This document shows positions 1 through 64,000 of a DNA stretch of 64,000 nt, in pieces. Each line of letters starts with the position of its first letter. Position 1 is the first letter of the stretch. A program made the position numbers and the translations under genes. The stretch is from an uncultured Elusimicrobia bacterium (GTDB lineage: Bacteria > Elusimicrobiota > Elusimicrobia > Elusimicrobiales > UBA9959). The stretch covers positions 29,049 to 93,048 of the forward strand of contig CAIQNV010000064.1 of assembly GCA_903873295.1 (NCBI GenBank), given 5' to 3'. The notes under the pieces were generated by a model. That model had not been told where the DNA came from and searched no databases. It worked only from the letters and a program-made list of their open reading frames with translations.

Positions 1-23
1 CACCGGAAACTGGCGCCCCCTCC

Positions 24-3000
24 CTAGTGTATCACACCTATCTTGCGCATTATTACCTTGCTGCCTTTGGGACTGGAGGCTTTTACGCGCACTATATAGC
101 CGCCTTTCGACACGGTCCCGCCCAGGCCGTTCTGACCGTTCCAGAGCACATGGTTCGTCCCCGGTTTGCCGCCTTCCGAACCGCTTGAGAATTTAAATTC
201 GCGCACCACGTAGCCAAGGAGGTCATAGATCGTCATCGACACCTCGGCATTATCATTTAAGATATAAACGATATCAACCCTTCCTTCAACCCCGCCCTTG
301 CGCAGGTCCACGGGGTTCGGATAACTGGAAAGATTGCTCAGCAATTCCGAGCCTATGGTAGTTCCGGCCGGGGTGGAAACAGGAGACCATTCCGAGTGTT
401 GTCCGGCGAAGTTCCAGCTGCGCACCCTGTAGGTGTAATAAGTGCCCAACAGCCTCGGCGTTTCTCCCGGCACCGAAGTATCTCCGATCGTATAAATGTT
501 ATTTATGGCTCCGCCCGTCTTGAAGCCGGGGATGGCCGCCACCGTCTTCCATGCGGGGCTGATGCCGACGCGCTCCTGTACCTCGTAGGACATAATATTG
601 GATTCCGCGTCCACCGCCGAGTCCCATTTGAGCGTGTAAGCCTGCCCTGAAGCCTGGCCCATGGCCACCTGCGGCTCCGGGGCGCCGGGCGTTGTGGGAT
701 AGGTGGTGTCTATGCGGTAGATCATTATCGGCATCCCGTTCACGTTAGGGACATAGCGCCCGTCGGCCATCACGCCGCGCACCGACATGACATAGCCGCG
801 GTCGGAAACGGTCTCTCCCCAGGAGGTATGGAACCCCTTGAAGGAGCCCTGCACGCCCCGCTCGACTATCTTGAACATGACGGCATCGAGCTTATTAACC
901 AGCATTATCTCATTGCCTACATACACTACACCCTCGTCGGAGAACCCTTCGGTGGACTGCACGGTGAAGGAGGAGGAATTAATGTCTATGCGGCTGACCA
1001 GCCGGGTAAAGTGTCCGGGCGACAGGGCCACGTTGGTAACCTTGCCGGACAGCGCCGTCCCCGCCGGCTGCCAGGAGTTCTTTATCCCGGTGGGATCGGA
1101 GAAGCTGTCCCCGAGCGAGAGCTCGTATGAGACCACGGGCCCGGAGGCCGGGCTCCACATCGCCGACAGCTCGGTGGCTTTGGCGGACCAGACGGAGGGC
1201 ACGGCGCCAAGATCGGAAACAGCCAGCAGCAGCTTGGAATTTTTAACGTTGTCGCCGACAAAATAAAGCGGCTTGCCGGCGCCGTCGTCTATCACGCGGT
1301 CCGGCACATAGTCCATGTTGGTATCTAAGTCCAGGAAATTATCCCCGTCTATGTCGAACGAGGGCAGGCCGGAGTTATTGAGGCTGATATTGCGGCATTT
1401 ACCGGTGCCGTAGAAGTCCAGGTTGTCCGGGATGCCGTCCCCGTTTATATCTATCAGCGGCTCTCCGGCGGCGCAGCCGGCGGGCGGTTTATTGTAGATC
1501 CAGCGGCTGGCATCGGCCAGCGGTATATTGCCGGCTCCCGTTACCACGTTGCCGCCGGCATCCAGCTTAGCGAAGGCGGGGTAGCCGTTGGAAGCCACCA
1601 TCACCGGGCTGTAAACCGGCGTCAGGGGAATAATGGCCGGAGAGATCAACACCTGGTTGGACGTCATCGGGTAGCTGTCGGTCAGATATTGGCCGGCGGT
1701 AAGCGGCAGGCCGCTCAGACCGTGCAGGTCGGCAAAGGCGCTCAGCGACAGACTGACGAGGTGCGCCATGGTGTCGGAGTTGGAGAGATCGGTGGACGAA
1801 CTGATGTCGCAGGTGAGGTGTATGATGACCGCGCCGGTCGAAATCACCAGGTAGGGCAGGTTGCCGTCCTTTATGTTCACCACGATGCCGTTCTTGAACG
1901 GGTTGGTGGCAGAATGCATCGTATAGCCCAGACGGTAGTCCGTTATAGGGTTGAAAGCGCCGTCGCCGTCATCCTTCCAGAGGGAAACGCCGGTGAGGTC
2001 TCCGTCGCCGTAGCCCGCAGTCGCGCCGCTGATGCTGCCGGCCTGCGCGAAACTGATCTGGCCTATGGCCACGTAGTCGGACAGCGTGGAAAGGCTGAAG
2101 GTCAGCATCGGCACGTTCCGGGTGTTCTTCTCCACCGATTTGGGCGCGACGTCCGAGCCGGTCACCGCGAGCGTTACGGACTGTACAGGCACCAGGCTGG
2201 AGCTGAACGGATAGGCGTCCGAATAGGAGCCCTTAGGCAGCGTATTGGTCACTCCCATATAGATACTGGGTGAAACGTCGTGGGGAATATTGACTACCAG
2301 CCAGGATTTATCGCGCACCATCAGGCCCACTTTATTGGACTTAACGGCAGTTTCGCCTATGTCGTACACGCCGAAATAAGTCTGCGGCAGCGGGCTTAAG
2401 GTCTGCCCCTGGGAGAGGGTGATCGACATCTGGGTGTTGAGCGGATTATCCTGGTCGAAGAGGTCGACCTTGCGCGCGGCGGACAGGGCCGGGTGGGTAA
2501 TGAGCGGTGTCGCGAGAGAGCCCAGTTTATCGCCCCTTGAAATGATATTCAGGTACGGCTTTCCGGAAGGGGCGGTGCCGCTGCCGGAGTAGGAGACAAG
2601 TTCGGAGTCGCTGAGATAGAGGCGGCCTTCGGACGGGAAGCCGGCAGTGGATTGCACCACCAGCCGGAACGGAACGGTGTCGGTGGAAGTGAAGAGCGCG
2701 GCCAGCGAGGTCGCGGCCTCCGAGATGTTCGTGTCGCCGGCGTCGAACAGGTCGTTCTGGTTGGAGTCCTGGTAGATGGAGACGAACTTGACGTCGGTGT
2801 TCACGCCGAAGGGCGTGGTGGGGTCGTTGGAAGCGCCGGTGCGCTGCAGCTTTATGGCGCTCCAGCGGGCGTTGCCGGCCTCCGTGGCCAGATTAAAGCG
2901 GGCCATGGGCACCCCGGCCTGCGCCTGGGTCACGCCGCCGGTCTGCACCAGCGCGGCCGCCATATCGTTGGCGCCCAGCGCCACTTTGGACGGGATCTCC

Positions 3001-6000
3001 GCCACCGGCATCGGCAGGGTGCTGACGGGCCAGGTTGAAAGAGAGATAGTGTGGGGGCTGCTTATCACAAAATCCGCCGCCGAATTTATCGTAAGCCCCG
3101 CATTGGAACCCACCAGGGCGAACTGGGAGATGTCGTAACTTATGAAAGCGCAGGACGGCGTGGTGGTGACGTTGATAGCCGTCTTCAGCGCTATATTGAC
3201 GGTGCCGGAAGAGTAGGCCTCGTTGCCGTAGCTCATAAGGTTAGGATAAAATCCGATAGTGGTGGTGGACGTATCCGCGGAGTCCAGCAGGCAGTTGCCG
3301 TTCGAATCGCTCCAGACCTTTATCAGGTCGATGTCCGAATCGTTGGCGGTGCCGCGGCGGCTCAGCTTTATCGCCTCGACCTGCGCGGAGGTCTTATCCG
3401 CCTGCATGCGCATGACCAGCACGCCGACATTCTTGTCGTTCTGCACTACCGACGCCGGGGAGATGTCTTCCGGAGTAAGCAGAATATTGTTGAGCGTAGG
3501 CATCACCACGGTGACGGGCCCCTCGGCCGGCGTCAGGAACTTCGCGCTGTGGCCGGAGTTGTCCGGCCCGAAGATAAAGTTGGTCTCGGACGGGACTTCG
3601 ATGCCCAGCACGTCGTTCTGCGGCGTCAGCTTCTCGTGGGAGAACCTGGAAGTCGCGGCGATATCCATGGTCACGAAGAACACGGTGGGGGCGTTGCTTA
3701 CTACCACGTAATCCTGGTTGATAAGGGCCGGGTCGACCACGTAAATGGTCGCCCTGCCCGTGAAGTCGCCCACGCCGAAGCGCCCGGAACCTACCAGCAC
3801 GTCGGCGGTATTCGTGCCGCTGCCGGAGTCGCGGTCGAATACGCCGTTGCCGTTATCCTTCCAGATCTTTATCATGCCGACGTCGGAATCGTACCCGTAG
3901 AGGCCGGCGGGCAGCTTGCGGAACAGCCTTAAGCCGCGCCAGCGGACGCCGTAGCCGGAAGTCGTGATCGTCATTTTCATGTAGGGGAAATTTTCCGTGC
4001 CCTGGGAAACCATGCCGCCGACCAGGGTATTGGAGCTGTGGCCGACGGCCGCCGTGTTGAAAGCGCCCCTGATGACCGTAGTCAGCGCGCCGTTGGCGGT
4101 GCCATAATAGCGCACTATCTCGTTGTCCGCCACGAGGTAGCCGGACGAAGGGAGTCCGGCCGTGGAAACCACCAGCCAGGCGGAGTCCGTAGTGCCTGAG
4201 GGAAGCCCGCCGAAGATATCCTGCGCCAGGCGCGTGGAAAGCTCGGATGCCCCCCCCCCGGGAGAGAAGACCGGCTCGGTCAGCACCGTCACGGTGCTGG
4301 GGGCGGAGATGATCTCCCTGGCCCTGGAGGAGAAGGTCAGGTTGGAATCCGCCGGTGAGAAGTAATTCGGGAGAGAGATCGAGTTCTTGGAAGGATCCTC
4401 CGTCCCGGGGCTGTTCTGCGGGAAGGACTCGGTCTTCAGGTAGGCGCCCAGGTAGCGCGTATTGCCCAGCGCGTCGTTGGGCATGGCCGATTCTTTTATA
4501 TCGTAGGTGATGAAGTAGCGCTGGGAGAGCGCGTCCGCTTTAGCTTCGGCCGAAGTGACCACGCGCTGCGGAGCGACCTCCACTCTGGCCGCCAGCGGGC
4601 CGAAGATAGTGTTGCCGAAGGCGCCGGAGCCGATCATTTCGTCGCCGGCGCCCAGGACGCCGTTGTTATCCTTGTCGTACCAGATCTTCACCGTAGTGAC
4701 GTCGTTCATGGCGGTGGCTTCCTTAACCACCGTGCCGGTGGCGTAAACCATCATCCAGCGCCAGACCGCGTCGGACACGCCGGTCTTTATGGTGAAGGTC
4801 AATATCGCCTGGTCGACGGCCTTCTGCTGCAGCGTATCCCCGGTGATCGTATCGGTGGCCGTTACGATGACGGCGTCGGGATATTCCGCCACGCGGCCTA
4901 TCAGCGAAAGGGTCTTGCCGGGGCTCATGACGCCAATATTGGCGGGACTCATGAATTTGGGCGAATCGATATAGAAGTAGTCCGTGGAGCGTATGGCCAT
5001 GCCCAGATAGGAGAAATTCGAGGCATAAGCCAGGGGGCTTATGTCATAGGTGACGAAGTAATCCTTGGGCGTGGTGTAAATGACCTGGCCGTCCAGGCTG
5101 CCGTTCTCGCCTATCAGCGGCAGCACGGCCTGGCCGGACACCACGGTGCCGCTGGCCCAGGCTACTGCGGAGGTGCCCTCCGCGCCGCGGGTAAGCCCGC
5201 TGAAAGTGTTGGTAAGCACGTTGACGGTGGAGTAGTAGACGACTTCCTTCAGCGCGGGATCTTCCTGGTCGTCGTTGATTATCAGCCTGCCCGGCGCGCG
5301 CGGGAAAGGGCTGTCGGCCTGGAAAAACTTCTGGATATCGTTGACGCGGATGCCCGTGTCGTCAAGCTTCAGCGGGAGCCTGAGCGCGTCGTACGGGAAG
5401 GTCCGGAGCTGGGAGCCCGGCAGAGCCACCTCGGTATCCTTCACCGTGGTGGTGGTCTCCAGCAGGCCGTCGCCGGTGGAATCGTACCAGAGATTTATCT
5501 TAGTAACGTCGGTGACCTTGTTCCAGGCCGGCGTGTCGCCGTTCTCGGAGGCTGTCACCCAGCGGTCCAGCTTGAGCCCGCGCCAGACCGCGGAACCGCT
5601 GGTGTCCTTTATCTTCAGCGTGAGGCGGGCCACGACCTTATTCACGTCGCTCTGCGTCACGTAAGAGGGTTTGCTGAAGCCGTTCGGAGCGGAATTGTTG
5701 ACGTCGAACAGATAAACCATGTCCGAGGTGGCGTACAGCGGCACGATGGAGGAAACGATGGGGGCGAAAGCCCCGACCACGCCGTCCAGCAGGCTGACGG
5801 CCGAAGTTTCAAGGCGGGCCCCGTGGGTTACCATGGTGTCGGGGGACAGCGGCATAGGGGAAGCGGCGGCGTTCGGGGCGAACTCGTAAACCACGAAGTA
5901 CGTGCGGGTGCTTACGGTGACCATACCGTCCACGGTGGGGTTGTAAAGCGGCAGCACGAAGGTCCCCGGATCGGAGGAGTTGTAAGTGGGCGGATCGGAG

Positions 6001-9000
6001 GGGTCGGTCACCTCTTTGTCCAGAGCCTTGTCGAAGGTCCCGTTGCCGTTGTCGTCGAGGAACAGGCGCACGCTCAGCAGGTCCGCGCCGGAGCCGGAGC
6101 CGGTCTTGATTATCTTGAAGGACCTTATCGTGCCGACGAAGTTCTCCGTCCAGGCCTGGATGGCCAGGAAACCGGCGCGGTCCAGCCCCTGCTCTACATA
6201 GGCTGACTGGGCGGCGTCGGTGCCGGACTTCCACCAGGCGCCTATGTCGGTGCCTTTGATATGGACGATGGCCGGCGTGTTGCGCACCGGCGCGGTGGAG
6301 GTCGCTATCGGGAAATTATTATAAGCCACGCCCACCAGGGTGGAATTCAGCACCACGAATTCCGGGCTGTCCATGACCAGCGCGAAGTTGCTCGGCGTAG
6401 CGGCCGCTGTCGACATGCGCACCGCGAAAAAGAAATTGCGGGGCACGAGGCTGGAGACTATGGAGGCCAGCGGGACCTTAACATTGAGGTCCTCGAATTT
6501 CCAGCCCGTCAGCCCGGTGTCGTAGGTGCCCGAGGACATGAAGGTATCCACCGGCGAGCCGTTGAGCACGGTCTCACCGTCGAAAAGGCCGGGGACGCCG
6601 GCCGTCAGGCTGTCGGCGTACATATTTATCTGGACTATGTCCGAGTAGGGCAGCGTGCCGGAGTTCTTAACCAGCACCGACTTCATCGAAGCCGACGGCG
6701 CGCCTGTCGGGAAGGTCTGCATAGTGAGGCGCAGTATAGGCACCGGGGCGGGAGCGTCGGTCGTGACGCCGTCGCCCTGGTAGATGGCTGACCTGGTTAT
6801 GCCGATAGAAGTTTTGGCTGCCGGCATCGGGTCCTCGGGCGCGATATCCCTCGGGGTCACCACGAGACCGGCCAGCACTACGTCCGCGCTGGAGTACTGC
6901 GTCAGGCCGCCGCGGCCGCTGTCGCCGGTATAGCCGAAGATCGCGGGGGTATTGTAATCGGTCGCGTTCACCTTCAGTGACTCCACTAACGTATCCTGCA
7001 CCAGCAGCTGGTGCTCGCCGCGGTCGTCCGGAGTGAAGGTGTAGTCGGTAGTATTCGGCGGAGGAAAAGCCCACAGATCGAACCAGCCCTTCCCGTTGGC
7101 GGACATTTTTATCTTGCCTGTATAATACCTGCCGTTCATGGCATCGCCGGTGGCTATGTTGCCGAACTGGTCGCGGGCGCGCACGGTCAGGTAGCCGGGA
7201 GAGTTCACGCGCAGCGGACTGCTCAGCGTGTAGTTGTGGTGAAGCGTGAAATAGGTAGCGACGTCGGGAGTGATATACTGGCCCTGGCTTATGGCCGGCA
7301 GCGTCACGCCGTAGAGGGAGATACCGGCATTGGCGATGATAGTGGCCGTGCCCACCTGAGTGTCCCAGACGTAAATGCTGGCGTAAGAGTAACCCGGCGG
7401 GATGTTAAGGGAAACAGTACTAATAAGCGACTTCCAGGCGGGGTTCGTGGAAAGCACCGGCGAGGACGGGTCCACGCCGCCGCGGGTAGTGTTCCGCAGC
7501 GACGAGAAGCGCACCGTAACATCCGCGGAGGTGGTGGTATTGTTCTCGTAGCGGTCCCTGAGCACCACGGTTAATACGGTAGTTGTGGATACGCCTGCCG
7601 CGGCGGGCGGGCCGACGGAAAAGCCTTCATACTGCAAAGTAGTGCCGGCCACCAGGCGGCGCGGCGGGGTATAGAACAGCATATGGTCCGGCTGCGCCGG
7701 CCTGACGGTATAAGAGGAAACGGCCGGGATCCAATTCCTGACCAGCTTGGTGTTCACGGTCAACTGGTGCGTGGGCGAGGAGGTCAGGGTATCTATCAGA
7801 TAGAAGCTGGTGGAAGCCTGCTCCAGCGACATCCTGGCCGTGCCGGGCTTGGACACAAAGCCGACCGCGTCGGGAGCGGCGAATTTCACGTCGCCAAGAG
7901 AGGTGGAGTTCAGGGCAAAAGCGACCCCGGCGCCGACGGAATCCTCCTGCCCGCTCATCAGGGGGGTGGGATTGCCGTAAATATCCTCTATGGACAGCAT
8001 GAACCGCTGCGAGATCACGCCCGCCGTCAGTATCTGACCGGCGTTCTGGCTTACGTTGATGCGGGAAGTTATGTCCGGCAGGATCGTAACCGACTGGGTA
8101 GAGGCGAACCAGCTCTCTCTCTCCGGCACGGAAAGCTTCAGGATGGGCCTGACCGGCGCGGCCGAGGAGGCATAGACGCCGGAGGCCGTGGTGTCAAGAT
8201 AATAAAAAGCGGTAGCGTAGGCATTGAGCGGTATCGCCACATAAGATACCGTAGAGGCGAATACCGGCGGAAAGGCGCCGAAGGCGATGCCGCTTGACGC
8301 CGAGAAGGAGAACGAATCGTTCAGCCTAGAGGCCTGGCGCGTATAGGTGGAGAGCAGCACCTGCACCGGCACCGTGGCCACGGAAGGGTTGCTGAACAGG
8401 TCCCGCAGCTCGGCCTTGAACGCCTGAGCGTCGCCAAGTATGTTCGTGATCTTCCCTGCTGTCATTGAGCGCGGAGCGTTGCCGAAAGCCACCTGGGCCA
8501 CTTCCGCCGGGTTGACGCGCAGCTGATGCGTAGTTTTGTTAGCGCTCTTGCCGTCGCCGAAGCTGGCCTCCAGCTGCCAGTAGCCGGGCCTGCCGCCCTC
8601 GTAACTGTTTTTATCCGGGGACAAGCCGGAATAGGAGGAAGTCCTGTCGTGATAGCGGAAGGACGCCCTGCTCTGGGTCGGCTGTATGGTGACGGCGGAA
8701 ACAAACAACTCGTTAGCCGTATCGCGGAAGCCGTAATCGCCCGCGCTGACGGGAGTGCCCATGACCCGGCCCAGCCCGGTATGCACCGCCACCTGCTCCG
8801 CGGGCAGGTTCAGGGAAACGTCGGTCTGCCCCTGCTTGGTCACATTGTCCCAGTCGTCGCGGCGCTCCACCGTGAAGGACGCGCCCGTTCCGGCCATTTC
8901 CTTTATCCCGGCCATAGCCTCGGCCTGGCTGGAGACATAGACCAGCTTGGAAGGCACGCCGCCGGTGGTGATAAGCTGGCCGCTAAGATTCTGCCTGGCT

Positions 9001-12000
9001 GCGGCGTAGCTGCCGTATGCCGCCTGATCAAGCGTGAAGGTCCCGACCCACACGCGGGCCCAATCACCGGCCTTGCTCGAGACCTGGTAAGCCAGCGGAG
9101 TTGAAATACCTACCCCGCCCGCGGCATCCGTATAAACCAGCGTGGAAACATTGACATCGGTCCAGCTCAGCCCGCTCTTGTACTGCAGCACGCCGGTCGA
9201 GCCGTAAACCTCGGCTACGGATACATACGCAGGCAGCCCGGCCGAAGAGATATTGTTATCGAAGGTGTCGGTGAGCTGGGCGGTAAGCACCTGCACGCCG
9301 CGGCCCTCCGTTGTATTGTAACCGGCGGGAACCTCGACATCGGAGTTCGGGCTGACGTGGTAGACGGCGGGAGGGCCCGCTAATACGTACAGGCTTAACA
9401 GCGGGCTCACGCCGACGGACTGGCTGGACTGGTCATGCGCGCCGATAAAGTCGATGCCGGCCTTGCGCAGCGTAAACCAGTTAACCAGGTTTTTTACGCC
9501 GAAGTCAGCGGAATAATAAGTGGTGGACAGAGCCGTCAGCCCAGGGTCCTGAAGATGGTTGCTCTGGGCGGTAACGACAAAAGCGGCGGTGCCGAGGTAG
9601 ACGTTGGGCCCCGTGGAGCAGATATTGTCGTAGGCGTCCTTTACATAAAGCAGCGCCGAAAAAGGCGTGCCCGCTACCACGGTGGTGGAAGTCACCACAT
9701 AAACCATGCCGGCCGCCGGGCCGGGGTTGACGGTCAGGGTAGAAATTCCGGACTGGTAATAGACCGAAGAGGTCGCGGAGGTGGCGGCCAGCACGGTGTA
9801 GGTGCTGATAGAGGTGCGCGTGTCCAGCTCGAACACGGCGCTGCCGTTGGCAAGAGTCTGTACGGCAGGCACGACGCCTTTAGGGTCGCCGGGCATGGTG
9901 ACGCGCACTCCCGGCATTACGGCCGCGGGGTTGGTGTCCTGCGCCGAACCTGACCCCTCAGTGGCCCTGTTAAAGAACATGTCGGTGAGGTAAACCCGGG
10001 CGAAAAGCGACCCGGTTCCTATGGTATGCTGCGCCGGAGGGCCGCTGCGGCCGGGCCAGTCCAGCGCAGTATTTTTACAGGGTCCGCCGGCGCACTTCCC
10101 TTCCACCAGGGTCTGCCCGGGCAGCACGACTTCGAGGCGCACCGCGGTAGAGGCATAAACCCTGAAGGAAACCTTAGAAGCGGCGTCGTCCATGCGGCAC
10201 TCGCCCACATTAGTGCCGGCGTCGCCCGGGTTGCCGGAGCAGACATAGTTATCCGCGAGGCCGACAGAGTACACTTTAACAGAAGCGGGGTTAGCTTTTG
10301 TAACCAGATTCAGCGGCGCCTGCAGCGTGCCGTAGCTCATAGGCGCGCTGGCGGGGTCGATGTCATAAGTGTCGGAAGTGACAAGGTAGACGGTAGGCCC
10401 GACCGACAGGTCCTGATAGACGTTCATGTATTTGTCCACCAGATTTACCGTGGCGCTGAAGCCCGTGCCGGCCGTCTGCGTGGACGCGCTCAGAATTTTT
10501 CCGCCAGAAGGATAGTTGCCGGAGCCGGGCACAGCCGTCTCGCCCGGCAGCAGCAGCTGCAGCCCGACCGGAGCGGCGGGCCGCACGGTAAAAGTGGAGG
10601 ACTGCGGAGAATCGGACAGACCCGAGGAGCCGAAGTCGGAAGCGGCCAGGTAATGCGTCGCCGCCCTGCGCATGCTTACGTAGATCTGGTCAGTAGTGTA
10701 GCCGGAGGCGATATCGATGGACGCGGTGCTGACCGCCGGCGCGTAGATGTCGGTGGGCGTCTTGACTTTCACGTCCGCCGGCCTGCCGGGCACAAGATTA
10801 AAGTAATCGTCCACCACGCCCACGCGCACCTTGAAATCCGAACTGCCCGCGCTGGTTGTCTCCGGAACCCCGGCTTTGCCGTTCGCCGAGCCCTGGCTGA
10901 ACGATTCGCCCGGCAGCAGCAACAGCAGGCGGCGCGGCACGCCGGGGGCCACGTTTACCGTCGTGGCTATATCCTCGGACAGAGTGGGACCTCCGTCAAG
11001 CCCGGGCGGGACCATTTCCGCCCTTAAGACGGTGCTGCCGGCCCTTACGGGCGCAACCGTAAAAGCAGCCGAGCCGATTATCACCTGGGAGCCCGGGGTT
11101 ACCACGGCAGAGGGATCGTCGGTTATAAGTCTTATTTCCTGGCTGGCCCCGGGGGTGAGGTTCCAGAAGGCGTCCGTAATATCCACGGTAACGGTGAAGG
11201 AGACACCCGCCTTCTGGCCGGCGGCGGCGCCGGAGCGGCCGTTCCCGGTGGAACCGGCCACGCGGCTTTCACCGGGGAGCAGCGCGCGCAGCCTGGTGGG
11301 CGTATTGGGGATCAGCAGGAAACCGCTGCTGGTGATGTTCCCCAGCTGGGGGTTACTCCCGCTCCAGTCGGTAACCGTCAAAGTCCTCTGCCCGGCTGTG
11401 CGGAGATCGATATTGCTGACGGTAACGCTGCCGCCCGTCATGCCGAAGTCGCCTGAACCGCTCGTAAACGGCACGTTCGCGAACGGGTCGTCCGAAGTTG
11501 CGCGTATGGTCTTATTCAACCCGGAGCCCGGAACCCGGTTATAGCGGGAATCGGCCGCGTAAACCTGCGCGTCAAAGGGAATACCGGCCGTTTGTGTAGA
11601 AATGCCGCCCTCAACGCCATAAGGCGCAATAACCTTGCCGGGCACAAGGTACTGGTCGCGCAGTTGTATTATCAGGCGGGAAGCCGTTCCCGGGTCCACG
11701 ACTATGCCTGAGTCGGTGCCGGTGGAAAGCTTAGCCGGGATGCTGTCATAGTCGACGGCGTCTATCACCAGGTTCGAGGTGGCGGCGCTGGGCATAAAGC
11801 CCTCTATCTCGGCTATGCCGCCGGCCAGCGACTGGGCCGGCGGGTGCACGGCATAGATGTCGTTGGAGTAAAGCCTGACGATGCGGCCGTCTGCGGGAGT
11901 GAGGTTGTTGTAAATATCCACGGCCCGCACGGTAATTGTATAGGTCGTACCCGCCGTCAGCGGGCCGGCCGTGCCGGTCTTACCGCTGAGAACGCCCTCC

Positions 12001-15000
12001 GCCGGAGTCTCGGAAGGCACCAGCAGCAGCAGCTTTTGAGCTGAAGCCGGATTCACGATCAAGCCGCTCACTGTGTCGGTGCTGAACCGCGTGCCAAAGG
12101 GCTGGCCGGTATCGGCCACCCGGACGGACAGGCCGGGGGAAAGGTTCCTGGTCACCGGGATCACGCTGAAATTAGTCGCCCCCGCTATCAGGCTCCGGCG
12201 ATAGGGAGTCTCGTGCATGCCCCGCAGCTGTATATTGGCGTCGTTAAGGAAATCAATCTGCACCAGCGGCGTGTTGGAAGAAACCGCCATGAAAGGCGTG
12301 GTTCCCTTCACCACGTTATAGTATTCGTCCACCAGATAGACCGCCATCTGCGCGGTGGAGCCTGCCGTCAGCGCGTCCGGAGCGCCTGACTTACCGCCCG
12401 TTGCAGGATCAGCGTCATAAGGCGGCAGGCCGGGAACAAGCGACTGGCCGGGGGCTATCAGCTGCAGTTTGGCCGGGCGGTTCCACCAGATCGTCGCCGG
12501 GGCCGGAGTATAATACACTGAAGTCGCGGCCGGCAGCGAGGAGCTCTCCGCCTTTATGGTATGGGTCGCGGCCACCACCGGGGTAAAAATAAAGGAAGTG
12601 ACGCCTGCCGCAAGGGTGCCCGGAGACGGGTCGCTGTCATAGGGGTCCGTCGGGATGGAGGCGTAGACTTTGAAGCCGGCCGCGGTGTCGGTGTTATAGT
12701 ACTCGTCCACCCCGTAAACAGCGGCCTGGAAAGTGGCGCCGGCCAGCAGGCCGGAAGGGGTCCCGGTCTTGCCGTAGGGCTGGACGTCCCACTTGCCCTG
12801 CACGCGGGTCTCGCCCGGAAAGAGCGCCAGCAGGCGGTCCGCGGTCTGGGACACCACCGGCACGCTGGTGGACGGGTTGCGCTCGTTGACGTAAAGGCCC
12901 TGCTCCGTGGCTGAAACGGCCCAGCCCGAAGGAGAGGCGGAAACCAAAGTCCTGTAGATGGTGGTCGAACCCACGAAATTGACATAGCCGTCGTGGGAAA
13001 TGTTGTTGTTGTTCAGGTCGGTATCCGTCACATAGACCCGGGCGGCGGAGGAGACCACCAGGTTCCAGTATTTATCGGTAACCTGCAGCAGGAACGGCAC
13101 GCTTGAGCCCGCGGGCTTAACCCGCGGAACACCGGTACTGCCTTCCACGCCCAGCTCGGTGCGGCCCGGGAACGGCAACTGGCCGGAGGGGTCGAAATCG
13201 GCTATTACCTGCACGCGGTCCGCCGCGGCGGGGGTTACGGTCACGCTGCGCGAGCCGAAGATGGCGGAGTTAGAGCGGTCTTCCGCGCGCAGCGCCCGGG
13301 CGCCGGCTTTACGGAGACGCACCGGGAAAGTCTTCACGCCGTAATCACCGGGCAGGAAGGTGTAGCGCGGCGGCAGGCCGTGATAATTATCCGGCACCGG
13401 GTCGGTGTTCATGACCTCGGGGCCGCCGGGGACTCCGTCGACGTAGAAATTGATGGTGCCCTGGTAGGCGCGGGCCGTATTGCCGGTCCCGTTCGCGCCG
13501 TCCCTGGCTTCCACTGTCATATTCGGGTCGGACCCGGCCGTCATCGGATCGGCGTCCACGGTAACAAGGAAACTCTGGGCCGGATCGGCGATATAGAACT
13601 TGGGCCCCTGCTCTATACTCGTCTGCATATTGCCGGCGTTATCCGTCACGCGCACCCAGGAAACGTAGGAGTCGCCGCGCACCCAGCAGGTGTGGGCGGC
13701 CCGCTCGGCGGGGTTGTCGCAAACCAGACCGGTGTACTGCCAGTTGCCGAAGGAATCGGTGAACTGGGCCGTCGTCCAGACGGGGGCCCCGGCGGAAGGC
13801 GTCCAGGTCGAACCGTTCCAGAAATAGCCGGAATCGTCATAGCCGCCGGAGACTACGGGCCCGTTGGAGGCCAGGAAGGGGGCTGTATCCCTGAAAACCA
13901 GGGTTTCTATTTTACCGCGATGCCAGGCCAGGCTGGGATAGACTCCGGAACCGGTGCCGTTTATGCCGCTGGTAAAGCCCGGGTCCGAGGCATTGCCGAG
14001 AATAGCCTGATCGTCTTTGTTGACCGTAGTGTTTTCAGGAAGGACCACGGCCGAATGCGGCTCCTGCTGGTCGAACAGGAAGCGCGACTGCCCGACCGCG
14101 CTCTGCACGTTCCCGATGGAGTCGGTAGCGGAGGACTTGATGATATAATGCCGGCCGGAGGTGAAGGACAGCAGGCCGGGAGCGTAAGTCCAGGAGGACG
14201 TAAAAAGGTCCCCGGGCAGTATCGGCAGCCAGGTCTCCGTCGTGTCCGCAAAAACCGAGCCGTTAAAATACCTGGGGCCTTCCGGCTCGTCCTGGCTGAG
14301 GATGGAGAGCCTCGCGGAGGCCACCGTAGTCACGGCGTCGACCGAAGTGCCGTATATCGCCGGCAGATTGTTGTATGAAGTATCTACGCCGGGCTGCACG
14401 GGCGCCGAAAGCGGCGGCACGTTGTCGAACACAAAGGTGCGGGTGCTGAACAAAGTCTCGTTATTGGTGGCGGCGTCGACGGCCTTCGTCACGAGATAAA
14501 AAGTCTTGCCGTTGCCGCCGTCGTGCGTACCCTCTTTCCAGGCATAGTTCCCGGCGCCGGGATTGGCAAAATCGGAGTTGGTGTAGCTCCACGGGTTGGT
14601 CGTATCCTTGCCCCCGGGCCCGTTAGCTATCGGCCACCAGCCGGTATCCGAAGCCGACCAGTGCGGGGTTATAGGCTGCCAGTAATAGGTGCTGGCGCCG
14701 GACAGATACCACATCCTTATCTGCACGTTGCTTATAGCCGAGGTCAGGTCGTACGAGGTGCCGGCTATAGCCGTCATGGAGGAATACAGCGCGCCGTTCG
14801 CCGGCGGATATGTTATCCGCGAGGAAGGCGCCACATCGTCGAAACTAAAAGTGGAGGACGCCACCGAGTAGTTCCCGGCGCGGTCCGTGACCTTAGCCTC
14901 CACGCGCAGTTCATTGTCGCGGTTAGGCCACGCGAGCGAGGAGGAATCGTAGCGCCAGTTAAAACTGCCGCCGGCGGCGGCGGAGTCCAGCGCCACGTTC

Positions 15001-18000
15001 CAGATCTCCGGGAAGGACGAACAGCCGTCGGTAAAACCCACCCAGCCCGGCAGCGCGACCCCGCCGCAGGAGCCGCTTCCCTCCATCCAGTACTTTCCTG
15101 TCCCGGCGTCATAGACGCGTATCCGCGGGAAATCGACATTAAACGCATCGGCGGCGGTACCGGAAACCAGCGGCAGCGAGATCTTCCGAGAGCCGTTGAG
15201 CGGCAGCGACACGTAAGCGGTGGGACTCGAAACGTCGAAAGTGAAAGAGTTGCCGGCCAGGTACACGGTCTGCGTGTTAGCGGCTATGTCGTAGGAGCGG
15301 GTCTGCACGGTATAAGACAATCCGTCCTGCAGGCCGGTCAGGTTATCCGAAGGCGGCAGCTGCGTATTTTTGGTCCAGGAGCTGCCTGGCACTCCCGTGA
15401 GCCAGAACACCGGCAAGGCCCAGGTGGCGCCGTTCCAATAATTGCCGTCCGGGCGCTGTATCTTTATCTGGGAGCCCGCGACTCCGGACGGGTTGGAATA
15501 CAGATCCTGCGCGGTGCCGGTAACGGAGACCAGCTCCTTAAGAAAGCTGCCGTCGGCAGGGGTAACAGGTCTTGAGACCGGCGGGGTTATGTCGTACCGT
15601 ATCACGACCGCCCCCCCCAGCGGCATAACCATGCCGGACAGGTCTTCGGCGACAACCTGCAGGTCGTAATTCTTATTGTCGGTCAGCGGAGGCGCCGCGG
15701 CCGACCAGGTATAATTGGGGCCCGAGCCGAAGACCGCGGCGGTTATCCACTTCTGCGCGGTCGAGTTGAAGGTGGCTATCGGGACCGCGTACGGGTCATA
15801 GTAAAGTCCGGAGTCCGACTCGCGCACTGAAACCGAGGTAGATTTTATGCCGAAACTTTCGTAAGCGGTGCCGGAAACGGAGGCGAGCGCCCTCAGATTG
15901 CCCCTCGGGTCCGGCAAGCCTGTCGGGTAGGTTATGACGGCGGCCGGGGCCGTAACGTCATAGATGAAAGTAATAGAAGAGATGTCCACTTCCGTATTGC
16001 CGCCGGGTATCGCGTTGTCTACGGCCCTCACGCGCACCCGGTAGGAGTAGCCGTCCTGGAGCGGAGGCGCGCTAAAGCTCCAGGCGCCGCCGGAGTAGGT
16101 TCCGTTCAGGGCGGGCGACAGCGGATAGAAGGTCTCGGAAACGGCGGTAAAAGTTCCGGACACTACGCCGTTCCACCAGCCGGCGCCCGGAGAAACTTCC
16201 TGCATGCTTACGGCTATCTGTCCCATCGCGGCTATGCCGCTGTTCGCGTCCGCCGCCGTGCCGGTGATGGTTACAAGCTCTTTTATATGGGCGGTATTAA
16301 GCGGGAAAGTCACCCGCGACACCGGCTCCAGCCTGTCCGCGGTAAAGGTCACGGAATCCTTTCCCAGCGTGAAGAAGGAGTCCAGGCCGTCGGAGGAAGG
16401 GCCGGTATTGGCCGGCGTAGACTTGTCGGAGCCCCTGTATTGCACCAGGTAGTTCCGGCCGGTATACAGCGCCCCGTTCAGGGAGGAGTGAGCGAGGGTC
16501 CACAGCTCCGGGCTGCCGCCGGTGCAGCCGAACCAGGCGTAGTTGCCGTCGGCCACATCGACAAAGATGCCGCCGGTATTGTCCCACCATTTGCCGGTCT
16601 CCTTTTCAAGTATGCGCAGCTGCGCGCCGCCCGCGCCTAACGACGCCAGGCCCGCGGCGCCGCCGGAAGGGCCGTCGAAGCCCGAACCGGACAGCGGGTT
16701 TATCTGCCGCTGGTAAGGTCCGGGCGGGAGGCCGGCCAGCGCCGTCACCGCCCCGGTGGGTTTACCTACGTCGTAAGTGATGGTCCGGGTAGAATATAGG
16801 GAGCTGTAGTTGCCGGCCTTGTCCAGGGCGCGCGCGCTTATCTCATAGGTGCTGCCGCTCAGCAGGATCACGCCGGTCGGCTTTCCCGGCGGCGTGCCGG
16901 TGACGAACCACCTGGAGTAGGGAACTGTTTCCGTGGCGGACACCACGAACCACGAATTGGATTCGGTCTCCGCGTAGCTGTTGGAGCCCCAGCTCCAATA
17001 GTAGTTGTTGCCGGCATTCTTGACGCGGGCCTGCACTTCCCGTATCTCGCCCAGCGCGTTGGAATCCGCCGAAGTGCCCCGGATGAACGGCAGGGTGCCC
17101 AGGTAGGTCAGCAGGCCCGAAGGTTCGGTGACCAGCACGTCCGGGACCTGTGTGTCGTAAATAAAATCCTGGGTGACGATCGTCGAGGTGTTGCGCGCCA
17201 CGTCCATAGCCCGCGCTTCGATGTGATATTTGGTGTTGGTAGCCCAGGTGGGCGTGGAGGCCCCGCTCAGGAACCAGTTGGGCCAGGGGGACGAGGTGTT
17301 CGCCGTCCACACCAGGTCGTCGGAGGTGAAAGAGGCGCCGTTCCACCACTGCGCTGTAGGAAGCTGGGGATCCTTCTGTATGGCAACCTCCACCTTGAGC
17401 ATGTCGGACTTATTCGCCCCCCCCCCCGGAGCGTCGGCGGCCGTGCCGGCCAGCTGCGCCAGGCTGTTATAGAAACCCGCCGCGCCGGGCGCCGTCAGCA
17501 CGGAGACGGGTTTGGAGGAATCGTAGTAGAAATCGGAGGTGATAATTGGGCTCGTAGTACCCGCCATGTCGAAGGCGCGGGCATAAAGGCGGTACCGATA
17601 GCCGTCCTTTAACGCCGGAGGCGTGTAGCTCCAGCTTGTACCGCCAGCGTACTGCCAGCTGCTCACGTTCACTATCCACCCTGTGGTATGCCAGTAGGAG
17701 TTGGACGCCCATTCGTAAAGCTGGACCTCCGCGCGGTTAATGCCGAACAGGTCGGAAGCGATGCCGTCCATCTGGTCCAGGTAGTACGCGGCCGAGGACA
17801 CGTTGGCGCCGTAGTAGCGCTCCCCGACGGGCCGCGCCACAAGAACTACCGGGGGCGTGATGTCGTAGACGAAAGTCACAGTGGAATAGACGGGAGACCA
17901 GTTGTTCGCCTGGTCCTGCGCCCTGGCCGTTACCTGATAGGTAGTATTGGTAATAAGGCCGGAGAGCGTCGTCCAGGACCAGGTGCTGGACCAGATCATA

Positions 18001-21000
18001 TTGGCCTGGTTATTTGAACTTACCGGCTGCCAGACGCCGCCCGTGAACTTATAAACGTTCAGCCGCACGTCTTTGAGGCCGGCCAGGTCCGCGTTGGCGG
18101 TGCCAGAGATAGCCGGGATGGTATTAAGTCTGGCGGCCTCCGACGGAGCGCTTATCCCGAGAGAAGGCGGCGTAGTATCAAAGACCACGTCATAGACGGC
18201 TGAAATATTGGCGCTCAGGTCAGCCGGGTTGGGCACGGGAACGGCGTTATCCTGCGCGCGGACCTTTATAGTATAGGCCCTGTCCGAGATCATCGCGGCG
18301 CCCAGCCCGACCCGAGCGTAGGTCCAGGTTCCGGAGGAGAGCCCCTGAGGCGCCCAGGAGGTAGCCGGCCACCAGGCATTGACCTCGGCCAGCCCGGAGG
18401 AGAAGGTGTCGAAATTGTCGTAATAATAAGTCACGCCGGCCAGCAGGTAAAAGAGCTGCACCTGCGTGTTATTTACGCCGGCTATGCCCGAGTTGGTCAG
18501 CCAATTAGGATCGCTCGCGGTACCGGAAACGGACGCCAGAACCGCCACCCTGGTACTGGTTTGCACGGAGGTTATTACGGCCGCGGGAGCCGCCAGGTCC
18601 ACGGTGAAAGTCACGGAAGAGAAGTTGCCGGCGAAGTTGGTCTGCACGTTGCCGGCCTTGTCGGTGGCCTCGGCCCAGAGCGTATAGGAGCCGCCGTCGG
18701 CCCAGACGGGCAGGTTGGAGTAAGACCAGGAGGATTGGAACACGGAGGCGGGCCAGACTACGGGGGCCACCTGCCAGCTTGAGACATTGTCCCAATACAG
18801 CCCGCCGATGGTGTTATACCGGATCCCGGCCTTCACGCCCTGTATCTGCAGGCCGGGCTGGTAGCCGCTGTCGTTGGCCAGAACGGCTTCCTCAGTAAGC
18901 GTGCCGCTGGCCACGCTGATCCCGGAGCGGCGCTGCCCGGCGGTCACGGCCGTGACCGCCGCGGTCGGCGCCGTGACGTCGAAACTGAACAGCAGGTTAA
19001 GGTCGGAAAAATCGGACTCGGTGCCTTCGAAAGCGCCGTCTCTGTAGGTGTTGTCCAGGGACTTGGCGCGCACGCGGTACTGCGCGCCGTTAGAATACGC
19101 GGCCGTCGGGTAGGAAACCACGTATTCCCAGGAGGAAGCCGCCAGATAATAAGTTCCCTCGTTTCCGGGCTGGTTCCAGCTCACAGTGAAAGTAGAGGTC
19201 GCATTGTCCCAGAACTTGCCCTCATGGGGGCCGTTAACGGCGTAGATCTCGGCCCAGACTTTGCTGATGCCCGAGGCAGGGGGTTTAATACCGGGGGGGT
19301 CCTGCGCCGTGCCGCCCAGTCTGGGCAGCGACTTGTAATACAGCTGGGAAGACGAAGGCAGCTGCACCAGGGCCGAAGGCTTGTCGGTATCGAAGTAGAT
19401 CCGGTTGTCCACCAGGCCCGTCTCGTATACGTCCGACTTGCTAAGGCCCGCCGAGGTGAAGGTATAGGAGGAGCCGCTGACCAGCGCCGGCAGAGAGTCC
19501 TGGCTCCAGGCCCCGGCCACCGGGGTTATGGAAACGCTGGAGATAGCGGCCTGCCAGGAAACCGCGGAGAAATTCCAGTAATAACTGTCGCTGAGCCGCC
19601 TGAGCTGCAGATCAAGAAGCTTGGTATCGTCGTTGGCCGTGCCGCTTACCCGCGTAAGCCCTTTGTAATACCTGTTGTTCGCCGGCACGTTTATGCCCGT
19701 AACAGCCGGGCGCGGCATATACCTGAAGCGGCGCGAGCCCCAGGAGGCCTCGCCGTTGGCCACATTATCGGAAGCGCTGGACCTTATGATGTAGTAGCAG
19801 TAGGCGCTGAACACCAAGCCCGAGGCGTCGAAGTTCCAGGAGCTGGTCGCGATATTGTAAGAATTAACTCCCAGCCAGCGCTCGCCGGACTGCCAGCCGG
19901 AGCCGCTCCAGTAAAAGCCGTTCTTCGCCGAGTCGGCGCAGGAGGGATCCTGCGTGGCGTTGACATCCTGCTGTATGCGTATCTGCACGCTGGAAATGCC
20001 GGAGGTATAATCCGCGGCGGTGCCGGTGATGCTGCTGACCACCAGATAGGGGCCGTTCTCCGTCGGCGGAGAGGTAACATTTGAAACCGGGTTCAGCAGG
20101 TCGAGCGTGAAGGTGGACTGGTTTAAATTGAAATCGGCGTAGTTGCCGGCTTTATCCAGCGCTTTAATTTTGAGAACAAAGACCGCGGTGGACCTCCCCA
20201 CGGACCAGGATCTTGAATCGGCGCCGTTGTTAGGCAGTGAAGACGCCGCCACGGTCCAGTCGGCGGAAACTGTTATGGCCCCGGAACTATACGTCGTCTG
20301 CCAGGCAGAGGAACCGAAGTTCCAGTACCGGTTCGGTTTCAGGTCCGTATCAGAAAGTTCAACCCAAATGTTTTTTAATTCGCTCGGTGTACCGCCGCCC
20401 CCCACGGGGTCCGCCACGGTGCCGCTGAGCGAAGAGAGCGTGCGCAGGTATGTCAGAGCGGCCGGCTGCTGTATGACCGCCGCGGGCGTGCTGAAGTCAA
20501 CCAGGAAAGTGGAGGTAGCGAAGAGCACCTCAGTGTTGGGGCCGCCATTTACGGCCTGGGTATTGTCGCGGGCCTGGGACTGTATTTCATAAAGGTAGCC
20601 ATCCGCGCCGGTGAAAACCGTCGCGGGCAAAGTCTCGGTGGTCCAAGGGCTTACGAATATGGGCGCTTTCACGTAAGCGAACTGCCAGTCGCCCTCCACG
20701 CTGGTCCAGTTATTGTTCAGCGTGCTGTAGTAGAAGCGGGCGCCCAGCGAGTTAAGGCGCGAGAAGCGCACTTTCACCCAACTGAGGCCCGAAGGCACGC
20801 CCGAGCTGTTGTCCGAAGCGGTGCCGCCTATATAGGTTACGGGGGCGTTAAGATAGGCGCCGGAAGACGGGAAGGTCACCTTCGAATACGGAACCACGGG
20901 GTCCAGCGTGAAGGTGCTATCCGGATTAACCGGAGCTGAGATGCCGGAGCGGGACTGGTTGCCCACCGAATCTTTTGCCCGGATATAAAGCCTGAACTGA

Positions 21001-24000
21001 TAAGAAGCGTTGGAGGCTTTAATAGTATTAAAGTAGGAGTTGAGATTGGCGTCCGTCAGGCTCCAGGCGCCGGCGCCGAACGAAGCGTTCCGCCAGTGTG
21101 AGGCCGCCAAAAAATCCGTATCCCAATCCGTGCCGTTCCAGTAGTTCAGATCGGCGACGCGCTGTATCACCAGCTGGACGCCGTCCGCCGGGTTAAGGCC
21201 GCTGAACTGCTCCAGCACCGTGCCCGAAATAACCGGCAGCGCGGTATAGGCGAGATTATTGCCCGGCATAACGATGGTGGCCGTGGGCGCGGAGGTGTCG
21301 TAGCAGAAAGACTTCTCCTGGTAGAACCCCGTATTAAGCGAGCGGTCCAGCGAGCGCGCCCTGACCGTATAAGTGCTGCCCTCTACCAGCGGCGAGACGG
21401 GCGGCCAGACATCCGGGGCGCGCGGATAAGACCAGTTGGCCCCGGCAACTATGCTCGTGCTGAGCACGGGGTCTATGAAATAGGAAACAGGGGTAAAGAC
21501 GGTCTTGCGCCAGAATGTGCCGCTGGCGAACCCTGTGCCGTTGAAGACGAGGCCGGCGGTGTCGACTATCTGCACCTCGACGCCGTCCACGGCGAGACCG
21601 CTTATAGCCTCGGTAGCGCCGTAGGCCGCCCAGTCCAGGGCCGTACCGGAGAGAGACGCTATCTGCGCCGCGTTGTGGAAAGCGGCCGACGGGACAGTAA
21701 TGGTAGCGGACGGCTTGTTGACGTCGTAGATAAATTCGCGCACAAAGGCCTCGTCCGGCACCTGGTTGCCGGCGGAATCGACGGCCTTCATCTGCACCCT
21801 GAAGCGCTTATTCTCCGGCCAGGCCGGCGGCGTATAGGACCAGGTGTCGGTTCCTGAAACACCCAGCCAGGTCGAGGCGAGAACCGTCCAGGCGGAGCCG
21901 TCCCACTTGGGCTTTATCTCGCCCTCCTCCGAGAGGTTGGAGAGCTGCGTCCTTATCGGCGGCACTATCTGGGCCGGATTGTCGGCCGAGGTGCCCAGCA
22001 GCTGGCCGGTGGGCCTGTTGGGCCCGTAGAAGGCGTTCACCGTCGGCATGGGCGTGGAGATAGTAATAACGGGATAGTTGAAGTCGGAAGTAATGGTTAT
22101 GGCCGCCGGCGTCTCCTGATTGCCGGCTTTATCAAGGCCGGCTATGGAAAGGGTGTAGACATGATTGTCGATGGAGATGGCGGGCGGGTCATAGCTGACC
22201 GGCGGGTAGCTCCAGGTTATAGTGGAGGCCGAAGCGGTGTAGGTTACCGGCAGGTCCGTCACCGTGTTCGAGCTCCAGCCCAGCGCCGCGGTGCCGCGCC
22301 AGTAGTAAGTGTCCGCCGACACCACGTGGGAGATCCTCAGCTTGAGCCCGGACGAGGCCGCAAGGCCCGAGAGCCCGCCGTAGCTGGTGCCGGAAATTTC
22401 GGCCAGGCTGTTCTGTATGACGCTGTTCGCCGTGGGCGTGGAGACGCGGGAAACCGGCGGCGTGCCGTCCACGGTGAAATTCACTACCGTCCACGCAGAC
22501 TCGTTGCCGCCATGGACGCCCAGCGGGCCGGCCTTGTCGAAGGCGCGCGCCCGCAGCGTGTAGAGCTTGTCGGAAACCCAGTCGCCGGCGCTTAATGCCG
22601 TGTATTTCCAGGTGGAGGAAGAGCTGGCGTCCTTCCAGGCCGAGTCCTGAATTGCATCCCCTTCGGCTGCGGCGCCCGTAAAGGCCAGGCCGCTCCAGTA
22701 ATAAGTGACGCCGCCGCTCAGGTAGGACAGGTTTATCTGCGTCGTGCTCAACTGCATCCCGACAAAAGGCAAAGAAGCGTCGGAAGCCGTGCCGTTTAGC
22801 GCGTTCCCGGCGGCGAGCGCCGACGGCTTGTAGTTCCCGCCGGCGGCAGGCAGCGTCACGAAGGCTTGCGGCGGCGTAGTGTCCCAGATAAATGTTATGG
22901 AGGAGACGCCGGCCGCGAACTGGGCGTGGTTGTTGCCGGCATTATCCACCGCGCGGGAATTCAGTATATAGTACCTGCCGGACTGCAGCTTCGAAGCCGA
23001 CAAGGTGTGCGGATAGGTCCAGGTCTCCGTGCCGGCGACTATGTTAAAGCTGGAAATTCCGTTGACGAAATTCCCCTGTCCTTCATGCCAATACGCCCCG
23101 GTTGTCTGGTCGAACAGCTGTACTTCCACGCGCGCAAGGCCCGACTTCAGGGAGGGCGAGTTGGTGCCCGCCGGATCGGCGGCCGTGCCGGCGATGGCCG
23201 GCGTCGAGTTCAGTATCGCGAACGGCGCCGGAAGGCTGAAGCCGGAGCTTGGAGGCGTAGTGTCGTAGATCACCTGGTAGCCCGGACCGTTCAGCGCATT
23301 GTCGTCGTAGTTCCCGGCTTTGTCCCAGGGCTGGGTGAAAATAGTATAGGATTTGCCGTCCGACAGGGCGGGGGTGACGGCCGTGGCGGTGCTCCAGTTC
23401 AGCGTCCCGGAGGCAAGAATGCTGCTGGAGGACATTAAGGTGTCGAAGGTGAGGCCGTTCCAGTACCGGTTCAGGGCGTCGTCTTTTACATAGATAAGCA
23501 CCCGGCTCATGCCCTCCCGGTAGGCTACAGGCAATTCTTCGCGGCCCGGATCGTAAGCCGTGCCGCTTATGGAGGCCATGGTATTTACGTAGAGCTTGCC
23601 GGGCAACAGCACCGCGCTCAGCGGCTTAGTATTATCCACTATCACGGTGCGGTTGGTAAGAGGGCTTTGCATCACGTCGTCGGAGCTGAAGCCGGCCGTT
23701 GTGAAAGAATAAGAAGAGTTGTCCGTAATGAAGGCCTCGGCGCTGCTGAAGGTCACCGCCCAGGTCCCGGCGCCTCCTCCCGCGACGTTGGTATAAGTGT
23801 AGGTGTCCGCGGCCACCCAGGCCTTGCCCGGCTCGTACCACCAGGAGGCGGGCTCCTTGAGGCGTTTCAGCCGCACCTGTATGTTGTTGGCGGTGCGCAG
23901 GTTAGAACCGCTGCCGGAAAGGTTTTTAAGCGCCGAGCTCTGGTAGTTGCCCATTTCAGTGTTCGGGACGTATATGCTGGTATAGGCGGCCGGCGTCACG

Positions 24001-27000
24001 AGAGTGAAGGTTATGTCGGGGTAATCAGCTCCGGGATAAGGGCGCATATTGCCCGCCTTGTCCACGGCCAGCGCCTGCAGCTCATAGCTGCCGCCATTGT
24101 CCCAGCTAAGCGCCGAGGTATCCCAGCTCCAGGTACCGGGCTGGCCGCGCACGTCGCTGATCGCGGCGGTCGAGAACCAGAGGCGGTCTCCGGGGTATAC
24201 GGCGCCGGGGCACGACACCCAGGCGGGCAGGCTGTTATCGTAACAGAGCTGCGGCTCGTTCACTTTTTTCAGGGCTACCAGGACCACGCCGGAGTTGAGC
24301 AGTTCGCCGGGGAGGGTGTCGCCGGCGGTGCCGGAAATACTATTTACCGCGGAGACCTGGCCCGCGGGCGAGACGGCGCGGGAATCCGGAGCGGTGTCGT
24401 CGCGGGCGAAGTAGTTGGTGGTATAAGAGACCTGCAGGTTAGCCGCTATGTCCCGGGCCCTGCTTACGGCGTAATAGGTAGTGTTGTTCGTTATCGCCCC
24501 GGCCGGCAGAGAGTAAGACCAGGTGCCGGAAGAGACGCCGGAGAACGCGGCCGCCTGCCACAGGCGCGCGGCGTTCCAGCCGCCGGCGCCGTCCCACCAT
24601 TTACCGTCGGTAAGGCGCTGCAGAGAAACTTCCACCCCGCCGGCCGCTATCCCGGACTTATAATCGCGCGGCGCGGGCCAGACTACGGAGTCGTCCGCGG
24701 TGCCGCTTATCGCCAGCACCGGGCCCTTGATAAAGACGCCGTGGGCCGGGGCAGCGACTTTAGCTGTCGGCGTGGTCAGGTCCACGATGAACGTAAAAGT
24801 GGAGAAATAAGCCTTGTCCGCGTTGTTCAGGGCGTTGTCTATGGCCAGGCTGTAGATCTTGTACTCGTAGCCGTCTTCCTGGGACTGCGAGACAGGAAGG
24901 ATGGCCCGCGACCAGGGACTGACGAAATCCGCCAGGAAGTCCTCGCCCGCGAGCGCGGTCCAGCTCTTATTCGTAAAATGCCAGTATTTATCGTCGGAGC
25001 GGCGCAGGCGCAGGCGCACCTGGCTTACCCCGCCGGGCTCCAGGCCGGGGTCAGAGGAGGTTCCTACTATCAGGCCGGTGGCCGCGTTAACGGCGTAGCG
25101 GTCAGGCGCGGTAATGCCGGTCACCGGCGGCGCGGTATCGAACACAAAATAATAGGCGGCGGAACTATCCGCGTTTTGGTTCTGGTCTATCTGAGCGTTG
25201 GAAGGAGCGGCCTGCCAGTTCCCCGCCTCGTCGTAGCCCCGCGCCCAGACCGAGATCTTGGAGCCGTCCAGGGGCGAGAGCGGCGGCAGGACCAGGGACC
25301 AGGCGCCGTTAGAATAAACTGCGCTGCGCCATTGCCCGTATTTAGAAGGGCTGCCGCCGTCCCAGTCGGCGCTGGTGCCGGTCGCCCCGCCGTTCCAGGT
25401 GGCGTTCCACGTTCCGCGCGCTTTCACCAGCACCCGCACCCCGACTATAACGCCGGTGTCGGTCACCACGCCGTAAAGAGCCGTTACGCTGTTCCGGGCA
25501 GAAAGATTAACGGGAGCCGTGGTAACGGCCACCGGCAGTGAATTGTCATAGCGGACCGTCCTGCCCACGCCTGAAGGAATATCGGCGGAAGCCGGGTCCG
25601 CACCGCCGGGGCCGAACTCCCGGTTCCGGGCCAGGTCATAGGCCCAGGAGACTATCATGTAGTCGTTGCTCCCCCCCACTGACAAAGCGGTCTGCAGGGC
25701 GGCCGGCAGCGCGTAAGACCAGCCGCCATAGCCGGTGTCGGAGGTATCCACCGAAACCTCGTACCACTTGGGGTCGGCGCTGCTGAAGGCGTTGACGTTC
25801 CACCAGTTCGGCACTCCGGTCAGGCGCTGCAGCGCCACTTTAACGGTATAGGTTCCCAGGCCCGCCCTGTACTGGTCAGTGCCGTCGTCCGCTATGCCCG
25901 AGATCCGGATGAAGCCGGTGGTATAGCCGGACAGCGGGGAGGTGATAGCGGAGGTGGGCTTGTTCACGTCATACTTGGTGGTAACGGAGGACACAGCTGA
26001 ATAATTGCCGGCCTCGTCGAGCGCCCGCGCCTCGTATTTATACTCGCGGTTGCCCAGGAAAGAGAGCCCGGGGTTAGCGTAGGACCAGCTGGCGGTCGTG
26101 CCCTGCGCGGCCAGCCAGACGGAGTCGGAGCAGGCTGCGAAAGCCGTTCCGTTGAAGCATCTAAGACCGTCGGCCGCGGAAATTTCGCTGACCGCTACGG
26201 CCACCGTGCTGACCCCCGTATGAGCCGAGACCTGGTTAGGCGAGGAAGTGCCGGCCGCCGGAGTTGAAAGCAGCAGCTGCGAATAGGCCCGGCCGTCCAG
26301 GGGATACACAATGGAGACCAGCGGGCCGGTAATGTCATAGGTCACAGTATAAGTCGAATACAGCGCCGAGTAATTGCCGGCATAGTCCAGCGCGCGCGCC
26401 ACCGCGGTGTATTCGGCGTCGTCCCGCAGCATGGCGGAAGGGATGGTGTAATACCACGAGGCGGGGCCGAGCGGAGCGACGTTTATCCAATACTCGCCCG
26501 GCTGCCAGGAGGAAGACGCGCCGTTCCAATAGCGCTGCGCGGCTCCGGAACCGGTGGAAATTTTAATTTCCGCCCTGCTGAAGCCGGAGCCGGAGTCGAA
26601 GGCGGTGCCGCCGATGCCCGGCAGAGCGCGCACGACGCTTGCCGAGGGCGTGGTGACAAGCACTAAAGGCGGGGTATCGTCCACAATAAAGTACCTGACG
26701 TTAACCCCCCGCGTCTGCGGATCCTCCAAGTTGCCCTCCCCGGTGTCGTCGGCCAGACGGGCGTCGTCCATGCCCCGGCTCTCGAGCTTGTATTCCATGT
26801 CTCCCGCCGGCCAGCTTATGTCGTTAGGATAAGTCCAATCGTAGGCCGGCGGGTTCGCGGTGATGGACGTTGTTTTCCAGGAGTTCGCCAGAGCCACGGG
26901 GCCGAAGCTGAAGCCCGGAGACTGCCAGTACCAGGTGTCGTTATTGAGGAGATAAGAGAGCCTGATCTCCACTCTGGCCACCGTAGAGTTGTTCAGATCG

Positions 27001-30000
27001 TAATGCAGATCGTTAGAAGTGCCGCTGAAGCGGCTGCCGCCGGCCAGTTTGCCTATATTGACCGATCTGTATCTGCCGCCGGCGCCGTCTCCGTCGTCCG
27101 CCGGCAGGCTGATGGAGGAGGTCGGCGGCCATTTGTCCACGTGAATGACCAGCGAAGAGACGCCCACCCCGAAGGTATCCTGCTCATTGCCAGCGCTGTC
27201 GCGCGCCTTGGAGAGAATAAGGTATTTCAGGCCGGTCGGCTCGGTCGTGAACTTATTGTCCAGGCCCGCGGGCGCGTAAGACCAGAAAGTAGCGCTGGGA
27301 GAGAGCGTGCCAAGAGTCTTCACGGGAAGCCAAACGGGGTCGGCCCCCGGGGTAAGGAAATCGGTCCCGTCAAACCACTTCGGCGGGCTGCCGAGCTGCT
27401 GCAAGGCCAGATAAACCTCGGAGTTCCCGAAATTATCCGAGGCGGTGCCCGCGAGCGAAGCTATCTGCCGTATGCCGCTGTTATTGGCGTCGTAAGGGAG
27501 CGTAATGCGCGCTGTCGGGGAGCTTCTGTCTATGGCGAACTGGAAGGACGCCGGGGTACCGCTGTTGCCGGCCTTGTCCGTGGCGGAAAGCGACGCCACG
27601 TAGGAGTAGCCCGGCTCGAAAGCCCCGCCCGTAGTGAAATAGCTGGTCGTATAATCGACGGTGCCGGTCTTCAGCTCGTCGTTCCAGGTGAGCGCGGCCG
27701 GCAGGTAGGTGTCGTCTCCGATCGCGGAGGAAGCGGTGAAAGTGGAGGCCTTCCAATTCCAGTAGGTCTCGGCCGTCTGGCGCTTCACGCGGAAATAGGC
27801 GGACGCCACGTCGCCGGGAGCGATATCTGAAACCGTGCCGGACAGCGCCGTGAGGGACTGCAGGTAGGCCTTGCCCGGCATGGTTATCCCCGCCGCCGGG
27901 GCCGTAGAATCGATTATAAACTCCCTGGTTGCGGAGGGATCCTCTTTAAGGCCGTTCGTATGCTCGGCCCTTGAAACCGCGCGGTAGCGGCGGTTCGGGG
28001 TCCAGGCAGCGGCCGGAACGCTCAAGGTCCAGCCCGGATTCGTGAAAGTGGTCGCCCCGAGATACCCCGTGTAGGAGGTGGTAGAAACCCAGGCTCCGCC
28101 GTTCCAGACCTTGTCGTCGTTGCCTGTACCCTCGGTGAGGTCGGCGCCGTAATCCGTTATGCGCAGCGCCACCGTGGTGGCGTAAACGGCGGTGCCGCTT
28201 ACCGGCGGAAAAGCGTCGCTCTTGTACTGCGTAAGGGCGGCCGGCGGCGCGATGATATAAGAGACCGGCGTCGGCGGGAACAGCTTGAACTGTATCAAAG
28301 AAGAATTCGGCGCGGCGCCCGCCGGTTTCTCCGTCGCATTGCCTGCCGTGTCCACGGCCCTGGCGAAGATCTGATACTGCACGCCGCCCATCTCGGTGTA
28401 CCAGGCGGGCGTAGAGACCCCGGTGGCCAGCCAGGAGTCGCCGCCGCCGGTTAAAGTTGCGTCGCTGAAGAGCTCGGCGGCAGAGTCCCAGGCGCGGGTG
28501 GTTTTGTTCCAGTACTTATTGGCGCAGACGCTGTCAACGCAGCGATAGGAAACCTGCACCAGGGCCAGAGTCCCCGGGGAAAGGTCCGAAGCCGAGCCGG
28601 TTATGACCGCCAGCTCGGAGCGTATCTCGGCGCCATGGACCGGATAAGTGATAGTGGAGACGGGAGCTGTAAAATCGGCCGTCACCGGCGCTGCGGTGGA
28701 GTAGACAAGCTGGGAGTTCCCCGCCTTGTCCAGCGCCCAGGCATTGATCTCATAAGTATCGCCGCTCAGCCAGGGCGAGGTGTTCAGCTGCCACCAGGTG
28801 GCGCCGGAGCTCAGGCTGCCGTACGCCAGAACGCTGTTGACAGTGTCCGCCGCAGTCCAGGAGGAGCCGTTCACACACCAGTATTTATTCACGTCCGCCG
28901 TCCCCGCGGTCTTCTTTACGCGGACGAACACGTCGGCGACCATGCCGTTCGGCTTGTCGTAGGCGCCGCCGCTTATTTTGGCGGTCTGGCTGAGGTAGCC
29001 GTTATTGTACGGATAGAAGACGGCCGCGGTAGGCCGCGTGACGTCGTAGACGAACGAGGATTTAAGGCCAAAGCCTTCCTGATTCAGAGCGGCGTCGGAG
29101 GCGTTAGTGTAGACCCTGAGGATTTCGCCGTCGGTGAACAGCCCGGGCTCCAGATTCCTGGTCCAGTTGGCGTAGGGCGGGCTGGCCGGCAGCTGCTGCG
29201 GGCCGAGCTGCCAGGAGGAGGTGTCCCAGTAGCGGCCGTCCGAGGCCCTCTGTATGTATAACTTCACCGCTCCCACGCCGGAGCCGCCGGGGTCGTAGCT
29301 GGTTCCGCTCAGCGAGCCCGGCTGCGCGTTTAAATACGCGCCGTCGGAAGGAACGGTGACGGTGGAGACAGGGGCCGAGGTGTCATACAGGAAAGTGGCC
29401 GTGGCGTAAACGGTGTCGTAATTCCCCATTACGTCTTTGGCCCTGGCCCTGACGCGGTAGGTATATCCCGAGCTCCAGGTGGAGTTTTGTATGTTGTAAG
29501 TCCAGGACGCGGAAGTCTGGTAAATCGCGGCCTGAGCGGCCAGCCAGGGCGCGCTGTCCTCGGTTCCGAACGCCCAAACGTCGGCTAGCGCGGGATTATA
29601 ATACCTTCCGGTGTCCGGCAAATACACGGTAAAGCGCACTTCCGCGATACCCGCGGCGTGGCTTGCCGTGCCGGTTATGTTGGCCATGGAATTGTGCGCC
29701 GCCAGGTTGGGCAGCGTTATGGCGGTGACGGGCTTCTCATTATCGCAACTCACCGTGATCCCGGCTCCGGAAGGGATATCGGCGCTCAGCGGCTGGCCGC
29801 CGCCTGACCCGTACTCAGGGTTCAGCGCCAGGTCGTAGGACCACGGCACTATGCGGTAGGAGGAATTCTGGTTGGAGGAATTGGAGAGGTAGCTCTGCAG
29901 CGGCCCGGGCAGAGCATAGCTGAATTTGCCCGCGTTCACACCGGAGGTGGCCAGACTGACCTCATACCAGACAGGATCGGCGCCGGTAAAGGCCGCGCCG

Positions 30001-33000
30001 TTCCACCAGCCCGTTTCGTAGCCGGTCAGGCGCTTCAGCGCCACTTTAACGGTATAGGTCCCCAGGTCGGCCCTGTAGGTGTCCGCGGCGTCGGCCGCCA
30101 GGCCCAGGATCTGAGCGAAGCCGGTGGTATAGCCGGCCAGAGGATAGGTGACGGCGGAAGTGGGCTTGCTCACGTCGTATTTTATGATGACGGAAGCCGC
30201 GGCGGAATTCCCGGCGTAGTCCGCGGCCTTGGCTTCCATTTTATACTGCCGATTGCCGGAGAAGTTCAGGTTGGCGCTGTTATAACTCCAGTTGTCAACC
30301 GTCCCCTGGGCGGGCAGCCAGGACGGGCAGGCGCCCCAGGCCGCGCCGGTAAAGCAGGTTTCGCCCGCTCCCCCGGGGTTGCTGGAGATCTGCACCGTAA
30401 CCGCGCTCACGCCGGTATAGGGGGCGGATTGCCCGGGCTGGCTTGAAGTTCCGGCTAAAGGAGTGGAAAGCCATATCTGCGAATAAGCCGCGCCATCCAG
30501 CGGATAAGAAATTGTAATGGCGGGTGCGGCGGTATCGTAGGTGAAGGTATAGGTAGAATAAACCGAGGAGTAGTCGCCCGCATAGTCCCTCGCGCGGACG
30601 GCCGCGGTATACGCGATATCGCTGGCCAGCATCGCGCCCGGAACGGCGTAATGCCAGGCCGTCTGACTATCTCTCACTGTCTGTAGCCACGTGTCCGCGC
30701 TGCCGGTCCAGACGGCGCCGTTCCAATACTTCATATTCACGTCGGCGCCGGTGGAGATCCTTATATAGGTCTGGTCGTGCCCGGCCAGGTCCGCGTTGGC
30801 CGTGCCGGAGATCGTGAACGCCGCTTTATGCGCCAGCGCGGCAGGCGAGACTATCTGCACCGCCGGCGGCGTGCCGTCCACTATGAACGTCGTAGTGGTA
30901 TAGGCCGTTTCCAGGTTGCCGGCGCCCGTATCGTCCGAAAGCCGCGCGTCGTCCATCGCCCGCGAATTCAGCCGGTACTCGCGGTCCCCCGCCGGCCAGG
31001 AGATGGCCGTCTGGTAGCTCCAGGCCCAGGTCGGCGCGGCGCCGGACAGGGAAGCGCTCATCCAGGAGGCGGCCTCGGCCAGAGTGCCGGAGCTGAAACT
31101 TGCGCCGATCCAGTACCAGGTCCCTCCGGACTGCAAATAGGCCAGCCTTATCTGCACGGCGTTCACGCCGGAGCTGGTGGAGGCGGGCTGGTCGTAAGCG
31201 CCGCCCGCGAAATATTTTCCCGCCTTACCTATATCAAGAGGGCTGTATCTGCCGCTCGCGCCGTCCCCGTCGTCCGCGGGCAGGGAGACGGAGGAAACAG
31301 GCGCGTCCTTGTCGATCCGCACCACCATCGAAGAGATGCCCGCGTCGAACTGCGTCTGCGCGTTGCCGGCGGTATCCGAAGAGCGGACCAGGATAAGGTA
31401 ATTGAAGCCGGAGACGAAATCATCGTCCAGCCCCGCCGGCGCGTAGAGCCAGCTGGTGGCGTTAGGCGACAGGAAGCCGTTGGTACCGTTTATCCGTATC
31501 CAGTTGGGAATCTCGCCGTCCACGTTAAAATCAGCGCCGCCGTACCATTTCTGCGGACTGGCGTACTTCCGGATGGCGATGTCCACCGCGGCGTTGCTCT
31601 TACCGTCGGCAGCCGTGCCCGAGATAGCGGCCAGCGCGCGCAGGCCGCTGCTGTTGGCGTCCAGCGGGAGAAGCACGCGCGCCGCCGGAGGCGTGGTGTC
31701 TATCGTAAAAGGCACGGCCGCTCCCGCGGAAGGGAATATTTTAGAGCGCCCCGCCTTGTCGGTAACCCTCGCCTGCAGCCAGTATGTTCCGGCCTCCGCC
31801 CAGACCGGCAGACCGGAGGCGAGCGACCAGGGTTCGCTGTTCGTGTCGAACGGGGGATTATCGGCAGTCGCGGCCAGCCAGCTTGAGGTGGCCACCCAGT
31901 AGGCGCCGTCCCAGAATTTCTCAAGCCCGGCGGCGCCTGTCGAAATGGTCACTTCCACCTTGCTCAAAATGCCCGGGGCGGTATCCTGGGCGGTGCCGGC
32001 TATCGCCGCGAGGGCCTTTATAAATTCCGCTCCGGGCCGGACGAAGCCCGCGGACGGATCGTTGGCGTCTATAATAAAATATCTTTCGGCGGAGGGCGGA
32101 TACTCGAGTATGTAGGAGCCTCCTTCTTCTACGGCGGCCCTTGCTTCCACCTTGAACTTATTAGTGCCGGACGGCCAGGAGCCGGCCGTGACGCTTTTGT
32201 TCCAGGTAAGGTTATCCGCGCCGAAAAAGGCGCAGGTGGATTGGCCCGCCACGTAGGACGTATTACCGCAGCCGGCCAGATAAGCGACGGTGGACAGCCA
32301 GACATTGCCCGGAGTCCAGACGGTGTTCGGGTCCGCGGTCACATTGGTCACCCGCACCTGCACAGTATTGCCGGCGGTGAGCGTACCGGCGAAAGCGACC
32401 AGGCCGGCGGGGGTATAATGGGGCTCGCCCGCCGGCGGCGCCGTAAGCGCGCTGTGCGGGTCGGACAACAGCTTCCGGATCTCTATATAAGCGGACTGGG
32501 ACGGCGGAATCGTCGGGGTCTGCCCCGGAAAAACGCCGGTATTTCCCACGGCGTCCTGCGCGCGGGCGAATATCCTGTAAACCTGCGTGCTGTTCATGGC
32601 GGGGATGCCGGAACTCCCCACCGTCCAGACTACCGGCGTCGCGGTATTGGTGGAAGCGTCCACATAGGCGCTTTCCGGCGGCGCATTGACGTCGCCCAGG
32701 CTGAAAGTACCGGCCGTCGCCGGGTTCCACCATTTGGAGTCCGAAACGCTGTAAAAAGCCACCTGCACCTTCTTGATGAGGGTGTTGGAATCCGACGCGG
32801 TGCCCGAGAGGCCGGAGAAGCTGTACACATCGTAGGTATTGGGAGCGGTTATCAGCGCCGAGGGCGCGGTCCTATCCGCTTTAAAGGTTATCTCGTTGCG
32901 GCCGGCCGTGAAAGAGCTTTCCACGTTGGGGTTCGGGGAATCGTCGGCCGCCTTGGCGCCGTCCTTGGCCCTGAACCTGACACGGTAGGAGAGACCGTCT

Positions 33001-36000
33001 TCCACTTTGGGCCACAGGTCGACCGTGGAGTAGCTCCAGGTGCTGGCCGAGACATTGGTCAGGGCCGCCCAGGAGGCGGCCAGGCCGCAGTCCATGTCGA
33101 AAGCGCTGGTATTGTTCCAGCACTTGGCTTCGTCGCCGCCGCGGCTTATCTGGGCCTGCACCACGCTGACGGAGCCGCCCGAACCGGGCCCGGAAACAGG
33201 ATTATCGGCGGAGGTGCCGGCTATAACATCCAGCGTGTAGCCGGAATTACCGCTGTACCACCCGTTTTGCGCCGGCTGATTAATGGTGGAGGACGGGGCC
33301 TGCACCTCGTATTTGAAAGTGCTTTTGAGCGTTGTGGAGGACTCCGTGTTCTGGAGGCCGGCGCCCGGCAGCGCGGCTCCGCCGCCGTCCAGGCCCGCTT
33401 TATCCGCGCCCCAGGCGTAAACGGAGAAAGTATCGGCCGTGATGCCGCTCCAGAAGCCGCCCAGGCTCTGTTCCCAGCTTATGCCGGCGGGAGGGCTATG
33501 CGCCACGTCGGCGCGGCTGCTCTGCCAGCCCAGCGCGGCGCCGTTCCACCATTTCAGGTCGGAGGCCCTTCTGATCCCCACTTTAAACAGGTCCAACCCG
33601 GTCTGGCGGCCGGTATAAGGCCCGTCCACTATGGTGCCGCTGATAGTATCGAGGTGCACCGAATAGATGCCGCCGTCGGCAGGCGCGAGCACGGCGGTCT
33701 CGGGGGCGGTGATATCGTATTTGAAAGTCACGGTGGAATAGGCCGCGCCGTAATTGCCCGCCGCGTCCCTCACTCTCGCTATAAGAGTGTACTCTTCGCC
33801 GTTGGCCCAGGCCACGTTGGAGGAAAGCCAGACGGCAAAGGACGGCGTGGTCGTGGATTCCGCGGTGTTCCAGATAGCGGCGGTCTGTGACTTCCAGACT
33901 CCGGAGGAACTGTAATACTGCCATTTGTCCAGGTCCGGATGTTCCAGTTTATACTCCACGGAATAAACGCCCGAACCGGAGCCCGGGTCGGAGGCCGTGC
34001 CCAGCAGTTTTTCCAGCGAACCCGCGCCGTAATTCCCGGCCTGCGGATAGGTGACGCTTAAAAGGGGCTTAGCGCTGTCGATCCTGAAATACCTGGTATA
34101 GACAGGCGCGACGGCCGACCCGTGGGAATTGCCGGCCGTGTCTTTTCCGTATATCTCGAGTTTGTAGCGGTAGCCGTCGGTCCAGGCGACCCCGGAGGTG
34201 ACCCAGGACCAGTCCCTGGAGTAAAGCGCGCCCGACAAGGTCAGCGACTTCCAGGCCTGGGCGCCGGCGCCGGACAGCAGGTCGAACTGCATACCGGCAG
34301 GGTTCAGATATCTGCTCTGGTCCATGCTCCAGACCCTGGCGTAAAGGAAGAGGTCGTTGAGGCCGCCGGCGTAATTATCGGTAATCACGCCGTCGACCTG
34401 GCTCATCTCGGCAACCCAGGAGGGGCTGCCGGAAACAGCGGAGAGCCCCGCTATCCTGGCCGAGGCGGTCACGGTGGGCCGCGACACGTCGTAAACGAAC
34501 ATATAATTGCCGGTATTTACGGACGTGTCCGCCAGCTGGTTCACCGAGTTCCTGGCCCGCGCGAAAATACTGTATTCGCGCCCGTCCTCGAACTTCGGCG
34601 ACTGTACCGTGGTACCGGTCCTGTCGAAGGTCAGCAGGATGTTGGATTCGGCGCGCGGCGGGGAGAAGACGGTATCCGGCGTGCCGCCGAAAGCCGAATC
34701 CGTGGAAAGCCAGACAAAGGAGTCGGAGGCCGGGTTATAGCCGCCGTGCGCGCTCCAGGACGAGCCCGTCCAGTAATAGTTGCCCGTATCCAGGAACACC
34801 GCCCAAACCCTGTCCACTCCGGCGCCCTGGGCGCTGATATCCAGCGTCACCGACGAGACGCTGTTCTGTATGGTGGCGGCCGGAGGCCATTTCACTTCGG
34901 CCAGCGGCTCTCCGGAGCTGAAAGAGTAGGAGCACTTAGGCGTCCCGGAGGACTCTTTGTTGGCGTAAGCGGTCGACGGGTTGTTCACCAGGTCGACGCC
35001 CCAGCTGTACACGGTGAAAGTTTCATAGGCCGCCGTCAGCAGGTCATAGAAACTCGCCGGCAGCGTCATGGACCAGGTCTTAACGCCGGTGCCGGGCTCT
35101 ATCGCCATTGAGGGGTCGGAGCGGGCGGCCGTCCAGGTGCTGCCGTTCCACCAGTAATTATCGGACTGGCGCTTGATGCCGACGTAGAAAGTCTGGTCCA
35201 GGCCGGCGGGCGTGCCGGTGGAGGTCTGGTCCTGCGCGGTGCCGGAGACCGAAAGCGGGCGGGTGACGTACACCTGCCCGTTCGCCGGAGAAGTCACGGC
35301 GGAGACAGGCGCGGCCGAGTCGTAGGTAAAGGCGGTGCTTTGCTCGTTTGAAACATTGCCGGCTCTGTCTACGGCGCGCACTTTCAGTATGTAGCTCTGG
35401 CTTTCCACCCAGGCTATGTTCGAAGACACCCAGACCCGGGAAACCGGGCCGGTGCTGGCCGCGCCGCAGCCCGCGGCCGGGTCGCAGGCCGCGTTCCAGA
35501 GGTCGCCGGTAACGGAGGCGCGCCAGACGCCGGAGGAGGTAAAATGCTCCCAGTGCCGCGTGGGATCGGCCTGAGCATACTGCAGGGCGTATTCTACCCT
35601 GGCTATGCCGGATTCATTCGCGCTATTGTCGAAAGCCTGGCCCGACGGGATATTAAGCGCGGCCGCGCCGCCGACATACATCGGGCTGGTAACTACAGGA
35701 TTGACTATGCTGAGGCCCGGCTTGGCCGGATCGAAGTTAAAATACCTCACATACTTGGCCGTGCCGCCCTCGTCGGGATTGCTGCCGGTCTGGCAGGCGC
35801 CGGCCGCGCTGCCCGACCAGTAGGGGCAGTCAGCCGCTTGCTGGTTGCCGGCCTTATCTTTGGCGTAGAGCTCTAGTTTATAGCGCCCTCCCGTCGTGAA
35901 CTGCGCGGACGTCAGGTCAAAAGCCCAGTCGTTGGTTATGCCTTCCCTCAATATCCAGGCGGTAGCGGCGTCGCTATAATCGAAATTGACCATCGTGCCG

Positions 36001-39000
36001 GGGTTCAGGTACCTGGCGGCGCCCAGATCATAGACGCGCAGGTAAACCTGCCGTTTATCCAGGGCGTCGGACACATTGTCGACGATCGTGCCGCTGGCTA
36101 TGGCGACCGCGTTCAGCCAGGTGGGGCTGGCCGGCATGGTGGAAAGGCCGGTAACCCAGGCATGCGCGGTTACCGTCGGGGCCGTCACGTCGTAGATAAA
36201 GGTGTGGCTGGACACGGAAGTAGGGCCGTAATAAAGCAGCCGCTGGCCCGCCGTGTTCTCGGCGCCCAGGTAGATCTTATACTTCATCCCGTCGGCCCAC
36301 GCCGGGCTCAAGATGGTGGTGGCCTTAAAAACCACGGTCACCGGCGATTCGCCGTTATACGTCGTCGCGGGCGGCCATGGCGCGAACGTCATATCCGGGC
36401 TGCCGCCTCCCGCCGCGTCCGTGGACAGCCAGACCGGGCTGGAGTGGAACGCGGGAGGATCGGTCCCGCCCGCCGTCCAGGCCGAAGCCGCGCTCCAATA
36501 TCTGGTGTAATTGCCGCCGGTGTCCGTGCTGAGGAACGCCGCCCAGACCTGCCTGATGCGCCCCCCCTCCGGGTTCAGCGTGAACACCACCGAACTCACG
36601 CTTACGCTGTTGAGCGCGCTGCCGTCCGCCGGAGAGACGGCGGTGAGCGAGGGCGCGCTGAAGGTGTAGGAGAAAGTCAGGCCGGGCGAAGCCGAAACCC
36701 CGACGTTGGCCGCGGAGGCCGGATTGTTCACGAGGTCCCGGCCCCACGCGTATACCATGAACGTGTCGGAGCCGGCCAGCAGATCGTAGAACGTGCTCGG
36801 CAGCGCGAGGCTCCAGGTCTTGATCGCGCCGGCGCCCGACGGAACTACGGCCGTAATGGTGCTTATGTTCGCCGGCGCGGCGCTCATCCACGTGCTGCCG
36901 TCCCACGTGTAATGATCGGACAGGCGCTCGATCTTCATTTTAAAATTACCGACGTCGACGCCGGAAACCTGGTCGGAGACCGTGCCGGACAGCGCCGCGA
37001 CGCGGCTGTTGTAAGTGCCCGGCGCGGGGCTGGAGACTACGGTCAGCGGCGCGTCCGCATCGTAAAGAAAGGGCACGCTCTTTTCGGGCGAGACGTTGCC
37101 GGCGCGGTCTACGGAGCGCACGGTCAGCAGATAAGCCTGGTTGGTGGTCCAGGAAACGGTTTTGCCGGGTTCGGACCAGTGCACCAGCCAGCCGCCCGAG
37201 GCGGCGGCGGCCGTTGAAGGCCATACGCCGGGCAGCGAACCTGTCCAGGCGGCGCCGTCCCAATATTTTAAGCCATCCGCGAACTGAAGCAGGTATTCCA
37301 CACGGTCTATACCGGAGCCGCCCGTATCGGCCGAGGTGCCCGAGCTGTAATTAAGGTTGGCGCCGCCGATGTAGTTGTCCAGGGGCGAGATATCCGAGGG
37401 CGAGGAAATGGCCACGACGGGCGCTTCCTTGTCGAAGGTGATGGCCCCCGCCAGCCTGGTTTCCCTCTTATCCGCGTTCAGGACGACAAGATCGTAAGGC
37501 CTGCCGTTGAAACTATACGGAGATTGGAGGTCGACGCTGATAGCGAGAGTGCCGACGCAAACCCGGAAGGCATTTTCCGCCTTGCAGGTGACCGAACTCA
37601 CTTTTATATCCGCCGCCACCGTGCCGTCGGAGTTCAGGAAGTACGCCGAGGCGCCGGACTGCAGCTCGTTTATATACCTGAAGCCGCAGCTGGCGCCGTT
37701 CTGCGACGAGATCAGTATGTCGTATTTATAGGTCGTATACGGCGCGGTGACGGGAGAGGAACTGACGCGGGTTACGCCGCAGGCCGCAAACGACGGCGCG
37801 GGGTAAGTGGAGGTCGCGATATAATCGAATTTAACGCCGCCGCTGTTCTCATATATCACCGCCAGGGGGCGCGGGGAGGCCTCGGTGGACTGTACGATGG
37901 CGTAATCCCCGGTTTTCCAGCTGGATTTATAGATCCATTTACCATTCGCGTCCGAGAGGGTCTGCGGGCTGGTGGGGGCGCCGGTTCCCGCTCCGGCGGG
38001 GGCCGTGACCATGCGCAGCACACCGGCCGCCGAGGTCCAGACTATGAATATCGCACCAGTCCCGTCGCTCCGCTTCGAATAACCGATGGACGGATTCGTC
38101 AGAGGAGCGGTAACGGCGGTGCCGGAATTGTCCAGCAGGAAGGGAGTCGAATACAGCCCCGCCGCCGTGCGGCTTGAATAATACAGGTTGCCGTCGGAAC
38201 CCACATAAGCGATATGGACATACTCGGTGCCGGGCTCATTGACCATCGAGAAACCGTAGCCCGCGGGGGTGTCGTTCGTATTGCCCACGGCCATAGTGGA
38301 TTCATGAACGCCTTCGGCCGGGGCGGCGCCGCCGAATCTTCTAAGCTCGAGGTAAGGGGAATTCGGCGCGCCGCCGGTGAAGCCGTCCCTTACGGAAACA
38401 AGAAAATTACCCGCGCTTCCCACCGGCACTATTCCGGCAAAAGTATTATCCGGCGCCGGGGAATCGGTCTGATTGTCGCCCCAGGCGATAGCCTGCGCCG
38501 ACCCGATATTAAGGTCATTAACGTTGCTGGGCAGAACATTACTGGAGCCGATAAACCCGTAATTCTCGGAGCCCGACTGTTTTCCTCCCACTACGGCGGC
38601 CAGGTGGGGAACGGAAGCGTAATCGAGCTTAACTATGCCGCCGGCCATATTGGGGGTTGTTTTACCCGCGGCGCCGTTTATGTTGATCACGGGGTTCAAC
38701 TGCGTAGTGACAGGGCCGAAGGCTATAGTGCCGCCGGAGCTCAAAGTGCCCCGCTGAAGAAATATTCCGCCGGCGGCTCCGGTCGAAGGGGCAACAACGT
38801 AAACCTGGCTGTTCTTCGCGTCGTGCCAGATGCTGCCGTAGCCGCTGGCGCCGGCGACGCTGCTGAAGACTTCCGTTTCGGCGGTAAAAACGTCGGCCTT
38901 GAAAGATCTATAAACGAACCGGCCCGAATCGTTGGTGTAAAAAAACCAATACCGGTCCAGGTTGGGCTGATAAAGCACTTTTCTGGTGTTGGAGAATCTC

Positions 39001-39209
39001 GTCCTGCCGGCAGAATTAACTGAAATCTCGAACGCGCCCGCGCTGCGGAAAAAGCAGAGAACCCCGGCCAGCGTCAGGAATACCGCCGCCAGAACTCTCG
39101 CCGGCGGCAAGGGGAAGCCGCCTAATTTCTTAAGACCCGGACAAATACCGGCCAAAGCGGATTTAAGTCCGCTTAGTCTCCCTGCCGTTCGTCCTTTTCC
39201 AAGTGTCAT
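24..39209 (-). CDS. Giant secreted / cell-surface repeat protein, adhesin-like (13,061 aa)
   Basis: One uninterrupted ORF of 39,186 nt (ATG 39207-39209, TAG 24-26). It has an N-terminal hydrophobic signal/anchor, then three different repeat arrays, an FN3 domain and a C-terminal beta-sandwich sorting-like domain (sub-features below). A stop-free frame this long in GC-rich DNA, with coherent domain periodicity, argues for a real gene. Confidence 0.9.
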   Translation of the reverse strand: MTLGKGRTAGRLSGLKSALAGICPGLKKLGGFPLPPARVLAAVFLTLAGVLCFFRSAGAFEISVNSAGRTRFSNTRKVLYQPNLDRYWFFYTNDSGRFVYRSFKADVFTAETEVFSSVAGASGYGSIWHDAKNSQVYVVAPSTGAAGGIFLQRGTLSSGGTIAFGPVTTQLNPVININGAAGKTTPNMAGGIVKLDYASVPHLAAVVGGKQSGSENYGFIGSSNVLPSNVNDLNIGSAQAIAWGDNQTDSPAPDNTFAGIVPVGSAGNFLVSVRDGFTGGAPNSPYLELRRFGGAAPAEGVHESTMAVGNTNDTPAGYGFSMVNEPGTEYVHIAYVGSDGNLYYSSRTAAGLYSTPFLLDNSGTAVTAPLTNPSIGYSKRSDGTGAIFIVWTSAAGVLRMVTAPAGAGTGAPTSPQTLSDANGKWIYKSSWKTGDYAIVQSTEASPRPLAVIYENSGGVKFDYIATSTYPAPSFAACGVTRVSSSPVTAPYTTYKYDILISSQNGASCGFRYINELQSGASAYFLNSDGTVAADIKVSSVTCKAENAFRVCVGTLAISVDLQSPYSFNGRPYDLVVLNADKRETRLAGAITFDKEAPVVAISSPSDISPLDNYIGGANLNYSSGTSADTGGSGIDRVEYLLQFADGLKYWDGAAWTGSLPGVWPSTAAAASGGWLVHWSEPGKTVSWTTNQAYLLTVRSVDRAGNVSPEKSVPFLYDADAPLTVVSSPAPGTYNSRVAALSGTVSDQVSGVDVGNFKMKIERLSDHYTWDGSTWMSAAPANISTITAVVPSGAGAIKTWSLALPSTFYDLLAGSDTFMVYAWGRDLVNNPASAANVGVSASPGLTFSYTFSAPSLTAVSPADGSALNSVSVSSVVFTLNPEGGRIRQVWAAFLSTDTGGNYTRYWSAASAWTAGGTDPPAFHSSPVWLSTDAAGGGSPDMTFAPWPPATTYNGESPVTVVFKATTILSPAWADGMKYKIYLGAENTAGQRLLYYGPTSVSSHTFIYDVTAPTVTAHAWVTGLSTMPASPTWLNAVAIASGTIVDNVSDALDKRQVYLRVYDLGAARYLNPGTMVNFDYSDAATAWILREGITNDWAFDLTSAQFTTGGRYKLELYAKDKAGNQQAADCPYWSGSAAGACQTGSNPDEGGTAKYVRYFNFDPAKPGLSIVNPVVTSPMYVGGAAALNIPSGQAFDNSANESGIARVEYALQYAQADPTRHWEHFTSSGVWRASVTGDLWNAACDPAAGCGAASTGPVSRVWVSSNIAWVESQSYILKVRAVDRAGNVSNEQSTAFTYDSAAPVSAVTSPANGQVYVTRPLSVSGTAQDQTSTGTPAGLDQTFYVGIKRQSDNYWWNGSTWTAARSDPSMAIEPGTGVKTWSMTLPASFYDLLTAAYETFTVYSWGVDLVNNPSTAYANKESSGTPKCSYSFSSGEPLAEVKWPPAATIQNSVSSVTLDISAQGAGVDRVWAVFLDTGNYYWTGSSWSAHGGYNPASDSFVWLSTDSAFGGTPDTVFSPPRAESNILLTFDRTGTTVQSPKFEDGREYSIFARARNSVNQLADTSVNTGNYMFVYDVSRPTVTASARIAGLSAVSGSPSWVAEMSQVDGVITDNYAGGLNDLFLYARVWSMDQSRYLNPAGMQFDLLSGAGAQAWKSLTLSGALYSRDWSWVTSGVAWTDGYRYKLEIYGKDTAGNSHGSAVAPVYTRYFRIDSAKPLLSVTYPQAGNYGAGSLEKLLGTASDPGSGSGVYSVEYKLEHPDLDKWQYYSSSGVWKSQTAAIWNTAESTTTPSFAVWLSSNVAWANGEEYTLIARVRDAAGNYGAAYSTVTFKYDITAPETAVLAPADGGIYSVHLDTISGTIVDGPYTGRQTGLDLFKVGIRRASDLKWWNGAALGWQSSRADVAHSPPAGISWEQSLGGFWSGITADTFSVYAWGADKAGLDGGGAALPGAGLQNTESSTTLKSTFKYEVQAPSSTINQPAQNGWYSGNSGYTLDVIAGTSADNPVSGPGSGGSVSVVQAQISRGGDEAKCWNNTSAFDMDCGLAASWAALTNVSASTWSYSTVDLWPKVEDGLSYRVRFRAKDGAKAADDSPNPNVESSFTAGRNEITFKADRTAPSALITAPNTYDVYSFSGLSGTASDSNTLIKKVQVAFYSVSDSKWWNPATAGTFSLGDVNAPPESAYVDASTNTATPVVWTVGSSGIPAMNSTQVYRIFARAQDAVGNTGVFPGQTPTIPPSQSAYIEIRKLLSDPHSALTAPPAGEPHYTPAGLVAFAGTLTAGNTVQVRVTNVTADPNTVWTPGNVWLSTVAYLAGCGNTSYVAGQSTCAFFGADNLTWNKSVTAGSWPSGTNKFKVEARAAVEEGGSYILEYPPSAERYFIIDANDPSAGFVRPGAEFIKALAAIAGTAQDTAPGILSKVEVTISTGAAGLEKFWDGAYWVATSSWLAATADNPPFDTNSEPWSLASGLPVWAEAGTYWLQARVTDKAGRSKIFPSAGAAVPFTIDTTPPAARVLLPLDANSSGLRALAAISGTAADGKSNAAVDIAIRKYASPQKWYGGADFNVDGEIPNWIRINGTNGFLSPNATSWLYAPAGLDDDFVSGFNYLILVRSSDTAGNAQTQFDAGISSMVVRIDKDAPVSSVSLPADDGDGASGRYSPLDIGKAGKYFAGGAYDQPASTSSGVNAVQIRLAYLQSGGTWYWIGASFSSGTLAEAASWMSASLSGAAPTWAWSYQTAISWPAGDREYRLNSRAMDDARLSDDTGAGNLETAYTTTTFIVDGTPPAVQIVSPAALAHKAAFTISGTANADLAGHDQTYIRISTGADVNMKYWNGAVWTGSADTWLQTVRDSQTAWHYAVPGAMLASDIAYTAAVRARDYAGDYSSVYSTYTFTYDTAAPAITISYPLDGAAYSQIWLSTPLAGTSSQPGQSAPYTGVSAVTVQISSNPGGAGETCFTGAAWGACPSWLPAQGTVDNWSYNSANLNFSGNRQYKMEAKAADYAGNSAAASVIIKYDVSKPTSAVTYPLAGYTTGFAQILGLAADAADTYRADLGTYTVKVALKRLTGYETGWWNGAAFTGADPVWYEVSLATSGVNAGKFSYALPGPLQSYLSNSSNQNSSYRIVPWSYDLALNPEYGSGGGQPLSADIPSGAGITVSCDNEKPVTAITLPNLAAHNSMANITGTASHAAGIAEVRFTVYLPDTGRYYNPALADVWAFGTEDSAPWLAAQAAIYQTSASWTYNIQNSTWSSGYTYRVRARAKDVMGNYDTVYATATFLYDTSAPVSTVTVPSDGAYLNAQPGSLSGTSYDPGGSGVGAVKLYIQRASDGRYWDTSSWQLGPQQLPASPPYANWTRNLEPGLFTDGEILRVYTNASDAALNQEGFGLKSSFVYDVTRPTAAVFYPYNNGYLSQTAKISGGAYDKPNGMVADVFVRVKKTAGTADVNKYWCVNGSSWTAADTVNSVLAYGSLSSGATWWQLNTSPWLSGDTYEINAWALDKAGNSQLVYSTAAPVTADFTAPVSTITYPVHGAEIRSELAVITGSASDLSPGTLALVQVSYRCVDSVCANKYWNKTTRAWDSAAELFSDATLTGGGDSWLATGVSTPAWYTEMGGVQYQIFARAVDTAGNATEKPAGAAPNSSLIQFKLFPPTPVSYIIAPPAALTQYKSDAFPPVSGTAVYATTVALRITDYGADLTEGTGNDDKVWNGGAWVSTTSYTGYLGATTFTNPGWTLSVPAAAWTPNRRYRAVSRAEHTNGLKEDPSATREFIIDSTAPAAGITMPGKAYLQSLTALSGTVSDIAPGDVASAYFRVKRQTAETYWNWKASTFTASSAIGDDTYLPAALTWNDELKTGTVDYTTSYFTTGGAFEPGYSYVASLSATDKAGNSGTPASFQFAIDRSSPTARITLPYDANNSGIRQIASLAGTASDNFGNSEVYLALQQLGSPPKWFDGTDFLTPGADPVWLPVKTLGTLSPSATFWSYAPAGLDNKFTTEPTGLKYLILSKARDSAGNEQDTFGVGVSSLVIHVDKWPPTSSISLPADDGDGAGGRYRSVNIGKLAGGSRFSGTSNDLHYDLNNSTVARVEIRLSYLLNNDTWYWQSPGFSFGPVALANSWKTTSITANPPAYDWTYPNDISWPAGDMEYKLESRGMDDARLADDTGEGNLEDPQTRGVNVRYFIVDDTPPLVLVTTPSASVVRALPGIGGTAFDSGSGFSRAEIKISTGSGAAQRYWNGASSSWQPGEYWINVAPLGPASWYYTIPSAMLRDDAEYTAVARALDYAGNYSALYSTYTVTYDITGPLVSIVYPLDGRAYSQLLLSTPAAGTSSPNQVSAHTGVSTVAVAVSEISAADGLRCFNGTAFAACSDSVWLAAQGTTASWSYANPGLSFLGNREYKYEARALDEAGNYSAVSSVTTKYDVNKPTSAITSPLSGYTTGFIRISGIADDGTDQYRAGLGTYTVKVALQRLTGVPNWWNVNAFSSADPKWYEVSVDTSDTGYGGWSYALPAALQTALSVGGSNDYMIVSWAYDLARNREFGPGGADPASADIPSGVGRTVRYDNSLPVAVTTAPVNLSARNSVTALYGVVTDTGVIVGVRVLVKARGTWNATWNGGATGTSADWDGGSPSKYGQWRSAVYSNGAWSLVLPPLSPLDGSKISVWARGYDEAGNWQAAPSNAQIDQNQNADSSAAYYFVFDTAPPVTGITAPDRYAVNAATGLIVGTSSDPGLEPGGVSQVRLRLRRSDDKYWHFTNKSWTALAGEDFLADFVSPWSRAILPVSQSQEDGYEYKIYSLAIDNALNNADKAYFSTFTFIVDLTTPTAKVAAPAHGVFIKGPVLAISGTADDSVVWPAPRDYKSGIAAGGVEVSLQRLTDGKWWDGAGGWNAARLWQAAAFSGVSSGTWSYSLPAGAITNNTTYYAVSRARDIAANLQVSYTTNYFARDDTAPDSRAVSPAGQVSAVNSISGTAGDTLPGELLNSGVVLVALKKVNEPQLCYDNSLPAWVSCPGAVYPGDRLWFSTAAISDVRGQPGTWSWDTSALSWDNGGSYELQALAVDKAGNMRPYPGADYPDITFTLVTPAAYTSIYVPNTEMGNYQSSALKNLSGSGSNLRTANNIQVRLKRLKEPASWWYEPGKAWVAADTYTYTNVAGGGAGTWAVTFSSAEAFITDNSSYSFTTAGFSSDDVMQSPLTNRTVIVDNTKPLSAVLLPGKLYVNTMASISGTAYDPGREELPVAYREGMSRVLIYVKDDALNRYWNGLTFDTLMSSSSILASGTLNWSTATAVTPALSDGKSYTIFTQPWDKAGNYDDNALNGPGYQVIYDTTPPSSGFSLPAPFAILNSTPAIAGTAADPAGTNSPSLKSGLARVEVQLFDQTTGAYWHEGQGNFVNGISSFNIVAGTETWTYPHTLSASKLQSGRYYILNSRAVDNAGNNHAQFAAGVSSITFIWDTTPPQAFVTLPAAGGNYKPSALAAGNALNGTASDASLPFVGMQLSTTQINLSYLSGGVTYYWSGLAFTGAAAEGDAIQDSAWKDASSSSTWKYTALSAGDWVSDKLYTLRARAFDKAGPLGVHGGNESAWTVVNFTVDGTPPVSRVSTPTANSVIQNSLAEISGTSYGGLSGLAASSGLKLRISHVVSADTYYWRGTAALGWSSNTVTDLPVTYTASASTITWSYPPVSYDPPAISIDNHVYTLSIAGLDKAGNQETPAAITITSDFNYPVITISTPMPTVNAFYGPNRPTGQLLGTSADNPAQIVPPIRTQLSNLSEEGEIKPKWDGSAWTVLASTWLGVSGTDTWSYTPPAWPENKRFRVQMKAVDSAGNQVPDEAFVREFIYDVNKPSATITVPSAAFHNAAQIASLSGTALDWAAYGATEAISGLAVDGVEVQIVDTAGLVFNGTGFASGTFWRKTVFTPVSYFIDPVLSTSIVAGANWSYPRAPDVWPPVSPLVEGSTYTVRARSLDRSLNTGFYQEKSFCYDTSAPTATIVMPGNNLAYTALPVISGTVLEQFSGLNPADGVQLVIQRVADLNYWNGTDWDTDFLAASHWRNASFGAGAWSLTDANLNSYFNTIKASNASYQFRLYIRAKDSVGNQSRSGISAPVNPDSTFTLDPVVPYSKVTFPSSGAYLNAPVTYIGGTASDNSSGVPSGLSWVKVRFSRLNSLGARFYYSTLNNNWTSVEGDWQFAYVKAPIFVSPWTTETLPATVFTGADGYLYEIQSQARDNTQAVNGGPNTEVLFATSTFLVDFSTPAAVIQQPAALTYLRTLSSLSGTVADPVGGGGTPSELKNIWVELSDTDLKPNRYWNFGSSAWQTTYSSGAITVSADWTVAASSLPNNGADSRSWSVGRSTAVFVLKIKALDKAGNYADFNLNQSTFTLDLLNPVSNVTSPPTENGPYLVVSSITGTAADYTSGISSVQIRIQQDVNATQDPSCADSAKNGFYWSGSGWQSGERWLGVNSYNIATSSWNFDASGLVFSAYCYYIIRSSASDNVANGEASWGSRRFRYMPRPAVTGINVPANNRYYKGLTRVSGTANDDTKLLDLQLRRLSDSYYWNFSAVSWQAAISSVSITPVAGAWSQDSLPALVSGSSYTFTSAGLSKSDVYETGLVDNRIYFDTDKPSALVQLPSSSQLYYKSLPRLGGTAQDPPGIKPPASGISKVWAEIYAVNGPHEGKFWDNATSTFTVSWNQPGNEGTYYLAASSWEYVVSYPTAAYSNGAQYRVRAKSLDNTYRDGAFEGTESDFSDLNLLFSFDVTAPTAAVTAVTAGQRRSGISVASGTLTEEAVLANDSGYQPGLQIQGVKAGIRYNTIGGLYWDNVSSWQVAPVVWPASVFQSSWSYSNLPVWADGGSYTLWAEATDKAGNVQTNFAGNFSSVTFTVDLAAPAAVITSVQTSTRVAVLASVSGTASDPNWLTNSGIAGVNNTQVQLFYLLAGVTYYYDNFDTFSSGLAEVNAWWPATSWAPQGLSSGTWTYARVGLGAAMISDRAYTIKVRAQDNAVPVPNPADLSANISAVYDVVFDTTPPSLGISAPSEAARLNTIPAISGTANADLAGLKDVRLNVYKFTGGVWQPVSSNNQANMIWSSTWSWTTLSGLITNTTYQVTARAQDQANNWSPVYSTVTFVYDITPPVVLVARPVGERYYGANVSSAAYYLDQMDGIASDLFGINRAEVQLYEWASNSYWHTTGWIVNVSSWQYAGGTSWSYTPPALKDGYRYRLYARAFDMAGTTSPIITSDFYYDSSKPVSVLTAPGAAGFYNSLAQLAGTAADAPGGGANKSDMLKVEVAIQKDPQLPTAQWWNGASFTSDDLVWTANTSSPWPNWFLSGASTPTWATNTKYHIEARAMDVARNTSTIVTQDFIYDTQVPDVLVTEPSGLLTYLGTLPFIRGTSADSNALGEIREVQARVKNAGNNYYWSWGSNSYAETESNSWFVVSATETVPYSRWFVTGTPPGKPTGVILLSGSTYEISARALDKAGNYSSLYSTRTITYDVGKPTGAVTALAGLPPGPYQRQINPLSGSGFDGPSGGAAGLASLGAGGAQLRILEKETGKWWDNTGGIFVDVADGNYAWFGCTGGSPELWTLAHSSLNGALYTGRNYLVQYRGSDKSTPANTGPSSDGLDSFFTLGKDSVTFTADRLEPVSRVTFPLNTAHIKELVTITGTAADANSGIAAMGQIAVSMQEVSPGAGWWNGVVSGTFTAVSETFYPLSPALNGTYSGGAWSFSAPPLQDGYSYRVRVRAVDNAIPGGNTEVDISSITFIYDVTAPAAVITYPTGLPDPRGNLRALASVSGTAYESFGIKSTSVSVRESDSGLYYDPYAVPIATFNSTAQKWITAAVFGSGPNYTWSAAAPPLTDNKNYDLQVVAEDLSGMVMPLGGAVVIRYDITPPVSRPVTPADGSFLKELVSVTGTAQDLYSNPSGVAGSQIKIQRPDGNYWNGATWALPVFWLTGVPGSSWTKNTQLPPSDNLTGLQDGLSYTVQTRSYDIAANTQTVYLAGNSFTFDVSSPTAYVSLPLNGSRKISLPLVSGTAADAFNVDFPRIRVYDAGTGKYWMEGSGSCGGVALPGWVGFTDGCSSFPEIWNVALDSAAAGGSFNWRYDSSSLAWPNRDNELRVEAKVTDRAGNYSVASSTFSFDDVAPSSRITYPPANGALYSSMTAIAGTSYDLTSAISNVQIRMWYLSGASTYYWQPITPHWSASDTGWWPIANGPGGKDTTNPWSYTNSDFANPGAGNYAWKEGTHDGGNGKTFYLVTKAVDAATNNETLFSTRTFVFDNVPPLSAPVQPGVDTSYNNLPAIYGTSVDAVTTVASARLSILSQDEPEGPRYFNGSVFADTTETWLPILPGDLFTSSWTYAPGLLSFTSGRHYIIKSSATDSIGNVQSAVGQSRFLFDQQEPHSAVVLPENTTVNKDDQAILGNASDPGFTSGINGTGSGVYPSLAWHRGKIETLVFRDTAPFLASNGPVVSGGYDDSGYFWNGSTWTPSAGAPVWTTAQFTDSFGNWQYTGLVCDNPAERAAHTCWVRGDSYVSWVRVTDNAGNMQTSIEQGPKFYIADPAQSFLVTVDADPMTAGSDPNMTVEARDGANGTGNTARAYQGTINFYVDGVPGGPEVMNTDPVPDNYHGLPPRYTFLPGDYGVKTFPVRLRKAGARALRAEDRSNSAIFGSRSVTVTPAAADRVQVIADFDPSGQLPFPGRTELGVEGSTGVPRVKPAGSSVPFLLQVTDKYWNLVVSSAARVYVTDTDLNNNNISHDGYVNFVGSTTIYRTLVSASPSGWAVSATEQGLYVNERNPSTSVPVVSQTADRLLALFPGETRVQGKWDVQPYGKTGTPSGLLAGATFQAAVYGVDEYYNTDTAAGFKVYASIPTDPYDSDPSPGTLAAGVTSFIFTPVVAATHTIKAESSSLPAATSVYYTPAPATIWWNRPAKLQLIAPGQSLVPGLPPYDADPATGGKSGAPDALTAGSTAQMAVYLVDEYYNVVKGTTPFMAVSSNTPLVQIDFLNDANIQLRGMHETPYRRSLIAGATNFSVIPVTRNLSPGLSVRVADTGQPFGTRFSTDTVSGLIVNPASAQKLLLLVPSETPAEGVLSGKTGTAGPLTAGTTYTITVRAVDIYNNLTPADGRIVRLYSNDIYAVHPPAQSLAGGIAEIEGFMPSAATSNLVIDAVDYDSIPAKLSTGTDSGIVVDPGTASRLIIQLRDQYLVPGKVIAPYGVEGGISTQTAGIPFDAQVYAADSRYNRVPGSGLNKTIRATSDDPFANVPFTSGSGDFGMTGGSVTVSNIDLRTAGQRTLTVTDWSGSNPQLGNITSSGFLLIPNTPTRLRALLPGESRVAGSTGNGRSGAAAGQKAGVSFTVTVDITDAFWNLTPGASQEIRLITDDPSAVVTPGSQVIIGSAAFTVAPVRAGSTVLRAEMVPPGLDGGPTLSEDIATTVNVAPGVPRRLLLLLPGESFSQGSANGKAGVPETTSAGSSDFKVRVGVVDDYFNLVPGRPADVKVKTPTDIYAPAVSTASIDIASGYTTDQIYVSMRRAATHYLAASDFGSSGLSDSPQSSTFTVRPAAPVGLQLLLPGETAVPGSGNYPSGGKILSASTQTAGTGFSATVNLVDKYMNVYQDLSVGPTVYLVTSDTYDIDPASAPMSYGTLQAPLNLVTKANPASVKVYSVGLADNYVCSGNPGDAGTNVGECRMDDAASKVSFRVYASTAVRLEVVLPGQTLVEGKCAGGPCKNTALDWPGRSGPPAQHTIGTGSLFARVYLTDMFFNRATEGSGSAQDTNPAAVMPGVRVTMPGDPKGVVPAVQTLANGSAVFELDTRTSISTYTVLAATSATSSVYYQSGISTLTVNPGPAAGMVYVVTSTTVVAGTPFSALLYVKDAYDNICSTGPNVYLGTAAFVVTAQSNHLQDPGLTALSTTYYSADFGVKNLVNWFTLRKAGIDFIGAHDQSSQSVGVSPLLSLYVLAGPPAVYHVSPNSDVEVPAGYNTTEGRGVQVLTAQLTDTFDNNISSAGLPAYVSVAEVYGSTGVLQYKSGLSWTDVNVSTLVYTDAAGGVGISTPLAYQVSSKAGDWARVWVGTFTLDQAAYGSYAAARQNLSGQLITTGGVPSKLVYVSSQAEAMAGIKEMAGTGASFTVERRDDWDNVTKQGQTDVSLNLPAEQVAVHTGLGRVMGTPVSAGDYGFRDTANELFVSAVTIQPTQSRASFRYHDRTSSYSGLSPDKNSYEGGRPGYWQLEASFGDGKSANKTTHQLRVNPAEVAQVAFGNAPRSMTAGKITNILGDAQAFKAELRDLFSNPSVATVPVQVLLSTYTRQASRLNDSFSFSASSGIAFGAFPPVFASTVSYVAIPLNAYATAFYYLDTTASGVYASSAAPVRPILKLSVPERESWFASTQSVTILPDITSRINVSQNAGQILTAGVISQRFMLSIEDIYGNPTPLMSGQEDSVGAGVAFALNSTSLGDVKFAAPDAVGFVSKPGTARMSLEQASTSFYLIDTLTSSPTHQLTVNTKLVRNWIPAVSSYTVRPAQPDHMLFYTPPRRLVAGTTLQYEGFSVGPPAAAGVSTTTVLTVVLRDRYENNTTTSADVTVRFSSLRNTTRGGVDPSSPVLSTNPAWKSLISTVSLNIPPGYSYASIYVWDTQVGTATIIANAGISLYGVTLPAISQGQYITPDVATYFTLHHNYTLSSPLRVNSPGYLTVRARDQFGNIATGDAMNGRYYTGKIKMSANGKGWFDLWAFPPPNTTDYTFTPDDRGEHQLLVQDTLVESLKVNATDYNTPAIFGYTGDSGRGGLTQYSSADVVLAGLVVTPRDIAPEDPMPAAKTSIGITRSAIYQGDGVTTDAPAPVPILRLTMQTFPTGAPSASMKSVLVKNSGTLPYSDIVQINMYADSLTAGVPGLFDGETVLNGSPVDTFMSSGTYDTGLTGWKFEDLNVKVPLASIVSSLVPRNFFFAVRMSTAAATPSNFALVMDSPEFVVLNSTLVGVAYNNFPIATSTAPVRNTPAIVHIKGTDIGAWWKSGTDAAQSAYVEQGLDRAGFLAIQAWTENFVGTIRSFKIIKTGSGSGADLLSVRLFLDDNGNGTFDKALDKEVTDPSDPPTYNSSDPGTFVLPLYNPTVDGMVTVSTRTYFVVYEFAPNAAASPMPLSPDTMVTHGARLETSAVSLLDGVVGAFAPIVSSIVPLYATSDMVYLFDVNNSAPNGFSKPSYVTQSDVNKVVARLTLKIKDTSGSAVWRGLKLDRWVTASENGDTPAWNKVTDVTKINLWYDSTGDGLLETTTTVKDTEVALPGSQLRTFPYDALRLPLKLDDTGIRVNDIQKFFQADSPFPRAPGRLIINDDQEDPALKEVVYYSTVNVLTNTFSGLTRGAEGTSAVAWASGTVVSGQAVLPLIGENGSLDGQVIYTTPKDYFVTYDISPLAYASNFSYLGMAIRSTDYFYIDSPKFMSPANIGVMSPGKTLSLIGRVAEYPDAVIVTATDTITGDTLQQKAVDQAILTFTIKTGVSDAVWRWMMVYATGTVVKEATAMNDVTTVKIWYDKDNNGVLGAGDEMIGSGAFGNTIFGPLAARVEVAPQRVVTSAEAKADALSQRYFITYDIKESAMPNDALGNTRYLGAYLKTESFPQNSPGTEDPSKNSISLPNYFSPADSNLTFSSRAREIISAPSTVTVLTEPVFSPGGGASELSTRLAQDIFGGLPSGTTDSAWLVVSTAGLPSSGYLVADNEIVRYYGTANGALTTVIRGAFNTAAVGHSSNTLVGGMVSQGTENFPYMKMTITTSGYGVRWRGLRLFRKLPAGLYGYDSDVGMIKIWKDNGNGVFDRDSGSGTNTADVLVGSGRFGVGDFTGRATIYVVDPALINQDYVVVSNAPTVFFVTMDIAATSRFSHEKLTPQNDVLGIEVPSETNFIFGPDNSGHSAKFLTPAEGPVTVVMPTLNNILLTPEDISPASVVQNDKNVGVLVMRMQADKTSAQVEAIKLSRRGTANDSDIDLIKVWSDSNGNCLLDSADTSTTTIGFYPNLMSYGNEAYSSGTVNIALKTAINVTTTPSCAFISYDISQFALVGSNAGLTINSAADFVISSPHTISLSTWPVSTLPMPVAEIPSKVALGANDMAAALVQTGGVTQAQAGVPMARFNLATEAGNARWSAIKLQRTGASNDPTTPFGVNTDVKFVSIYQDSNQNDLFDAGDTNISEAATSLAALFTSTDTVPFRLVVQSTAGFPSEGRLYLSDSELVSYSGSGTAPSGKPYLNIISRGDKLGSLATPLITHPALSAARKVDLFDQDNPLNTQMSITLSQGQTLSPLPQTYFGVYDIGETAVKSNKVGLMVRDKSWLVVNIPHDVSPSIYMGVTNTLPKGSYSDAYPFSSSLVPVQSVTLAVTGSDVAPKSVEKNTRNVPMLTFSLSTLSDYVAIGQISFAQAGSISGATAGYGDGDLTGVSLWKDDGDGAFNPITDYRLGYTMHSATNPFKNGIVVNIKDGNLPYLVISTGAVIIHLTCDISSSTDLSNSDTMAHLVSLSLSAFADLHGLSGLPLTAGQYLTDSYPMTSNQVLISPAIIPLTPVYSPVMVASNGYPAFAKLDAGGNVVTGAGNIPLADASRWIYNKPPAGCAAGEPLIDINGDGIPDNLDFYGTGKCRNISLNNSGLPSFDIDGDNFLDLDTNMDYVPDRVIDDGAGKPLYFVGDNVKNSKLLLAVSDLGAVPSVWSAKATELSAMWSPASGPVVSYELSLGDSFSDPTGIKNSWQPAGTALSGKVTNVALSPGHFTRLVSRIDINSSSFTVQSTEGFSDEGVVYVGNEIMLVNKLDAVMFKIVERGVQGSFKGFHTSWGETVSDRGYVMSVRGVMADGRYVPNVNGMPIMIYRIDTTYPTTPGAPEPQVAMGQASGQAYTLKWDSAVDAESNIMSYEVQERVGISPAWKTVAAIPGFKTGGAINNIYTIGDTSVPGETPRLLGTYYTYRVRSWNFAGQHSEWSPVSTPAGTTIGSELLSNLSSYPNPVDLRKGGVEGRVDIVYILNDNAEVSMTIYDLLGYVVREFKFSSGSEGGKPGTNHVLWNGQNGLGGTVSKGGYIVRVKASSPKGSKVIMRKIGVIH
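27..330 (-). other. C-terminal FlgD-Ig-like / T9SS type-A-like sorting domain (~100 aa)
   Basis: The C-terminal peptide is SYPNPVDLRKGGVEGRVDIVYILNDNAEVSMTIYDLLGYVVREFKFS...NHVLWNGQNGLGGTVSKGGYIVRVKASSPKGSKVIMRKIGVIH. It fits the pattern [Y]-P-N-P ... I-x-Y-x-L ... V-x-[LI]-x-I-Y-D-x-x-G ... W-[DN]-G ... G-x-x-V-x-x-G-x-Y, typical of Por-secretion C-terminal sorting domains and FlgD-Ig domains. Confidence 0.65.
375..700 (-). other. Fibronectin type III-like domain
   Basis: The peptide is PTTPGAPEPQVAMGQASGQAYTLKWDSAVDAESNIMSYEVQERVGISPAWKTVAAIPGF...YYTYRVRSWNFAGQHSEWSPVS. It matches the classic FN3 pattern P-x-x-P ... [LV]-x-W ... Y-x-[VI] ... Y-x-[FY]-R-V-x-A-x-N-x-x-G-x-S-x-[WP]-S. Confidence 0.75.
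1263..1453 (-). other. Asp-rich, Ca2+-binding-like (thrombospondin type 3 / dockerin / EF-hand-like) stretch
   Basis: The peptide is LIDINGDGIPDNLDFYGTGKCRNISLNNSGLPSFDIDGDNFLDLDTNMDYVPDRVIDDGAGKP. It contains two D-x-[DN]-G-D-x-x-x-D loops plus further acidic clusters. Confidence 0.5.
1650..6859 (-). repeat. Array 3: eight copies of an uncharacterised 185-270-aa module with a W-D-x-[ND]-x-[ND]-G-x-[FL]-D motif
   Basis: Motif instances read from the sequence, with approximate nt position: INMYADSLTAGVPGLFDGE (~6,610); VRLFLDDNGNGTFDKALD (~6,040); INLWYDSTGDGLLE (~5,480); VKIWYDKDNNGVLGAGDE (~4,670); IKIWKDNGNGVFDRD (~3,860); IKVWSDSNGNCLLDSAD (~3,310); VSIYQDSNQNDLFDAGD (~2,760); VSLWKDDGDGAFNPITD (~1,965). 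Each is preceded by a strand pair such as ...A-x-W-R-G-L-[KR]-L-x-R... and followed by ...Y-F-[IV]-x-Y-D-I.... Confidence 0.7.
6860..13605 (-). repeat. Array 2: about 16 invasin/intimin-type (Big_1-like) units
   Basis: The repeated unit is [RK]-L-x-[LA]-L-[LF]-P-G-[EQ]-[ST] ... G-K-[ST]-G ... A-G-x-x-[FY] ... V-x-x-V-D-x-[YF]-[YFW]-N. Examples: RLLALFPGETRV...VYGVDEYYN; KLQLIAPGQSLV...VYLVDEYYN; RLLLLLPGESFS...VVDDYFN; GLQLLLPGETAV...NLVDKYMN. About 2,250 aa in total. Confidence 0.65.
13606..37440 (-). repeat. Array 1: about 60 tandem Ig-like (bacterial Ig / cadherin-like beta-sandwich) modules
   Basis: The recurrent module pattern is D-x-x-x-P-x-[ST]-x-[IV]-x-x-P ... [IL]-[ST]-G-T-A-x-D ... 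W-N-G-x-x-W ... Y-x-[IL/V]-x-x-R-A-x-D-x-A-G-N ... [FY]-x-[YF]-D. I counted about 61 D-x-AGN-type strand motifs (DRAGN, DKAGN, DTAGN, DYAGN, DEAGN and variants) across ~7,950 aa. The array starts at FDKEAPVVAISSP (nt ~37,437) and ends before GPKFYIADPAQSF (nt ~13,606). Confidence 0.8.
37441..39032 (-). other. Non-repetitive N-terminal head domain of the giant protein (~530 aa), fold unknown
   Basis: Residues ~60-590 show no internal periodicity. The sequence is Gly/Ser/Thr/Ala-rich with alternating short hydrophobic strands (e.g. YWFFYTNDSGRFVYRSF, VHIAYVGSDGNLYYSS, AIFIVWTSAAGVLRMV), which suggests an all-beta globular head. A propeller-like fold is only a guess. Confidence 0.4.
39033..39101 (-). 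other. Hydrophobic core of an extended signal peptide or N-terminal membrane anchor of the giant protein
   Basis: A 36-aa basic N-region (MTLGKGRTAGRLSGLKSALAGICPGLKKLGGFPLPP) is followed by ARVLAAVFLTLAGVLCFFRSAGA/FE, which has an A-x-A-like cleavage context. Coordinates are derived from residue numbers 37-59. Confidence 0.6.
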
Positions 39210-39316
39210 AGCGCGAAATGTAAACGGTGCCTTAAGATGCCCTCTTGTTGTCGTTCCCGTTCCCGAGCACAGCTGTACGCAAAGTGAATATACCGCCGAT
39301 TTAAATCCGCGGCCGC

Positions 39317-39964
39317 CTATTTCAGCTTCAGCTTTTCCGCCGCGGCCGCGGCCCAGGCCTTAATTTCAGGGTCGGGGTCGTTCCTAAGTCCCTCCGCGGC
39401 TGCCGCGGCCTTAGCGCCGCCGATGTTCAACATGGCCTCTATTGCGGCCAGCCTGACATGCTTGTCTTTGTCCGAGCGGGCGGCCGCTGTCAGCGCGTCT
39501 ACGGCCCGGGCGTCTTTCAGTTCACCCAAAGCCTGCGCGGCTTTCCAGCGGGTATTGCGCTCCGGATGGCCCAGAGCTGAGATCAGCAGCGGCACGGCTT
39601 TTTGGTCGCCGAAGTCTCCCAGCCCCTTTACTGCTCCCCAGCGAATGTTGCTGTCCGCGCTTTTCACATCGGCTGAAAGCTCGGCAAAAGCGGCCGGGTC
39701 TTTTGTTTTCCCCATGGCTTCAGCGGCTTCACCCCTTACGAGCGGGTTCCTGTCCGAAAGCAGCGGCTTCAGCGCGGCGACCCCGCCCGGGCCGGACATT
39801 TTTTTTATTCCGGAAATTTCGGAAAGGCGCGCGCGATGCTCCCGCAGCAGGGCGTCGTCGGTCTTTGTGGTAACTTTTACAGGGGCGGACGTCAGCTGTT
39901 TTTTTGGAGCGGCAAAAGCGCCGGCGCCCGGCAATAATAAAGCGATTAAACAGAGCTTGATCAT
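39317..39964 (-). CDS. Secreted HEAT-repeat (PBS-lyase-type) protein, 215 aa
   Basis: I moved the start to ATG 39962-39964, which gives a signal peptide MIKLCLIALLLPGAGAFA/AP; the 84 upstream codons of the track ORF fall in AT-rich non-coding DNA. There are four or five ~31-aa repeats of the type D-x-[ND]-x-x-V-R-x-x-A-A-x-A-L-G: LLSDRNPLVRGEAAEAMGKTKD, SADSNIRWGAVKGLGDFGD, HPERNTRWKAAQALGELKD, DKDKHVRLAAIEAMLNIG, DPDPEIKAWAAAAA. Confidence 0.8.
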   Translation of the reverse strand: MIKLCLIALLLPGAGAFAAPKKQLTSAPVKVTTKTDDALLREHRARLSEISGIKKMSGPGGVAALKPLLSDRNPLVRGEAAEAMGKTKDPAAFAELSADVKSADSNIRWGAVKGLGDFGDQKAVPLLISALGHPERNTRWKAAQALGELKDARAVDALTAAARSDKDKHVRLAAIEAMLNIGGAKAAAAAEGLRNDPDPEIKAWAAAAAEKLKLK

Positions 39965-40063
39965 AGGCAAACAAAAAACGACCGGGCCTTGCTCCGCGCG
40001 TTTCCCGTAAAAAGGCGAAAATCGCGGAGCCTGCCGCGGCAGTTCTTTGCTGCGGCAAGACAC

Positions 40064-40125
40064 AGATACTATATAATTATAATATAAAAGTATTGTTTCT
40101 GGAATATTATGTATTTGTGCGCTCC
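40064..40125. promoter_or_regulatory. AT-rich island, candidate (possibly divergent) promoter region upstream of the HEAT / giant-gene pair
   Basis: The stretch agatactatataattataatataaaagtattgtttctggaatattatgtatttgtg is strongly AT-rich inside GC-rich DNA. It contains TATAAT hexamers on both strands, but I could not pair any with a convincing -35 box. Confidence 0.3.
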
Positions 40126-40261
40126 TCTCTTTTTGCGCGAACCGGCCTAAACAGCGGAGGGAGCAGGTCCGGCCCCGCAGCTTATAACTGTATATGTCGG
40201 TTTCCGCGCAGAACATTTTCCCTCCTGATACCGGCAGCTCCGGGCTCTACCCCGCCAGCCC

Positions 40262-40340
40262 TATATAAAAAGGCCGTCTCTGCTTTCTTCGCCTTAGCCC
40301 GGTGCTGGGCTAATACCCCGAAGACAGCAGAAACGGCCTT
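40262..40340 (-). terminator. Long compound hairpin followed by a T-run on the minus strand (terminator-like)
   Basis: Outer arms aaggccgtctctgct (40270-40284) and agcagaaacggcctt (40326-40340) pair at 14 of 15 positions. They enclose an inner hairpin tagccc-ggtg-ctgggcta. On the minus strand the stem is followed by TTTTATATAG (complement of 40262-40269). Confidence 0.4.
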
Positions 40341-40527
40341 AAATCCAGGTCGTTGGTCGTCTATTGCCAGTTACCGGACATTGGCTGCCTGCCAACTAAC
40401 TGCCTGGTGCTGACAACTACCGACTTTATTTCTCTTCGGCAGCCTGACCCCCGCGTATTTAGCGGGTCACAGCTTTGCGCCGCCGGCTTTAGCCGGCTTT
40501 GCTATTATCGGATACTGCCACGAAAAC

Positions 40528-40652
40528 GCCTCGCCCATCTGGGACACACACCGCGCCTCACACTGCACTGCGTCTGTCTGCGACCGCGACCGCACCGCAA
40601 CTCCGCCACAACTACTCCGCACCTGCACACTACCAAGCCAGATGGGCGAGGC
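40528..40652. repeat. Perfect 15-bp inverted repeat enclosing a 95-nt C/A-rich (minus strand G/T-rich) segment
   Basis: The arms are gcctcgcccatctgg (40528-40542) and ccagatgggcgaggc (40638-40652). The enclosed 40543-40637 reads cacacaccgcgcctcacactgcactgcg...accgcaccgcaactccgccacaactactccgcacctgcacactaccaag, with G almost only in CG/TG contexts. Confidence 0.6.
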
Positions 40653-40740
40653 ACCGAGCTATAACCAAACCGCACCGCACCACGCTGCACTGCACAACGC
40701 TACACCGCGCCGCAATATATTATAGCAGATAAAATTTCAT

Positions 40741-40766
40741 TGTCAAGGCCCACCTAGGTCTTGACA
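40741..40766 (-). terminator. Hairpin downstream of the S41 peptidase gene
   Basis: The sequence is tgtcaaggcc-caccta-ggtcttgaca, a 10-bp stem including one G-U pair with a 6-nt loop. On the minus strand it is followed by atgaaattttatc, a weak T-run. Confidence 0.35.
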
Positions 40767-40794
40767 GGTCAACCTGCGAATCACAGTACAAGAA

Positions 40795-40824
40795 GCGGGA
40801 GAGCAGCTCCCTGCTTTATCTTTT
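40795..40824. terminator. GC hairpin 28 nt downstream of the S41 stop codon; the T-run is stronger on the plus strand
   Basis: The hairpin is gcgggag-agcag-ctccc(t)gc (40795-40814). It is followed on the plus strand by tttatctttt, and on the minus strand by ttcttgtactg. Confidence 0.4.
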
Positions 40825-40841
40825 ACAGCCTTCCGCCGCCG

Positions 40842-41963
40842 TCAAAGCGGCTTCGCCAGAAGTTCCAGCGCCCGCAGGTATACCGGGTCCTTCAGCAGCG
40901 CGTCGGCCGGAGCGTCCGACCAGGCGGCTTTACCGGCGGCTTCAACGGGCTCGTCGGGAGCGAGCCCGGCTCCCTCCAGATCGCGCTCCGAAGGAGGAGC
41001 GAGCCGCGCCACGGTAAGCCGCAAGCCGCGCCCGCCGTCAAGGCTGAAAGTTTTTTGTACGGAAACACTGCCGGCGGTTTTACCGCCGATAACCGCGGCG
41101 CCGGCTATTTCCTTAAGCGAAGCCGCAAAAACCTCTCCGGCCATTGAAGTGGCCGGGTCCACAAGCACCACAAGCCGCATGCCGGCGAACCGCCCCCTGA
41201 CTGCGGCTTCAAAAACCTGGGTATACCCTTTGTGTCTTGAAGTTATAGCCAGGACCGGCCCCGGCTTTACGGCAAACAGCTTCAGCAGCGCGGCCGCCTC
41301 AAGGGGACTGCCGCCCTTATTGTCCCGCAGGTCCAGGATAACGCTTTTAGCGCCATATTTTTGCAGCCCGGCTAAGCCCGCCTCCGCTATAGAAGCGGAA
41401 TTTTCAAAAAACAACCCTATCCGCACGAAAGCGGCGCGGGTTTCCGGCTCGTACAGGCCGAAAACAAGCGGCAGGCGGAATTCCGCGCCTTTAACTTCGG
41501 CCTCCAGCTCCGAGACCGCACCTTTGGAGCGGCGGGCGACTTTGAGCTTAAACTCCGGCCTCCCGGCGAGCGCTTTAAAAAAATCTTCGGTGCCGGGGGC
41601 GGCTGAATTTACAGCCAACAGTTTGTCCCCGTCTTTAAGCCCGGCCGCCTCGGCCGGGGAACCTTTAAAAACCCTCAGCAGGAAGTATTTCCCGCCCTTG
41701 GCGCCCACCAGTATTCCGGCCGAGAGCCCGGGCTTTTCGGTCGAAATTTTAGCCTGCCGCTTTGCCCGCAGCAGCTCGACGTATTTATCTTCCAGTTTAA
41801 GGCCGGCCAGGCCGCTGCCCCTCAGCAAAGCTTTCAATTTTTCCGGGTCATGCTCCTTAAAACTATGCCGCTCGAATATTTTAAGGACCTGCGCCTCGGG
41901 AAGCTTGTAAGCGCAGGCCGCCAGCACCACGAACACCGCCGTAAAAATTTTAGTTTTATTCAT
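40842..41963 (-). CDS. S41-family C-terminal processing peptidase (PDZ-containing), 373 aa
   Basis: It has a signal/anchor MNKTKIFTAVFVVLAACA and a PDZ-like segment GILVGAKGGKYFLLRVFKGSPAEAAGLKDGDKLLAVN. S41 core motifs are VILDLRDNKGGSPLEAAALL and LVVLVDPATSMAGEVFAASLK (Ser nucleophile context). The SD is AAGGGAGAA directly upstream of the ATG. Caveat: the usual T-F-G-K-G-x-V-Q lysine context reads GGKTAGSVSVQ. Confidence 0.8.
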   Translation of the reverse strand: MNKTKIFTAVFVVLAACAYKLPEAQVLKIFERHSFKEHDPEKLKALLRGSGLAGLKLEDKYVELLRAKRQAKISTEKPGLSAGILVGAKGGKYFLLRVFKGSPAEAAGLKDGDKLLAVNSAAPGTEDFFKALAGRPEFKLKVARRSKGAVSELEAEVKGAEFRLPLVFGLYEPETRAAFVRIGLFFENSASIAEAGLAGLQKYGAKSVILDLRDNKGGSPLEAAALLKLFAVKPGPVLAITSRHKGYTQVFEAAVRGRFAGMRLVVLVDPATSMAGEVFAASLKEIAGAAVIGGKTAGSVSVQKTFSLDGGRGLRLTVARLAPPSERDLEGAGLAPDEPVEAAGKAAWSDAPADALLKDPVYLRALELLAKPL

Positions 41964-42020
41964 TTCTCCCTTGAAAATCCGCGGACCGCCTCCGGCTGCC
42001 GGGCCGCCCGGCTCCCCGCC

Positions 42021-43322
42021 TCAGGCAAAGGCAAGATCTCCGCCGCCGTAATCGGAAAAGTCGCCGATCATCCCGCCGCCGTCGCTGACTCCGGCGCCAT
42101 CGCCGCTGTTAGGCATGCAGCAGCAGGGCGCGTCGGCCGAGCAGCCGCACTCCCCGCCGAAGCCGTTGGTGTCCACCCAGTCCTGCAGCTCCTCTTCGAT
42201 GAGAGAGCGCTCGTCCTCCGGATCGGAGAAGACGCCGGCCCCGCCGTCGCCGCCGTCAGGCGCCCCGGCCCCGGAGACGCCCGCGAACAGACCGTTGAGC
42301 ATGCTGCCGGCAAAATCCTTGGTCAGCTTTTTTTTCTGATAATCCTTATCCTCGGCCAGCGCTTCCTTGGTGGCCTCTTTATCCATGGAGGGCTTGGACA
42401 CGTCGGAAGCCGTCAGTCTTTTGGCTTCGGCGGCGCTCACGTCCTGCTCGCGCAGGAAATTGGGGATGGCGCCGGGGTTTACCTTATCCAGCTTGGCGCG
42501 CATCTTCTCGTCGTATTCAATGGCGGTGGTGGCTTCGGGCGAGCCGTCGAACGACCTTGCTATCCAGCTCTTGGCCGAGTCCTGCGAGGAGAGGCGCGCG
42601 CCGTAAAAAGAGGCCCTGAAGGCGCCTTTAAGGGATTCCATCACGGAACCGCGCCCGGCCTTTTTGGGGGTGCCGGCCTTTGTCTCGCGCTGTTCCGCAG
42701 CCTTGCCGACGGCGGTACCGTTGCCCTGGAAGTCCCCCGCCGCTCCGGCTGCGGACAAGGCTGAGCCTTTCCCGCCCTTCTGGCCCATAGCGCCGCCCGA
42801 CAGCGCGGCCCTGGGCTGCAGCCTCTCGGCCATGGCCGCCTGCCCGCTCCGGGCGGAACCGGAAGGCTCCGCTGAAGGAGATTCTTCCTCCGCCTTAACC
42901 GCAACAGCCGGTGTCGCCCGCGCCGCGGAGGCGTCCGCGACCAGCTCCTCCCGGGTGCGGATCAGGGAGGAGTTTATCCTGTCGGTCCTGGCGCCGCCCG
43001 CCGCCCGGCCCGCGGTCTCTTCGTCCAGCGGGAAATAGTTACCGTTTTTAACGGCGCCCGCTCCTCCGTCGTAAATAGAGCTGTTGGCCGAGAGCTGGTC
43101 ATAATCCGGACCGCCGGCCAGCTTATGGGCGGCCTGGCGCATACCGGTCAGCGCGTAATAGCCGCCGCCGGACAGCAAAAGAAGTATAAGCCCCAGGGAA
43201 AACCACCAGTAATTCTTAGATCTTTTCTCTGCGGGAGTCGCCTGTTCCGGAGGCTCCTGGCCGCCGGAAGCCTGCTCAGCAGGGGCCTGCTCGATTTCCT
43301 CTTGTTCTTCTTCGGGAGCCAT
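42021..43322 (-). CDS. Hypothetical single-pass membrane protein with acidic N-terminus and Cys-rich acidic C-terminal tail, 433 aa
   Basis: I moved the start to ATG 43320-43322, preceded by GGAGGGAAT. The protein begins MAPEEEQEEIEQAPAEQ, then has a TM segment NYWWFSLGLILLLLSGGGYYAL, a long low-complexity Ala/Gly/Ser/Lys region, and ends ...GGECGCSADAPCCCMPNSGDGAGVSDGGGMIGDFSDYGGGDLAFA. I recognised no family. Confidence 0.6.
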   Translation of the reverse strand: MAPEEEQEEIEQAPAEQASGGQEPPEQATPAEKRSKNYWWFSLGLILLLLSGGGYYALTGMRQAAHKLAGGPDYDQLSANSSIYDGGAGAVKNGNYFPLDEETAGRAAGGARTDRINSSLIRTREELVADASAARATPAVAVKAEEESPSAEPSGSARSGQAAMAERLQPRAALSGGAMGQKGGKGSALSAAGAAGDFQGNGTAVGKAAEQRETKAGTPKKAGRGSVMESLKGAFRASFYGARLSSQDSAKSWIARSFDGSPEATTAIEYDEKMRAKLDKVNPGAIPNFLREQDVSAAEAKRLTASDVSKPSMDKEATKEALAEDKDYQKKKLTKDFAGSMLNGLFAGVSGAGAPDGGDGGAGVFSDPEDERSLIEEELQDWVDTNGFGGECGCSADAPCCCMPNSGDGAGVSDGGGMIGDFSDYGGGDLAFA

Positions 43323-43412
43323 ATTCCCTCCAGCAACTTTCCAATAAAAGAATACGAAGGTCTGGAGACTGGCAAAAAAACCATCGCCAAGACCTTTTAT
43401 ATTTACCTGAAT

Positions 43413-43441
43413 GTTATAGCAGAGAAAACCGGGAATTTCAA
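43413..43441 (-). promoter_or_regulatory. Sigma70-like promoter candidate for the hypothetical / S41 gene pair
   Basis: On the minus strand: TTGAAA (complement of 43436-43441), a 17-nt spacer, then TATAAC (complement of 43413-43418). It lies ~90 nt upstream of ATG 43322. Confidence 0.3.
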
Positions 43442-43491
43442 GGCCCAGGCCGGGAATTGAAGGCAATTCACAACTGCTCAGACTACCGCGT

Positions 43492-45111
43492 TCACCCTTT
43501 CTTTAAGGGCCGGGGAGGCTTGCCGTATTCGTTGAAAACCAGGGCGATTTCGTCATAATCCAGCTCCTCCCGGGCGAGGAGTTCCTGCACGAACCGCTCC
43601 ACCACCGGCCAGTTCTCCTTCAGCAGGGCGTCCACCAGCGCGTACTGTTCTTTTATAATGTCCTGAGCCTCCCGGTTCAGCGCGTTGCTGATATCGCCCG
43701 AGCGCTCATGTTCCGGAATGACCGTAAAATCCCCTATATAGCCGGCCTTCCCCATGCCAAGCCGCCACACCATATCATGCGCCAGCGAGGTGGCTTTGGC
43801 GAAGTCGGAGCGGACCCCCTCGGTGGTCACGCCGTACTTTATTTTTTCGGCCGCGTAGCCGCCCAGCGCGGTTCGTATATGCGCCAGCAGGGTATTGGAG
43901 TCGGAGGCGTAAATCTCCTCGGACGGCACGGAATGGACCACTCCCAGCGCGCCGCCGCGGTTAAGGATGGAAACCTTGAACACGTCGTTGGTCGGATGCG
44001 TCAGGTAAAGCGCCAGCAGATGGCCGGCCTCGTGGAAGGCTGTCATTTCCTTCTCGCGCGGGTTCAGGCTGAGGCGGTGGGCTACGCCCAATTCCACGCG
44101 CTCTATGGCCTCGCTGAAATCCTTATAAGTGATCATGTCCCGCGAGCTGCGGGCGGCTATAAGCGCGGATTCCTTCACTATATTTTCAATTTCCGCCGGC
44201 GTCTTGTGCACCGCCTTGCGGGCCAGGCGCGGCACCTCTATTTCCGGGGAATACTTCACCTTCCCGAGATAGTAGCCGAACAGCGCCTCGCGCTCCTCGA
44301 GGTTCGGGCGCCCGACGAAAATTTTGCGGTCGAACCGCCCGGGGCGGAGCAGCGCGTCGTCCAGGATATCCTCCAGGGCGTTGGTGGCGGCGAATACCAC
44401 GACATTGGATTCCGATTCCAGGCCGTCCATCTCCACCAGCAGCTGGTTCTGGGTGCTGTTGGTCTCGGAGCCGCCGCCGAAAGCGTCGTAAAGCACGCGC
44501 TTGCGGCCGATGACCTCGATCTCGTCTATGAAGATTATGCAGGAGCCGTGGGCCTGCGCGTATTCCTTGGCCTGCTTGAAAAGCTTGCGCACGCGGCTGG
44601 CCCCGACGCCCACAAAGACCTCTACGAATTCGGAGCCGGAGATAGAGATGAACGGAACGCCGGCCTCCGTGGCCACGGCCTTCGCCAGCAGCGTCTTGCC
44701 GCAGCCCGGGGGCCCGACAAGCAGGACGCCTTTTAATATCTTGCCGCCTATCGCCTTCACGCGGGTGCGGTCTTTTATCAGCTGCACCACTTCCCAGGCC
44801 TCGCGCTTGGCTTCGCCCAGGCCTATCACGTCGGAGAATTTGATATTGACCACCGCGGCGTCGATCCGGGTCTTCTTCAGCGCGCTTAGGCCCCCCGACT
44901 GCATCAGGTACAGGAAGCCCACGAAGATCACGGTATTCAGCACCATCCAGGGCATGCTGGCCACGTTCATGCTGATTATATAGCGGCGGGTGTTCTCCTC
45001 CACGCCGGCCAGGTACCAGATGGGAAAGATAACCGCGATAACGGTGACGGCCACTATCGCAAGCACCAGCCAGTGCCGCTGAAAAAAGTGTTTTATCTTG
45101 AACCAAAGCAT
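43492..45111 (-). CDS. ftsH: FtsH-family AAA+ / M41 zinc metalloprotease, short form (539 aa)
   Basis: Motifs present: Walker [17 protein letters not shown]; Walker [10 protein letters not shown]; second region of homology [21 protein letters not shown]; zinc site FHEAGHLL; downstream [12 protein letters not shown]...SDFAKAT. The two N-terminal TM helices are separated by only ~15 aa, so there is almost no periplasmic domain. I chose ATG 45109-45111 (MLWFK...) with AAGGA upstream; the track start at 45129 is a TTG. Confidence 0.85.
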
Positions 45112-45184
45112 GGTTTTCCTTTTATTCAATCCATCCTCCGGAACGCCGGGGGCATGGGTTCGGCGGGCCTTCCCGCAGGCCGGA

Positions 45185-45311
45185 GCTTACGTAAGAGCGG
45201 AGGCCGAGGGATGAGCGCGGCCACGGTGTGGCCGATAGCGCGCCCGGCGGGCCCATGCCCCCGGAGTTCCGGTCCGCACGGTGTGGCCGAGCGCGTTTTG
45301 CGTTCCGGCCC
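45185..45311. repeat. GC-rich intergenic repeat, copy A (contains an internal ~55-nt partial duplication)
   Basis: The sequence reads gcttacgtaag-agcggaggccgagggatgagcgc-GGCCACggtGTGGCC-ga...cacggtgtggccgagcgcgttttgcgttccggccc. It shares the core with copy B at 47509-47580: the palindrome cttRcgtaag, gatgag, the GGCCAC-N3-GTGGCC hairpin, and cgcgttttgcgttccggccc. Confidence 0.75.
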
Positions 45312-45334
45312 CCGCGGCGCGGCCAAGCACGCCG

Positions 45335-45919
45335 TCACTTGAGCCCCGGGAGCACGAATTGGATGGGGCGATCGCGGTTGGGCACGTACTTGATAACTTC
45401 CATCTGCTTGCCGCCCTGGCAAAGATAGTCATGGCCGTTCATGCAGGCGGCGCCGTAGGGGTAAGAGCAGACCGCCTGCTTGGGATATTTGCACAGCATC
45501 TTCACCCCGGCCGGGTTCGTAATTACGGTTATGGTTATGACGTTCCAGACCTGCGTCCGGACAACTTCCAGCTTAAGGTCCTTCAGGTTGAGGAATTTGC
45601 TGACGGCGGGCGTATCAAAACCTATATAGCCCCGCACGTTCTTTTCGATGTCCTTTTTGAGCGTGGTCTCGTCCCAGCTGGCCTGGTCGACGTTAAGATG
45701 AGACTCCAGCTGCCAGCGGCGGGCGGCGTAATAGGAGGCTATCTCGAGCTTCTGCACCAGCACCAGCAGGGCGAAAATTTTAGCGGTGATAAAGACTATG
45801 AGGAGGAACAGCGGGAAGAGCAGCACCACCTCGGTCATGGCCTGGCCCGGCCGCCCGCCCTTAAGACAGAAGGCCGCGCGGTCCAGGCGTCCCGATATGG
45901 TTTTTACGATCGTTCTCAT
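45335..45919 (-). CDS. TadE-like minor pilin / pseudopilin, 194 aa
   Basis: The N-terminus ...KGGRPG/QAMTEVVLLFPLFLLIVFITAKIF matches the TadE-type prepilin-like segment (G / x-x-x-x-E followed by a hydrophobic helix). It lies directly downstream of flp and the tadG-like gene. Confidence 0.55.
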   Translation of the reverse strand: MRTIVKTISGRLDRAAFCLKGGRPGQAMTEVVLLFPLFLLIVFITAKIFALLVLVQKLEIASYYAARRWQLESHLNVDQASWDETTLKKDIEKNVRGYIGFDTPAVSKFLNLKDLKLEVVRTQVWNVITITVITNPAGVKMLCKYPKQAVCSYPYGAACMNGHDYLCQGGKQMEVIKYVPNRDRPIQFVLPGLK

Positions 45920-45926
45920 AGCGCGT

Positions 45927-47084
45927 CTACGGATACAGCCTGGTCTGATATTTCGGCGTCGGGTTCGGCCACACGCAGTTGTTGCCGTCCGAGGTCAGCT
46001 GCGGACATTGCGAAGTGATCAGCGCGTGCACGCAGGGCCTGCCCGTTTCCGTGCATTTGCCGATGACATTAAAGTCGACGTTAAAGTAGTTAGACGGGGA
46101 GTCCCAGCCCTGGTAGACGTCGAGCCCGTCGCCGAATTTTTTAAGTTTATCGCTGGTGATGGTCGCCAGCTGGAAGAGGCCGTCCGGGGCCATGCTGGTC
46201 ATGTCCATGGGCGGGTTGGTTTTGCCCAGATAATACGGGGGCAGGGTGCCGCCGGTGAAAACTTTGGCGTAAAACATTATTTTCAGCGCGTAATGCATGA
46301 AAAAATTATGGCCTTTAACCAGCTTGTTGGCGTTAAAGCCGCCGCTGCTGAAAACCCCGTCGTTCCCGCAGCCCTGCGGGTTGCTCACGCAGTCGGGGGT
46401 ATTGGCGTTAAGGTAGTAGGATTTGCGGAAGAAGTTGAAGCTTTCGGTGAGGCGGTCAAAAACCGTCCACTGAGATTCCTCCACCGAGCCCAGCAGACTG
46501 TAAACCTGCGAATAAAACTTGTAATAGCCTATTGCGGTGCCCCATTCCAGCATGATCTTGACGCCCTGGTCCTGCGTAATAAGCTCGTACACCGCCTTGT
46601 CCTGCTTGGAGGTAGGATTAGTGACGAACTCCGGCCTGGCGGTCTCGTCGAACGCTATTTCCCATTTTTTCTTGTCGTCCAGGGAAGAAGGCTGGGACCC
46701 TTTCACGTCGTCCTTGGACTTGGGAAAGGCCCCGGCCGCGTAAAGCATGTCGTAAGGGCAGATCTCTCCGGAGCCCGAAGCCATCTGCAGCGGCCTTTCC
46801 GGCGGGCACTCGTAGGCTTCCTTGAAGATCCTGTAGGGAAAGGCCCCGTTGACATAGGCCGTGCGGTTCAGGAGGTTGGTATAATCGCCCATCTGTATGA
46901 AGGCGGCCGAGTCGACCGCGAACTGCTGGCGTATTTTTTCGCGCGAGACCTTGGTGGTCTCAAAAAGCAGGTATACAAAAAGCAGCAGCGACGGGATTAT
47001 CAGCAGCGAGGGAATAAGTATCTGCCCGGCCCGCGCGGCGGGCCGCCATACCCCCGCTGACTTTTCTCCCTTCATCTTTTTCAT
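45927..47084 (-). CDS. TadG-like (Tad-domain) pilus-assembly protein, 385 aa
   Basis: The N-terminus is ...ARAGQILIPSLLIIPSLLLFVYLLFETTKVSREKIRQQFAVDSAAF. This is a G-Q plus hydrophobic helix followed by an L-x-x-A-x-D-[AS]-A-A-like segment, as in TadE/G-like N-terminal domains. It sits between flp and the tadE-like gene. Confidence 0.5.
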   Translation of the reverse strand: MKKMKGEKSAGVWRPAARAGQILIPSLLIIPSLLLFVYLLFETTKVSREKIRQQFAVDSAAFIQMGDYTNLLNRTAYVNGAFPYRIFKEAYECPPERPLQMASGSGEICPYDMLYAAGAFPKSKDDVKGSQPSSLDDKKKWEIAFDETARPEFVTNPTSKQDKAVYELITQDQGVKIMLEWGTAIGYYKFYSQVYSLLGSVEESQWTVFDRLTESFNFFRKSYYLNANTPDCVSNPQGCGNDGVFSSGGFNANKLVKGHNFFMHYALKIMFYAKVFTGGTLPPYYLGKTNPPMDMTSMAPDGLFQLATITSDKLKKFGDGLDVYQGWDSPSNYFNVDFNVIGKCTETGRPCVHALITSQCPQLTSDGNNCVWPNPTPKYQTRLYP

Positions 47085-47122
47085 AAGTTCCGCTCATCCG
47101 CCACGCCGGCCGCTTCCCGCCC

Positions 47123-47386
47123 CTATGTCGGCTTTCCCGCGCCTATTATCATGCCCACCAGCGTGAAAATCCCGCCCAGGATCCGACGGTGGAACAGCAC
47201 GGCCATCATAGAGGCCATGCCGGCCACCACGGCCAGCATAAGCAGGTACTCCACCGTGGTCTGCCCGCTCCGGCGCGCCGGCGAAGGCGCCCGCGGGCAG
47301 GGCAGCGAATAGAAAGCAATCTCGCCCCGGCGGTAAGCCCGCCGCAGGCATGCTTTCAACCTTTCCAAACCAGCCGTTTTATCCAT
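47123..47386 (-). CDS. flp: Flp-family type IVb pilin precursor, 87 aa
   Basis: The processing motif RRSG/QTTVEYLLMLAVVAGMASMMAVLF fits the Flp G/xxxxEY motif plus hydrophobic helix; the predicted mature peptide is 46 aa. Start ATG 47384-47386 is preceded by GGAGGTTG. The longer track ORF (to 47599) runs through an intergenic repeat. Confidence 0.75.
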   Translation of the reverse strand: MDKTAGLERLKACLRRAYRRGEIAFYSLPCPRAPSPARRSGQTTVEYLLMLAVVAGMASMMAVLFHRRILGGIFTLVGMIIGAGKPT

Positions 47387-47425
47387 CAACCTCCGCCATA
47401 AAAGGCGCCGCTCTCTCGACCTAAT

Positions 47426-47454
47426 GTTATACCACCAAAAACACCCGGATTCAA
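47426..47454 (-). promoter_or_regulatory. Sigma70-like promoter candidate for flp
   Basis: On the minus strand: TTGAAT (complement of 47449-47454), a 17-nt spacer, then TATAAC (complement of 47426-47431). It lies ~40 nt upstream of the flp ATG. Confidence 0.35.
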
Positions 47455-47508
47455 GCCTTGGGAGGCTGACGGGGCGGACCGGGTTAGCAAAACCTTCTTG
47501 AGCCCGAG

Positions 47509-47580
47509 GCTTGCGTAAGCGCCGAGGGCGAAAGATGAGGGAGGCCACGGGGTGGCCGACCGCGTTTTGCGTTCCGGCCC
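47509..47580. repeat. GC-rich intergenic repeat, copy B
   Basis: The sequence is gcttgcgtaagcgccgagggcgaaagatgagggaGGCCACgggGTGGCCgaccgcgttttgcgttccggccc. It is homologous to copy A at 45185-45311. Confidence 0.75.
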
Positions 47581-47665
47581 GCCCCGGCAGCCCGCTCATG
47601 GAACAAATAAATCCGCAAAGATCCGCTTATAGTATAACAGAACTGTGTTGCCTTATTATTAACCT

Positions 47666-47687
47666 GAAAGTTGCAGTTGCAACTTTC
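47666..47687. promoter_or_regulatory. 22-bp near-perfect palindrome (candidate protein-binding site or small hairpin)
   Basis: The sequence is GAAAGTTGCA-gt-TGCAACTTTC, with perfect 10-bp arms. It lies between the terminator of the LuxR-type regulator gene and the flp promoter candidate. Confidence 0.35.
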
Positions 47688-47852
47688 CGCCCGCATAGCG
47701 GGCGCCCTTCGGGAGGCATACACCTCGTCGGGCCGGGCGCGCATAGCGCTGGGCCCTCCGCCCGCTTCGCGGGGAATCCTGCAGGAATAATTCTGTCAGC
47801 CTGACTTGTCTATGGAAACCGCTTCCAACTGCAGGATTCAGGTTAACGCAAC

Positions 47853-47888
47853 AAAAAACGGCCGGCCTTCGCAGGACCGGCCGCTTTT
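47853..47888. terminator. Bidirectional intrinsic terminator downstream of the LuxR-type response regulator gene
   Basis: The sequence is aaaaaa-CGGCCGGCCttcgcAGGaCCGGCCG-cttttg. It is a GC-rich stem of ~10 bp flanked by an A-run and a T-run. On the minus strand it reads hairpin plus TTTTTTG, about 20 nt after the stop at 47904. Confidence 0.7.
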
Positions 47889-47903
47889 GCTGGAAGGCGG
47901 GTC

Positions 47904-48578
47904 TTACCTGCCGTCTTCCGGCGAGATAAGGCCCTTCTCTATCGCCCTCACCACGGCCTCGGTGCGGTTGTTCACTCCCAGCTTCTGGAAGATGCTGTTA
48001 AGGTGGTTCTTGATCGTCTTAACGCTGCAGCCCAGTTCAGCGGCGATCTCCTTGTTGCTCTTGCCCTTGCCCAGCAGGGCCATCACCTTTATCTCCGTGG
48101 CGGTCAGCGCGTCCGGGGCGCTGTCGTAGCCGGGGGTCCCCATCTGGCGGAGGCCCTGGATCAGCTTGCCCATTATGGGCTGGGGTATCATCACGCCCTC
48201 GCTGTTGAAAGTCCTCAGCGCGTGCACCAGCTCGGAAGCCGGGAGCATTTTGGAGAGGTAGCCGTTGGCGCCGGCCTGTATGGCCTCGGTCACATGGGCT
48301 TCGTCTTCGTAGCCGGAAAGGATGAGCACATTGGTCTGGGGACATTCTTTGCGTATGATGCGGGTGGCGGCTACGCCGTCCATCTGCGGCAGCTTGATGT
48401 CCATGAGGATGACGTCCGGCTTAAGCTTCTTGGCCATGGCGACCACTTCAGGGCCGTTCGAGGCCTCGCCTACGACGGTTATGCCTTTTTCGTCCTCAAG
48501 CAGGTCTTTGATGCCCTCCCTGAAAAGGGTCTGGTCGTCGGCTATCAGCACTGTCACATTTTTTTTAGAAACCGCCAT
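47904..48578 (-). CDS. NarL/LuxR-family response regulator (REC + HTH), 224 aa
   Basis: I moved the start to ATG 48576-48578, preceded by AAGGAG. REC motifs: VLIADDQ, PDVILMDIKLPQMDG, NVLILSGY, GANGYLSK. The C-terminal LuxR HTH reads LTATEIKVMALLGKGKSNKEIAAELGCSVKTIKNHLNSIFQKLGVNNRTEAV. Confidence 0.9.
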   Translation of the reverse strand: MAVSKKNVTVLIADDQTLFREGIKDLLEDEKGITVVGEASNGPEVVAMAKKLKPDVILMDIKLPQMDGVAATRIIRKECPQTNVLILSGYEDEAHVTEAIQAGANGYLSKMLPASELVHALRTFNSEGVMIPQPIMGKLIQGLRQMGTPGYDSAPDALTATEIKVMALLGKGKSNKEIAAELGCSVKTIKNHLNSIFQKLGVNNRTEAVVRAIEKGLISPEDGR

Positions 48579-48677
48579 AGTTATGCTCCTTGTAACTGCA
48601 GTTAAGGTTGAGGCACAGGTAAAGGCAGCGTTAGGAATCTGCGGTTCCCGTCCCGGCATCTCCACCTTCACCTTTAC

Positions 48678-49829
48678 CTACACCGTCCCCTTCAGCGCGT
48701 CCGCGGGGGGCGGCTCCTTGGCGAAGGGGATGGTGAACTTGAAAGCCGAGCCCTTGCCCACGCCCTCGCTCTCCACCAGTATCTTCCCGTCATGGCTCTG
48801 CACTATCTCCTTCGAGATAGAGAGGCCCAGTCCCAGGCGCCCGTGCGGCGACTTGCCGCCGGCCGGCTGGTAGAAACTCTGAAAAAGCTTCGGGAGCACC
48901 TCGGGGTCTATGCCCTCTCCGGTGTCCTTGACCGACACGCAGACCGAATCTTCCAGCGGGCTCACGTAAACCGTTATCTTGCCGCCGCGCTGGGTGTGGC
49001 GGATGCCGTTCTCCAGCAGGTTGAGCAGGACCTGGCCGATGCGGCGCTTGTCGGCGCAGACCATCTTGAGGCCGGGGGAGACCTCCGCGGTCACATCGAT
49101 ATTCTTCTGCTGGGCGCGGGCCTTGGGGCCCACTATCATCTCCAGCACCATCTTGTCCATCTCGAAATAGTTCTTCTCCATGCGCAGCTTGCCCTGCTCT
49201 ATGGAAGCCCAGTCCACCAGATCCCCTATCAGGCGGGAGATCTGAGTGATGCTGGTGTTGATGAAGTCCATCTTCTTCTTCTGGTCGGGGTTGGGGCTGA
49301 GCGTGGCGGCCAGCATCTCGAAGCTTATCTGCAGCGTCATCAGGGAATTGGAAAGATCGTGCGAGGCCATGGACATGAACTTGGATTTCATGCCGTTGAG
49401 GCGGTCCAGCTCCTCGTTGTTGTGCTTCAGCATGTCTATAAGGCGCTTGTTTTCCTGCTCGAGGTAAAGCTTCTCCTCGGCCTTCTTGATGGAGCGGCGC
49501 AGGTAGTTGAAATCTACGGGCTTAATGAGGAAGTCGTAGACCGATTCCTGGATGGCCCTCACCGCGGTGTCCAGCGACGCGTGGGCGGTCATCATCAGGA
49601 TCTGGCTGTCGGTGTTGAGCTTGCGGATGTCCTTGATGACCTCGATGCCGGTCTTGTCGGTCAGATTGAAGTCCATCAGGATGACATGGAAGAAATCCGA
49701 GACCACCATCTTCATGGCCTCGGCGCCGGAGCCGGCCTCGAAAACCTTATACCCCTCCATCTCAAGAAGGTCGCGCAGGGTCTCGCGCAGATGGGCGTCG
49801 TCGTCAACAACTAAAATTTTACTTTCCAT
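48678..49829 (-). CDS. Hybrid receiver-histidine kinase (REC-HisKA-HATPase_c), cytoplasmic, 383 aa
   Basis: REC motifs: ILVVDDDAHLRE, HVILMDFNLTDKTG, ILMMTAHAS, DFLIKP. H-box: FMSMASHDLSNSL. N-box: LLNLLENGIRHT. G-boxes: VKDTGEGI and GLGLGLSISKEIV. I saw no TM segments. Confidence 0.9.
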   Translation of the reverse strand: MESKILVVDDDAHLRETLRDLLEMEGYKVFEAGSGAEAMKMVVSDFFHVILMDFNLTDKTGIEVIKDIRKLNTDSQILMMTAHASLDTAVRAIQESVYDFLIKPVDFNYLRRSIKKAEEKLYLEQENKRLIDMLKHNNEELDRLNGMKSKFMSMASHDLSNSLMTLQISFEMLAATLSPNPDQKKKMDFINTSITQISRLIGDLVDWASIEQGKLRMEKNYFEMDKMVLEMIVGPKARAQQKNIDVTAEVSPGLKMVCADKRRIGQVLLNLLENGIRHTQRGGKITVYVSPLEDSVCVSVKDTGEGIDPEVLPKLFQSFYQPAGGKSPHGRLGLGLSISKEIVQSHDGKILVESEGVGKGSAFKFTIPFAKEPPPADALKGTV

Positions 49830-49867
49830 AGTATGCGGGCGTCCGCTTAAGGCGCACGCTCTTAATA

Positions 49868-49896
49868 TTTATACTTATTTATAAGCGGAAATACAA
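49868..49896 (-). promoter_or_regulatory. Sigma70-like promoter candidate for the REC-HK / LuxR-RR pair
   Basis: On the minus strand: TTGTAT (complement of 49891-49896), a 17-nt spacer, then TATAAA (complement of 49868-49873). It sits in an AT-rich patch of the 105-nt gap. Confidence 0.3.
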
Positions 49897-49934
49897 GGAA
49901 CTTGGCGAAGGCAGCCTGCCGCCGCCTTCCTCCG

Positions 49935-51839
49935 CTATCTGCCCGGCGCCGCGGGCGGCGGGTTCTGCACTACCGGGATGAAAAATTTGAAGCAGGTGCC
50001 CTGGCCCACCACGCTGGCCGCCTCAACGCGGCCCTTGTGGCGGTCGGCCACCTTCTTCACCACGGCGAGCCCGAGGCCCGTACCGCGCGCCTTTGTGGTA
50101 AAGAACGGGGCGAAGATCTTCTCCAGCGTTTCCTTCGGTATGCCCTGCCCGGTATCCTCCACGTCGATGCGCACCGTGCCGGGGTCCACCATCTCGCTGC
50201 GCACGAACACCTTGCCGCGCTCCGGCATCACTTCTATGCCGTTCTTTATCAGGTTCCGGAGCGCCTGCGTCATTTCGTCGGCGTCGATATTCACCGTCGG
50301 ATTTTCCGGCGCGAAGTTCTTTATGAGCTCGATGTGCGGCGGCACCGGGAAGGACATCGTAAGGTCTTCGAGATAGGAATTCAGGTGCACCAGCTTGGGG
50401 TTCAGCTCCCTGGTGCGGGCGAAGCCCAGGATCTCGTCGATGATGCCGTTCGCCTGGCGGATCTCCGATTCGATGATGGCGATGTGCTTGGTCACCTTCG
50501 CGTCCAGCGGGTTGGTCGCCGCGGCGGCGTTGACCTTGGTCTTTATGAAATAGATGGAGTTGTTTATGACGGCGAGCGGGTTGCGGATCTCGTGTCCCAC
50601 GACGGAAGCCATCTGCCCTATCGCGGCCAGGCGCTCTTTCTTGATCAGCTCGTCCTGCGCGGATTTAAGTTCGCGGGTGCGGGCCTCGACCCGGTTCTCC
50701 AGGCTGCGGTTCAGGCGCTCAAGCTCGTCCTTGGCCGACATGATCTCGGCCGTCTTGACCTTCAGCGACTCGCTCATCTGCATGAACGTGTGCGCCAGCT
50801 CCCCGATCTCGTCGTTGGGCATGCTGAGGTCGGGCAGGTAGTCGAAGTCCCCCTCGCCCAGCTTTATCGCGGCCTCTCGCAGGGCCGAGATGGGCTGCGT
50901 GATGACCAGCGAGACCGCGTAGCCCAGGAACAGCACGAAAACGGTTACGATCAGCATCATGCGCCAGGTGCGCTTGAGCATGTCGTCGGAGGCCGAGTAG
51001 GCCACGGACACCGAGCGCTGGATATAAACCACCCAGCCCAGGTCCGAAACCTCGGCGAAGGCCCCGAGCACCTTCTCTCCGGTGGATTCAAGGATGATCT
51101 CCCCGCCGCCGGTCTTGGCGTCGTTCCTCAGCAGTATGTTCAGGACGTCGTCGGGGAGCTTCGCGTTGGGCTTGTAAATCTCTTTGGAATTGGAATGCGC
51201 TATCAAAAAACCGCTGGAATCTATCACGGCCGCCTGCGTGTGGGTAGTCTCCGGGAAACCGGTCTTCAGCAGGCTGGAAATGGCGGTAAGGCTCATCTTG
51301 GCGAGCACCGCTCCCGCCGGCTGGTTGGTCACGGGGTTTATTATCTGCACCCCCATGGTGATGGCGGGGTAGGAGCCTCTGTATCTTTCAAGCCCGCCCA
51401 CCACTTCGCCGGCGCGCATGACCTTGGTGAACAGCGCGTCTCCTGACAGGTCCCTCATCTTGCTTTCCCGCTCGAAGCGCCCCAGCCGCACCGTCTCCTG
51501 GCCGGCGGCGTCTATCACCGAGATCTCCAGGAACGCCGGGTGCAGCTGCATTATATGGTCGACCAGCCCCTGCTGTTTGCCCGTGTTCATGGAGGCGAAG
51601 TCTTCCAGGTGGGCCGCGTCGTACAGGACGTTGCGGAAATTTATTATATAGCTCGAGACGGTATCGGCGAAGCCGACGGCCAAAGACTCCTGATCGCGCG
51701 AGATAGCGCGGTTAAGGGTAATCTTGCTCAGGTTTACAAGGTAATAGCCGACGATGCCGAGGGGCACGAGCGAAACTATGAGGAAGATGAGGAGGAATTT
51801 GTAGAACAGCCTTCCGCGCTTCCTTGGGACTTCTGTCAT
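49935..51839 (-). CDS. Membrane sensor histidine kinase (extracytoplasmic Cache-like domain, HAMP, HisKA, HATPase_c), 634 aa
   Basis: TM1 is FYKFLLIFLIVSLVPLGIVGYYLV, followed by a ~270-aa extracytoplasmic region and TM2 MMLIVTVFVLFLGYAVSLVI. HAMP: ITQPISALREAAIKLGEGDF...IGELAHTFMQM. H-box: VVGHEIRNPLAVI. N-box: LRNLIKNGIEVM. G-boxes: VEDTGQGIP and GTGLGLAVVKKV. Confidence 0.9.
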   Translation of the reverse strand: MTEVPRKRGRLFYKFLLIFLIVSLVPLGIVGYYLVNLSKITLNRAISRDQESLAVGFADTVSSYIINFRNVLYDAAHLEDFASMNTGKQQGLVDHIMQLHPAFLEISVIDAAGQETVRLGRFERESKMRDLSGDALFTKVMRAGEVVGGLERYRGSYPAITMGVQIINPVTNQPAGAVLAKMSLTAISSLLKTGFPETTHTQAAVIDSSGFLIAHSNSKEIYKPNAKLPDDVLNILLRNDAKTGGGEIILESTGEKVLGAFAEVSDLGWVVYIQRSVSVAYSASDDMLKRTWRMMLIVTVFVLFLGYAVSLVITQPISALREAAIKLGEGDFDYLPDLSMPNDEIGELAHTFMQMSESLKVKTAEIMSAKDELERLNRSLENRVEARTRELKSAQDELIKKERLAAIGQMASVVGHEIRNPLAVINNSIYFIKTKVNAAAATNPLDAKVTKHIAIIESEIRQANGIIDEILGFARTRELNPKLVHLNSYLEDLTMSFPVPPHIELIKNFAPENPTVNIDADEMTQALRNLIKNGIEVMPERGKVFVRSEMVDPGTVRIDVEDTGQGIPKETLEKIFAPFFTTKARGTGLGLAVVKKVADRHKGRVEAASVVGQGTCFKFFIPVVQNPPPAAPGR

Positions 51840-51932
51840 ATAATAAACCCGGCCTTAAACTAACAGGATAAGTATATTATCCCAAAAGCCTGTTACAGAA
51901 TTATTGCGGCCGGAAAGAAACCGCACCCGCTC

Positions 51933-52000
51933 ACCACAGAGACACGGAGAACACGGAATTTTTCCTCCGCGTTTCCCTGTGTTCTCCGTGTCTCCGTGGT
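51933..52000. repeat. CACGGAGA-type inverted-repeat element, copy 1
   Basis: The arms are accacagagacacggagaacac (51933-51954) and gtgttctccgtgtctccgtggt (51979-52000), pairing at 21 of 22 positions with a 24-nt loop. It lies in the gap between the thioredoxin-fold gene and the kinase gene. Confidence 0.8.
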
Positions 52001-52030
52001 TTTCCCGCTCTTGAGTCTTTTAATATGAAC

Positions 52031-53470
52031 TTATTTAGCGCAGCCGGCCGCGGGCTGGCCCGGCGCCGGGATCTTCTCAAAGCCGGGGACCTTGGTCAGC
52101 TCCCCGAGCCCCACCATGAATTGCTTTCCGTTCACCATGAACGTCGGAGAGGTGGTTATCCCGAGCGCGCCCGTAGCCGCGAAGTTGGCGGCCAGGAGGT
52201 TCTTGGCTTCCTCGAAGCCGGAAGTCACCGCGGCGGCGTCGATGCCGGCGGTCTTAGCGGCCTTCTGCCAGTCCGGAGAGGTTATCTCCTTATTGCGCTC
52301 AAGCAGGTAAGCGTCGAACTTGTCGGGGAATTTTTCGGCCATAAAGATCTGCCGGGCGTTCTCTTCCCACTCCGCCTGCCCGTGCAGGCTTGAGAAACCC
52401 CAGGCGCCTTTATCATCCTTCACGGCTTCGCCGATATAGTGTATTTCCACTTTAAGGCCTTCCGGCAGCAGCTTGTTCTTTGCCGCCCCCAGGACCGCGT
52501 TCTCCGCCAGCACGCCGAAAGGGCACTGGCTCATCACGAAGATCTCCAGGGTATTCTTCTTTTCCGGCCGGCCGGCGTAAAGGCCGCTGCGCTGCCTGTC
52601 CTCGTAAACCAGGTAGCCTCCGTTCTCCTTGAAGATCCCCGCCTTTATCTCGCTGTCGAGGCGGCTTTTAGCCTCAAGCGTGGCCGCCAGGATGTAGGAG
52701 GGAACAAATTCAAGGGCGGGGAATCTGGCCGCGCGCTCGGCGGAATCGTAATCGAGCATGGCCGGCTTTATGCCCTCGAAATATCTGTCAAATACGCCTA
52801 CCAGCGCGTCGTTCCTGGCTATGCCGGAGCTGGTGACGACCCAGAAGCCCGGGGGCGGAGGCTTGGGCTTGGGCGTGTAGCCCGCCGGCAGCGCGACGCG
52901 GCGCGACGCGGGCAAAGAGGCGTTAACCGCCTCGTAAAGCGGCATAAGGCGCTGCGAGCCTTCGTAGCGCTTCCCGCCCAGAAAAAGAGCGGTTTCAGTC
53001 ACGCCGGCCGCGGAGGATCTTTTATACGCGTCGGCAAGGGCCGCAACACCCTCGGAAGCCGCGCGTTTTTCCAGCTCGTCCGGATTTATCCCGGCAAAAA
53101 GCGCGGCGTCGCGCCAGCCGTCGGCCGACGGGGTAAGCGAGCGCGCGTTAAGATAGCTGATCAGCTTTCCCTGGTAGGATTTTACAAGCACCGCAAGGCG
53201 GGAGGCCTCGGCCAGCTCCGTCTCTCCGCGGCGGGCGGAAAAAGTTCCGTCGGCGTTCCTGGTCACCAGCGGGTACACGCCGAGCTCGGCCGCGTCCAGG
53301 CGGCGCCTCACGGTGTCCGCCAGGAAGAACCACTGCCAGCCCTGGCCGTCCATGGCTTCAAGATAAAGCTCCATGCGGCCGCCGGCGGGCTTGGCCGCCG
53401 CGGGGGGCTGCTGCGCGAAAGCAGGGCAGGCCAGCCAGACCGCGATCAATAGCAGAGCGATTCTTTTCAT
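52031..53470 (-). CDS. Secreted thioredoxin-fold (DsbA-like) protein with single-Cys CPFG motif, 479 aa
   Basis: Signal peptide: MKRIALLLIAVWLACPAFA/QQ. The C-terminal ~180 aa show a DsbA-like layout: LEIFVMSQCPFGV (active-site position), a helical insert, then ITTSPTFMVNGKQF (cis-Pro loop). An earlier region (ELYLEAMDGQGW ... TETALFLGGKRYEG) looks like a degenerate Cys-less copy. Its start overlaps the stop of the upstream receiver gene (TAATG). Confidence 0.55.
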   Translation of the reverse strand: MKRIALLLIAVWLACPAFAQQPPAAAKPAGGRMELYLEAMDGQGWQWFFLADTVRRRLDAAELGVYPLVTRNADGTFSARRGETELAEASRLAVLVKSYQGKLISYLNARSLTPSADGWRDAALFAGINPDELEKRAASEGVAALADAYKRSSAAGVTETALFLGGKRYEGSQRLMPLYEAVNASLPASRRVALPAGYTPKPKPPPPGFWVVTSSGIARNDALVGVFDRYFEGIKPAMLDYDSAERAARFPALEFVPSYILAATLEAKSRLDSEIKAGIFKENGGYLVYEDRQRSGLYAGRPEKKNTLEIFVMSQCPFGVLAENAVLGAAKNKLLPEGLKVEIHYIGEAVKDDKGAWGFSSLHGQAEWEENARQIFMAEKFPDKFDAYLLERNKEITSPDWQKAAKTAGIDAAAVTSGFEEAKNLLAANFAATGALGITTSPTFMVNGKQFMVGLGELTKVPGFEKIPAPGQPAAGCAK

Positions 53471-53847
53471 TATCTCCCCTTCCTGCTGAGCAGTTGGCGT
53501 ATGCGGATGGACAGCTCCGGGATATCGAACGGCTTCGTCATATATTCGTCGGCGCCCAGGGCGAAGCCCTGCGTTTTCTCCTCCGCGGAGAGGAAGCGGC
53601 CCGTCATCATTATCAGGATGAAGTCTTTCGAGAACTTGCGCAGCTCCTGGCAGATCTGGAAGCCGGAGGAGTCGGGCAGCTGTATGTCCATTATTACGAC
53701 TTCGGGAACGTTCTTTTTGGCGGAGTCTATGCCGGCCTTGGCGTTGCCGGCCTCGAAGCAGGTAAAGCCCTCCAGGCCCAGCACCTCGGCCAGGCTCTCC
53801 CGCAGGTGCGCGTCGTCGTCGATTATAAGAATTTTCTGTGCAGCCAT
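53470..53847 (-). CDS. Single-domain CheY-like response regulator, 125 aa
   Basis: I moved the start to ATG 53845-53847, preceded by GGAGG. Canonical receiver residues are present: ILIIDDD, EVVIMDIQLPDSSG, LIMMTG, DEYMTKPF. Confidence 0.9.
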   Translation of the reverse strand: MAAQKILIIDDDAHLRESLAEVLGLEGFTCFEAGNAKAGIDSAKKNVPEVVIMDIQLPDSSGFQICQELRKFSKDFILIMMTGRFLSAEEKTQGFALGADEYMTKPFDIPELSIRIRQLLSRKGR

Positions 53848-53870
53848 TATTAAAACCTCCATCAAATAAC

Positions 53871-53937
53871 AGGATTAAGCTGTAAGGATTAAGTGATAAG
53901 CAGAGATTCTTTACTTAACCCTTAATTCTTATCACTT
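53871..53937. repeat. TAAG-rich intergenic element, copy 1
   Basis: The sequence is aggattaagctGTAAGGATTAAGTGATAAGCAGagattctttacttaacCCTTAATTCTTATCACtt. It contains the 10-bp inverted repeat aagtgataag/cttatcactt. It is related to 57896-57951 through the shared GTAAGGAT-YAR-G-YGR-TAAGC-RG and CTTAATTCTT segments. Confidence 0.6.
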
Positions 53938-54690
53938 ACTTGGAACCAGCTTGTAGCCCACGCAGGGCACCGTGTGCACGTAGCGCGAGGCCTTGCCCAT
54001 TTTGGAGCGCAGCCGGCGCACGTGCACGTCCACCGTGCGCGGGGAACCGAAATAATTGTAGCCCCAGACGCGCTCTATCAGGTAGGGCCTCGACAGCACG
54101 CGGTTGGGGGAGCTCAGGAACACGTAGAGCAGGTCGAACTCCTTGGCCGTCACCTTTATTTCCTTGCCGTTTATCTTCACCGTGTAGCTGGACATGTTCA
54201 GCTCCACTTCGCTCATCTTAAGCACCTCGTCGGCCTGGACGCTCACCGTGCGGCGCACGACGGCCCGCACGCGGGCTACGCTCTCGTGCAGGTCCTGGCT
54301 GTAAGCCAGGCACTCGTCCGCGCCCAGCTGGAAAAAAGCCAGCTTATAGGAGATCTTGGGAGTCTCCCTGCCGGAAGGCCCGTGCGGCAGCAGGGTCTCC
54401 ATGCTGAGGCCGGACGGCATGTGGTCCAGGTAGGTATCCGGCGATTCCAGCATGGCTATGACCGGGATATTCTTATTCTTGGCCCTGAGGTTGCGCAGGA
54501 AAGTCAGCCCTTCCTCGTCGGCCAGGTTCTGGCCTATCATCACCATGTCAAAGGATTTCTCGGCCAGCATCCCCATTACTTCGCGCGCGCGGTGGGCCGT
54601 AGCCACCGCGTAGCCCTGCCGCGCCAGCATCTCAAGTATCAGGGAGGCCCGAGAGAGGTCCTTTGAGGCAAAAATGATATTTATTTTCAC
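53932..54690 (-). CDS. OmpR/PhoB-type winged-helix regulator with a degenerate (pseudo-)receiver domain, ~252 aa
   Basis: The C-terminal wHTH reads YTVKINGKEIKVTAKEFDLLYVFLSSPNRVLSRPYLIERVWGYNYFGSPRTVDVHVRRLRSKMG...VHTVPCVGYKL. The receiver-like N-terminus has IIFASKD instead of the D-D pair and FDMVMIGQNLAD with G at the phospho-Asp position, and shows no conserved T/S or K. I prefer the GTG start at 54688-54690 with AGGAG 6 nt upstream; the track start at 54726 is a TTG. Confidence 0.75.
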   Translation of the reverse strand: MKINIIFASKDLSRASLILEMLARQGYAVATAHRAREVMGMLAEKSFDMVMIGQNLADEEGLTFLRNLRAKNKNIPVIAMLESPDTYLDHMPSGLSMETLLPHGPSGRETPKISYKLAFFQLGADECLAYSQDLHESVARVRAVVRRTVSVQADEVLKMSEVELNMSSYTVKINGKEIKVTAKEFDLLYVFLSSPNRVLSRPYLIERVWGYNYFGSPRTVDVHVRRLRSKMGKASRYVHTVPCVGYKLVPSK

Positions 54691-54765
54691 AGGTTCTCCT
54701 AAGGGAACAGGCGGAGGCGAAGGCAAAGCAAGAGAGTGAGGCCGCTTTGCCTGTCCCTGTTCCTT

Positions 54766-55062
54766 TTAATCGTGATGTATTTCTTCTATATCGAAAGTAA
54801 CGCCGCGCAGCCCCAGCACGCCGGTGAGGATGTTGTACGCGAAGGCGGCGAATACCAGCACCGCCGTGCTTATCACGACGTAAAGCAGGGAGTAAAGCCC
54901 CACGCTGAGCACCTTCTGCATAAAACTCATGGAGGCCAGCTGCATATTGGGGACCACCATGAAAGTCACCACGCCTCCGAGAAGCGCCAGGCAGAAAATA
55001 ACCAGCGGCACAGAAGAGATCACCAGCGAACCGACACTGACATTTCGCACTTCAAGTTTCAT
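54766..55062 (-). CDS. Small integral membrane protein (3 predicted TM helices), 98 aa
   Basis: A strong SD (GGAGGAAAC) precedes the ATG. Hydrophobic segments: LVISSVPLVIFCLALLGGVVTFMVV, VLSVGLYSLLYVVISTAVLVFAAFAY. I recognised no family. Confidence 0.6.
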   Translation of the reverse strand: MKLEVRNVSVGSLVISSVPLVIFCLALLGGVVTFMVVPNMQLASMSFMQKVLSVGLYSLLYVVISTAVLVFAAFAYNILTGVLGLRGVTFDIEEIHHD

Positions 55063-55150
55063 GTTTCCTCCATTACTCGCTTAGGCGCCGTTCCGGGGGC
55101 TTCGCCCGCCGGACGGCCGAAATAAATAACAGCGGGCGGGCCCGGTTGCT

Positions 55151-55179
55151 AATATAATACATAATTTGGGGATTGAAAA
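55151..55179 (-). promoter_or_regulatory. Sigma70-like promoter candidate upstream of the small membrane protein / pseudo-receiver regulator genes
   Basis: On the minus strand: TTTTCA (complement of 55174-55179), a 17-nt spacer, then TATATT (complement of 55151-55156). Confidence 0.3.
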
Positions 55180-55192
55180 TCGAAGATAGAAG

Positions 55193-55226
55193 ACCGGGTC
55201 CGGAATCTTAAATCCGGAATCCCGGG
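55193..55226 (-). terminator. Hairpin immediately after the HAMP-sensor gene stop
   Basis: The arms are ccgggtccgga and tccgga(at)cccgg, an 11-bp stem with a 2-nt bulge and 8-nt loop. On the minus strand it is followed by the T-rich tail tcttctatcttcgatttt. Confidence 0.4.
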
Positions 55227-55228
55227 CT

Positions 55229-56344
55229 CTACACGTTTATACTGGCTTTAGGGTAGAACAGGATCAGCGTGCGGTTAGTCTCCGCCGTCTGCCCCACATG
55301 CAGCACTTTCACGTTCAGGTTCTGGTTCTTGAAGACGGTCTCGCCCTCGACCGGCTGGTCGGGCATCTCAAAGGCCTGTCCCACCAGGCGCAGCAGCGTC
55401 TGCTGCTGGCTGTCCACCACGTCGAGCAGGTGGATGTTCTTGATATCCATCCCGGAGGTAAGCTCGAAATTGGCGTAAAGGATGCTGTTGTTCTCGTCAA
55501 CCACTATCACGTAGTTGCTGGCGGGCACGATGATGTTCAGCAGGGAGCGCCACCAGCGCTGCTCCGCCTCCTTGTAGGTGCGGTCCCTGTTGGAAATTCC
55601 GTCTATCTCCGTCTTCATCTTCCCCATCAGCCGCGTAATGGCCCCGGAGAGGTCCCCGAACTCGTCGGAGCGGGCCGGGAAACGCAGGTCGAAGTTCTTA
55701 AGCGAAACGCTTTCCACGCTGTCGCGCAGCGAATCCATGGGGGAGATGACGTAATGGTGGAAGAAGAAATAGAGCGGCAGGCCCAGAAGAAAAAGCACGC
55801 CGACGGCGCCGAACACGTACTTGCGCATGGCGGAGCCGATAAGCACCTCGGCGCCGGCCCTGGACACCATCATATCTATTATGCCGATGATCTCGCCGCG
55901 GACCGAGAACGGAATAGCTATCTCGTAAAAAGGCTCGCCCTTCACCTGGCGCACCTTCGGCATCTTTGAGAGGTAGGCCTGCGCGATGGCGTCGGTGGGC
56001 GGGGGCACCTGCTTCTGCAGCTCGTCCCAGCCCATGCCCATGAACCGGGATTCCTTATGCCAGCGCACCTTGCCCTGGCGGCTGAGATAGATCAGGGAGG
56101 TAATGCGTTCGTCTTTGGCCAGCGACTGCATGATGTCGTACTCCTCGAAAGAGATGGCGTTGGAATTATTGAGCAGGCCGTTGCGCAGGGTGGGCGCGTA
56201 AACCTTGACGGTCTCTATGACGTCCTGCTTAAGCTTCTCGTCGAAGGTCCACTTGAAGAGATTGTAATAAAAGATGCCGCCCAGGAACATCACGTAGATG
56301 CCTATGCCGACGAACCACATTAGCCATTTTACGGTAAGCCGCAT
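55229..56344 (-). CDS. Membrane sensor-like protein (2 TM, HAMP, PAS-like C-terminus, no output domain), 371 aa
   Basis: I chose ATG 56342-56344 (MRLTVKW...) with GAGGG 7 nt upstream; the track start is a TTG. TM1 is WLMWFVGIGIYVMFLGGIFYY, then a ~150-aa external region and TM2 FGAVGVLFLLGLPLYFFF. HAMP: HHYVISPMDSLRDSV...FGDLSGAITRLMGKM. A ~110-aa alpha/beta tail follows, with no H-box or ATPase motifs. Confidence 0.7.
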   Translation of the reverse strand: MRLTVKWLMWFVGIGIYVMFLGGIFYYNLFKWTFDEKLKQDVIETVKVYAPTLRNGLLNNSNAISFEEYDIMQSLAKDERITSLIYLSRQGKVRWHKESRFMGMGWDELQKQVPPPTDAIAQAYLSKMPKVRQVKGEPFYEIAIPFSVRGEIIGIIDMMVSRAGAEVLIGSAMRKYVFGAVGVLFLLGLPLYFFFHHYVISPMDSLRDSVESVSLKNFDLRFPARSDEFGDLSGAITRLMGKMKTEIDGISNRDRTYKEAEQRWWRSLLNIIVPASNYVIVVDENNSILYANFELTSGMDIKNIHLLDVVDSQQQTLLRLVGQAFEMPDQPVEGETVFKNQNLNVKVLHVGQTAETNRTLILFYPKASINV

Positions 56345-56454
56345 AAATTCGCCCTCAGACAAAAGGTGGATAGTGCTGTTAAAATTCTACAAAACGCGCG
56401 TTACGAACTTGTTACAAAACAATTAATAGCTGTGAGTGCCCGGCGGCGGAAAAA

Positions 56455-56552
56455 CCGCGAAAACACGGAGAACACGGAGAAGCACAGAGAGGAGTTCCCC
56501 GGGAATAAAAAATTATCTCTGTGCGAATCCGTGCTCTCTGTGTCTCCGTAGT
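56455..56552. repeat. CACGGAGA-type inverted-repeat element, copy 2 (degenerate)
   Basis: The sequence reads ...acacggagaacacggagaagcacagagagg...(AT-rich centre gggaataaaaaattatc)...tctgtgcgaatccgtgctctctgtgtctccgt. It lies in the gap between the TPR gene and the HAMP-sensor gene. Confidence 0.6.
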
Positions 56553-56578
56553 GAGCAGTTATTGATCCTTATCTTTGC

Positions 56579-57895
56579 TTACTGCCCGCCGGAAAGTATC
56601 GACTCTATGCGCTTGAGGCCGGCCGCCGCGTCGGCGTTGCCGGGGTCGAGCTGCCGGGCGATGGTCCATTCGTCGCGGGCTTTGTCGTAGTTGGAATTCT
56701 GGAAGTATTTGATGCCTTCCATGTAATGGCTCTGCGCGGCCAGGCGGTTCTCCTCGCTTACGCCCTGCGGCTTTTTGCCGACTTCCTCCACGGCGACGCC
56801 TTTGCGCTTGGCCTCGGCCTCGGCGGCTTTGCGGTCCGCCTCCTCTTTCGCGCTCTGCTCTTCCTCCGCCTTCGCGCGGCGAGCGGCCTCTTCCGCGCGG
56901 TGCCTCTTTTCGTCGCCCTCAAGCTTCATCTGCTCGCGGGCGCGGGAGATAAGCTTATTCAGGTAGCCCATGTTGGCGGTATAAGGTTTGGCTTTATCCC
57001 ACTCGCCGATAGCCTCGGGGTAGCGGCGGGTGCCGTAAAGCTTCTTGCCGGCGGCCAGATAACCGTTCTCGATCTCGGCTCTGACCTCGGCCATCAGCTT
57101 ATTGGCCTTGGAATCGCCCGGCTGCACCTCCAGCGCGCGGCGCAGGCCCTCATAGGCGTCCTTAAGACGGCCCTGGGCGTAAGACTCCAGCGCCGCCTTA
57201 AGCTGATCGTTAGCCTTCTGCTGGCGCAGTTCGTCCTCTATGCGGGTGATCCACGCTATCGTGAGGGCGTCCCTGGGCCTTATCAGCAGGGCATTGTAGA
57301 AATTATCCAGCGAGTTTTTCAGGTCCCTGACCTGGTAGTCCTGCGAGCCCTTCTGGAAATAATAATCCTTCAGGTCTTCCTTCATCTTGGAAAGCCAGTA
57401 TTTGGCTTTGATATTGTTAGGGGAAAGCTTAACGACCTCCAGCATTTTGGCGTGGGCCTCCTCGATGCGGCCCTCGGTATAATAGGAAAGGGCCGTCTTA
57501 AAGCGGTCCTCTATCATCAGCTTTTCGCTCATGCCCGGCTTCGCGCTGCCCCGCAGCTGGTTGGAGGCTTCCAGGAGCATCTGCGCGTCCTGGTAGTTGG
57601 GGTCGATGGAAATTATCTTCAGCGCCAGGTCCTTGGCGTCCTCGTAGTTGCCGTTGCGGTAATACTCGTAGGCGTTCTCATAAATATTATCCAGCATATT
57701 GCCCTGCAGCTTCTGTTTCTCCAGGCGCACCAGCTCCAGGAATTTCCGCTTTTCATCCAGCTCGTTCAGCGCCCCGAGGCCGGTTTTCTGCAGGTCGAGG
57801 AAAAGCGACTCCTCGCTTTTTGCGCGCTTGGACTGCGCGGAAGCCGGGGCGCAAAGCGCCGCCAGGAAAATAACCGCCATAAATATATTGGTCAT
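56579..57895 (-). CDS. Secreted TPR-repeat protein with a charged coiled-coil segment (possible TadD-like role), 438 aa
   Basis: Signal peptide: MTNIFMAVIFLAALCAPASA/QS. It has multiple 34-aa TPR-like units (e.g. YEYYRNGNYEDAKDLALKIISIDPNYQDA, ALSYYTEGRIEEAHAKMLEVVKLSPNNIKA, GIKYFQNSNYDKARDEWTIARQLDPGNADA) and a Lys/Glu/Ala-rich stretch RHRAEEAARRAKAEEEQSAKEEADRKAAEAEAKRK. It lies directly downstream of tadC. Confidence 0.8.
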   Translation of the reverse strand: MTNIFMAVIFLAALCAPASAQSKRAKSEESLFLDLQKTGLGALNELDEKRKFLELVRLEKQKLQGNMLDNIYENAYEYYRNGNYEDAKDLALKIISIDPNYQDAQMLLEASNQLRGSAKPGMSEKLMIEDRFKTALSYYTEGRIEEAHAKMLEVVKLSPNNIKAKYWLSKMKEDLKDYYFQKGSQDYQVRDLKNSLDNFYNALLIRPRDALTIAWITRIEDELRQQKANDQLKAALESYAQGRLKDAYEGLRRALEVQPGDSKANKLMAEVRAEIENGYLAAGKKLYGTRRYPEAIGEWDKAKPYTANMGYLNKLISRAREQMKLEGDEKRHRAEEAARRAKAEEEQSAKEEADRKAAEAEAKRKGVAVEEVGKKPQGVSEENRLAAQSHYMEGIKYFQNSNYDKARDEWTIARQLDPGNADAAAGLKRIESILSGGQ

Positions 57896-57951
57896 AAGTA
57901 AGTGGTAAGGATCAGGCGGTAAGCGGCAAGTTCTTAATTCTTGATCCTTTC
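57896..57951. repeat. TAAG-rich intergenic element, copy 2
   Basis: The sequence is aagtaagtgGTAAGGATCAGGCGGTAAGCGGcaagtTCTTAATTCTTGATCCtttcc. It contains the inverted repeat aaggatca (57907-57914) / tgatcctt (57942-57949) and fills the whole tadC-TPR gap. Confidence 0.6.
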
Positions 57952-58851
57952 CTAAAACGGCATTCCTCCCGTTATCAGGTCGCTTATCATAGGGGCCAGC
58001 ATCAGTATGAACACCGTCGGAAAAATAAAGATGAACAGCGGGATGAGCATCTTGGTGGAGGCCTGCGCGGCCAGCTTCTCGGCCTTGTTAAGGCGGCGGA
58101 AGCGCATATCGGCGGAATAGTTGCGCAGCAGCTCCACCAGGCTGGTGCCCAGCTCGTCCGACTGCACGATCAGGCCCACGAAGGAGCGCACTTCCTGCAG
58201 GCCGGTGCGCATGGACAGGCGCCGCAGCGCGTCGCGGCGGGCGTAGCCCAGCTGGACCTCGTTGATGGTCTTCTCTATCTCCATTTCAAGTCCGGTCTTG
58301 ACCGGGGCGATCTTGACGATGCGGTCGAAAGCGGTCATATAATCCAGGCCCGACTCTATCATCAGCGCCCCGAGATCGACGAAGGTGGGGAAGTTGCGGA
58401 TGATGTCTTCCTGGCGGCGGCGTATGCGGCCGGAGTAAATAGCGGCGTCGGGCAGCAGGAAGCCCAGCGGCGCGAAAATAACGGAGAACGGGGACTGGCT
58501 GAGCGCGTAGGCCATCACCGGCAGCGCGGCGCCGGCTATAAGCTTGAGGTGCAGCATCTTCAGCGGATTGGTGCCGTGCGGACTGCCCAGCAGCATAAAG
58601 GTCTCTTCCAGCTTCTTCTCCATGCCCAGCTGCCTGGCGAAAAAAAGATCCAGCTTGTCCCAGAAACTCTTGCTGCCTTCAAGCTTCGAGAAGGCGGAGG
58701 TTTCCCTCCCCTCCATGTCGCTGATGTCGCCTATCGCGGAGCGGGCCTCCTCGCGCGGGGCGAAAAAGCGCTGCACCGCCGTGAAGACGGCGAAGGAGCC
58801 TATCATGGAGACTATGATAAGCAGCACGCTGGTTATTTTATCAGGGCTCAT
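57952..58851 (-). CDS. tadC: TadC-like pilus-assembly inner-membrane platform protein (T2SS-F domain), 299 aa
   Basis: The GspF/T2SSF-type core reads IIRNFPTFVDLGALMIESGLDYMTAFDRIV...LGYARRDALRRLSMRTGLQEVRSFVGLIVQSDELGTSLVELLRNYSADMRFRR...MLIPLFIFIFPTVFILMLAPMI. Its start overlaps the tadB stop (ATGA). Confidence 0.8.
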   Translation of the reverse strand: MSPDKITSVLLIIVSMIGSFAVFTAVQRFFAPREEARSAIGDISDMEGRETSAFSKLEGSKSFWDKLDLFFARQLGMEKKLEETFMLLGSPHGTNPLKMLHLKLIAGAALPVMAYALSQSPFSVIFAPLGFLLPDAAIYSGRIRRRQEDIIRNFPTFVDLGALMIESGLDYMTAFDRIVKIAPVKTGLEMEIEKTINEVQLGYARRDALRRLSMRTGLQEVRSFVGLIVQSDELGTSLVELLRNYSADMRFRRLNKAEKLAAQASTKMLIPLFIFIFPTVFILMLAPMISDLITGGMPF

Positions 58852-60407
58852 ACGCGTATCTTCCCGAGGCTGGACACTACCTTCATGCCGATGGCCACCC
58901 AGACGACGCAGAAAGCCGCGGTGGCCATGCCCAGCGGCGTGCTGTAGAACTTTATCATGGTCTCGGGCTGGAACATGAACATTACGCCCACCATCACCCA
59001 GGGCATGATGCCGACGACGATGGATTGGATCTTCTGCTGGGCCGTCATGGCCTTGGTTTTTTCCTCAAGCTTGGATTCCTCGCGGATGTCCACCACGATG
59101 CGCTCGAAAACTCTCGTCAGGTTGCCGCCCATCTGGCGCTGCAGCACTATGGCGCGTATCATGTAGGCGAGCATCTTCGACTCCACGCGCTCCTCCAGCA
59201 CGCCCAGGGCTTTTTCAAAGGACATGCCCAGCTGGTAATTTTTAATGACCAGGGCGAACTCGTCGGAAATGGGCGGCGTGAGGTCCTTGGAAACCATCTC
59301 GAAGCCCTGCACCACGTCGAGGCCGGAGCGCAGGCAGTTGGAGAGCAGTATCAGCCCGTCCATAAGCTGCCCGTCGATCTTGCGGCCGCGCGCGGCCTTC
59401 ATGGTATTCAGCACGAAGGCCGGGGTGCGCATACCGATAGCCAGCCCCAGCGCGCTCAGGAAGAGGAAAGCGAAGATGTTCATGGTGAGCATGCCCAGCA
59501 GCGCGAACAAGGCCGGCGGGCCGAGCACCAGGTATTTGACGTTTATATTTATGAACTGGCGGGAGAAAGCCTCGGTAAAGGTTTCCACTTTTTTGGAATA
59601 GTCGCCCATCATCGCGTTGGTCTTGGAATCGTTCATGGCGAAGAAAGCCTGAACGGCCAGAAAGATCAGGATGATGCCCAGCATTGAAAGCGCCGTGTTG
59701 AGGATCTTGGTCTTGTCGGATTCCCGGGGCGGGGGCTCGTATCTGCGCGGCGCCCTCCCTAGAACGCGGAAAGAGTCCTGGGCGATCACGGCGGAAGCGG
59801 TGACGGCGTCGGCGTAACGCCGCTGGTTGGTGCTGGAGATGGCGTCCGCTATGGACTCCATCTCCTTAAGAATAAGGACGAACTGGGCCATTATAGTGCG
59901 GCCGCGGCCCTCCATCGAATCGCCCATGGTAATGTCGCGGGTGCGGGCGCGGTAAAGCCTGTCCATGGACATCTGAAAACGTATGCGGATATCCGCGTAT
60001 TCCTTCACCAACAGGGCGGGCTGTATGTTAGCGCCCCCCGCCTCGGGAGGGAAGGTTTTGCGGGTAAGCTCCAGGTACTCGTAGACTATGGAAACGGGGG
60101 TCTGCCAGAGCGTGGCCTCGGAGATCTCCCCCTCCTCCGGGTCCCGCCAGACTTTGCGCCCCGTCATTTCTATCACTACGGGCCCCACCCACTTGGGCAT
60201 TACATAAGTGGACTTCACGCCTTTGCAGGTCATGGGGAAATTTACGACTTTGGGGTCCCTGTCGGGGGCGAGGTAATAATAAAACAGCTGCGTCTTAAGG
60301 GCGGCGCAGGAAACCTCGTCCATCTCCGCCTGCGTAAAAACGCCCGCCTCCGCCGGTTTCCCCGCGAACGCGCCAAGCAAAATTATTACCGCCGCTAATT
60401 TCTTCAT
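58848..60407 (-). CDS. tadB: TadB-like platform protein (T2SS-F domain) with ~260-aa N-terminal extracytoplasmic extension, 519 aa
   Basis: The C-terminal half reads RKIDGQLMDGLILLSNCLRSGLDVVQGFEMVSKDL...LGMSFEKALGVLEERVESKMLAYMIRAIVLQRQMGGNLTRVFERIVVDIREE...IQSIVVGIMPWVMVGVMFMF. The N-terminus MKKLAAVIILLGAFAGKPAEA is a signal peptide followed by a unique domain. I prefer ATG 60405-60407 over the GTG at 60428, which lies inside a repeat arm. Confidence 0.8.
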   Translation of the reverse strand: MKKLAAVIILLGAFAGKPAEAGVFTQAEMDEVSCAALKTQLFYYYLAPDRDPKVVNFPMTCKGVKSTYVMPKWVGPVVIEMTGRKVWRDPEEGEISEATLWQTPVSIVYEYLELTRKTFPPEAGGANIQPALLVKEYADIRIRFQMSMDRLYRARTRDITMGDSMEGRGRTIMAQFVLILKEMESIADAISSTNQRRYADAVTASAVIAQDSFRVLGRAPRRYEPPPRESDKTKILNTALSMLGIILIFLAVQAFFAMNDSKTNAMMGDYSKKVETFTEAFSRQFININVKYLVLGPPALFALLGMLTMNIFAFLFLSALGLAIGMRTPAFVLNTMKAARGRKIDGQLMDGLILLSNCLRSGLDVVQGFEMVSKDLTPPISDEFALVIKNYQLGMSFEKALGVLEERVESKMLAYMIRAIVLQRQMGGNLTRVFERIVVDIREESKLEEKTKAMTAQQKIQSIVVGIMPWVMVGVMFMFQPETMIKFYSTPLGMATAAFCVVWVAIGMKVVSSLGKIRV

Positions 60408-60422
60408 AAAAAATTTACTGCT

Positions 60423-60538
60423 TACCACGGAGACACGGAGAACACGGAGAACACGGAGATAAATCTTGCCGGAGATCTTCCCTGCATTTTCCGAATAAAC
60501 GCCTCTGTGTTCTCCGTGCTCTTCGTGTCTCCGTGGTA
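60423..60538. repeat. CACGGAGA-type inverted-repeat element, copy 3 (longest)
   Basis: The arms are taccacggagacacggagaacacggagaacacggag (60423-60458) and ctctgtgttctccgtgctcttcgtgtctccgtggta (60503-60538), pairing at 33 of 36 positions with a 44-nt centre. Each arm is built from tandem ACACGGAGA 9-mers. It lies between the ATPase gene and tadB. Confidence 0.85.
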
Positions 60539-60560
60539 TTTCCTCGCCGTTAAGCCCTTG

Positions 60561-62783
60561 CTACTTCCCCGCACGGGCCCGCTTCTGCTCCTCGGTCCAG
60601 AACAGCTCTATCGGCACGTGCAGACCGTGGGTCTCGAAATCCTTGTAGAACTTGGGCGGGTCGCCGGTGGCGGTGAAGTAACCGACCACTTTGCCGTTCT
60701 CGTCCAGGCTGGTCTGGTGGTACTTGAAAATATCGTGGATGGTGATCTGATTTTCCTCGCGGCCCGTTATCTCGGTAATAGCGGTGATCTTGCGGGTACC
60801 GTCGGAAAAGCGGGTAAGCTGCACTATCATGTGCACGGCGGAGGCTATCATCTCGCGCAGGGCCCAGATGGGCAGGTCCGCGCCGGCCATGAGGCACATG
60901 GCCTCCATGCGGGTCAGCGCGTCGCGCGGAGTGTTGGCGTGGATGGTGGCCAGCGAGCCTTCGTGGCCCGTGTTCATGGCCTGCAACATGTCCAGGGCTT
61001 CCGCCGAACGGACCTCGCCGACTATGATGCGGTCGGGGCGCATACGGAGGCAGTTTTTAACCAGGTCCCGGATGCTCACTTCGCCCTTGCCTTCGATGTT
61101 GGGCGGGCGGCTTTCAAGACTCACCCAGTGGTCCTGCTGCAGCCGGAGTTCGGCGGTGTCCTCGACCGTAACGATGCGCTCGTCCTCGGGGATGTAGCTG
61201 GACAACATATTGAGAAAAGTCGTTTTACCGGTGCCGGTGCCGCCGGAGATGATGATGTCCTTGCGCAGCTTTACGCAGGCCCTCAGGAAGTCCACGCCGG
61301 TCTGCGAGATGCTGCCTTTCTTTATAAGCTCGCCGTCGGTGAAGGGCTTGGCGGAAAAACGGCGGATGGTCAGCGTGGGGCCGGAGACGGCCAGCGGCGG
61401 GATGATGCCGTTCACGCGGGAGCCGTCCTTCAGGCGGGCGTCCACCAGCGGCACGGATTCGTCTATGCGCCGGCCCAGCGGGGCCACGATGCGCTTCATC
61501 ACCTGCATTATCTGCTCGTTGCTGCGGAACCTGTACTTGGTCAGGATCAGTTTGCCGGCCTTTTCTATGTACACCTTGTCGAAGGAATTGACCATGATCT
61601 CGGTCACGGACGGGTCGCGCATCAGCTCTTCCAGCGGACCCAGGCCCAGGATCTCGTCGAGCAGCTCGTTGATGAACTTCACCCGCTGCTCGCGGGTGAG
61701 AGGGTTGGCCGTCTCCTTGGCCAGCAGGCCGTTTATGATGCCGTCCACGCGCTTGCGCGTCTCCTGATTTACGGCGGCGTCATCGGAGATCTTCACGCGC
61801 TCGGTCTCCAGCGCGGTGACCACGTTGCGGTGCACCTTCATCTTAAGCTCTTCCCAGAAAGGCGGCACGTCCACCCTGGCCTCGGTGGCCGAGAGCTGGG
61901 ACTGCGCCTGGGGGGTCGGCGCGGCCGCGGGCGCGTCCTTCGCGGTCTGGCGCCAGAGCATGTCGGAGCCATGGGCGAATTCTGCGGCGGGAACGCTCGA
62001 AACCCACTGCTTCTCGGCGGGCTTAAGCTCCGCCAGGCGCCCCAGCAGCACGCGCAGGATGCGCACCCACTGGGTATTGGGCTGCTCGGCGATCAATATC
62101 TTGTTCTGGTTGGCGTAGGCGGGAAGGGCGTCCTCCCAGGGCATGAAAGCCAGGATGTCTTTGCCCATCTGCTTATAGAATTTCTCAACTTCCTTCGGCC
62201 CGACGGCGCCGGGCATGTCGAACAGGTTCGCCACCACCTCGAACTTACTCATCGGGAAGTGCAGTTCGTTTATCTCCCGGAAAATGCCGGCCGTGGCGTT
62301 AAGCGAGGAGACGTTGGAATTTGAAACCCAGAACACCAGGTCCGAAATATCGAAGGCGAAGACCTGCATGGGAAAGTAGGGGTCCACGTCTATAAAAATG
62401 TCGAAATTCTGCGACAGGCGCGAAAGCATGGGCAGTATGATGTCGGGCGACATCTTAGCCACGTCCTGGCGGCGCTTGCTCAGCGGCAGCACCCCGACGC
62501 CCCACTGCGAGATGGGGATCTTACCCTTGAGAAGGGCTCCCAGCGCGCCCACGGATTCCCGCCCCAGCTGGCTGATGATCTCGGCCATGGAAGGCGGGTT
62601 AAGGCCCAGCAGCTGTGCATGCTCCGCGCGGCACATGGGGTCGAGCGGCAATATCAGCACGTTGCGCTTCTGGTAATTGGCCCAGGCCAGGGCCAGATTC
62701 ATTACGACGGAGGTCTTCCCCACGCCCTCTTTAGGGCCGGAGAAAGTTATAACCCGCGGGGCAATATTAAGTTGTTCTTCCAT
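60561..62783 (-). CDS. tadA: Fusion protein: TadZ/CpaE-like ParA/MinD-type domain + TadA/CpaF secretion ATPase, 740 aa
   Basis: The N-terminal ~265 aa resemble a ParA/MinD-like fold: [40 protein letters not shown] (deviant Walker A), ...DIFIDVDP.... After a Pro/Ala/Gln linker comes the CpaF/VirB11-type core: [19 protein letters not shown], Walker [19 protein letters not shown], Walker B/Asp box [14 protein letters not shown], His box [12 protein letters not shown]. Confidence 0.85.
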
Positions 62784-62808
62784 AGAAATCGGCTCAACGG
62801 CTGCCCGG

Positions 62809-63531
62809 CTACTTTATAATATCGAAAGTCACGAAAAGGAACAGCGAGCTCTGCTCCTCTACGATGTCGGTGGAGCTGAAAAGGGCGCCTATCAGCGGCA
62901 GGCTGCCCAGGATCGGCACGCGTTTCTTTGAAACGTTGCGGTTGCTGCGCTTGAGGCCGCCTATCACCAGCGTTTCGCCGCTCTTCATCTCCACCTCGGT
63001 CATTATCTGCCTGGTTATCATGGACGGGATAGTGGTGCCGGAAACTATGACGGGCTTCGAATAGTCCGGGTTCGAGACCTCCAGCTGTATCTGTACGTCC
63101 ACGGTATCTTTCTTCTCGGCGAGCACCACGGGCAGGACCGTCAGTATCACGCCGAACTTCTTGAACTCGGCGCCGACGCCGGACTGGTTGGCGTAGGGCA
63201 CCGGGATCTCGCCGCCGACGGTGAAATTGGCCTGGGTGCCGCTTTTGGTTATGACTTTCGGATTGGACAGTATCTGCGCCTTGCCCTCCGTCTCCAGCAG
63301 TTTGAGCGTGGCGGTCAGCGCCGTCTTTCGCTCGAAGTCGCCCAGTGTGATTATGCCCCCGATGCTTTTTTCGCTGAAGTCCAGCAGCTCGCCCCAGGAA
63401 AAGCCGCGCGTTTTCTGTATAGAGCCGCTTATCTCCACGATGTCGGCGCTGACGGCCACCATCTGCGTGGACTCGGCGCCCGCGAGAGCGGGCAGGGCCA
63501 GTGCGGCCAGCACAAGGATCAGTTTTTTCAT
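62809..63531 (-). CDS. cpaC: Minimal secretin (CpaC/RcpA-type C-domain only), 240 aa
   Basis: Signal peptide: MKKLILVLAALALPALAGA. The secretin core reads LKLLETEGKAQILSNPKVITKSGTQANFTVGGEIPV...FKKFGVILTVLPVV...TRQIMTEVEMKSGETLVIGGLKRSN...VPILGSLPLIGALFSS...LFLFVTFDII. Only ~50 aa separate the signal peptide from the core. Confidence 0.8.
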   Translation of the reverse strand: MKKLILVLAALALPALAGAESTQMVAVSADIVEISGSIQKTRGFSWGELLDFSEKSIGGIITLGDFERKTALTATLKLLETEGKAQILSNPKVITKSGTQANFTVGGEIPVPYANQSGVGAEFKKFGVILTVLPVVLAEKKDTVDVQIQLEVSNPDYSKPVIVSGTTIPSMITRQIMTEVEMKSGETLVIGGLKRSNRNVSKKRVPILGSLPLIGALFSSTDIVEEQSSLFLFVTFDIIK

Positions 63532-63542
63532 ATTAAATATCC

Positions 63543-64000
63543 TTACTTGATAAGCTGCTTGAAAGAGGCTATCGCCATCGGGTGCAGCTCCACGTCGCCG
63601 AGGCCGCGCACTATCACGTCCACCGTCCCCTGCTTGACGGACAGGGCCAGGTACTGGGCCTCATTGGGATTGAGCGCCAGGCTGAGCGCCGCCTTTTCGG
63701 AGAAGGCCTGATCGGCGGCTTCGGCCGCGGCCTTCGCTTTGGCCTGGGAACCGGAAAGGCCCTGGCCGAGGTTCGAGCCCACGCCCAGCACCAGCACGTT
63801 CTGCAGGATGGTGGCGGTCACTTTTTCCTTGCGGTTGTCCCCCATCACGGCGTCAAAACTCACCAATATGTCCACGCGGTCGCCGGGCTTTATCAGGCGC
63901 AGCAGGTCGCTTTCAAGCGGCAGCACGCAGCCGCGGTAGCCGGGCGGCACCTTCACGCTGAGGCCGGCCTCGGGACTCAGGGACACCAGGGCCGAATTCG
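63543..64000 (-). CDS. cpaB: CpaB/RcpC-like pilus-assembly protein, C-terminal part (gene truncated by window edge)
   Basis: The peptide is ...VKVPPGYRGCVLPLESDLLRLIKPGDRVDILVSF...ATILQNVLVLGVG...LALNPNEAQYLALSVKQGTVDVIVRG, matching the CpaB C-terminal beta-clip/RcpC pattern. The reading frame stays open up to nt 64000, so the GTG at 63986 is probably not the true start. Confidence 0.7.
   Translation of the reverse strand, partial: NSALVSLSPEAGLSVKVPPGYRGCVLPLESDLLRLIKPGDRVDILVSFDAVMGDNRKEKVTATILQNVLVLGVGSNLGQGLSGSQAKAKAAAEAADQAFSEKAALSLALNPNEAQYLALSVKQGTVDVIVRGLGDVELHPMAIASFKQLIK

Follow-up and report, generated by a model that had tools for sequence, protein, structure and literature searches.

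A Tad-type surface-appendage locus of Elusimicrobiales with an embedded two-component island, a short FtsH paralog and a facultative giant-gene cassette

The SprB/T9SS system of Bacteroidota consists of a giant repetitive adhesin with a C-terminal sorting domain and an adjacent PorV/PorP-family partner. To our knowledge, no T9SS is known in Elusimicrobiota. In Omnitrophota, giant genes generally come after loci that contain gspD/E/F, rcpC and class III signal genes (West-Roberts et al. 2023, bioRxiv 10.1101/2023.11.21.568195). Tad loci are almost always single compact loci, and Tad systems have already been found in Elusimicrobia (PMC6668835). In Pseudomonas aeruginosa, the PprAB two-component system links Flp/Tad pili and the large repetitive adhesin BapA in a single attachment programme (PMC3510237, PMC6821963). 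In contrast to the locus described here, the BapA gene lies at a different site, its product leaves the cell through a type I system, and the FtsH paralog, the riboswitch and the fusion ATPase have no counterpart there. The pprAB genes adjoin the tad locus in the P. aeruginosa genome. Riboswitches for c-di-GMP have been described upstream of surface adhesins (PMC7423583, PMC6200980).

The window analysed here is a 64-kb stretch of DNA from an uncultivated Elusimicrobia bacterium (Elusimicrobiota, Elusimicrobiales). It resembles the Tad/Flp systems (Aggregatibacter flp-rcp-tad and Caulobacter cpa) in having RcpC/CpaB, a secretin, a TadA/CpaF-type ATPase, a TadZ-like ParA/MinD module, a TadB and TadC platform, a TPR protein, a putative Flp pilin carrying G|XXXXEY and a putative TadE-like pseudopilin. 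A sequence-only reading of the window had pointed to giant genes beside Tad genes in lineages such as Omnitrophota. Relatives place the window in Elusimicrobiota, not in Omnitrophota. The parallel in gene arrangement is real: both have a gene of more than 10,000 codons downstream of a conserved T2SS/Tad-like locus and a cyclic-di-GMP connection. Unlike the Omnitrophota loci, this one has a riboswitch upstream of the giant gene instead of PilZ genes downstream, the giant protein has no SecA/DEAD domain detectable with Pfam and appears to carry a T9SS-like C-terminal domain, with a PorV-like partner in relatives, and the giant gene, unlike the tad core, is clearly optional.

We hold it to be fairly probable, as the best explanation of the whole, that the window comprises at least four transcription units on one strand and belongs to a surface-appendage super-locus conserved in the Elusimicrobiales lineage. 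The unit boundaries are predicted from consensus promoter and terminator motifs and intergenic spacing. The gene layout agrees with the sequence-only reading, including the intact 13,061-aa ORF and the 22 co-oriented minus-strand CDS, a count that takes in a 98-aa ORF (54766-55062, minus) for which relatives have an annotated gene in the same place. The overlaps of stop and start codons are also confirmed by the ORF coordinates (1 nt at 53470 and 4 nt at 58848-58851). From 39.3 to 64 kb, all Pfam-supported ORFs are on the minus strand; the long ORFs of the plus strand are antisense shadows of ORFs with Pfam hits. The genes are not side by side by chance: the same gene order is found in dozens of species-level genomes.

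Tad assembly genes and signalling island

The genes are listed in transcription order.

56579..64000, minus: Tad assembly genes (Pfam and NCBIfam), as follows
63543 to the window edge, minus: RcpC/CpaB, partial, cut by the edge (RcpC, E 3.7e-15)
62809-63531, minus: secretin, 240 aa, secretin domain only, without N-domains (Secretin, E 3.8e-41)
60561-62783, minus: TadZ-like/TadA fusion, 740 aa (CbiA/ParA-like and T2SSE)
58848-60428, minus: TadB with a long N-terminal extension (PF00482, T2SSF)
57952-58851, minus: TadC (PF00482, T2SSF)
56579-57895, minus: TPR protein (Pfam)

The TadA part of the fusion matches T2SSE (Pfam, E 8e-63) and the TadA family model TIGR03819 (E 1.8e-98), the latter with 329.9 bits, slightly below the cutoff of 373. 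TadZ, an atypical ParA/MinD ATPase, occurs here solely in fused form with TadA, and its CbiA/ParA-like domain occupies residues 10-240 of 740. The fusion is kept with the same length and 69-100% identity in at least 120 clusters, and the assembly genes are in the same order in three related loci (L001-L003). Among the components by which Tad/Flp type IVc systems are recognized, a secretion ATPase, two T2SSF proteins, a secretin, RcpC/CpaB and TadZ are present. CpaB, the minimal secretin, the TadZ-TadA fusion ATPase, TadB, TadC and the TPR protein would form a Tad/Flp (type IVc) filament machine.

The differences from the known Tad/Flp systems should be noted. TadZ and TadA form one protein, only the core domain of the secretin remains, the N-terminal extension of TadB is about 240 aa long, and an FtsH paralog belongs to the pilin operon. 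The locus is not a single compact one, and is split by the 8.46-kb two-component island between the TPR gene and flp. Peptidase_A24 (the TadV/CpaA prepilin peptidase of such systems) had no match in 21 of the 22 window ORFs, the RcpC/CpaB ORF being scanned as a partial one, and the peptidase may be encoded elsewhere in the genome. In a relative with a 92% identical TadZ-TadA fusion, a second pilin set lies just past the position of the right edge of the window, so that the locus is less "pilin-less" than it appears.

47904..56362, minus: signalling island, 8.46 kb, eight genes (Pfam), as follows
55229-56362, minus: HAMP-like membrane protein, first (Pfam)
54766-55062, minus: 98-aa protein, second (annotated in relatives)
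53932-54726, minus: OmpR-type regulator, third (Pfam)
53470-53865, minus: stand-alone receiver, fourth (Pfam)
52031-53470, minus: DsbA/thioredoxin-like protein, fifth (Pfam)
49935-51839, minus: dCache-HAMP histidine kinase, sixth (Pfam)
48678-49829, minus: receiver-histidine kinase hybrid, seventh (Pfam)
47904-48671, minus: LuxR-type regulator, eighth (Pfam)
47853..47884, minus: terminator-like hairpin and T-run after the LuxR-type regulator (read by eye in the sequence; the pattern scanner was silent)

In total, the island encodes two histidine kinases and four receiver proteins, and its gene order is kept in close and distant relatives. The hairpin at its end divides the island from the pilin operon. 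No GGDEF, EAL or HD-GYP domain was found in the island with Pfam. The embedded island most likely sets the expression of the appendage genes.

Pilin operon, FtsH paralog and neighbouring proteins

47123..47386, minus: Flp-type pilin, about 87 aa, motif RSG|QTTVEY (Class_IIIsignal, E 0.0035, sub-threshold)
45927..47084, minus: TadG-like protein, N-terminal segment hydrophobic, body Cys-rich (PF13400, E 0.05 only)
45335..45919, minus: TadE-like pseudopilin, class III signal G|QAMTEV (TadE, 20.7 bits, E 4.7e-4, cutoff 22.9)
43492..45129, minus: short FtsH paralog, 545 aa (AAA, E 1e-40; Peptidase_M41, E 7e-37)
42021..43466, minus: Cys-tail membrane protein, family-less (no Pfam or NCBIfam match; start codon uncertain)
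40842..41963, minus: S41-family/PDZ lipoprotein homolog (Peptidase_S41, PF03572, E 5.7e-28; PDZ_6, 28.3 bits)

Flp, TadE and the TadG-like protein all score below the Pfam thresholds, and no TadF was identified in the window. At the flp site, relatives have annotated genes of 68-89 aa. The position of the TadG-like gene is kept in 69 of 69 loci, and TadE is immediately upstream of the FtsH-like gene in all 73 loci. At the N-terminus of the FtsH-like protein, a loop of only ~17 residues between two TM segments takes the place of the periplasmic domain, and in the translation of this protein the Walker A/B motifs, the FVG pore loop, the SRH and HEAGH are all intact. It scores 475 bits against TIGR01241, less than the cutoff of 600, and covers only model positions 105-598. 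Orthologs of ~540 aa are found throughout Elusimicrobia, and the FtsH_ext domain is absent in 120 orthologs.

Every locus examined has the pilin genes next to the FtsH paralog, and the evidence for a link between them is purely positional. The pilin operon appears to comprise Flp, the TadG-like protein and TadE, always with the short FtsH paralog, to which the closer clade adds the Cys-tail and S41/PDZ genes. The paralog may extract and degrade membrane-embedded pilin or pseudopilin subunits or platform proteins, a role that would amount to quality control or turnover of the filament.

The Cys-tail protein has one TM segment, a low-complexity region rich in A, G and S, and a Cys-rich C-terminus; its relatives are 422-497 aa long. 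An ortholog comes next after the FtsH-like gene in 33 of the 35 close loci and in none of the 30 distant ones, and the S41 homolog, likewise confined to the closer clade, follows in 32 of 34 loci there. When the S41 homolog is aligned with Ctp structures such as 9ku0, the column of the nucleophile Ser holds Met, with a Ser one residue earlier, and that of the catalytic Lys holds Ser. Among 32 orthologs, the Lys column is occupied by S, N, D or R, and by K in L026 only. The S41 homolog is probably inactive and no protease, because it lacks the Ser-Lys dyad, as do nearly all of its orthologs. The "protease trio" proposed earlier for this region thus reduces to the FtsH-like protein, the only one with intact catalytic motifs; in the Cys-tail protein, no domain is recognisable.

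Putatively riboswitch-controlled cassette and conservation of the locus

40719..40746, minus: sigma-70 promoter, TTGACA-16-TATAAT with an extended -10 TG (12/12 hexamer matches)
40435..40513, minus: c-di-GMP-I (GEMM-I) riboswitch aptamer (RF01051, 56.8 bits, E 1.9e-8, gathering score 35)
40266..40340, minus: intrinsic-terminator hairpin, about -46 kcal/mol, followed by UUUUUAU (sequence and fold)
39317..39964, minus: HEAT-repeat protein with a signal peptide, probable start ATG at 39964, MIKLCLIALLLPGAGAFA (HEAT_2, E 1.5e-33)
24..39209, minus: giant surface-protein gene, 13,061 aa (uninterrupted ORF)

The riboswitch is found at the same place in 21 related loci. For all 23 aptamer copies, the promoter recurs 57-302 nt upstream with at most one mismatch. 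Four pairs of aptamer stem P3 show compensatory changes on both sides among 21 sequences, while the P2 stem and the core are invariant and thus uninformative for covariation. The likeness to the GEMM-I riboswitches that regulate genes of adhesins or pili, such as those of Bacillus thuringiensis cbpA and Clostridioides difficile surface proteins, covers the aptamer fold, the intrinsic-terminator platform and the surface protein gene. In contrast to these, the window and 22 of the 23 copies have A at the ligand-recognition position G20 (model position 11), as in the cGAMP-sensing GEMM-Ib of Geobacter, the controlled gene is about 39 kb long, and the leader is about 750 nt long. The equivalents of A47 and C92 in the aptamer pocket are retained. 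A20 is the signature of GEMM-Ib, and a G20A mutant of Vc2 binds both ligands (PMC6140456). The A20 pocket predicts c-di-GMP and/or 3',3'-cGAMP as the ligand.

The hairpin downstream of the aptamer is presumed to be the expression platform. An equivalent hairpin and U-run, with compensatory changes in the stem, lies 68-113 nt past the aptamer in 21 of 22 related copies; in L024, the distance is 173 nt. The longest form of the HEAT ORF extends to 40216, and relatives annotate proteins of 210-281 aa. Among 18 aptamer sites with more than 1 kb of downstream DNA, the HEAT gene comes first after the riboswitch in 15, where it is followed by a large ORF running off the locus. The cassette would read, in order, strong consensus promoter, GEMM-I riboswitch, terminator, periplasmic HEAT protein and repetitive, beta-rich 13,061-aa protein, and the second messenger (c-di-GMP and/or 3',3'-cGAMP) would control read-through into the giant gene.

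Contrary to what the single block described earlier might imply, the giant gene is predicted to lie outside the tad transcription unit: a terminator-like hairpin 3' of the S41 gene is followed by the promoter, riboswitch and terminator that precede the HEAT and giant genes. The HEAT gene and the giant gene are a separate, facultative cassette. Giants of 12,647, 12,671 and 14,428 aa occur at the same position in three other species, and two more are truncated by contig ends; with the window included, at least six species have a giant gene downstream of a T2SS/Tad-like locus. Where the flank of a close relative is long enough, the giant gene is seen in about half of the cases, and no distant relative with the tad core has it. 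In other relatives, the slot after S41 can hold glycosyltransferase and radical-SAM genes, or nothing. The riboswitch is followed by glycosylation genes in L011 and L023, and in L032 and L079 the S41 gene leads straight to a FliG-like gene with no aptamer match in an nhmmer scan.

The order of the tad assembly genes, the two-component island, flp/tadG-like/tadE and the short FtsH paralog recurs across 80 related species genomes, even where FtsH-like identity falls to 58%. The LuxR-type regulator is kept in 48 of 62 loci, and a relative at 65% identity has TPR through FtsH-like in the same order. The expectation that these genes are linked rather than scattered in related genomes is upheld. The integrated attachment apparatus proposed on that basis stands in part: the linkage is real, but the giant gene is predicted to be separately regulated, and it is dispensable.

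The pilus genes, a generic two-component island and the adhesin gene might instead be independent operons, mere neighbours that strand bias has co-oriented, with a synteny that stems from recent common ancestry. The separate promoter and terminator signals between units, the variable content of the slot downstream of S41 and the insertions in some relatives (L001 has five extra genes, L086 a Y1 transposase and L010 an added 9 kb) are in keeping with this, and synteny within one order could partly come from shared ancestry rather than from selection for linkage. However, the insertions fall between units and not within them, none of the loci examined has the pilin genes parted from the FtsH paralog, and the TPR-to-FtsH-like order is kept in distant relatives with FtsH-like identities of 58-65% and identities of 35-55% for most other proteins. 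We consider independence unlikely.

Giant surface protein and its proposed export

The window reaches 23 nt beyond the stop codon of the giant gene. The protein begins with a signal/anchor segment and a unique N-terminal domain (about residues 40-550). Residues ~546-8432 form about 61 units of ~125 aa that are divergent, Trp-rich and all-beta, and residues ~8550-9700 a second repeat type of ~125 aa. The C-terminal third is mostly non-repetitive and appears to end in an FlgD_ig/T9SS-like C-terminal domain. When 55 full units were aligned, they were 16-33% identical to the reference unit and at most 58% to each other. Matches with Pfam are weak for Big_13 and Big_3_2, and FlgD_ig has E 2e-4. At the C-terminus, FlgD_ig scores 21.7 against a cutoff of 27, and Por_Secre_tail (NCBIfam) 19.4 against 23. 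The last 115 aa, 84-89% identical in L091-L093, are the best-conserved part of the C-terminus. A PorV/PorQ-family gene directly follows the giant gene in L092 (NF033709, 108.2 bits against a cutoff of 90) and also in L093. The giant protein would be exported by Sec and displayed on the outer membrane via the T9SS-like domain and the PorV/PorQ-family protein. It may be called an adhesin by analogy only.

Alternatively, the Tad-like machine could be a type II-like secretion apparatus with the export of the giant protein as its main task and the pilins as the piston of a pseudopilus, an idea put forward for the giant-gene loci of Omnitrophota. The gene order reported by West-Roberts et al. and the recurrent position of the giant gene downstream of such a locus would fit. 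However, the tad/two-component/pilin/FtsH-like core persists without the giant gene in all distant relatives and in nine close ones (L004, L011, L023, L027, L028, L032, L037, L038 and L079), the T9SS-like domain and the PorV/PorQ-family gene of the relatives point to a different outer-membrane route, and a secretin of 240 aa without N-domains is unlikely to be the conduit for a folded substrate of 1.3 MDa. We hold this reading to be rather improbable. That the 39-kb ORF is an assembly artefact of a mis-assembled repeat array is highly improbable: assembly of short metagenomic reads easily collapses or expands long repeat arrays, and several related contigs end inside the giant gene, but the repeat units are old and so divergent that reads map uniquely, no stop codon occurs over 39 kb, and three independent assemblies give proteins of 12,647-14,428 aa at the same site.

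The likeness to SprB/T9SS lies in the giant repetitive protein, a possible sorting-type C-terminus, and the PorV/PorP partner and proton-motive-force stator-type genes nearby, both seen in relatives only. Unlike that system, no SprA/Sov, PorU or GldKLMN is found among the genes read here, and the stator is MotA/MotB with a FliG-like protein, not GldL/GldM. In L092, the genes downstream of the giant gene encode, in order, the PorV-like protein, a FliG-like protein, a coiled-coil protein, MotA and MotB.

Gene layout and origin of the locus

The giant ORF runs through 13,061 codons with no interruption, and 21 more genes lie between 39.3 and 64 kb, all on the minus strand. The 22 minus-strand coding sequences listed in the sequence-only reading are borne out by the ORF coordinates. 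Both overlaps that it gives between start and stop codons, and its 8.4 kb for the length of the signalling island, are correct. Most of its domain labels agree with Pfam/NCBIfam, those of the pilin genes (flp, TadE, and tadG-like) being weaker.

Genes of the window, all on the minus strand, from its right edge to the left
Right edge: RcpC/CpaB, truncated by the edge (Pfam/NCBIfam)
Next: secretin, 240 aa, secretin domain alone (Pfam/NCBIfam)
Next: TadZ-TadA fusion, 740 aa, ParA/MinD-like module and TadA-type ATPase (Pfam/NCBIfam)
Next: two T2SSF platform proteins and a TPR protein (Pfam/NCBIfam)
47904–56362: signalling island, two histidine kinases and four receiver proteins, with DsbA-like and HAMP-like proteins interspersed (Pfam/NCBIfam)
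54766–55062: 98-aa ORF, the 22nd coding sequence, called as a gene in relatives too
Next: flp, G|QTTVEY motif, Class_IIIsignal match below threshold
Next: tadG-like, sole match PF13400 (E = 0.05)
Next: TadE, 20.7 bits against a cutoff of 22.9
43492–45129: FtsH-like AAA+/M41 protein, 545 aa (Pfam/NCBIfam)
42021–43466: Cys-tail protein
40842–41963: S41/PDZ protein (S41 homolog; Pfam/NCBIfam)
Next: HEAT-repeat protein (Pfam/NCBIfam)
24–39209: giant ORF

Homologs of the TadZ-TadA fusion amount to at least 120 cluster representatives (69–100% identity, equal length), and every one with a named source comes from Elusimicrobia or Elusimicrobiales. The homologs of the FtsH-like protein follow the same taxonomic pattern. 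Since the named fusion homologs and all 80 loci recovered via the FtsH-like protein (Elusimicrobia MAGs, chiefly from groundwater and sediment) are elusimicrobial, the homologs assign the lineage of the window to Elusimicrobiota, not Omnitrophota.

The split Tad locus and its FtsH-like protein

Every protein of the window was searched by tblastn against the 80 species-level loci. TadE adjoins the FtsH-like gene in all 73 loci with sufficient flank, the TadG-like gene is present at the FtsH-like locus in 69/69, and the LuxR-type regulator in 48/62. The order from the HAMP-like to the FtsH-like gene is intact even where the FtsH-like identity is 58–65%; in one such diverged locus (L087), the TPR gene is located directly upstream of the series. 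Loci seeded on the fusion ATPase run from cpaB to TPR and then to the HAMP-like gene. Since the order is kept across loci seeded on either protein, the split Tad locus with its embedded two-component island and FtsH paralog is, as judged from synteny, a conserved feature of the lineage, and the linkage in related MAGs on which the sequence-only reading depended holds. Tad systems have already been noted in Elusimicrobia, and Tad loci are described as nearly always forming one compact locus (PMC6668835), in agreement with the sequence-only reading of canonical ones; here, the locus is split by the conserved island.

In the closer clade, whose FtsH-like proteins are at least 67% identical to that of the window, the Cys-tail gene (33/35 loci) and the S41 homolog (32/34) follow the FtsH-like gene. 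In the distant clade, neither is found after it in any locus; the genes occupying the place are unrelated and have no Pfam domains.

The FtsH-like protein retains Walker A and B, the pore loop, the second region of homology, and HEAGH. It has no periplasmic domain and scores under the FtsH equivalog cutoff, and is classed by these features as a paralog-like short form found across the lineage. Because this paralog accompanies the pilin genes in every genome examined, regulated proteolysis built into the type IV filament system is suggested. Tad pili have no retraction ATPase, and such proteolysis would bear on the recycling of their subunits.

In an alignment of the S41 homolog to solved Ctp structures, the column of the nucleophile Ser contains Met and that of the catalytic Lys contains Ser. 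Among 32 orthologs, the latter column is occupied by S, N, D, or R, and by K in one alone. The protein is most likely a non-catalytic PDZ/S41-fold lipoprotein, a pseudo-protease, though automated annotation would name it a protease despite the absent dyad. A role as an active protease processing the C-terminus of the giant is rejected, since the Ser-Lys dyad is missing. No family is detectable for the Cys-tail protein. Of the "protease trio" proposed earlier, the FtsH-like member stands with its motifs intact, and the other two do not.

Insertions observed in relatives occur between conserved units and not within them. A Y1 transposase lies between the two kinases (L086, 4958–5938), ~9 kb is inserted between the FtsH-like and Cys-tail genes (L010, 11626–20374), and five small genes are located between the HAMP-like gene and the OmpR-type regulator (L001, 17794–21381). 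L001, a relative whose TadZ-TadA fusion is 92% identical to that of the window, also has a second pilin set just upstream of cpaB (6372–8416), which consists of class III signal proteins of 58 aa and 63 aa and a 174-aa TadE and is accompanied by a 1,084-aa protein with a FlgD_ig tail. The counterpart position in the genome of the window would be past the right edge of the window.

The riboswitch and the giant gene cassette

The 880-nt gap from the S41 homolog to the probable HEAT start contains the following elements, which make the giant a separate, putatively riboswitch-gated unit that was overlooked when the whole stretch was read as a single linked block.

Elements ahead of the HEAT gene
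40719–40746, minus strand: promoter, perfect TTGACA-16-TATAAT sigma-70 with extended −10, upstream of the aptamer
40435–40513, minus strand: c-di-GMP-I aptamer on the coding strand, 56.8 bits against a gathering score of 35 (Rfam)
40266–40340, minus strand: intrinsic terminator downstream of the aptamer, hairpin of ~−46 kcal/mol and then a U-run

The aptamer is present in 21 related loci with compensatory changes in P3, and the terminator is kept, with compensatory stem changes, in essentially all aptamer-bearing relatives. A promoter with 0–1 mismatch precedes 23/23 aptamer copies. In a permissive Rfam scan of 39–64 kb, no further credible RNA was found besides the aptamer.

The position of G20 (Vc2 numbering), which recognizes one c-di-GMP guanine, should be noted. 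It is A in the window and in 22/23 copies, and the equivalents of A47 and C92 are retained. The cGAMP-sensing GEMM-Ib riboswitches carry A20, and Vc2 with the G20A mutation has nanomolar affinity for both ligands (PMC6140456). Because of these two properties of A20, the predicted ligand is c-di-GMP, 3',3'-cGAMP, or both, and the riboswitch could be a natural cGAMP sensor, a candidate outside the lineages with characterized cGAMP riboswitches. In the minimum-free-energy fold of the leader, the 3' strand of P1 is in an alternative pairing; no clear antiterminator is found in this fold, and control may be in the ON or the OFF direction. L034, with two riboswitch copies in tandem units (14977–15067 and 18338–18420), has one G20 and one A20, a natural pair on ligand specificity.

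The giant comprises ~61 units of ~125 aa with 16–33% identity to the reference unit. Complete orthologs of 14,428, 12,671, and 12,647 aa occupy the same position after the HEAT gene, and two further ones at the same site are truncated by contig ends. An assembly artefact is rejected, as the units are divergent, stop codons are absent, and orthologs are found at the same site. In about half of the close loci (10-kb downstream flank), an ORF starts ~4 kb past the FtsH-like gene and runs off the locus. The position of the giant gene is conserved and its presence is facultative.

A word-indexed homolog search with residues 1–600 of the giant gave zero matches, low-complexity words having probably swamped it, and exhaustive HMMER with residues 1–700 gave 83 matches at E ≤ 1e-3 among 1.84 billion representatives. 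The best match is 37% identical and the longest matching protein is 4,109 aa; the N-terminal domain is thus rare, and the match lengths do not tell the homolog lengths in complete genomes. The AlphaFold2 model of one 128-residue repeat unit, with 55 internal repeats as the alignment, is confident (pLDDT 82) and all-beta, and Foldseek of the model against the PDB gave nothing below E 3.7. Since the register of the unit probably cuts across two beta-sandwich halves, we describe it only as beta-rich and, by weak Big_13/Big_3_2 matches, tentatively Ig-like. The C-terminal domain was matched, among the other proteins of the related loci, by orthologous giants alone.

A search with the last 500 residues of the giant found three metagenome loci (78–81% identity). 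In these, the first gene 3' of the giant on the same strand encodes an outer-membrane protein of the PorV/PorQ family with fused TPR repeats (108 bits, cutoff 90), and next come genes for a 651-aa FliG-like protein, in which the middle and C-terminal domains of FliG are found, a coiled-coil protein, MotA, and MotB; the co-oriented series spans 11719–20994 in L092 and 11942–21104 in L093. In the giant-less L032 (12026–17775) and L079 (6684–12488), the FliG-like to MotB genes directly follow S41, and the entire cassette and the PorV/PorQ-like gene are absent. From this arrangement, the cassette appears to have been inserted between a pair of conserved flanks. The stator and FliG-like genes may belong to flagella, or these modules may have a non-flagellar use here. 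In L011 and L023, where the giant is also absent, the riboswitch is located ahead of glycosyltransferase and radical-SAM genes. Gene content thus clearly points to a swappable giant cassette, which argues against the filament machine as its dedicated exporter. The PorV-like neighbor is in keeping with the giant's weakly scoring C-terminal domain of T9SS type, and suggests that display is by a C-terminal-domain/PorV-type route and not by way of the Tad secretin. Of the integrated apparatus proposed before, the conserved linkage is retained, and the giant is set apart as a separate, facultative, putatively riboswitch-gated unit.

Proposed operon model and relation to known systems

Four transcription units may be proposed. 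Unit 1 would extend from cpaB to TPR, and unit 2 would start with the HAMP-like gene and have the LuxR-type regulator as its last gene, with a hairpin and T-run (47853–47884) as its end. Unit 3 would begin at flp and close with S41, behind which lies a weak terminator-like element, and unit 4 would comprise the promoter, riboswitch, terminator, HEAT gene, and giant.

In a further reading, which we consider improbable, the whole super-locus would encode a single envelope machine, so far undescribed, that serves non-flagellated Elusimicrobia for gliding or attachment. It would be composed of a Tad-like machine whose motor is the TadZ-TadA fusion, the FtsH paralog dedicated to it, the riboswitch-gated giant with its C-terminal sorting domain, and a PorV/PorQ-like partner, to which relatives add the 651-aa FliG-like protein and MotA/MotB stators. 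The giant adhesin would be deployed or moved jointly by a stator/FliG-like module driven by protons and a type IV filament motor driven by ATP, in principle much as SprB is on the T9SS of Bacteroidota.

To our knowledge, essentially nothing is known of how Elusimicrobia, which are widespread and for the most part uncultivated, attach to surfaces. They are among the phyla rich in huge proteins (PMC11573180), and c-di-GMP riboswitches upstream of adhesin genes are known (PMC7423583, PMC6200980). The Omnitrophota parallel drawn in the sequence-only reading is confirmed by published giant genes downstream of gspD/E/F, rcpC, and class III signal gene loci (West-Roberts et al., bioRxiv 10.1101/2023.11.21.568195). 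It suggests a recurrent pairing of type IV filament machinery with a giant surface protein in small-celled, poorly known phyla, the elusimicrobial giant differing in its clearly cassette-like nature. No published description of this locus was found in the literature searched. New here are the fusion of TadZ with TadA, the secretin of minimal size, the signalling island that is embedded and conserved, the obligate FtsH paralog, the S41 homolog without its dyad, and the cassette behavior of the giant. Also new is the A20 riboswitch predicted to gate a gene of 39 kb, which would rank among the largest single riboswitch-gated genes.

Two intergenic stretches (45138–45320 and 47470–47590) have a common 35-nt repeat (94% identity) and inverted repeats. 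They make up spacing that is absent in relatives: tadE and the FtsH-like gene are 205 nt apart here, whereas the median over the 73 related loci is 44 nt, and LuxR and flp are separated by ~510 nt here and by ~190 nt in relatives. The stretches resemble small insertions of a mobile or REP-like kind. Three other intergenic gaps contain palindromic repeats rich in CACGGAGAACACGGAGA, namely those between the dCache kinase and DsbA-like genes (51929–52008), HAMP-like and TPR genes (56446–56489), and tadZA and tadB (60420–60543), one in the last gap forming a hairpin with 36-nt arms; they may be REP-like mRNA-stabilizing or processing elements. The secreted DsbA/thioredoxin-like protein among the two-component genes (52031–53470, minus strand, 479 aa), conserved in position in relatives, has CPFG where the CxxC motif is expected, and may be connected with the Cys-rich TadG-like and Cys-tail proteins.
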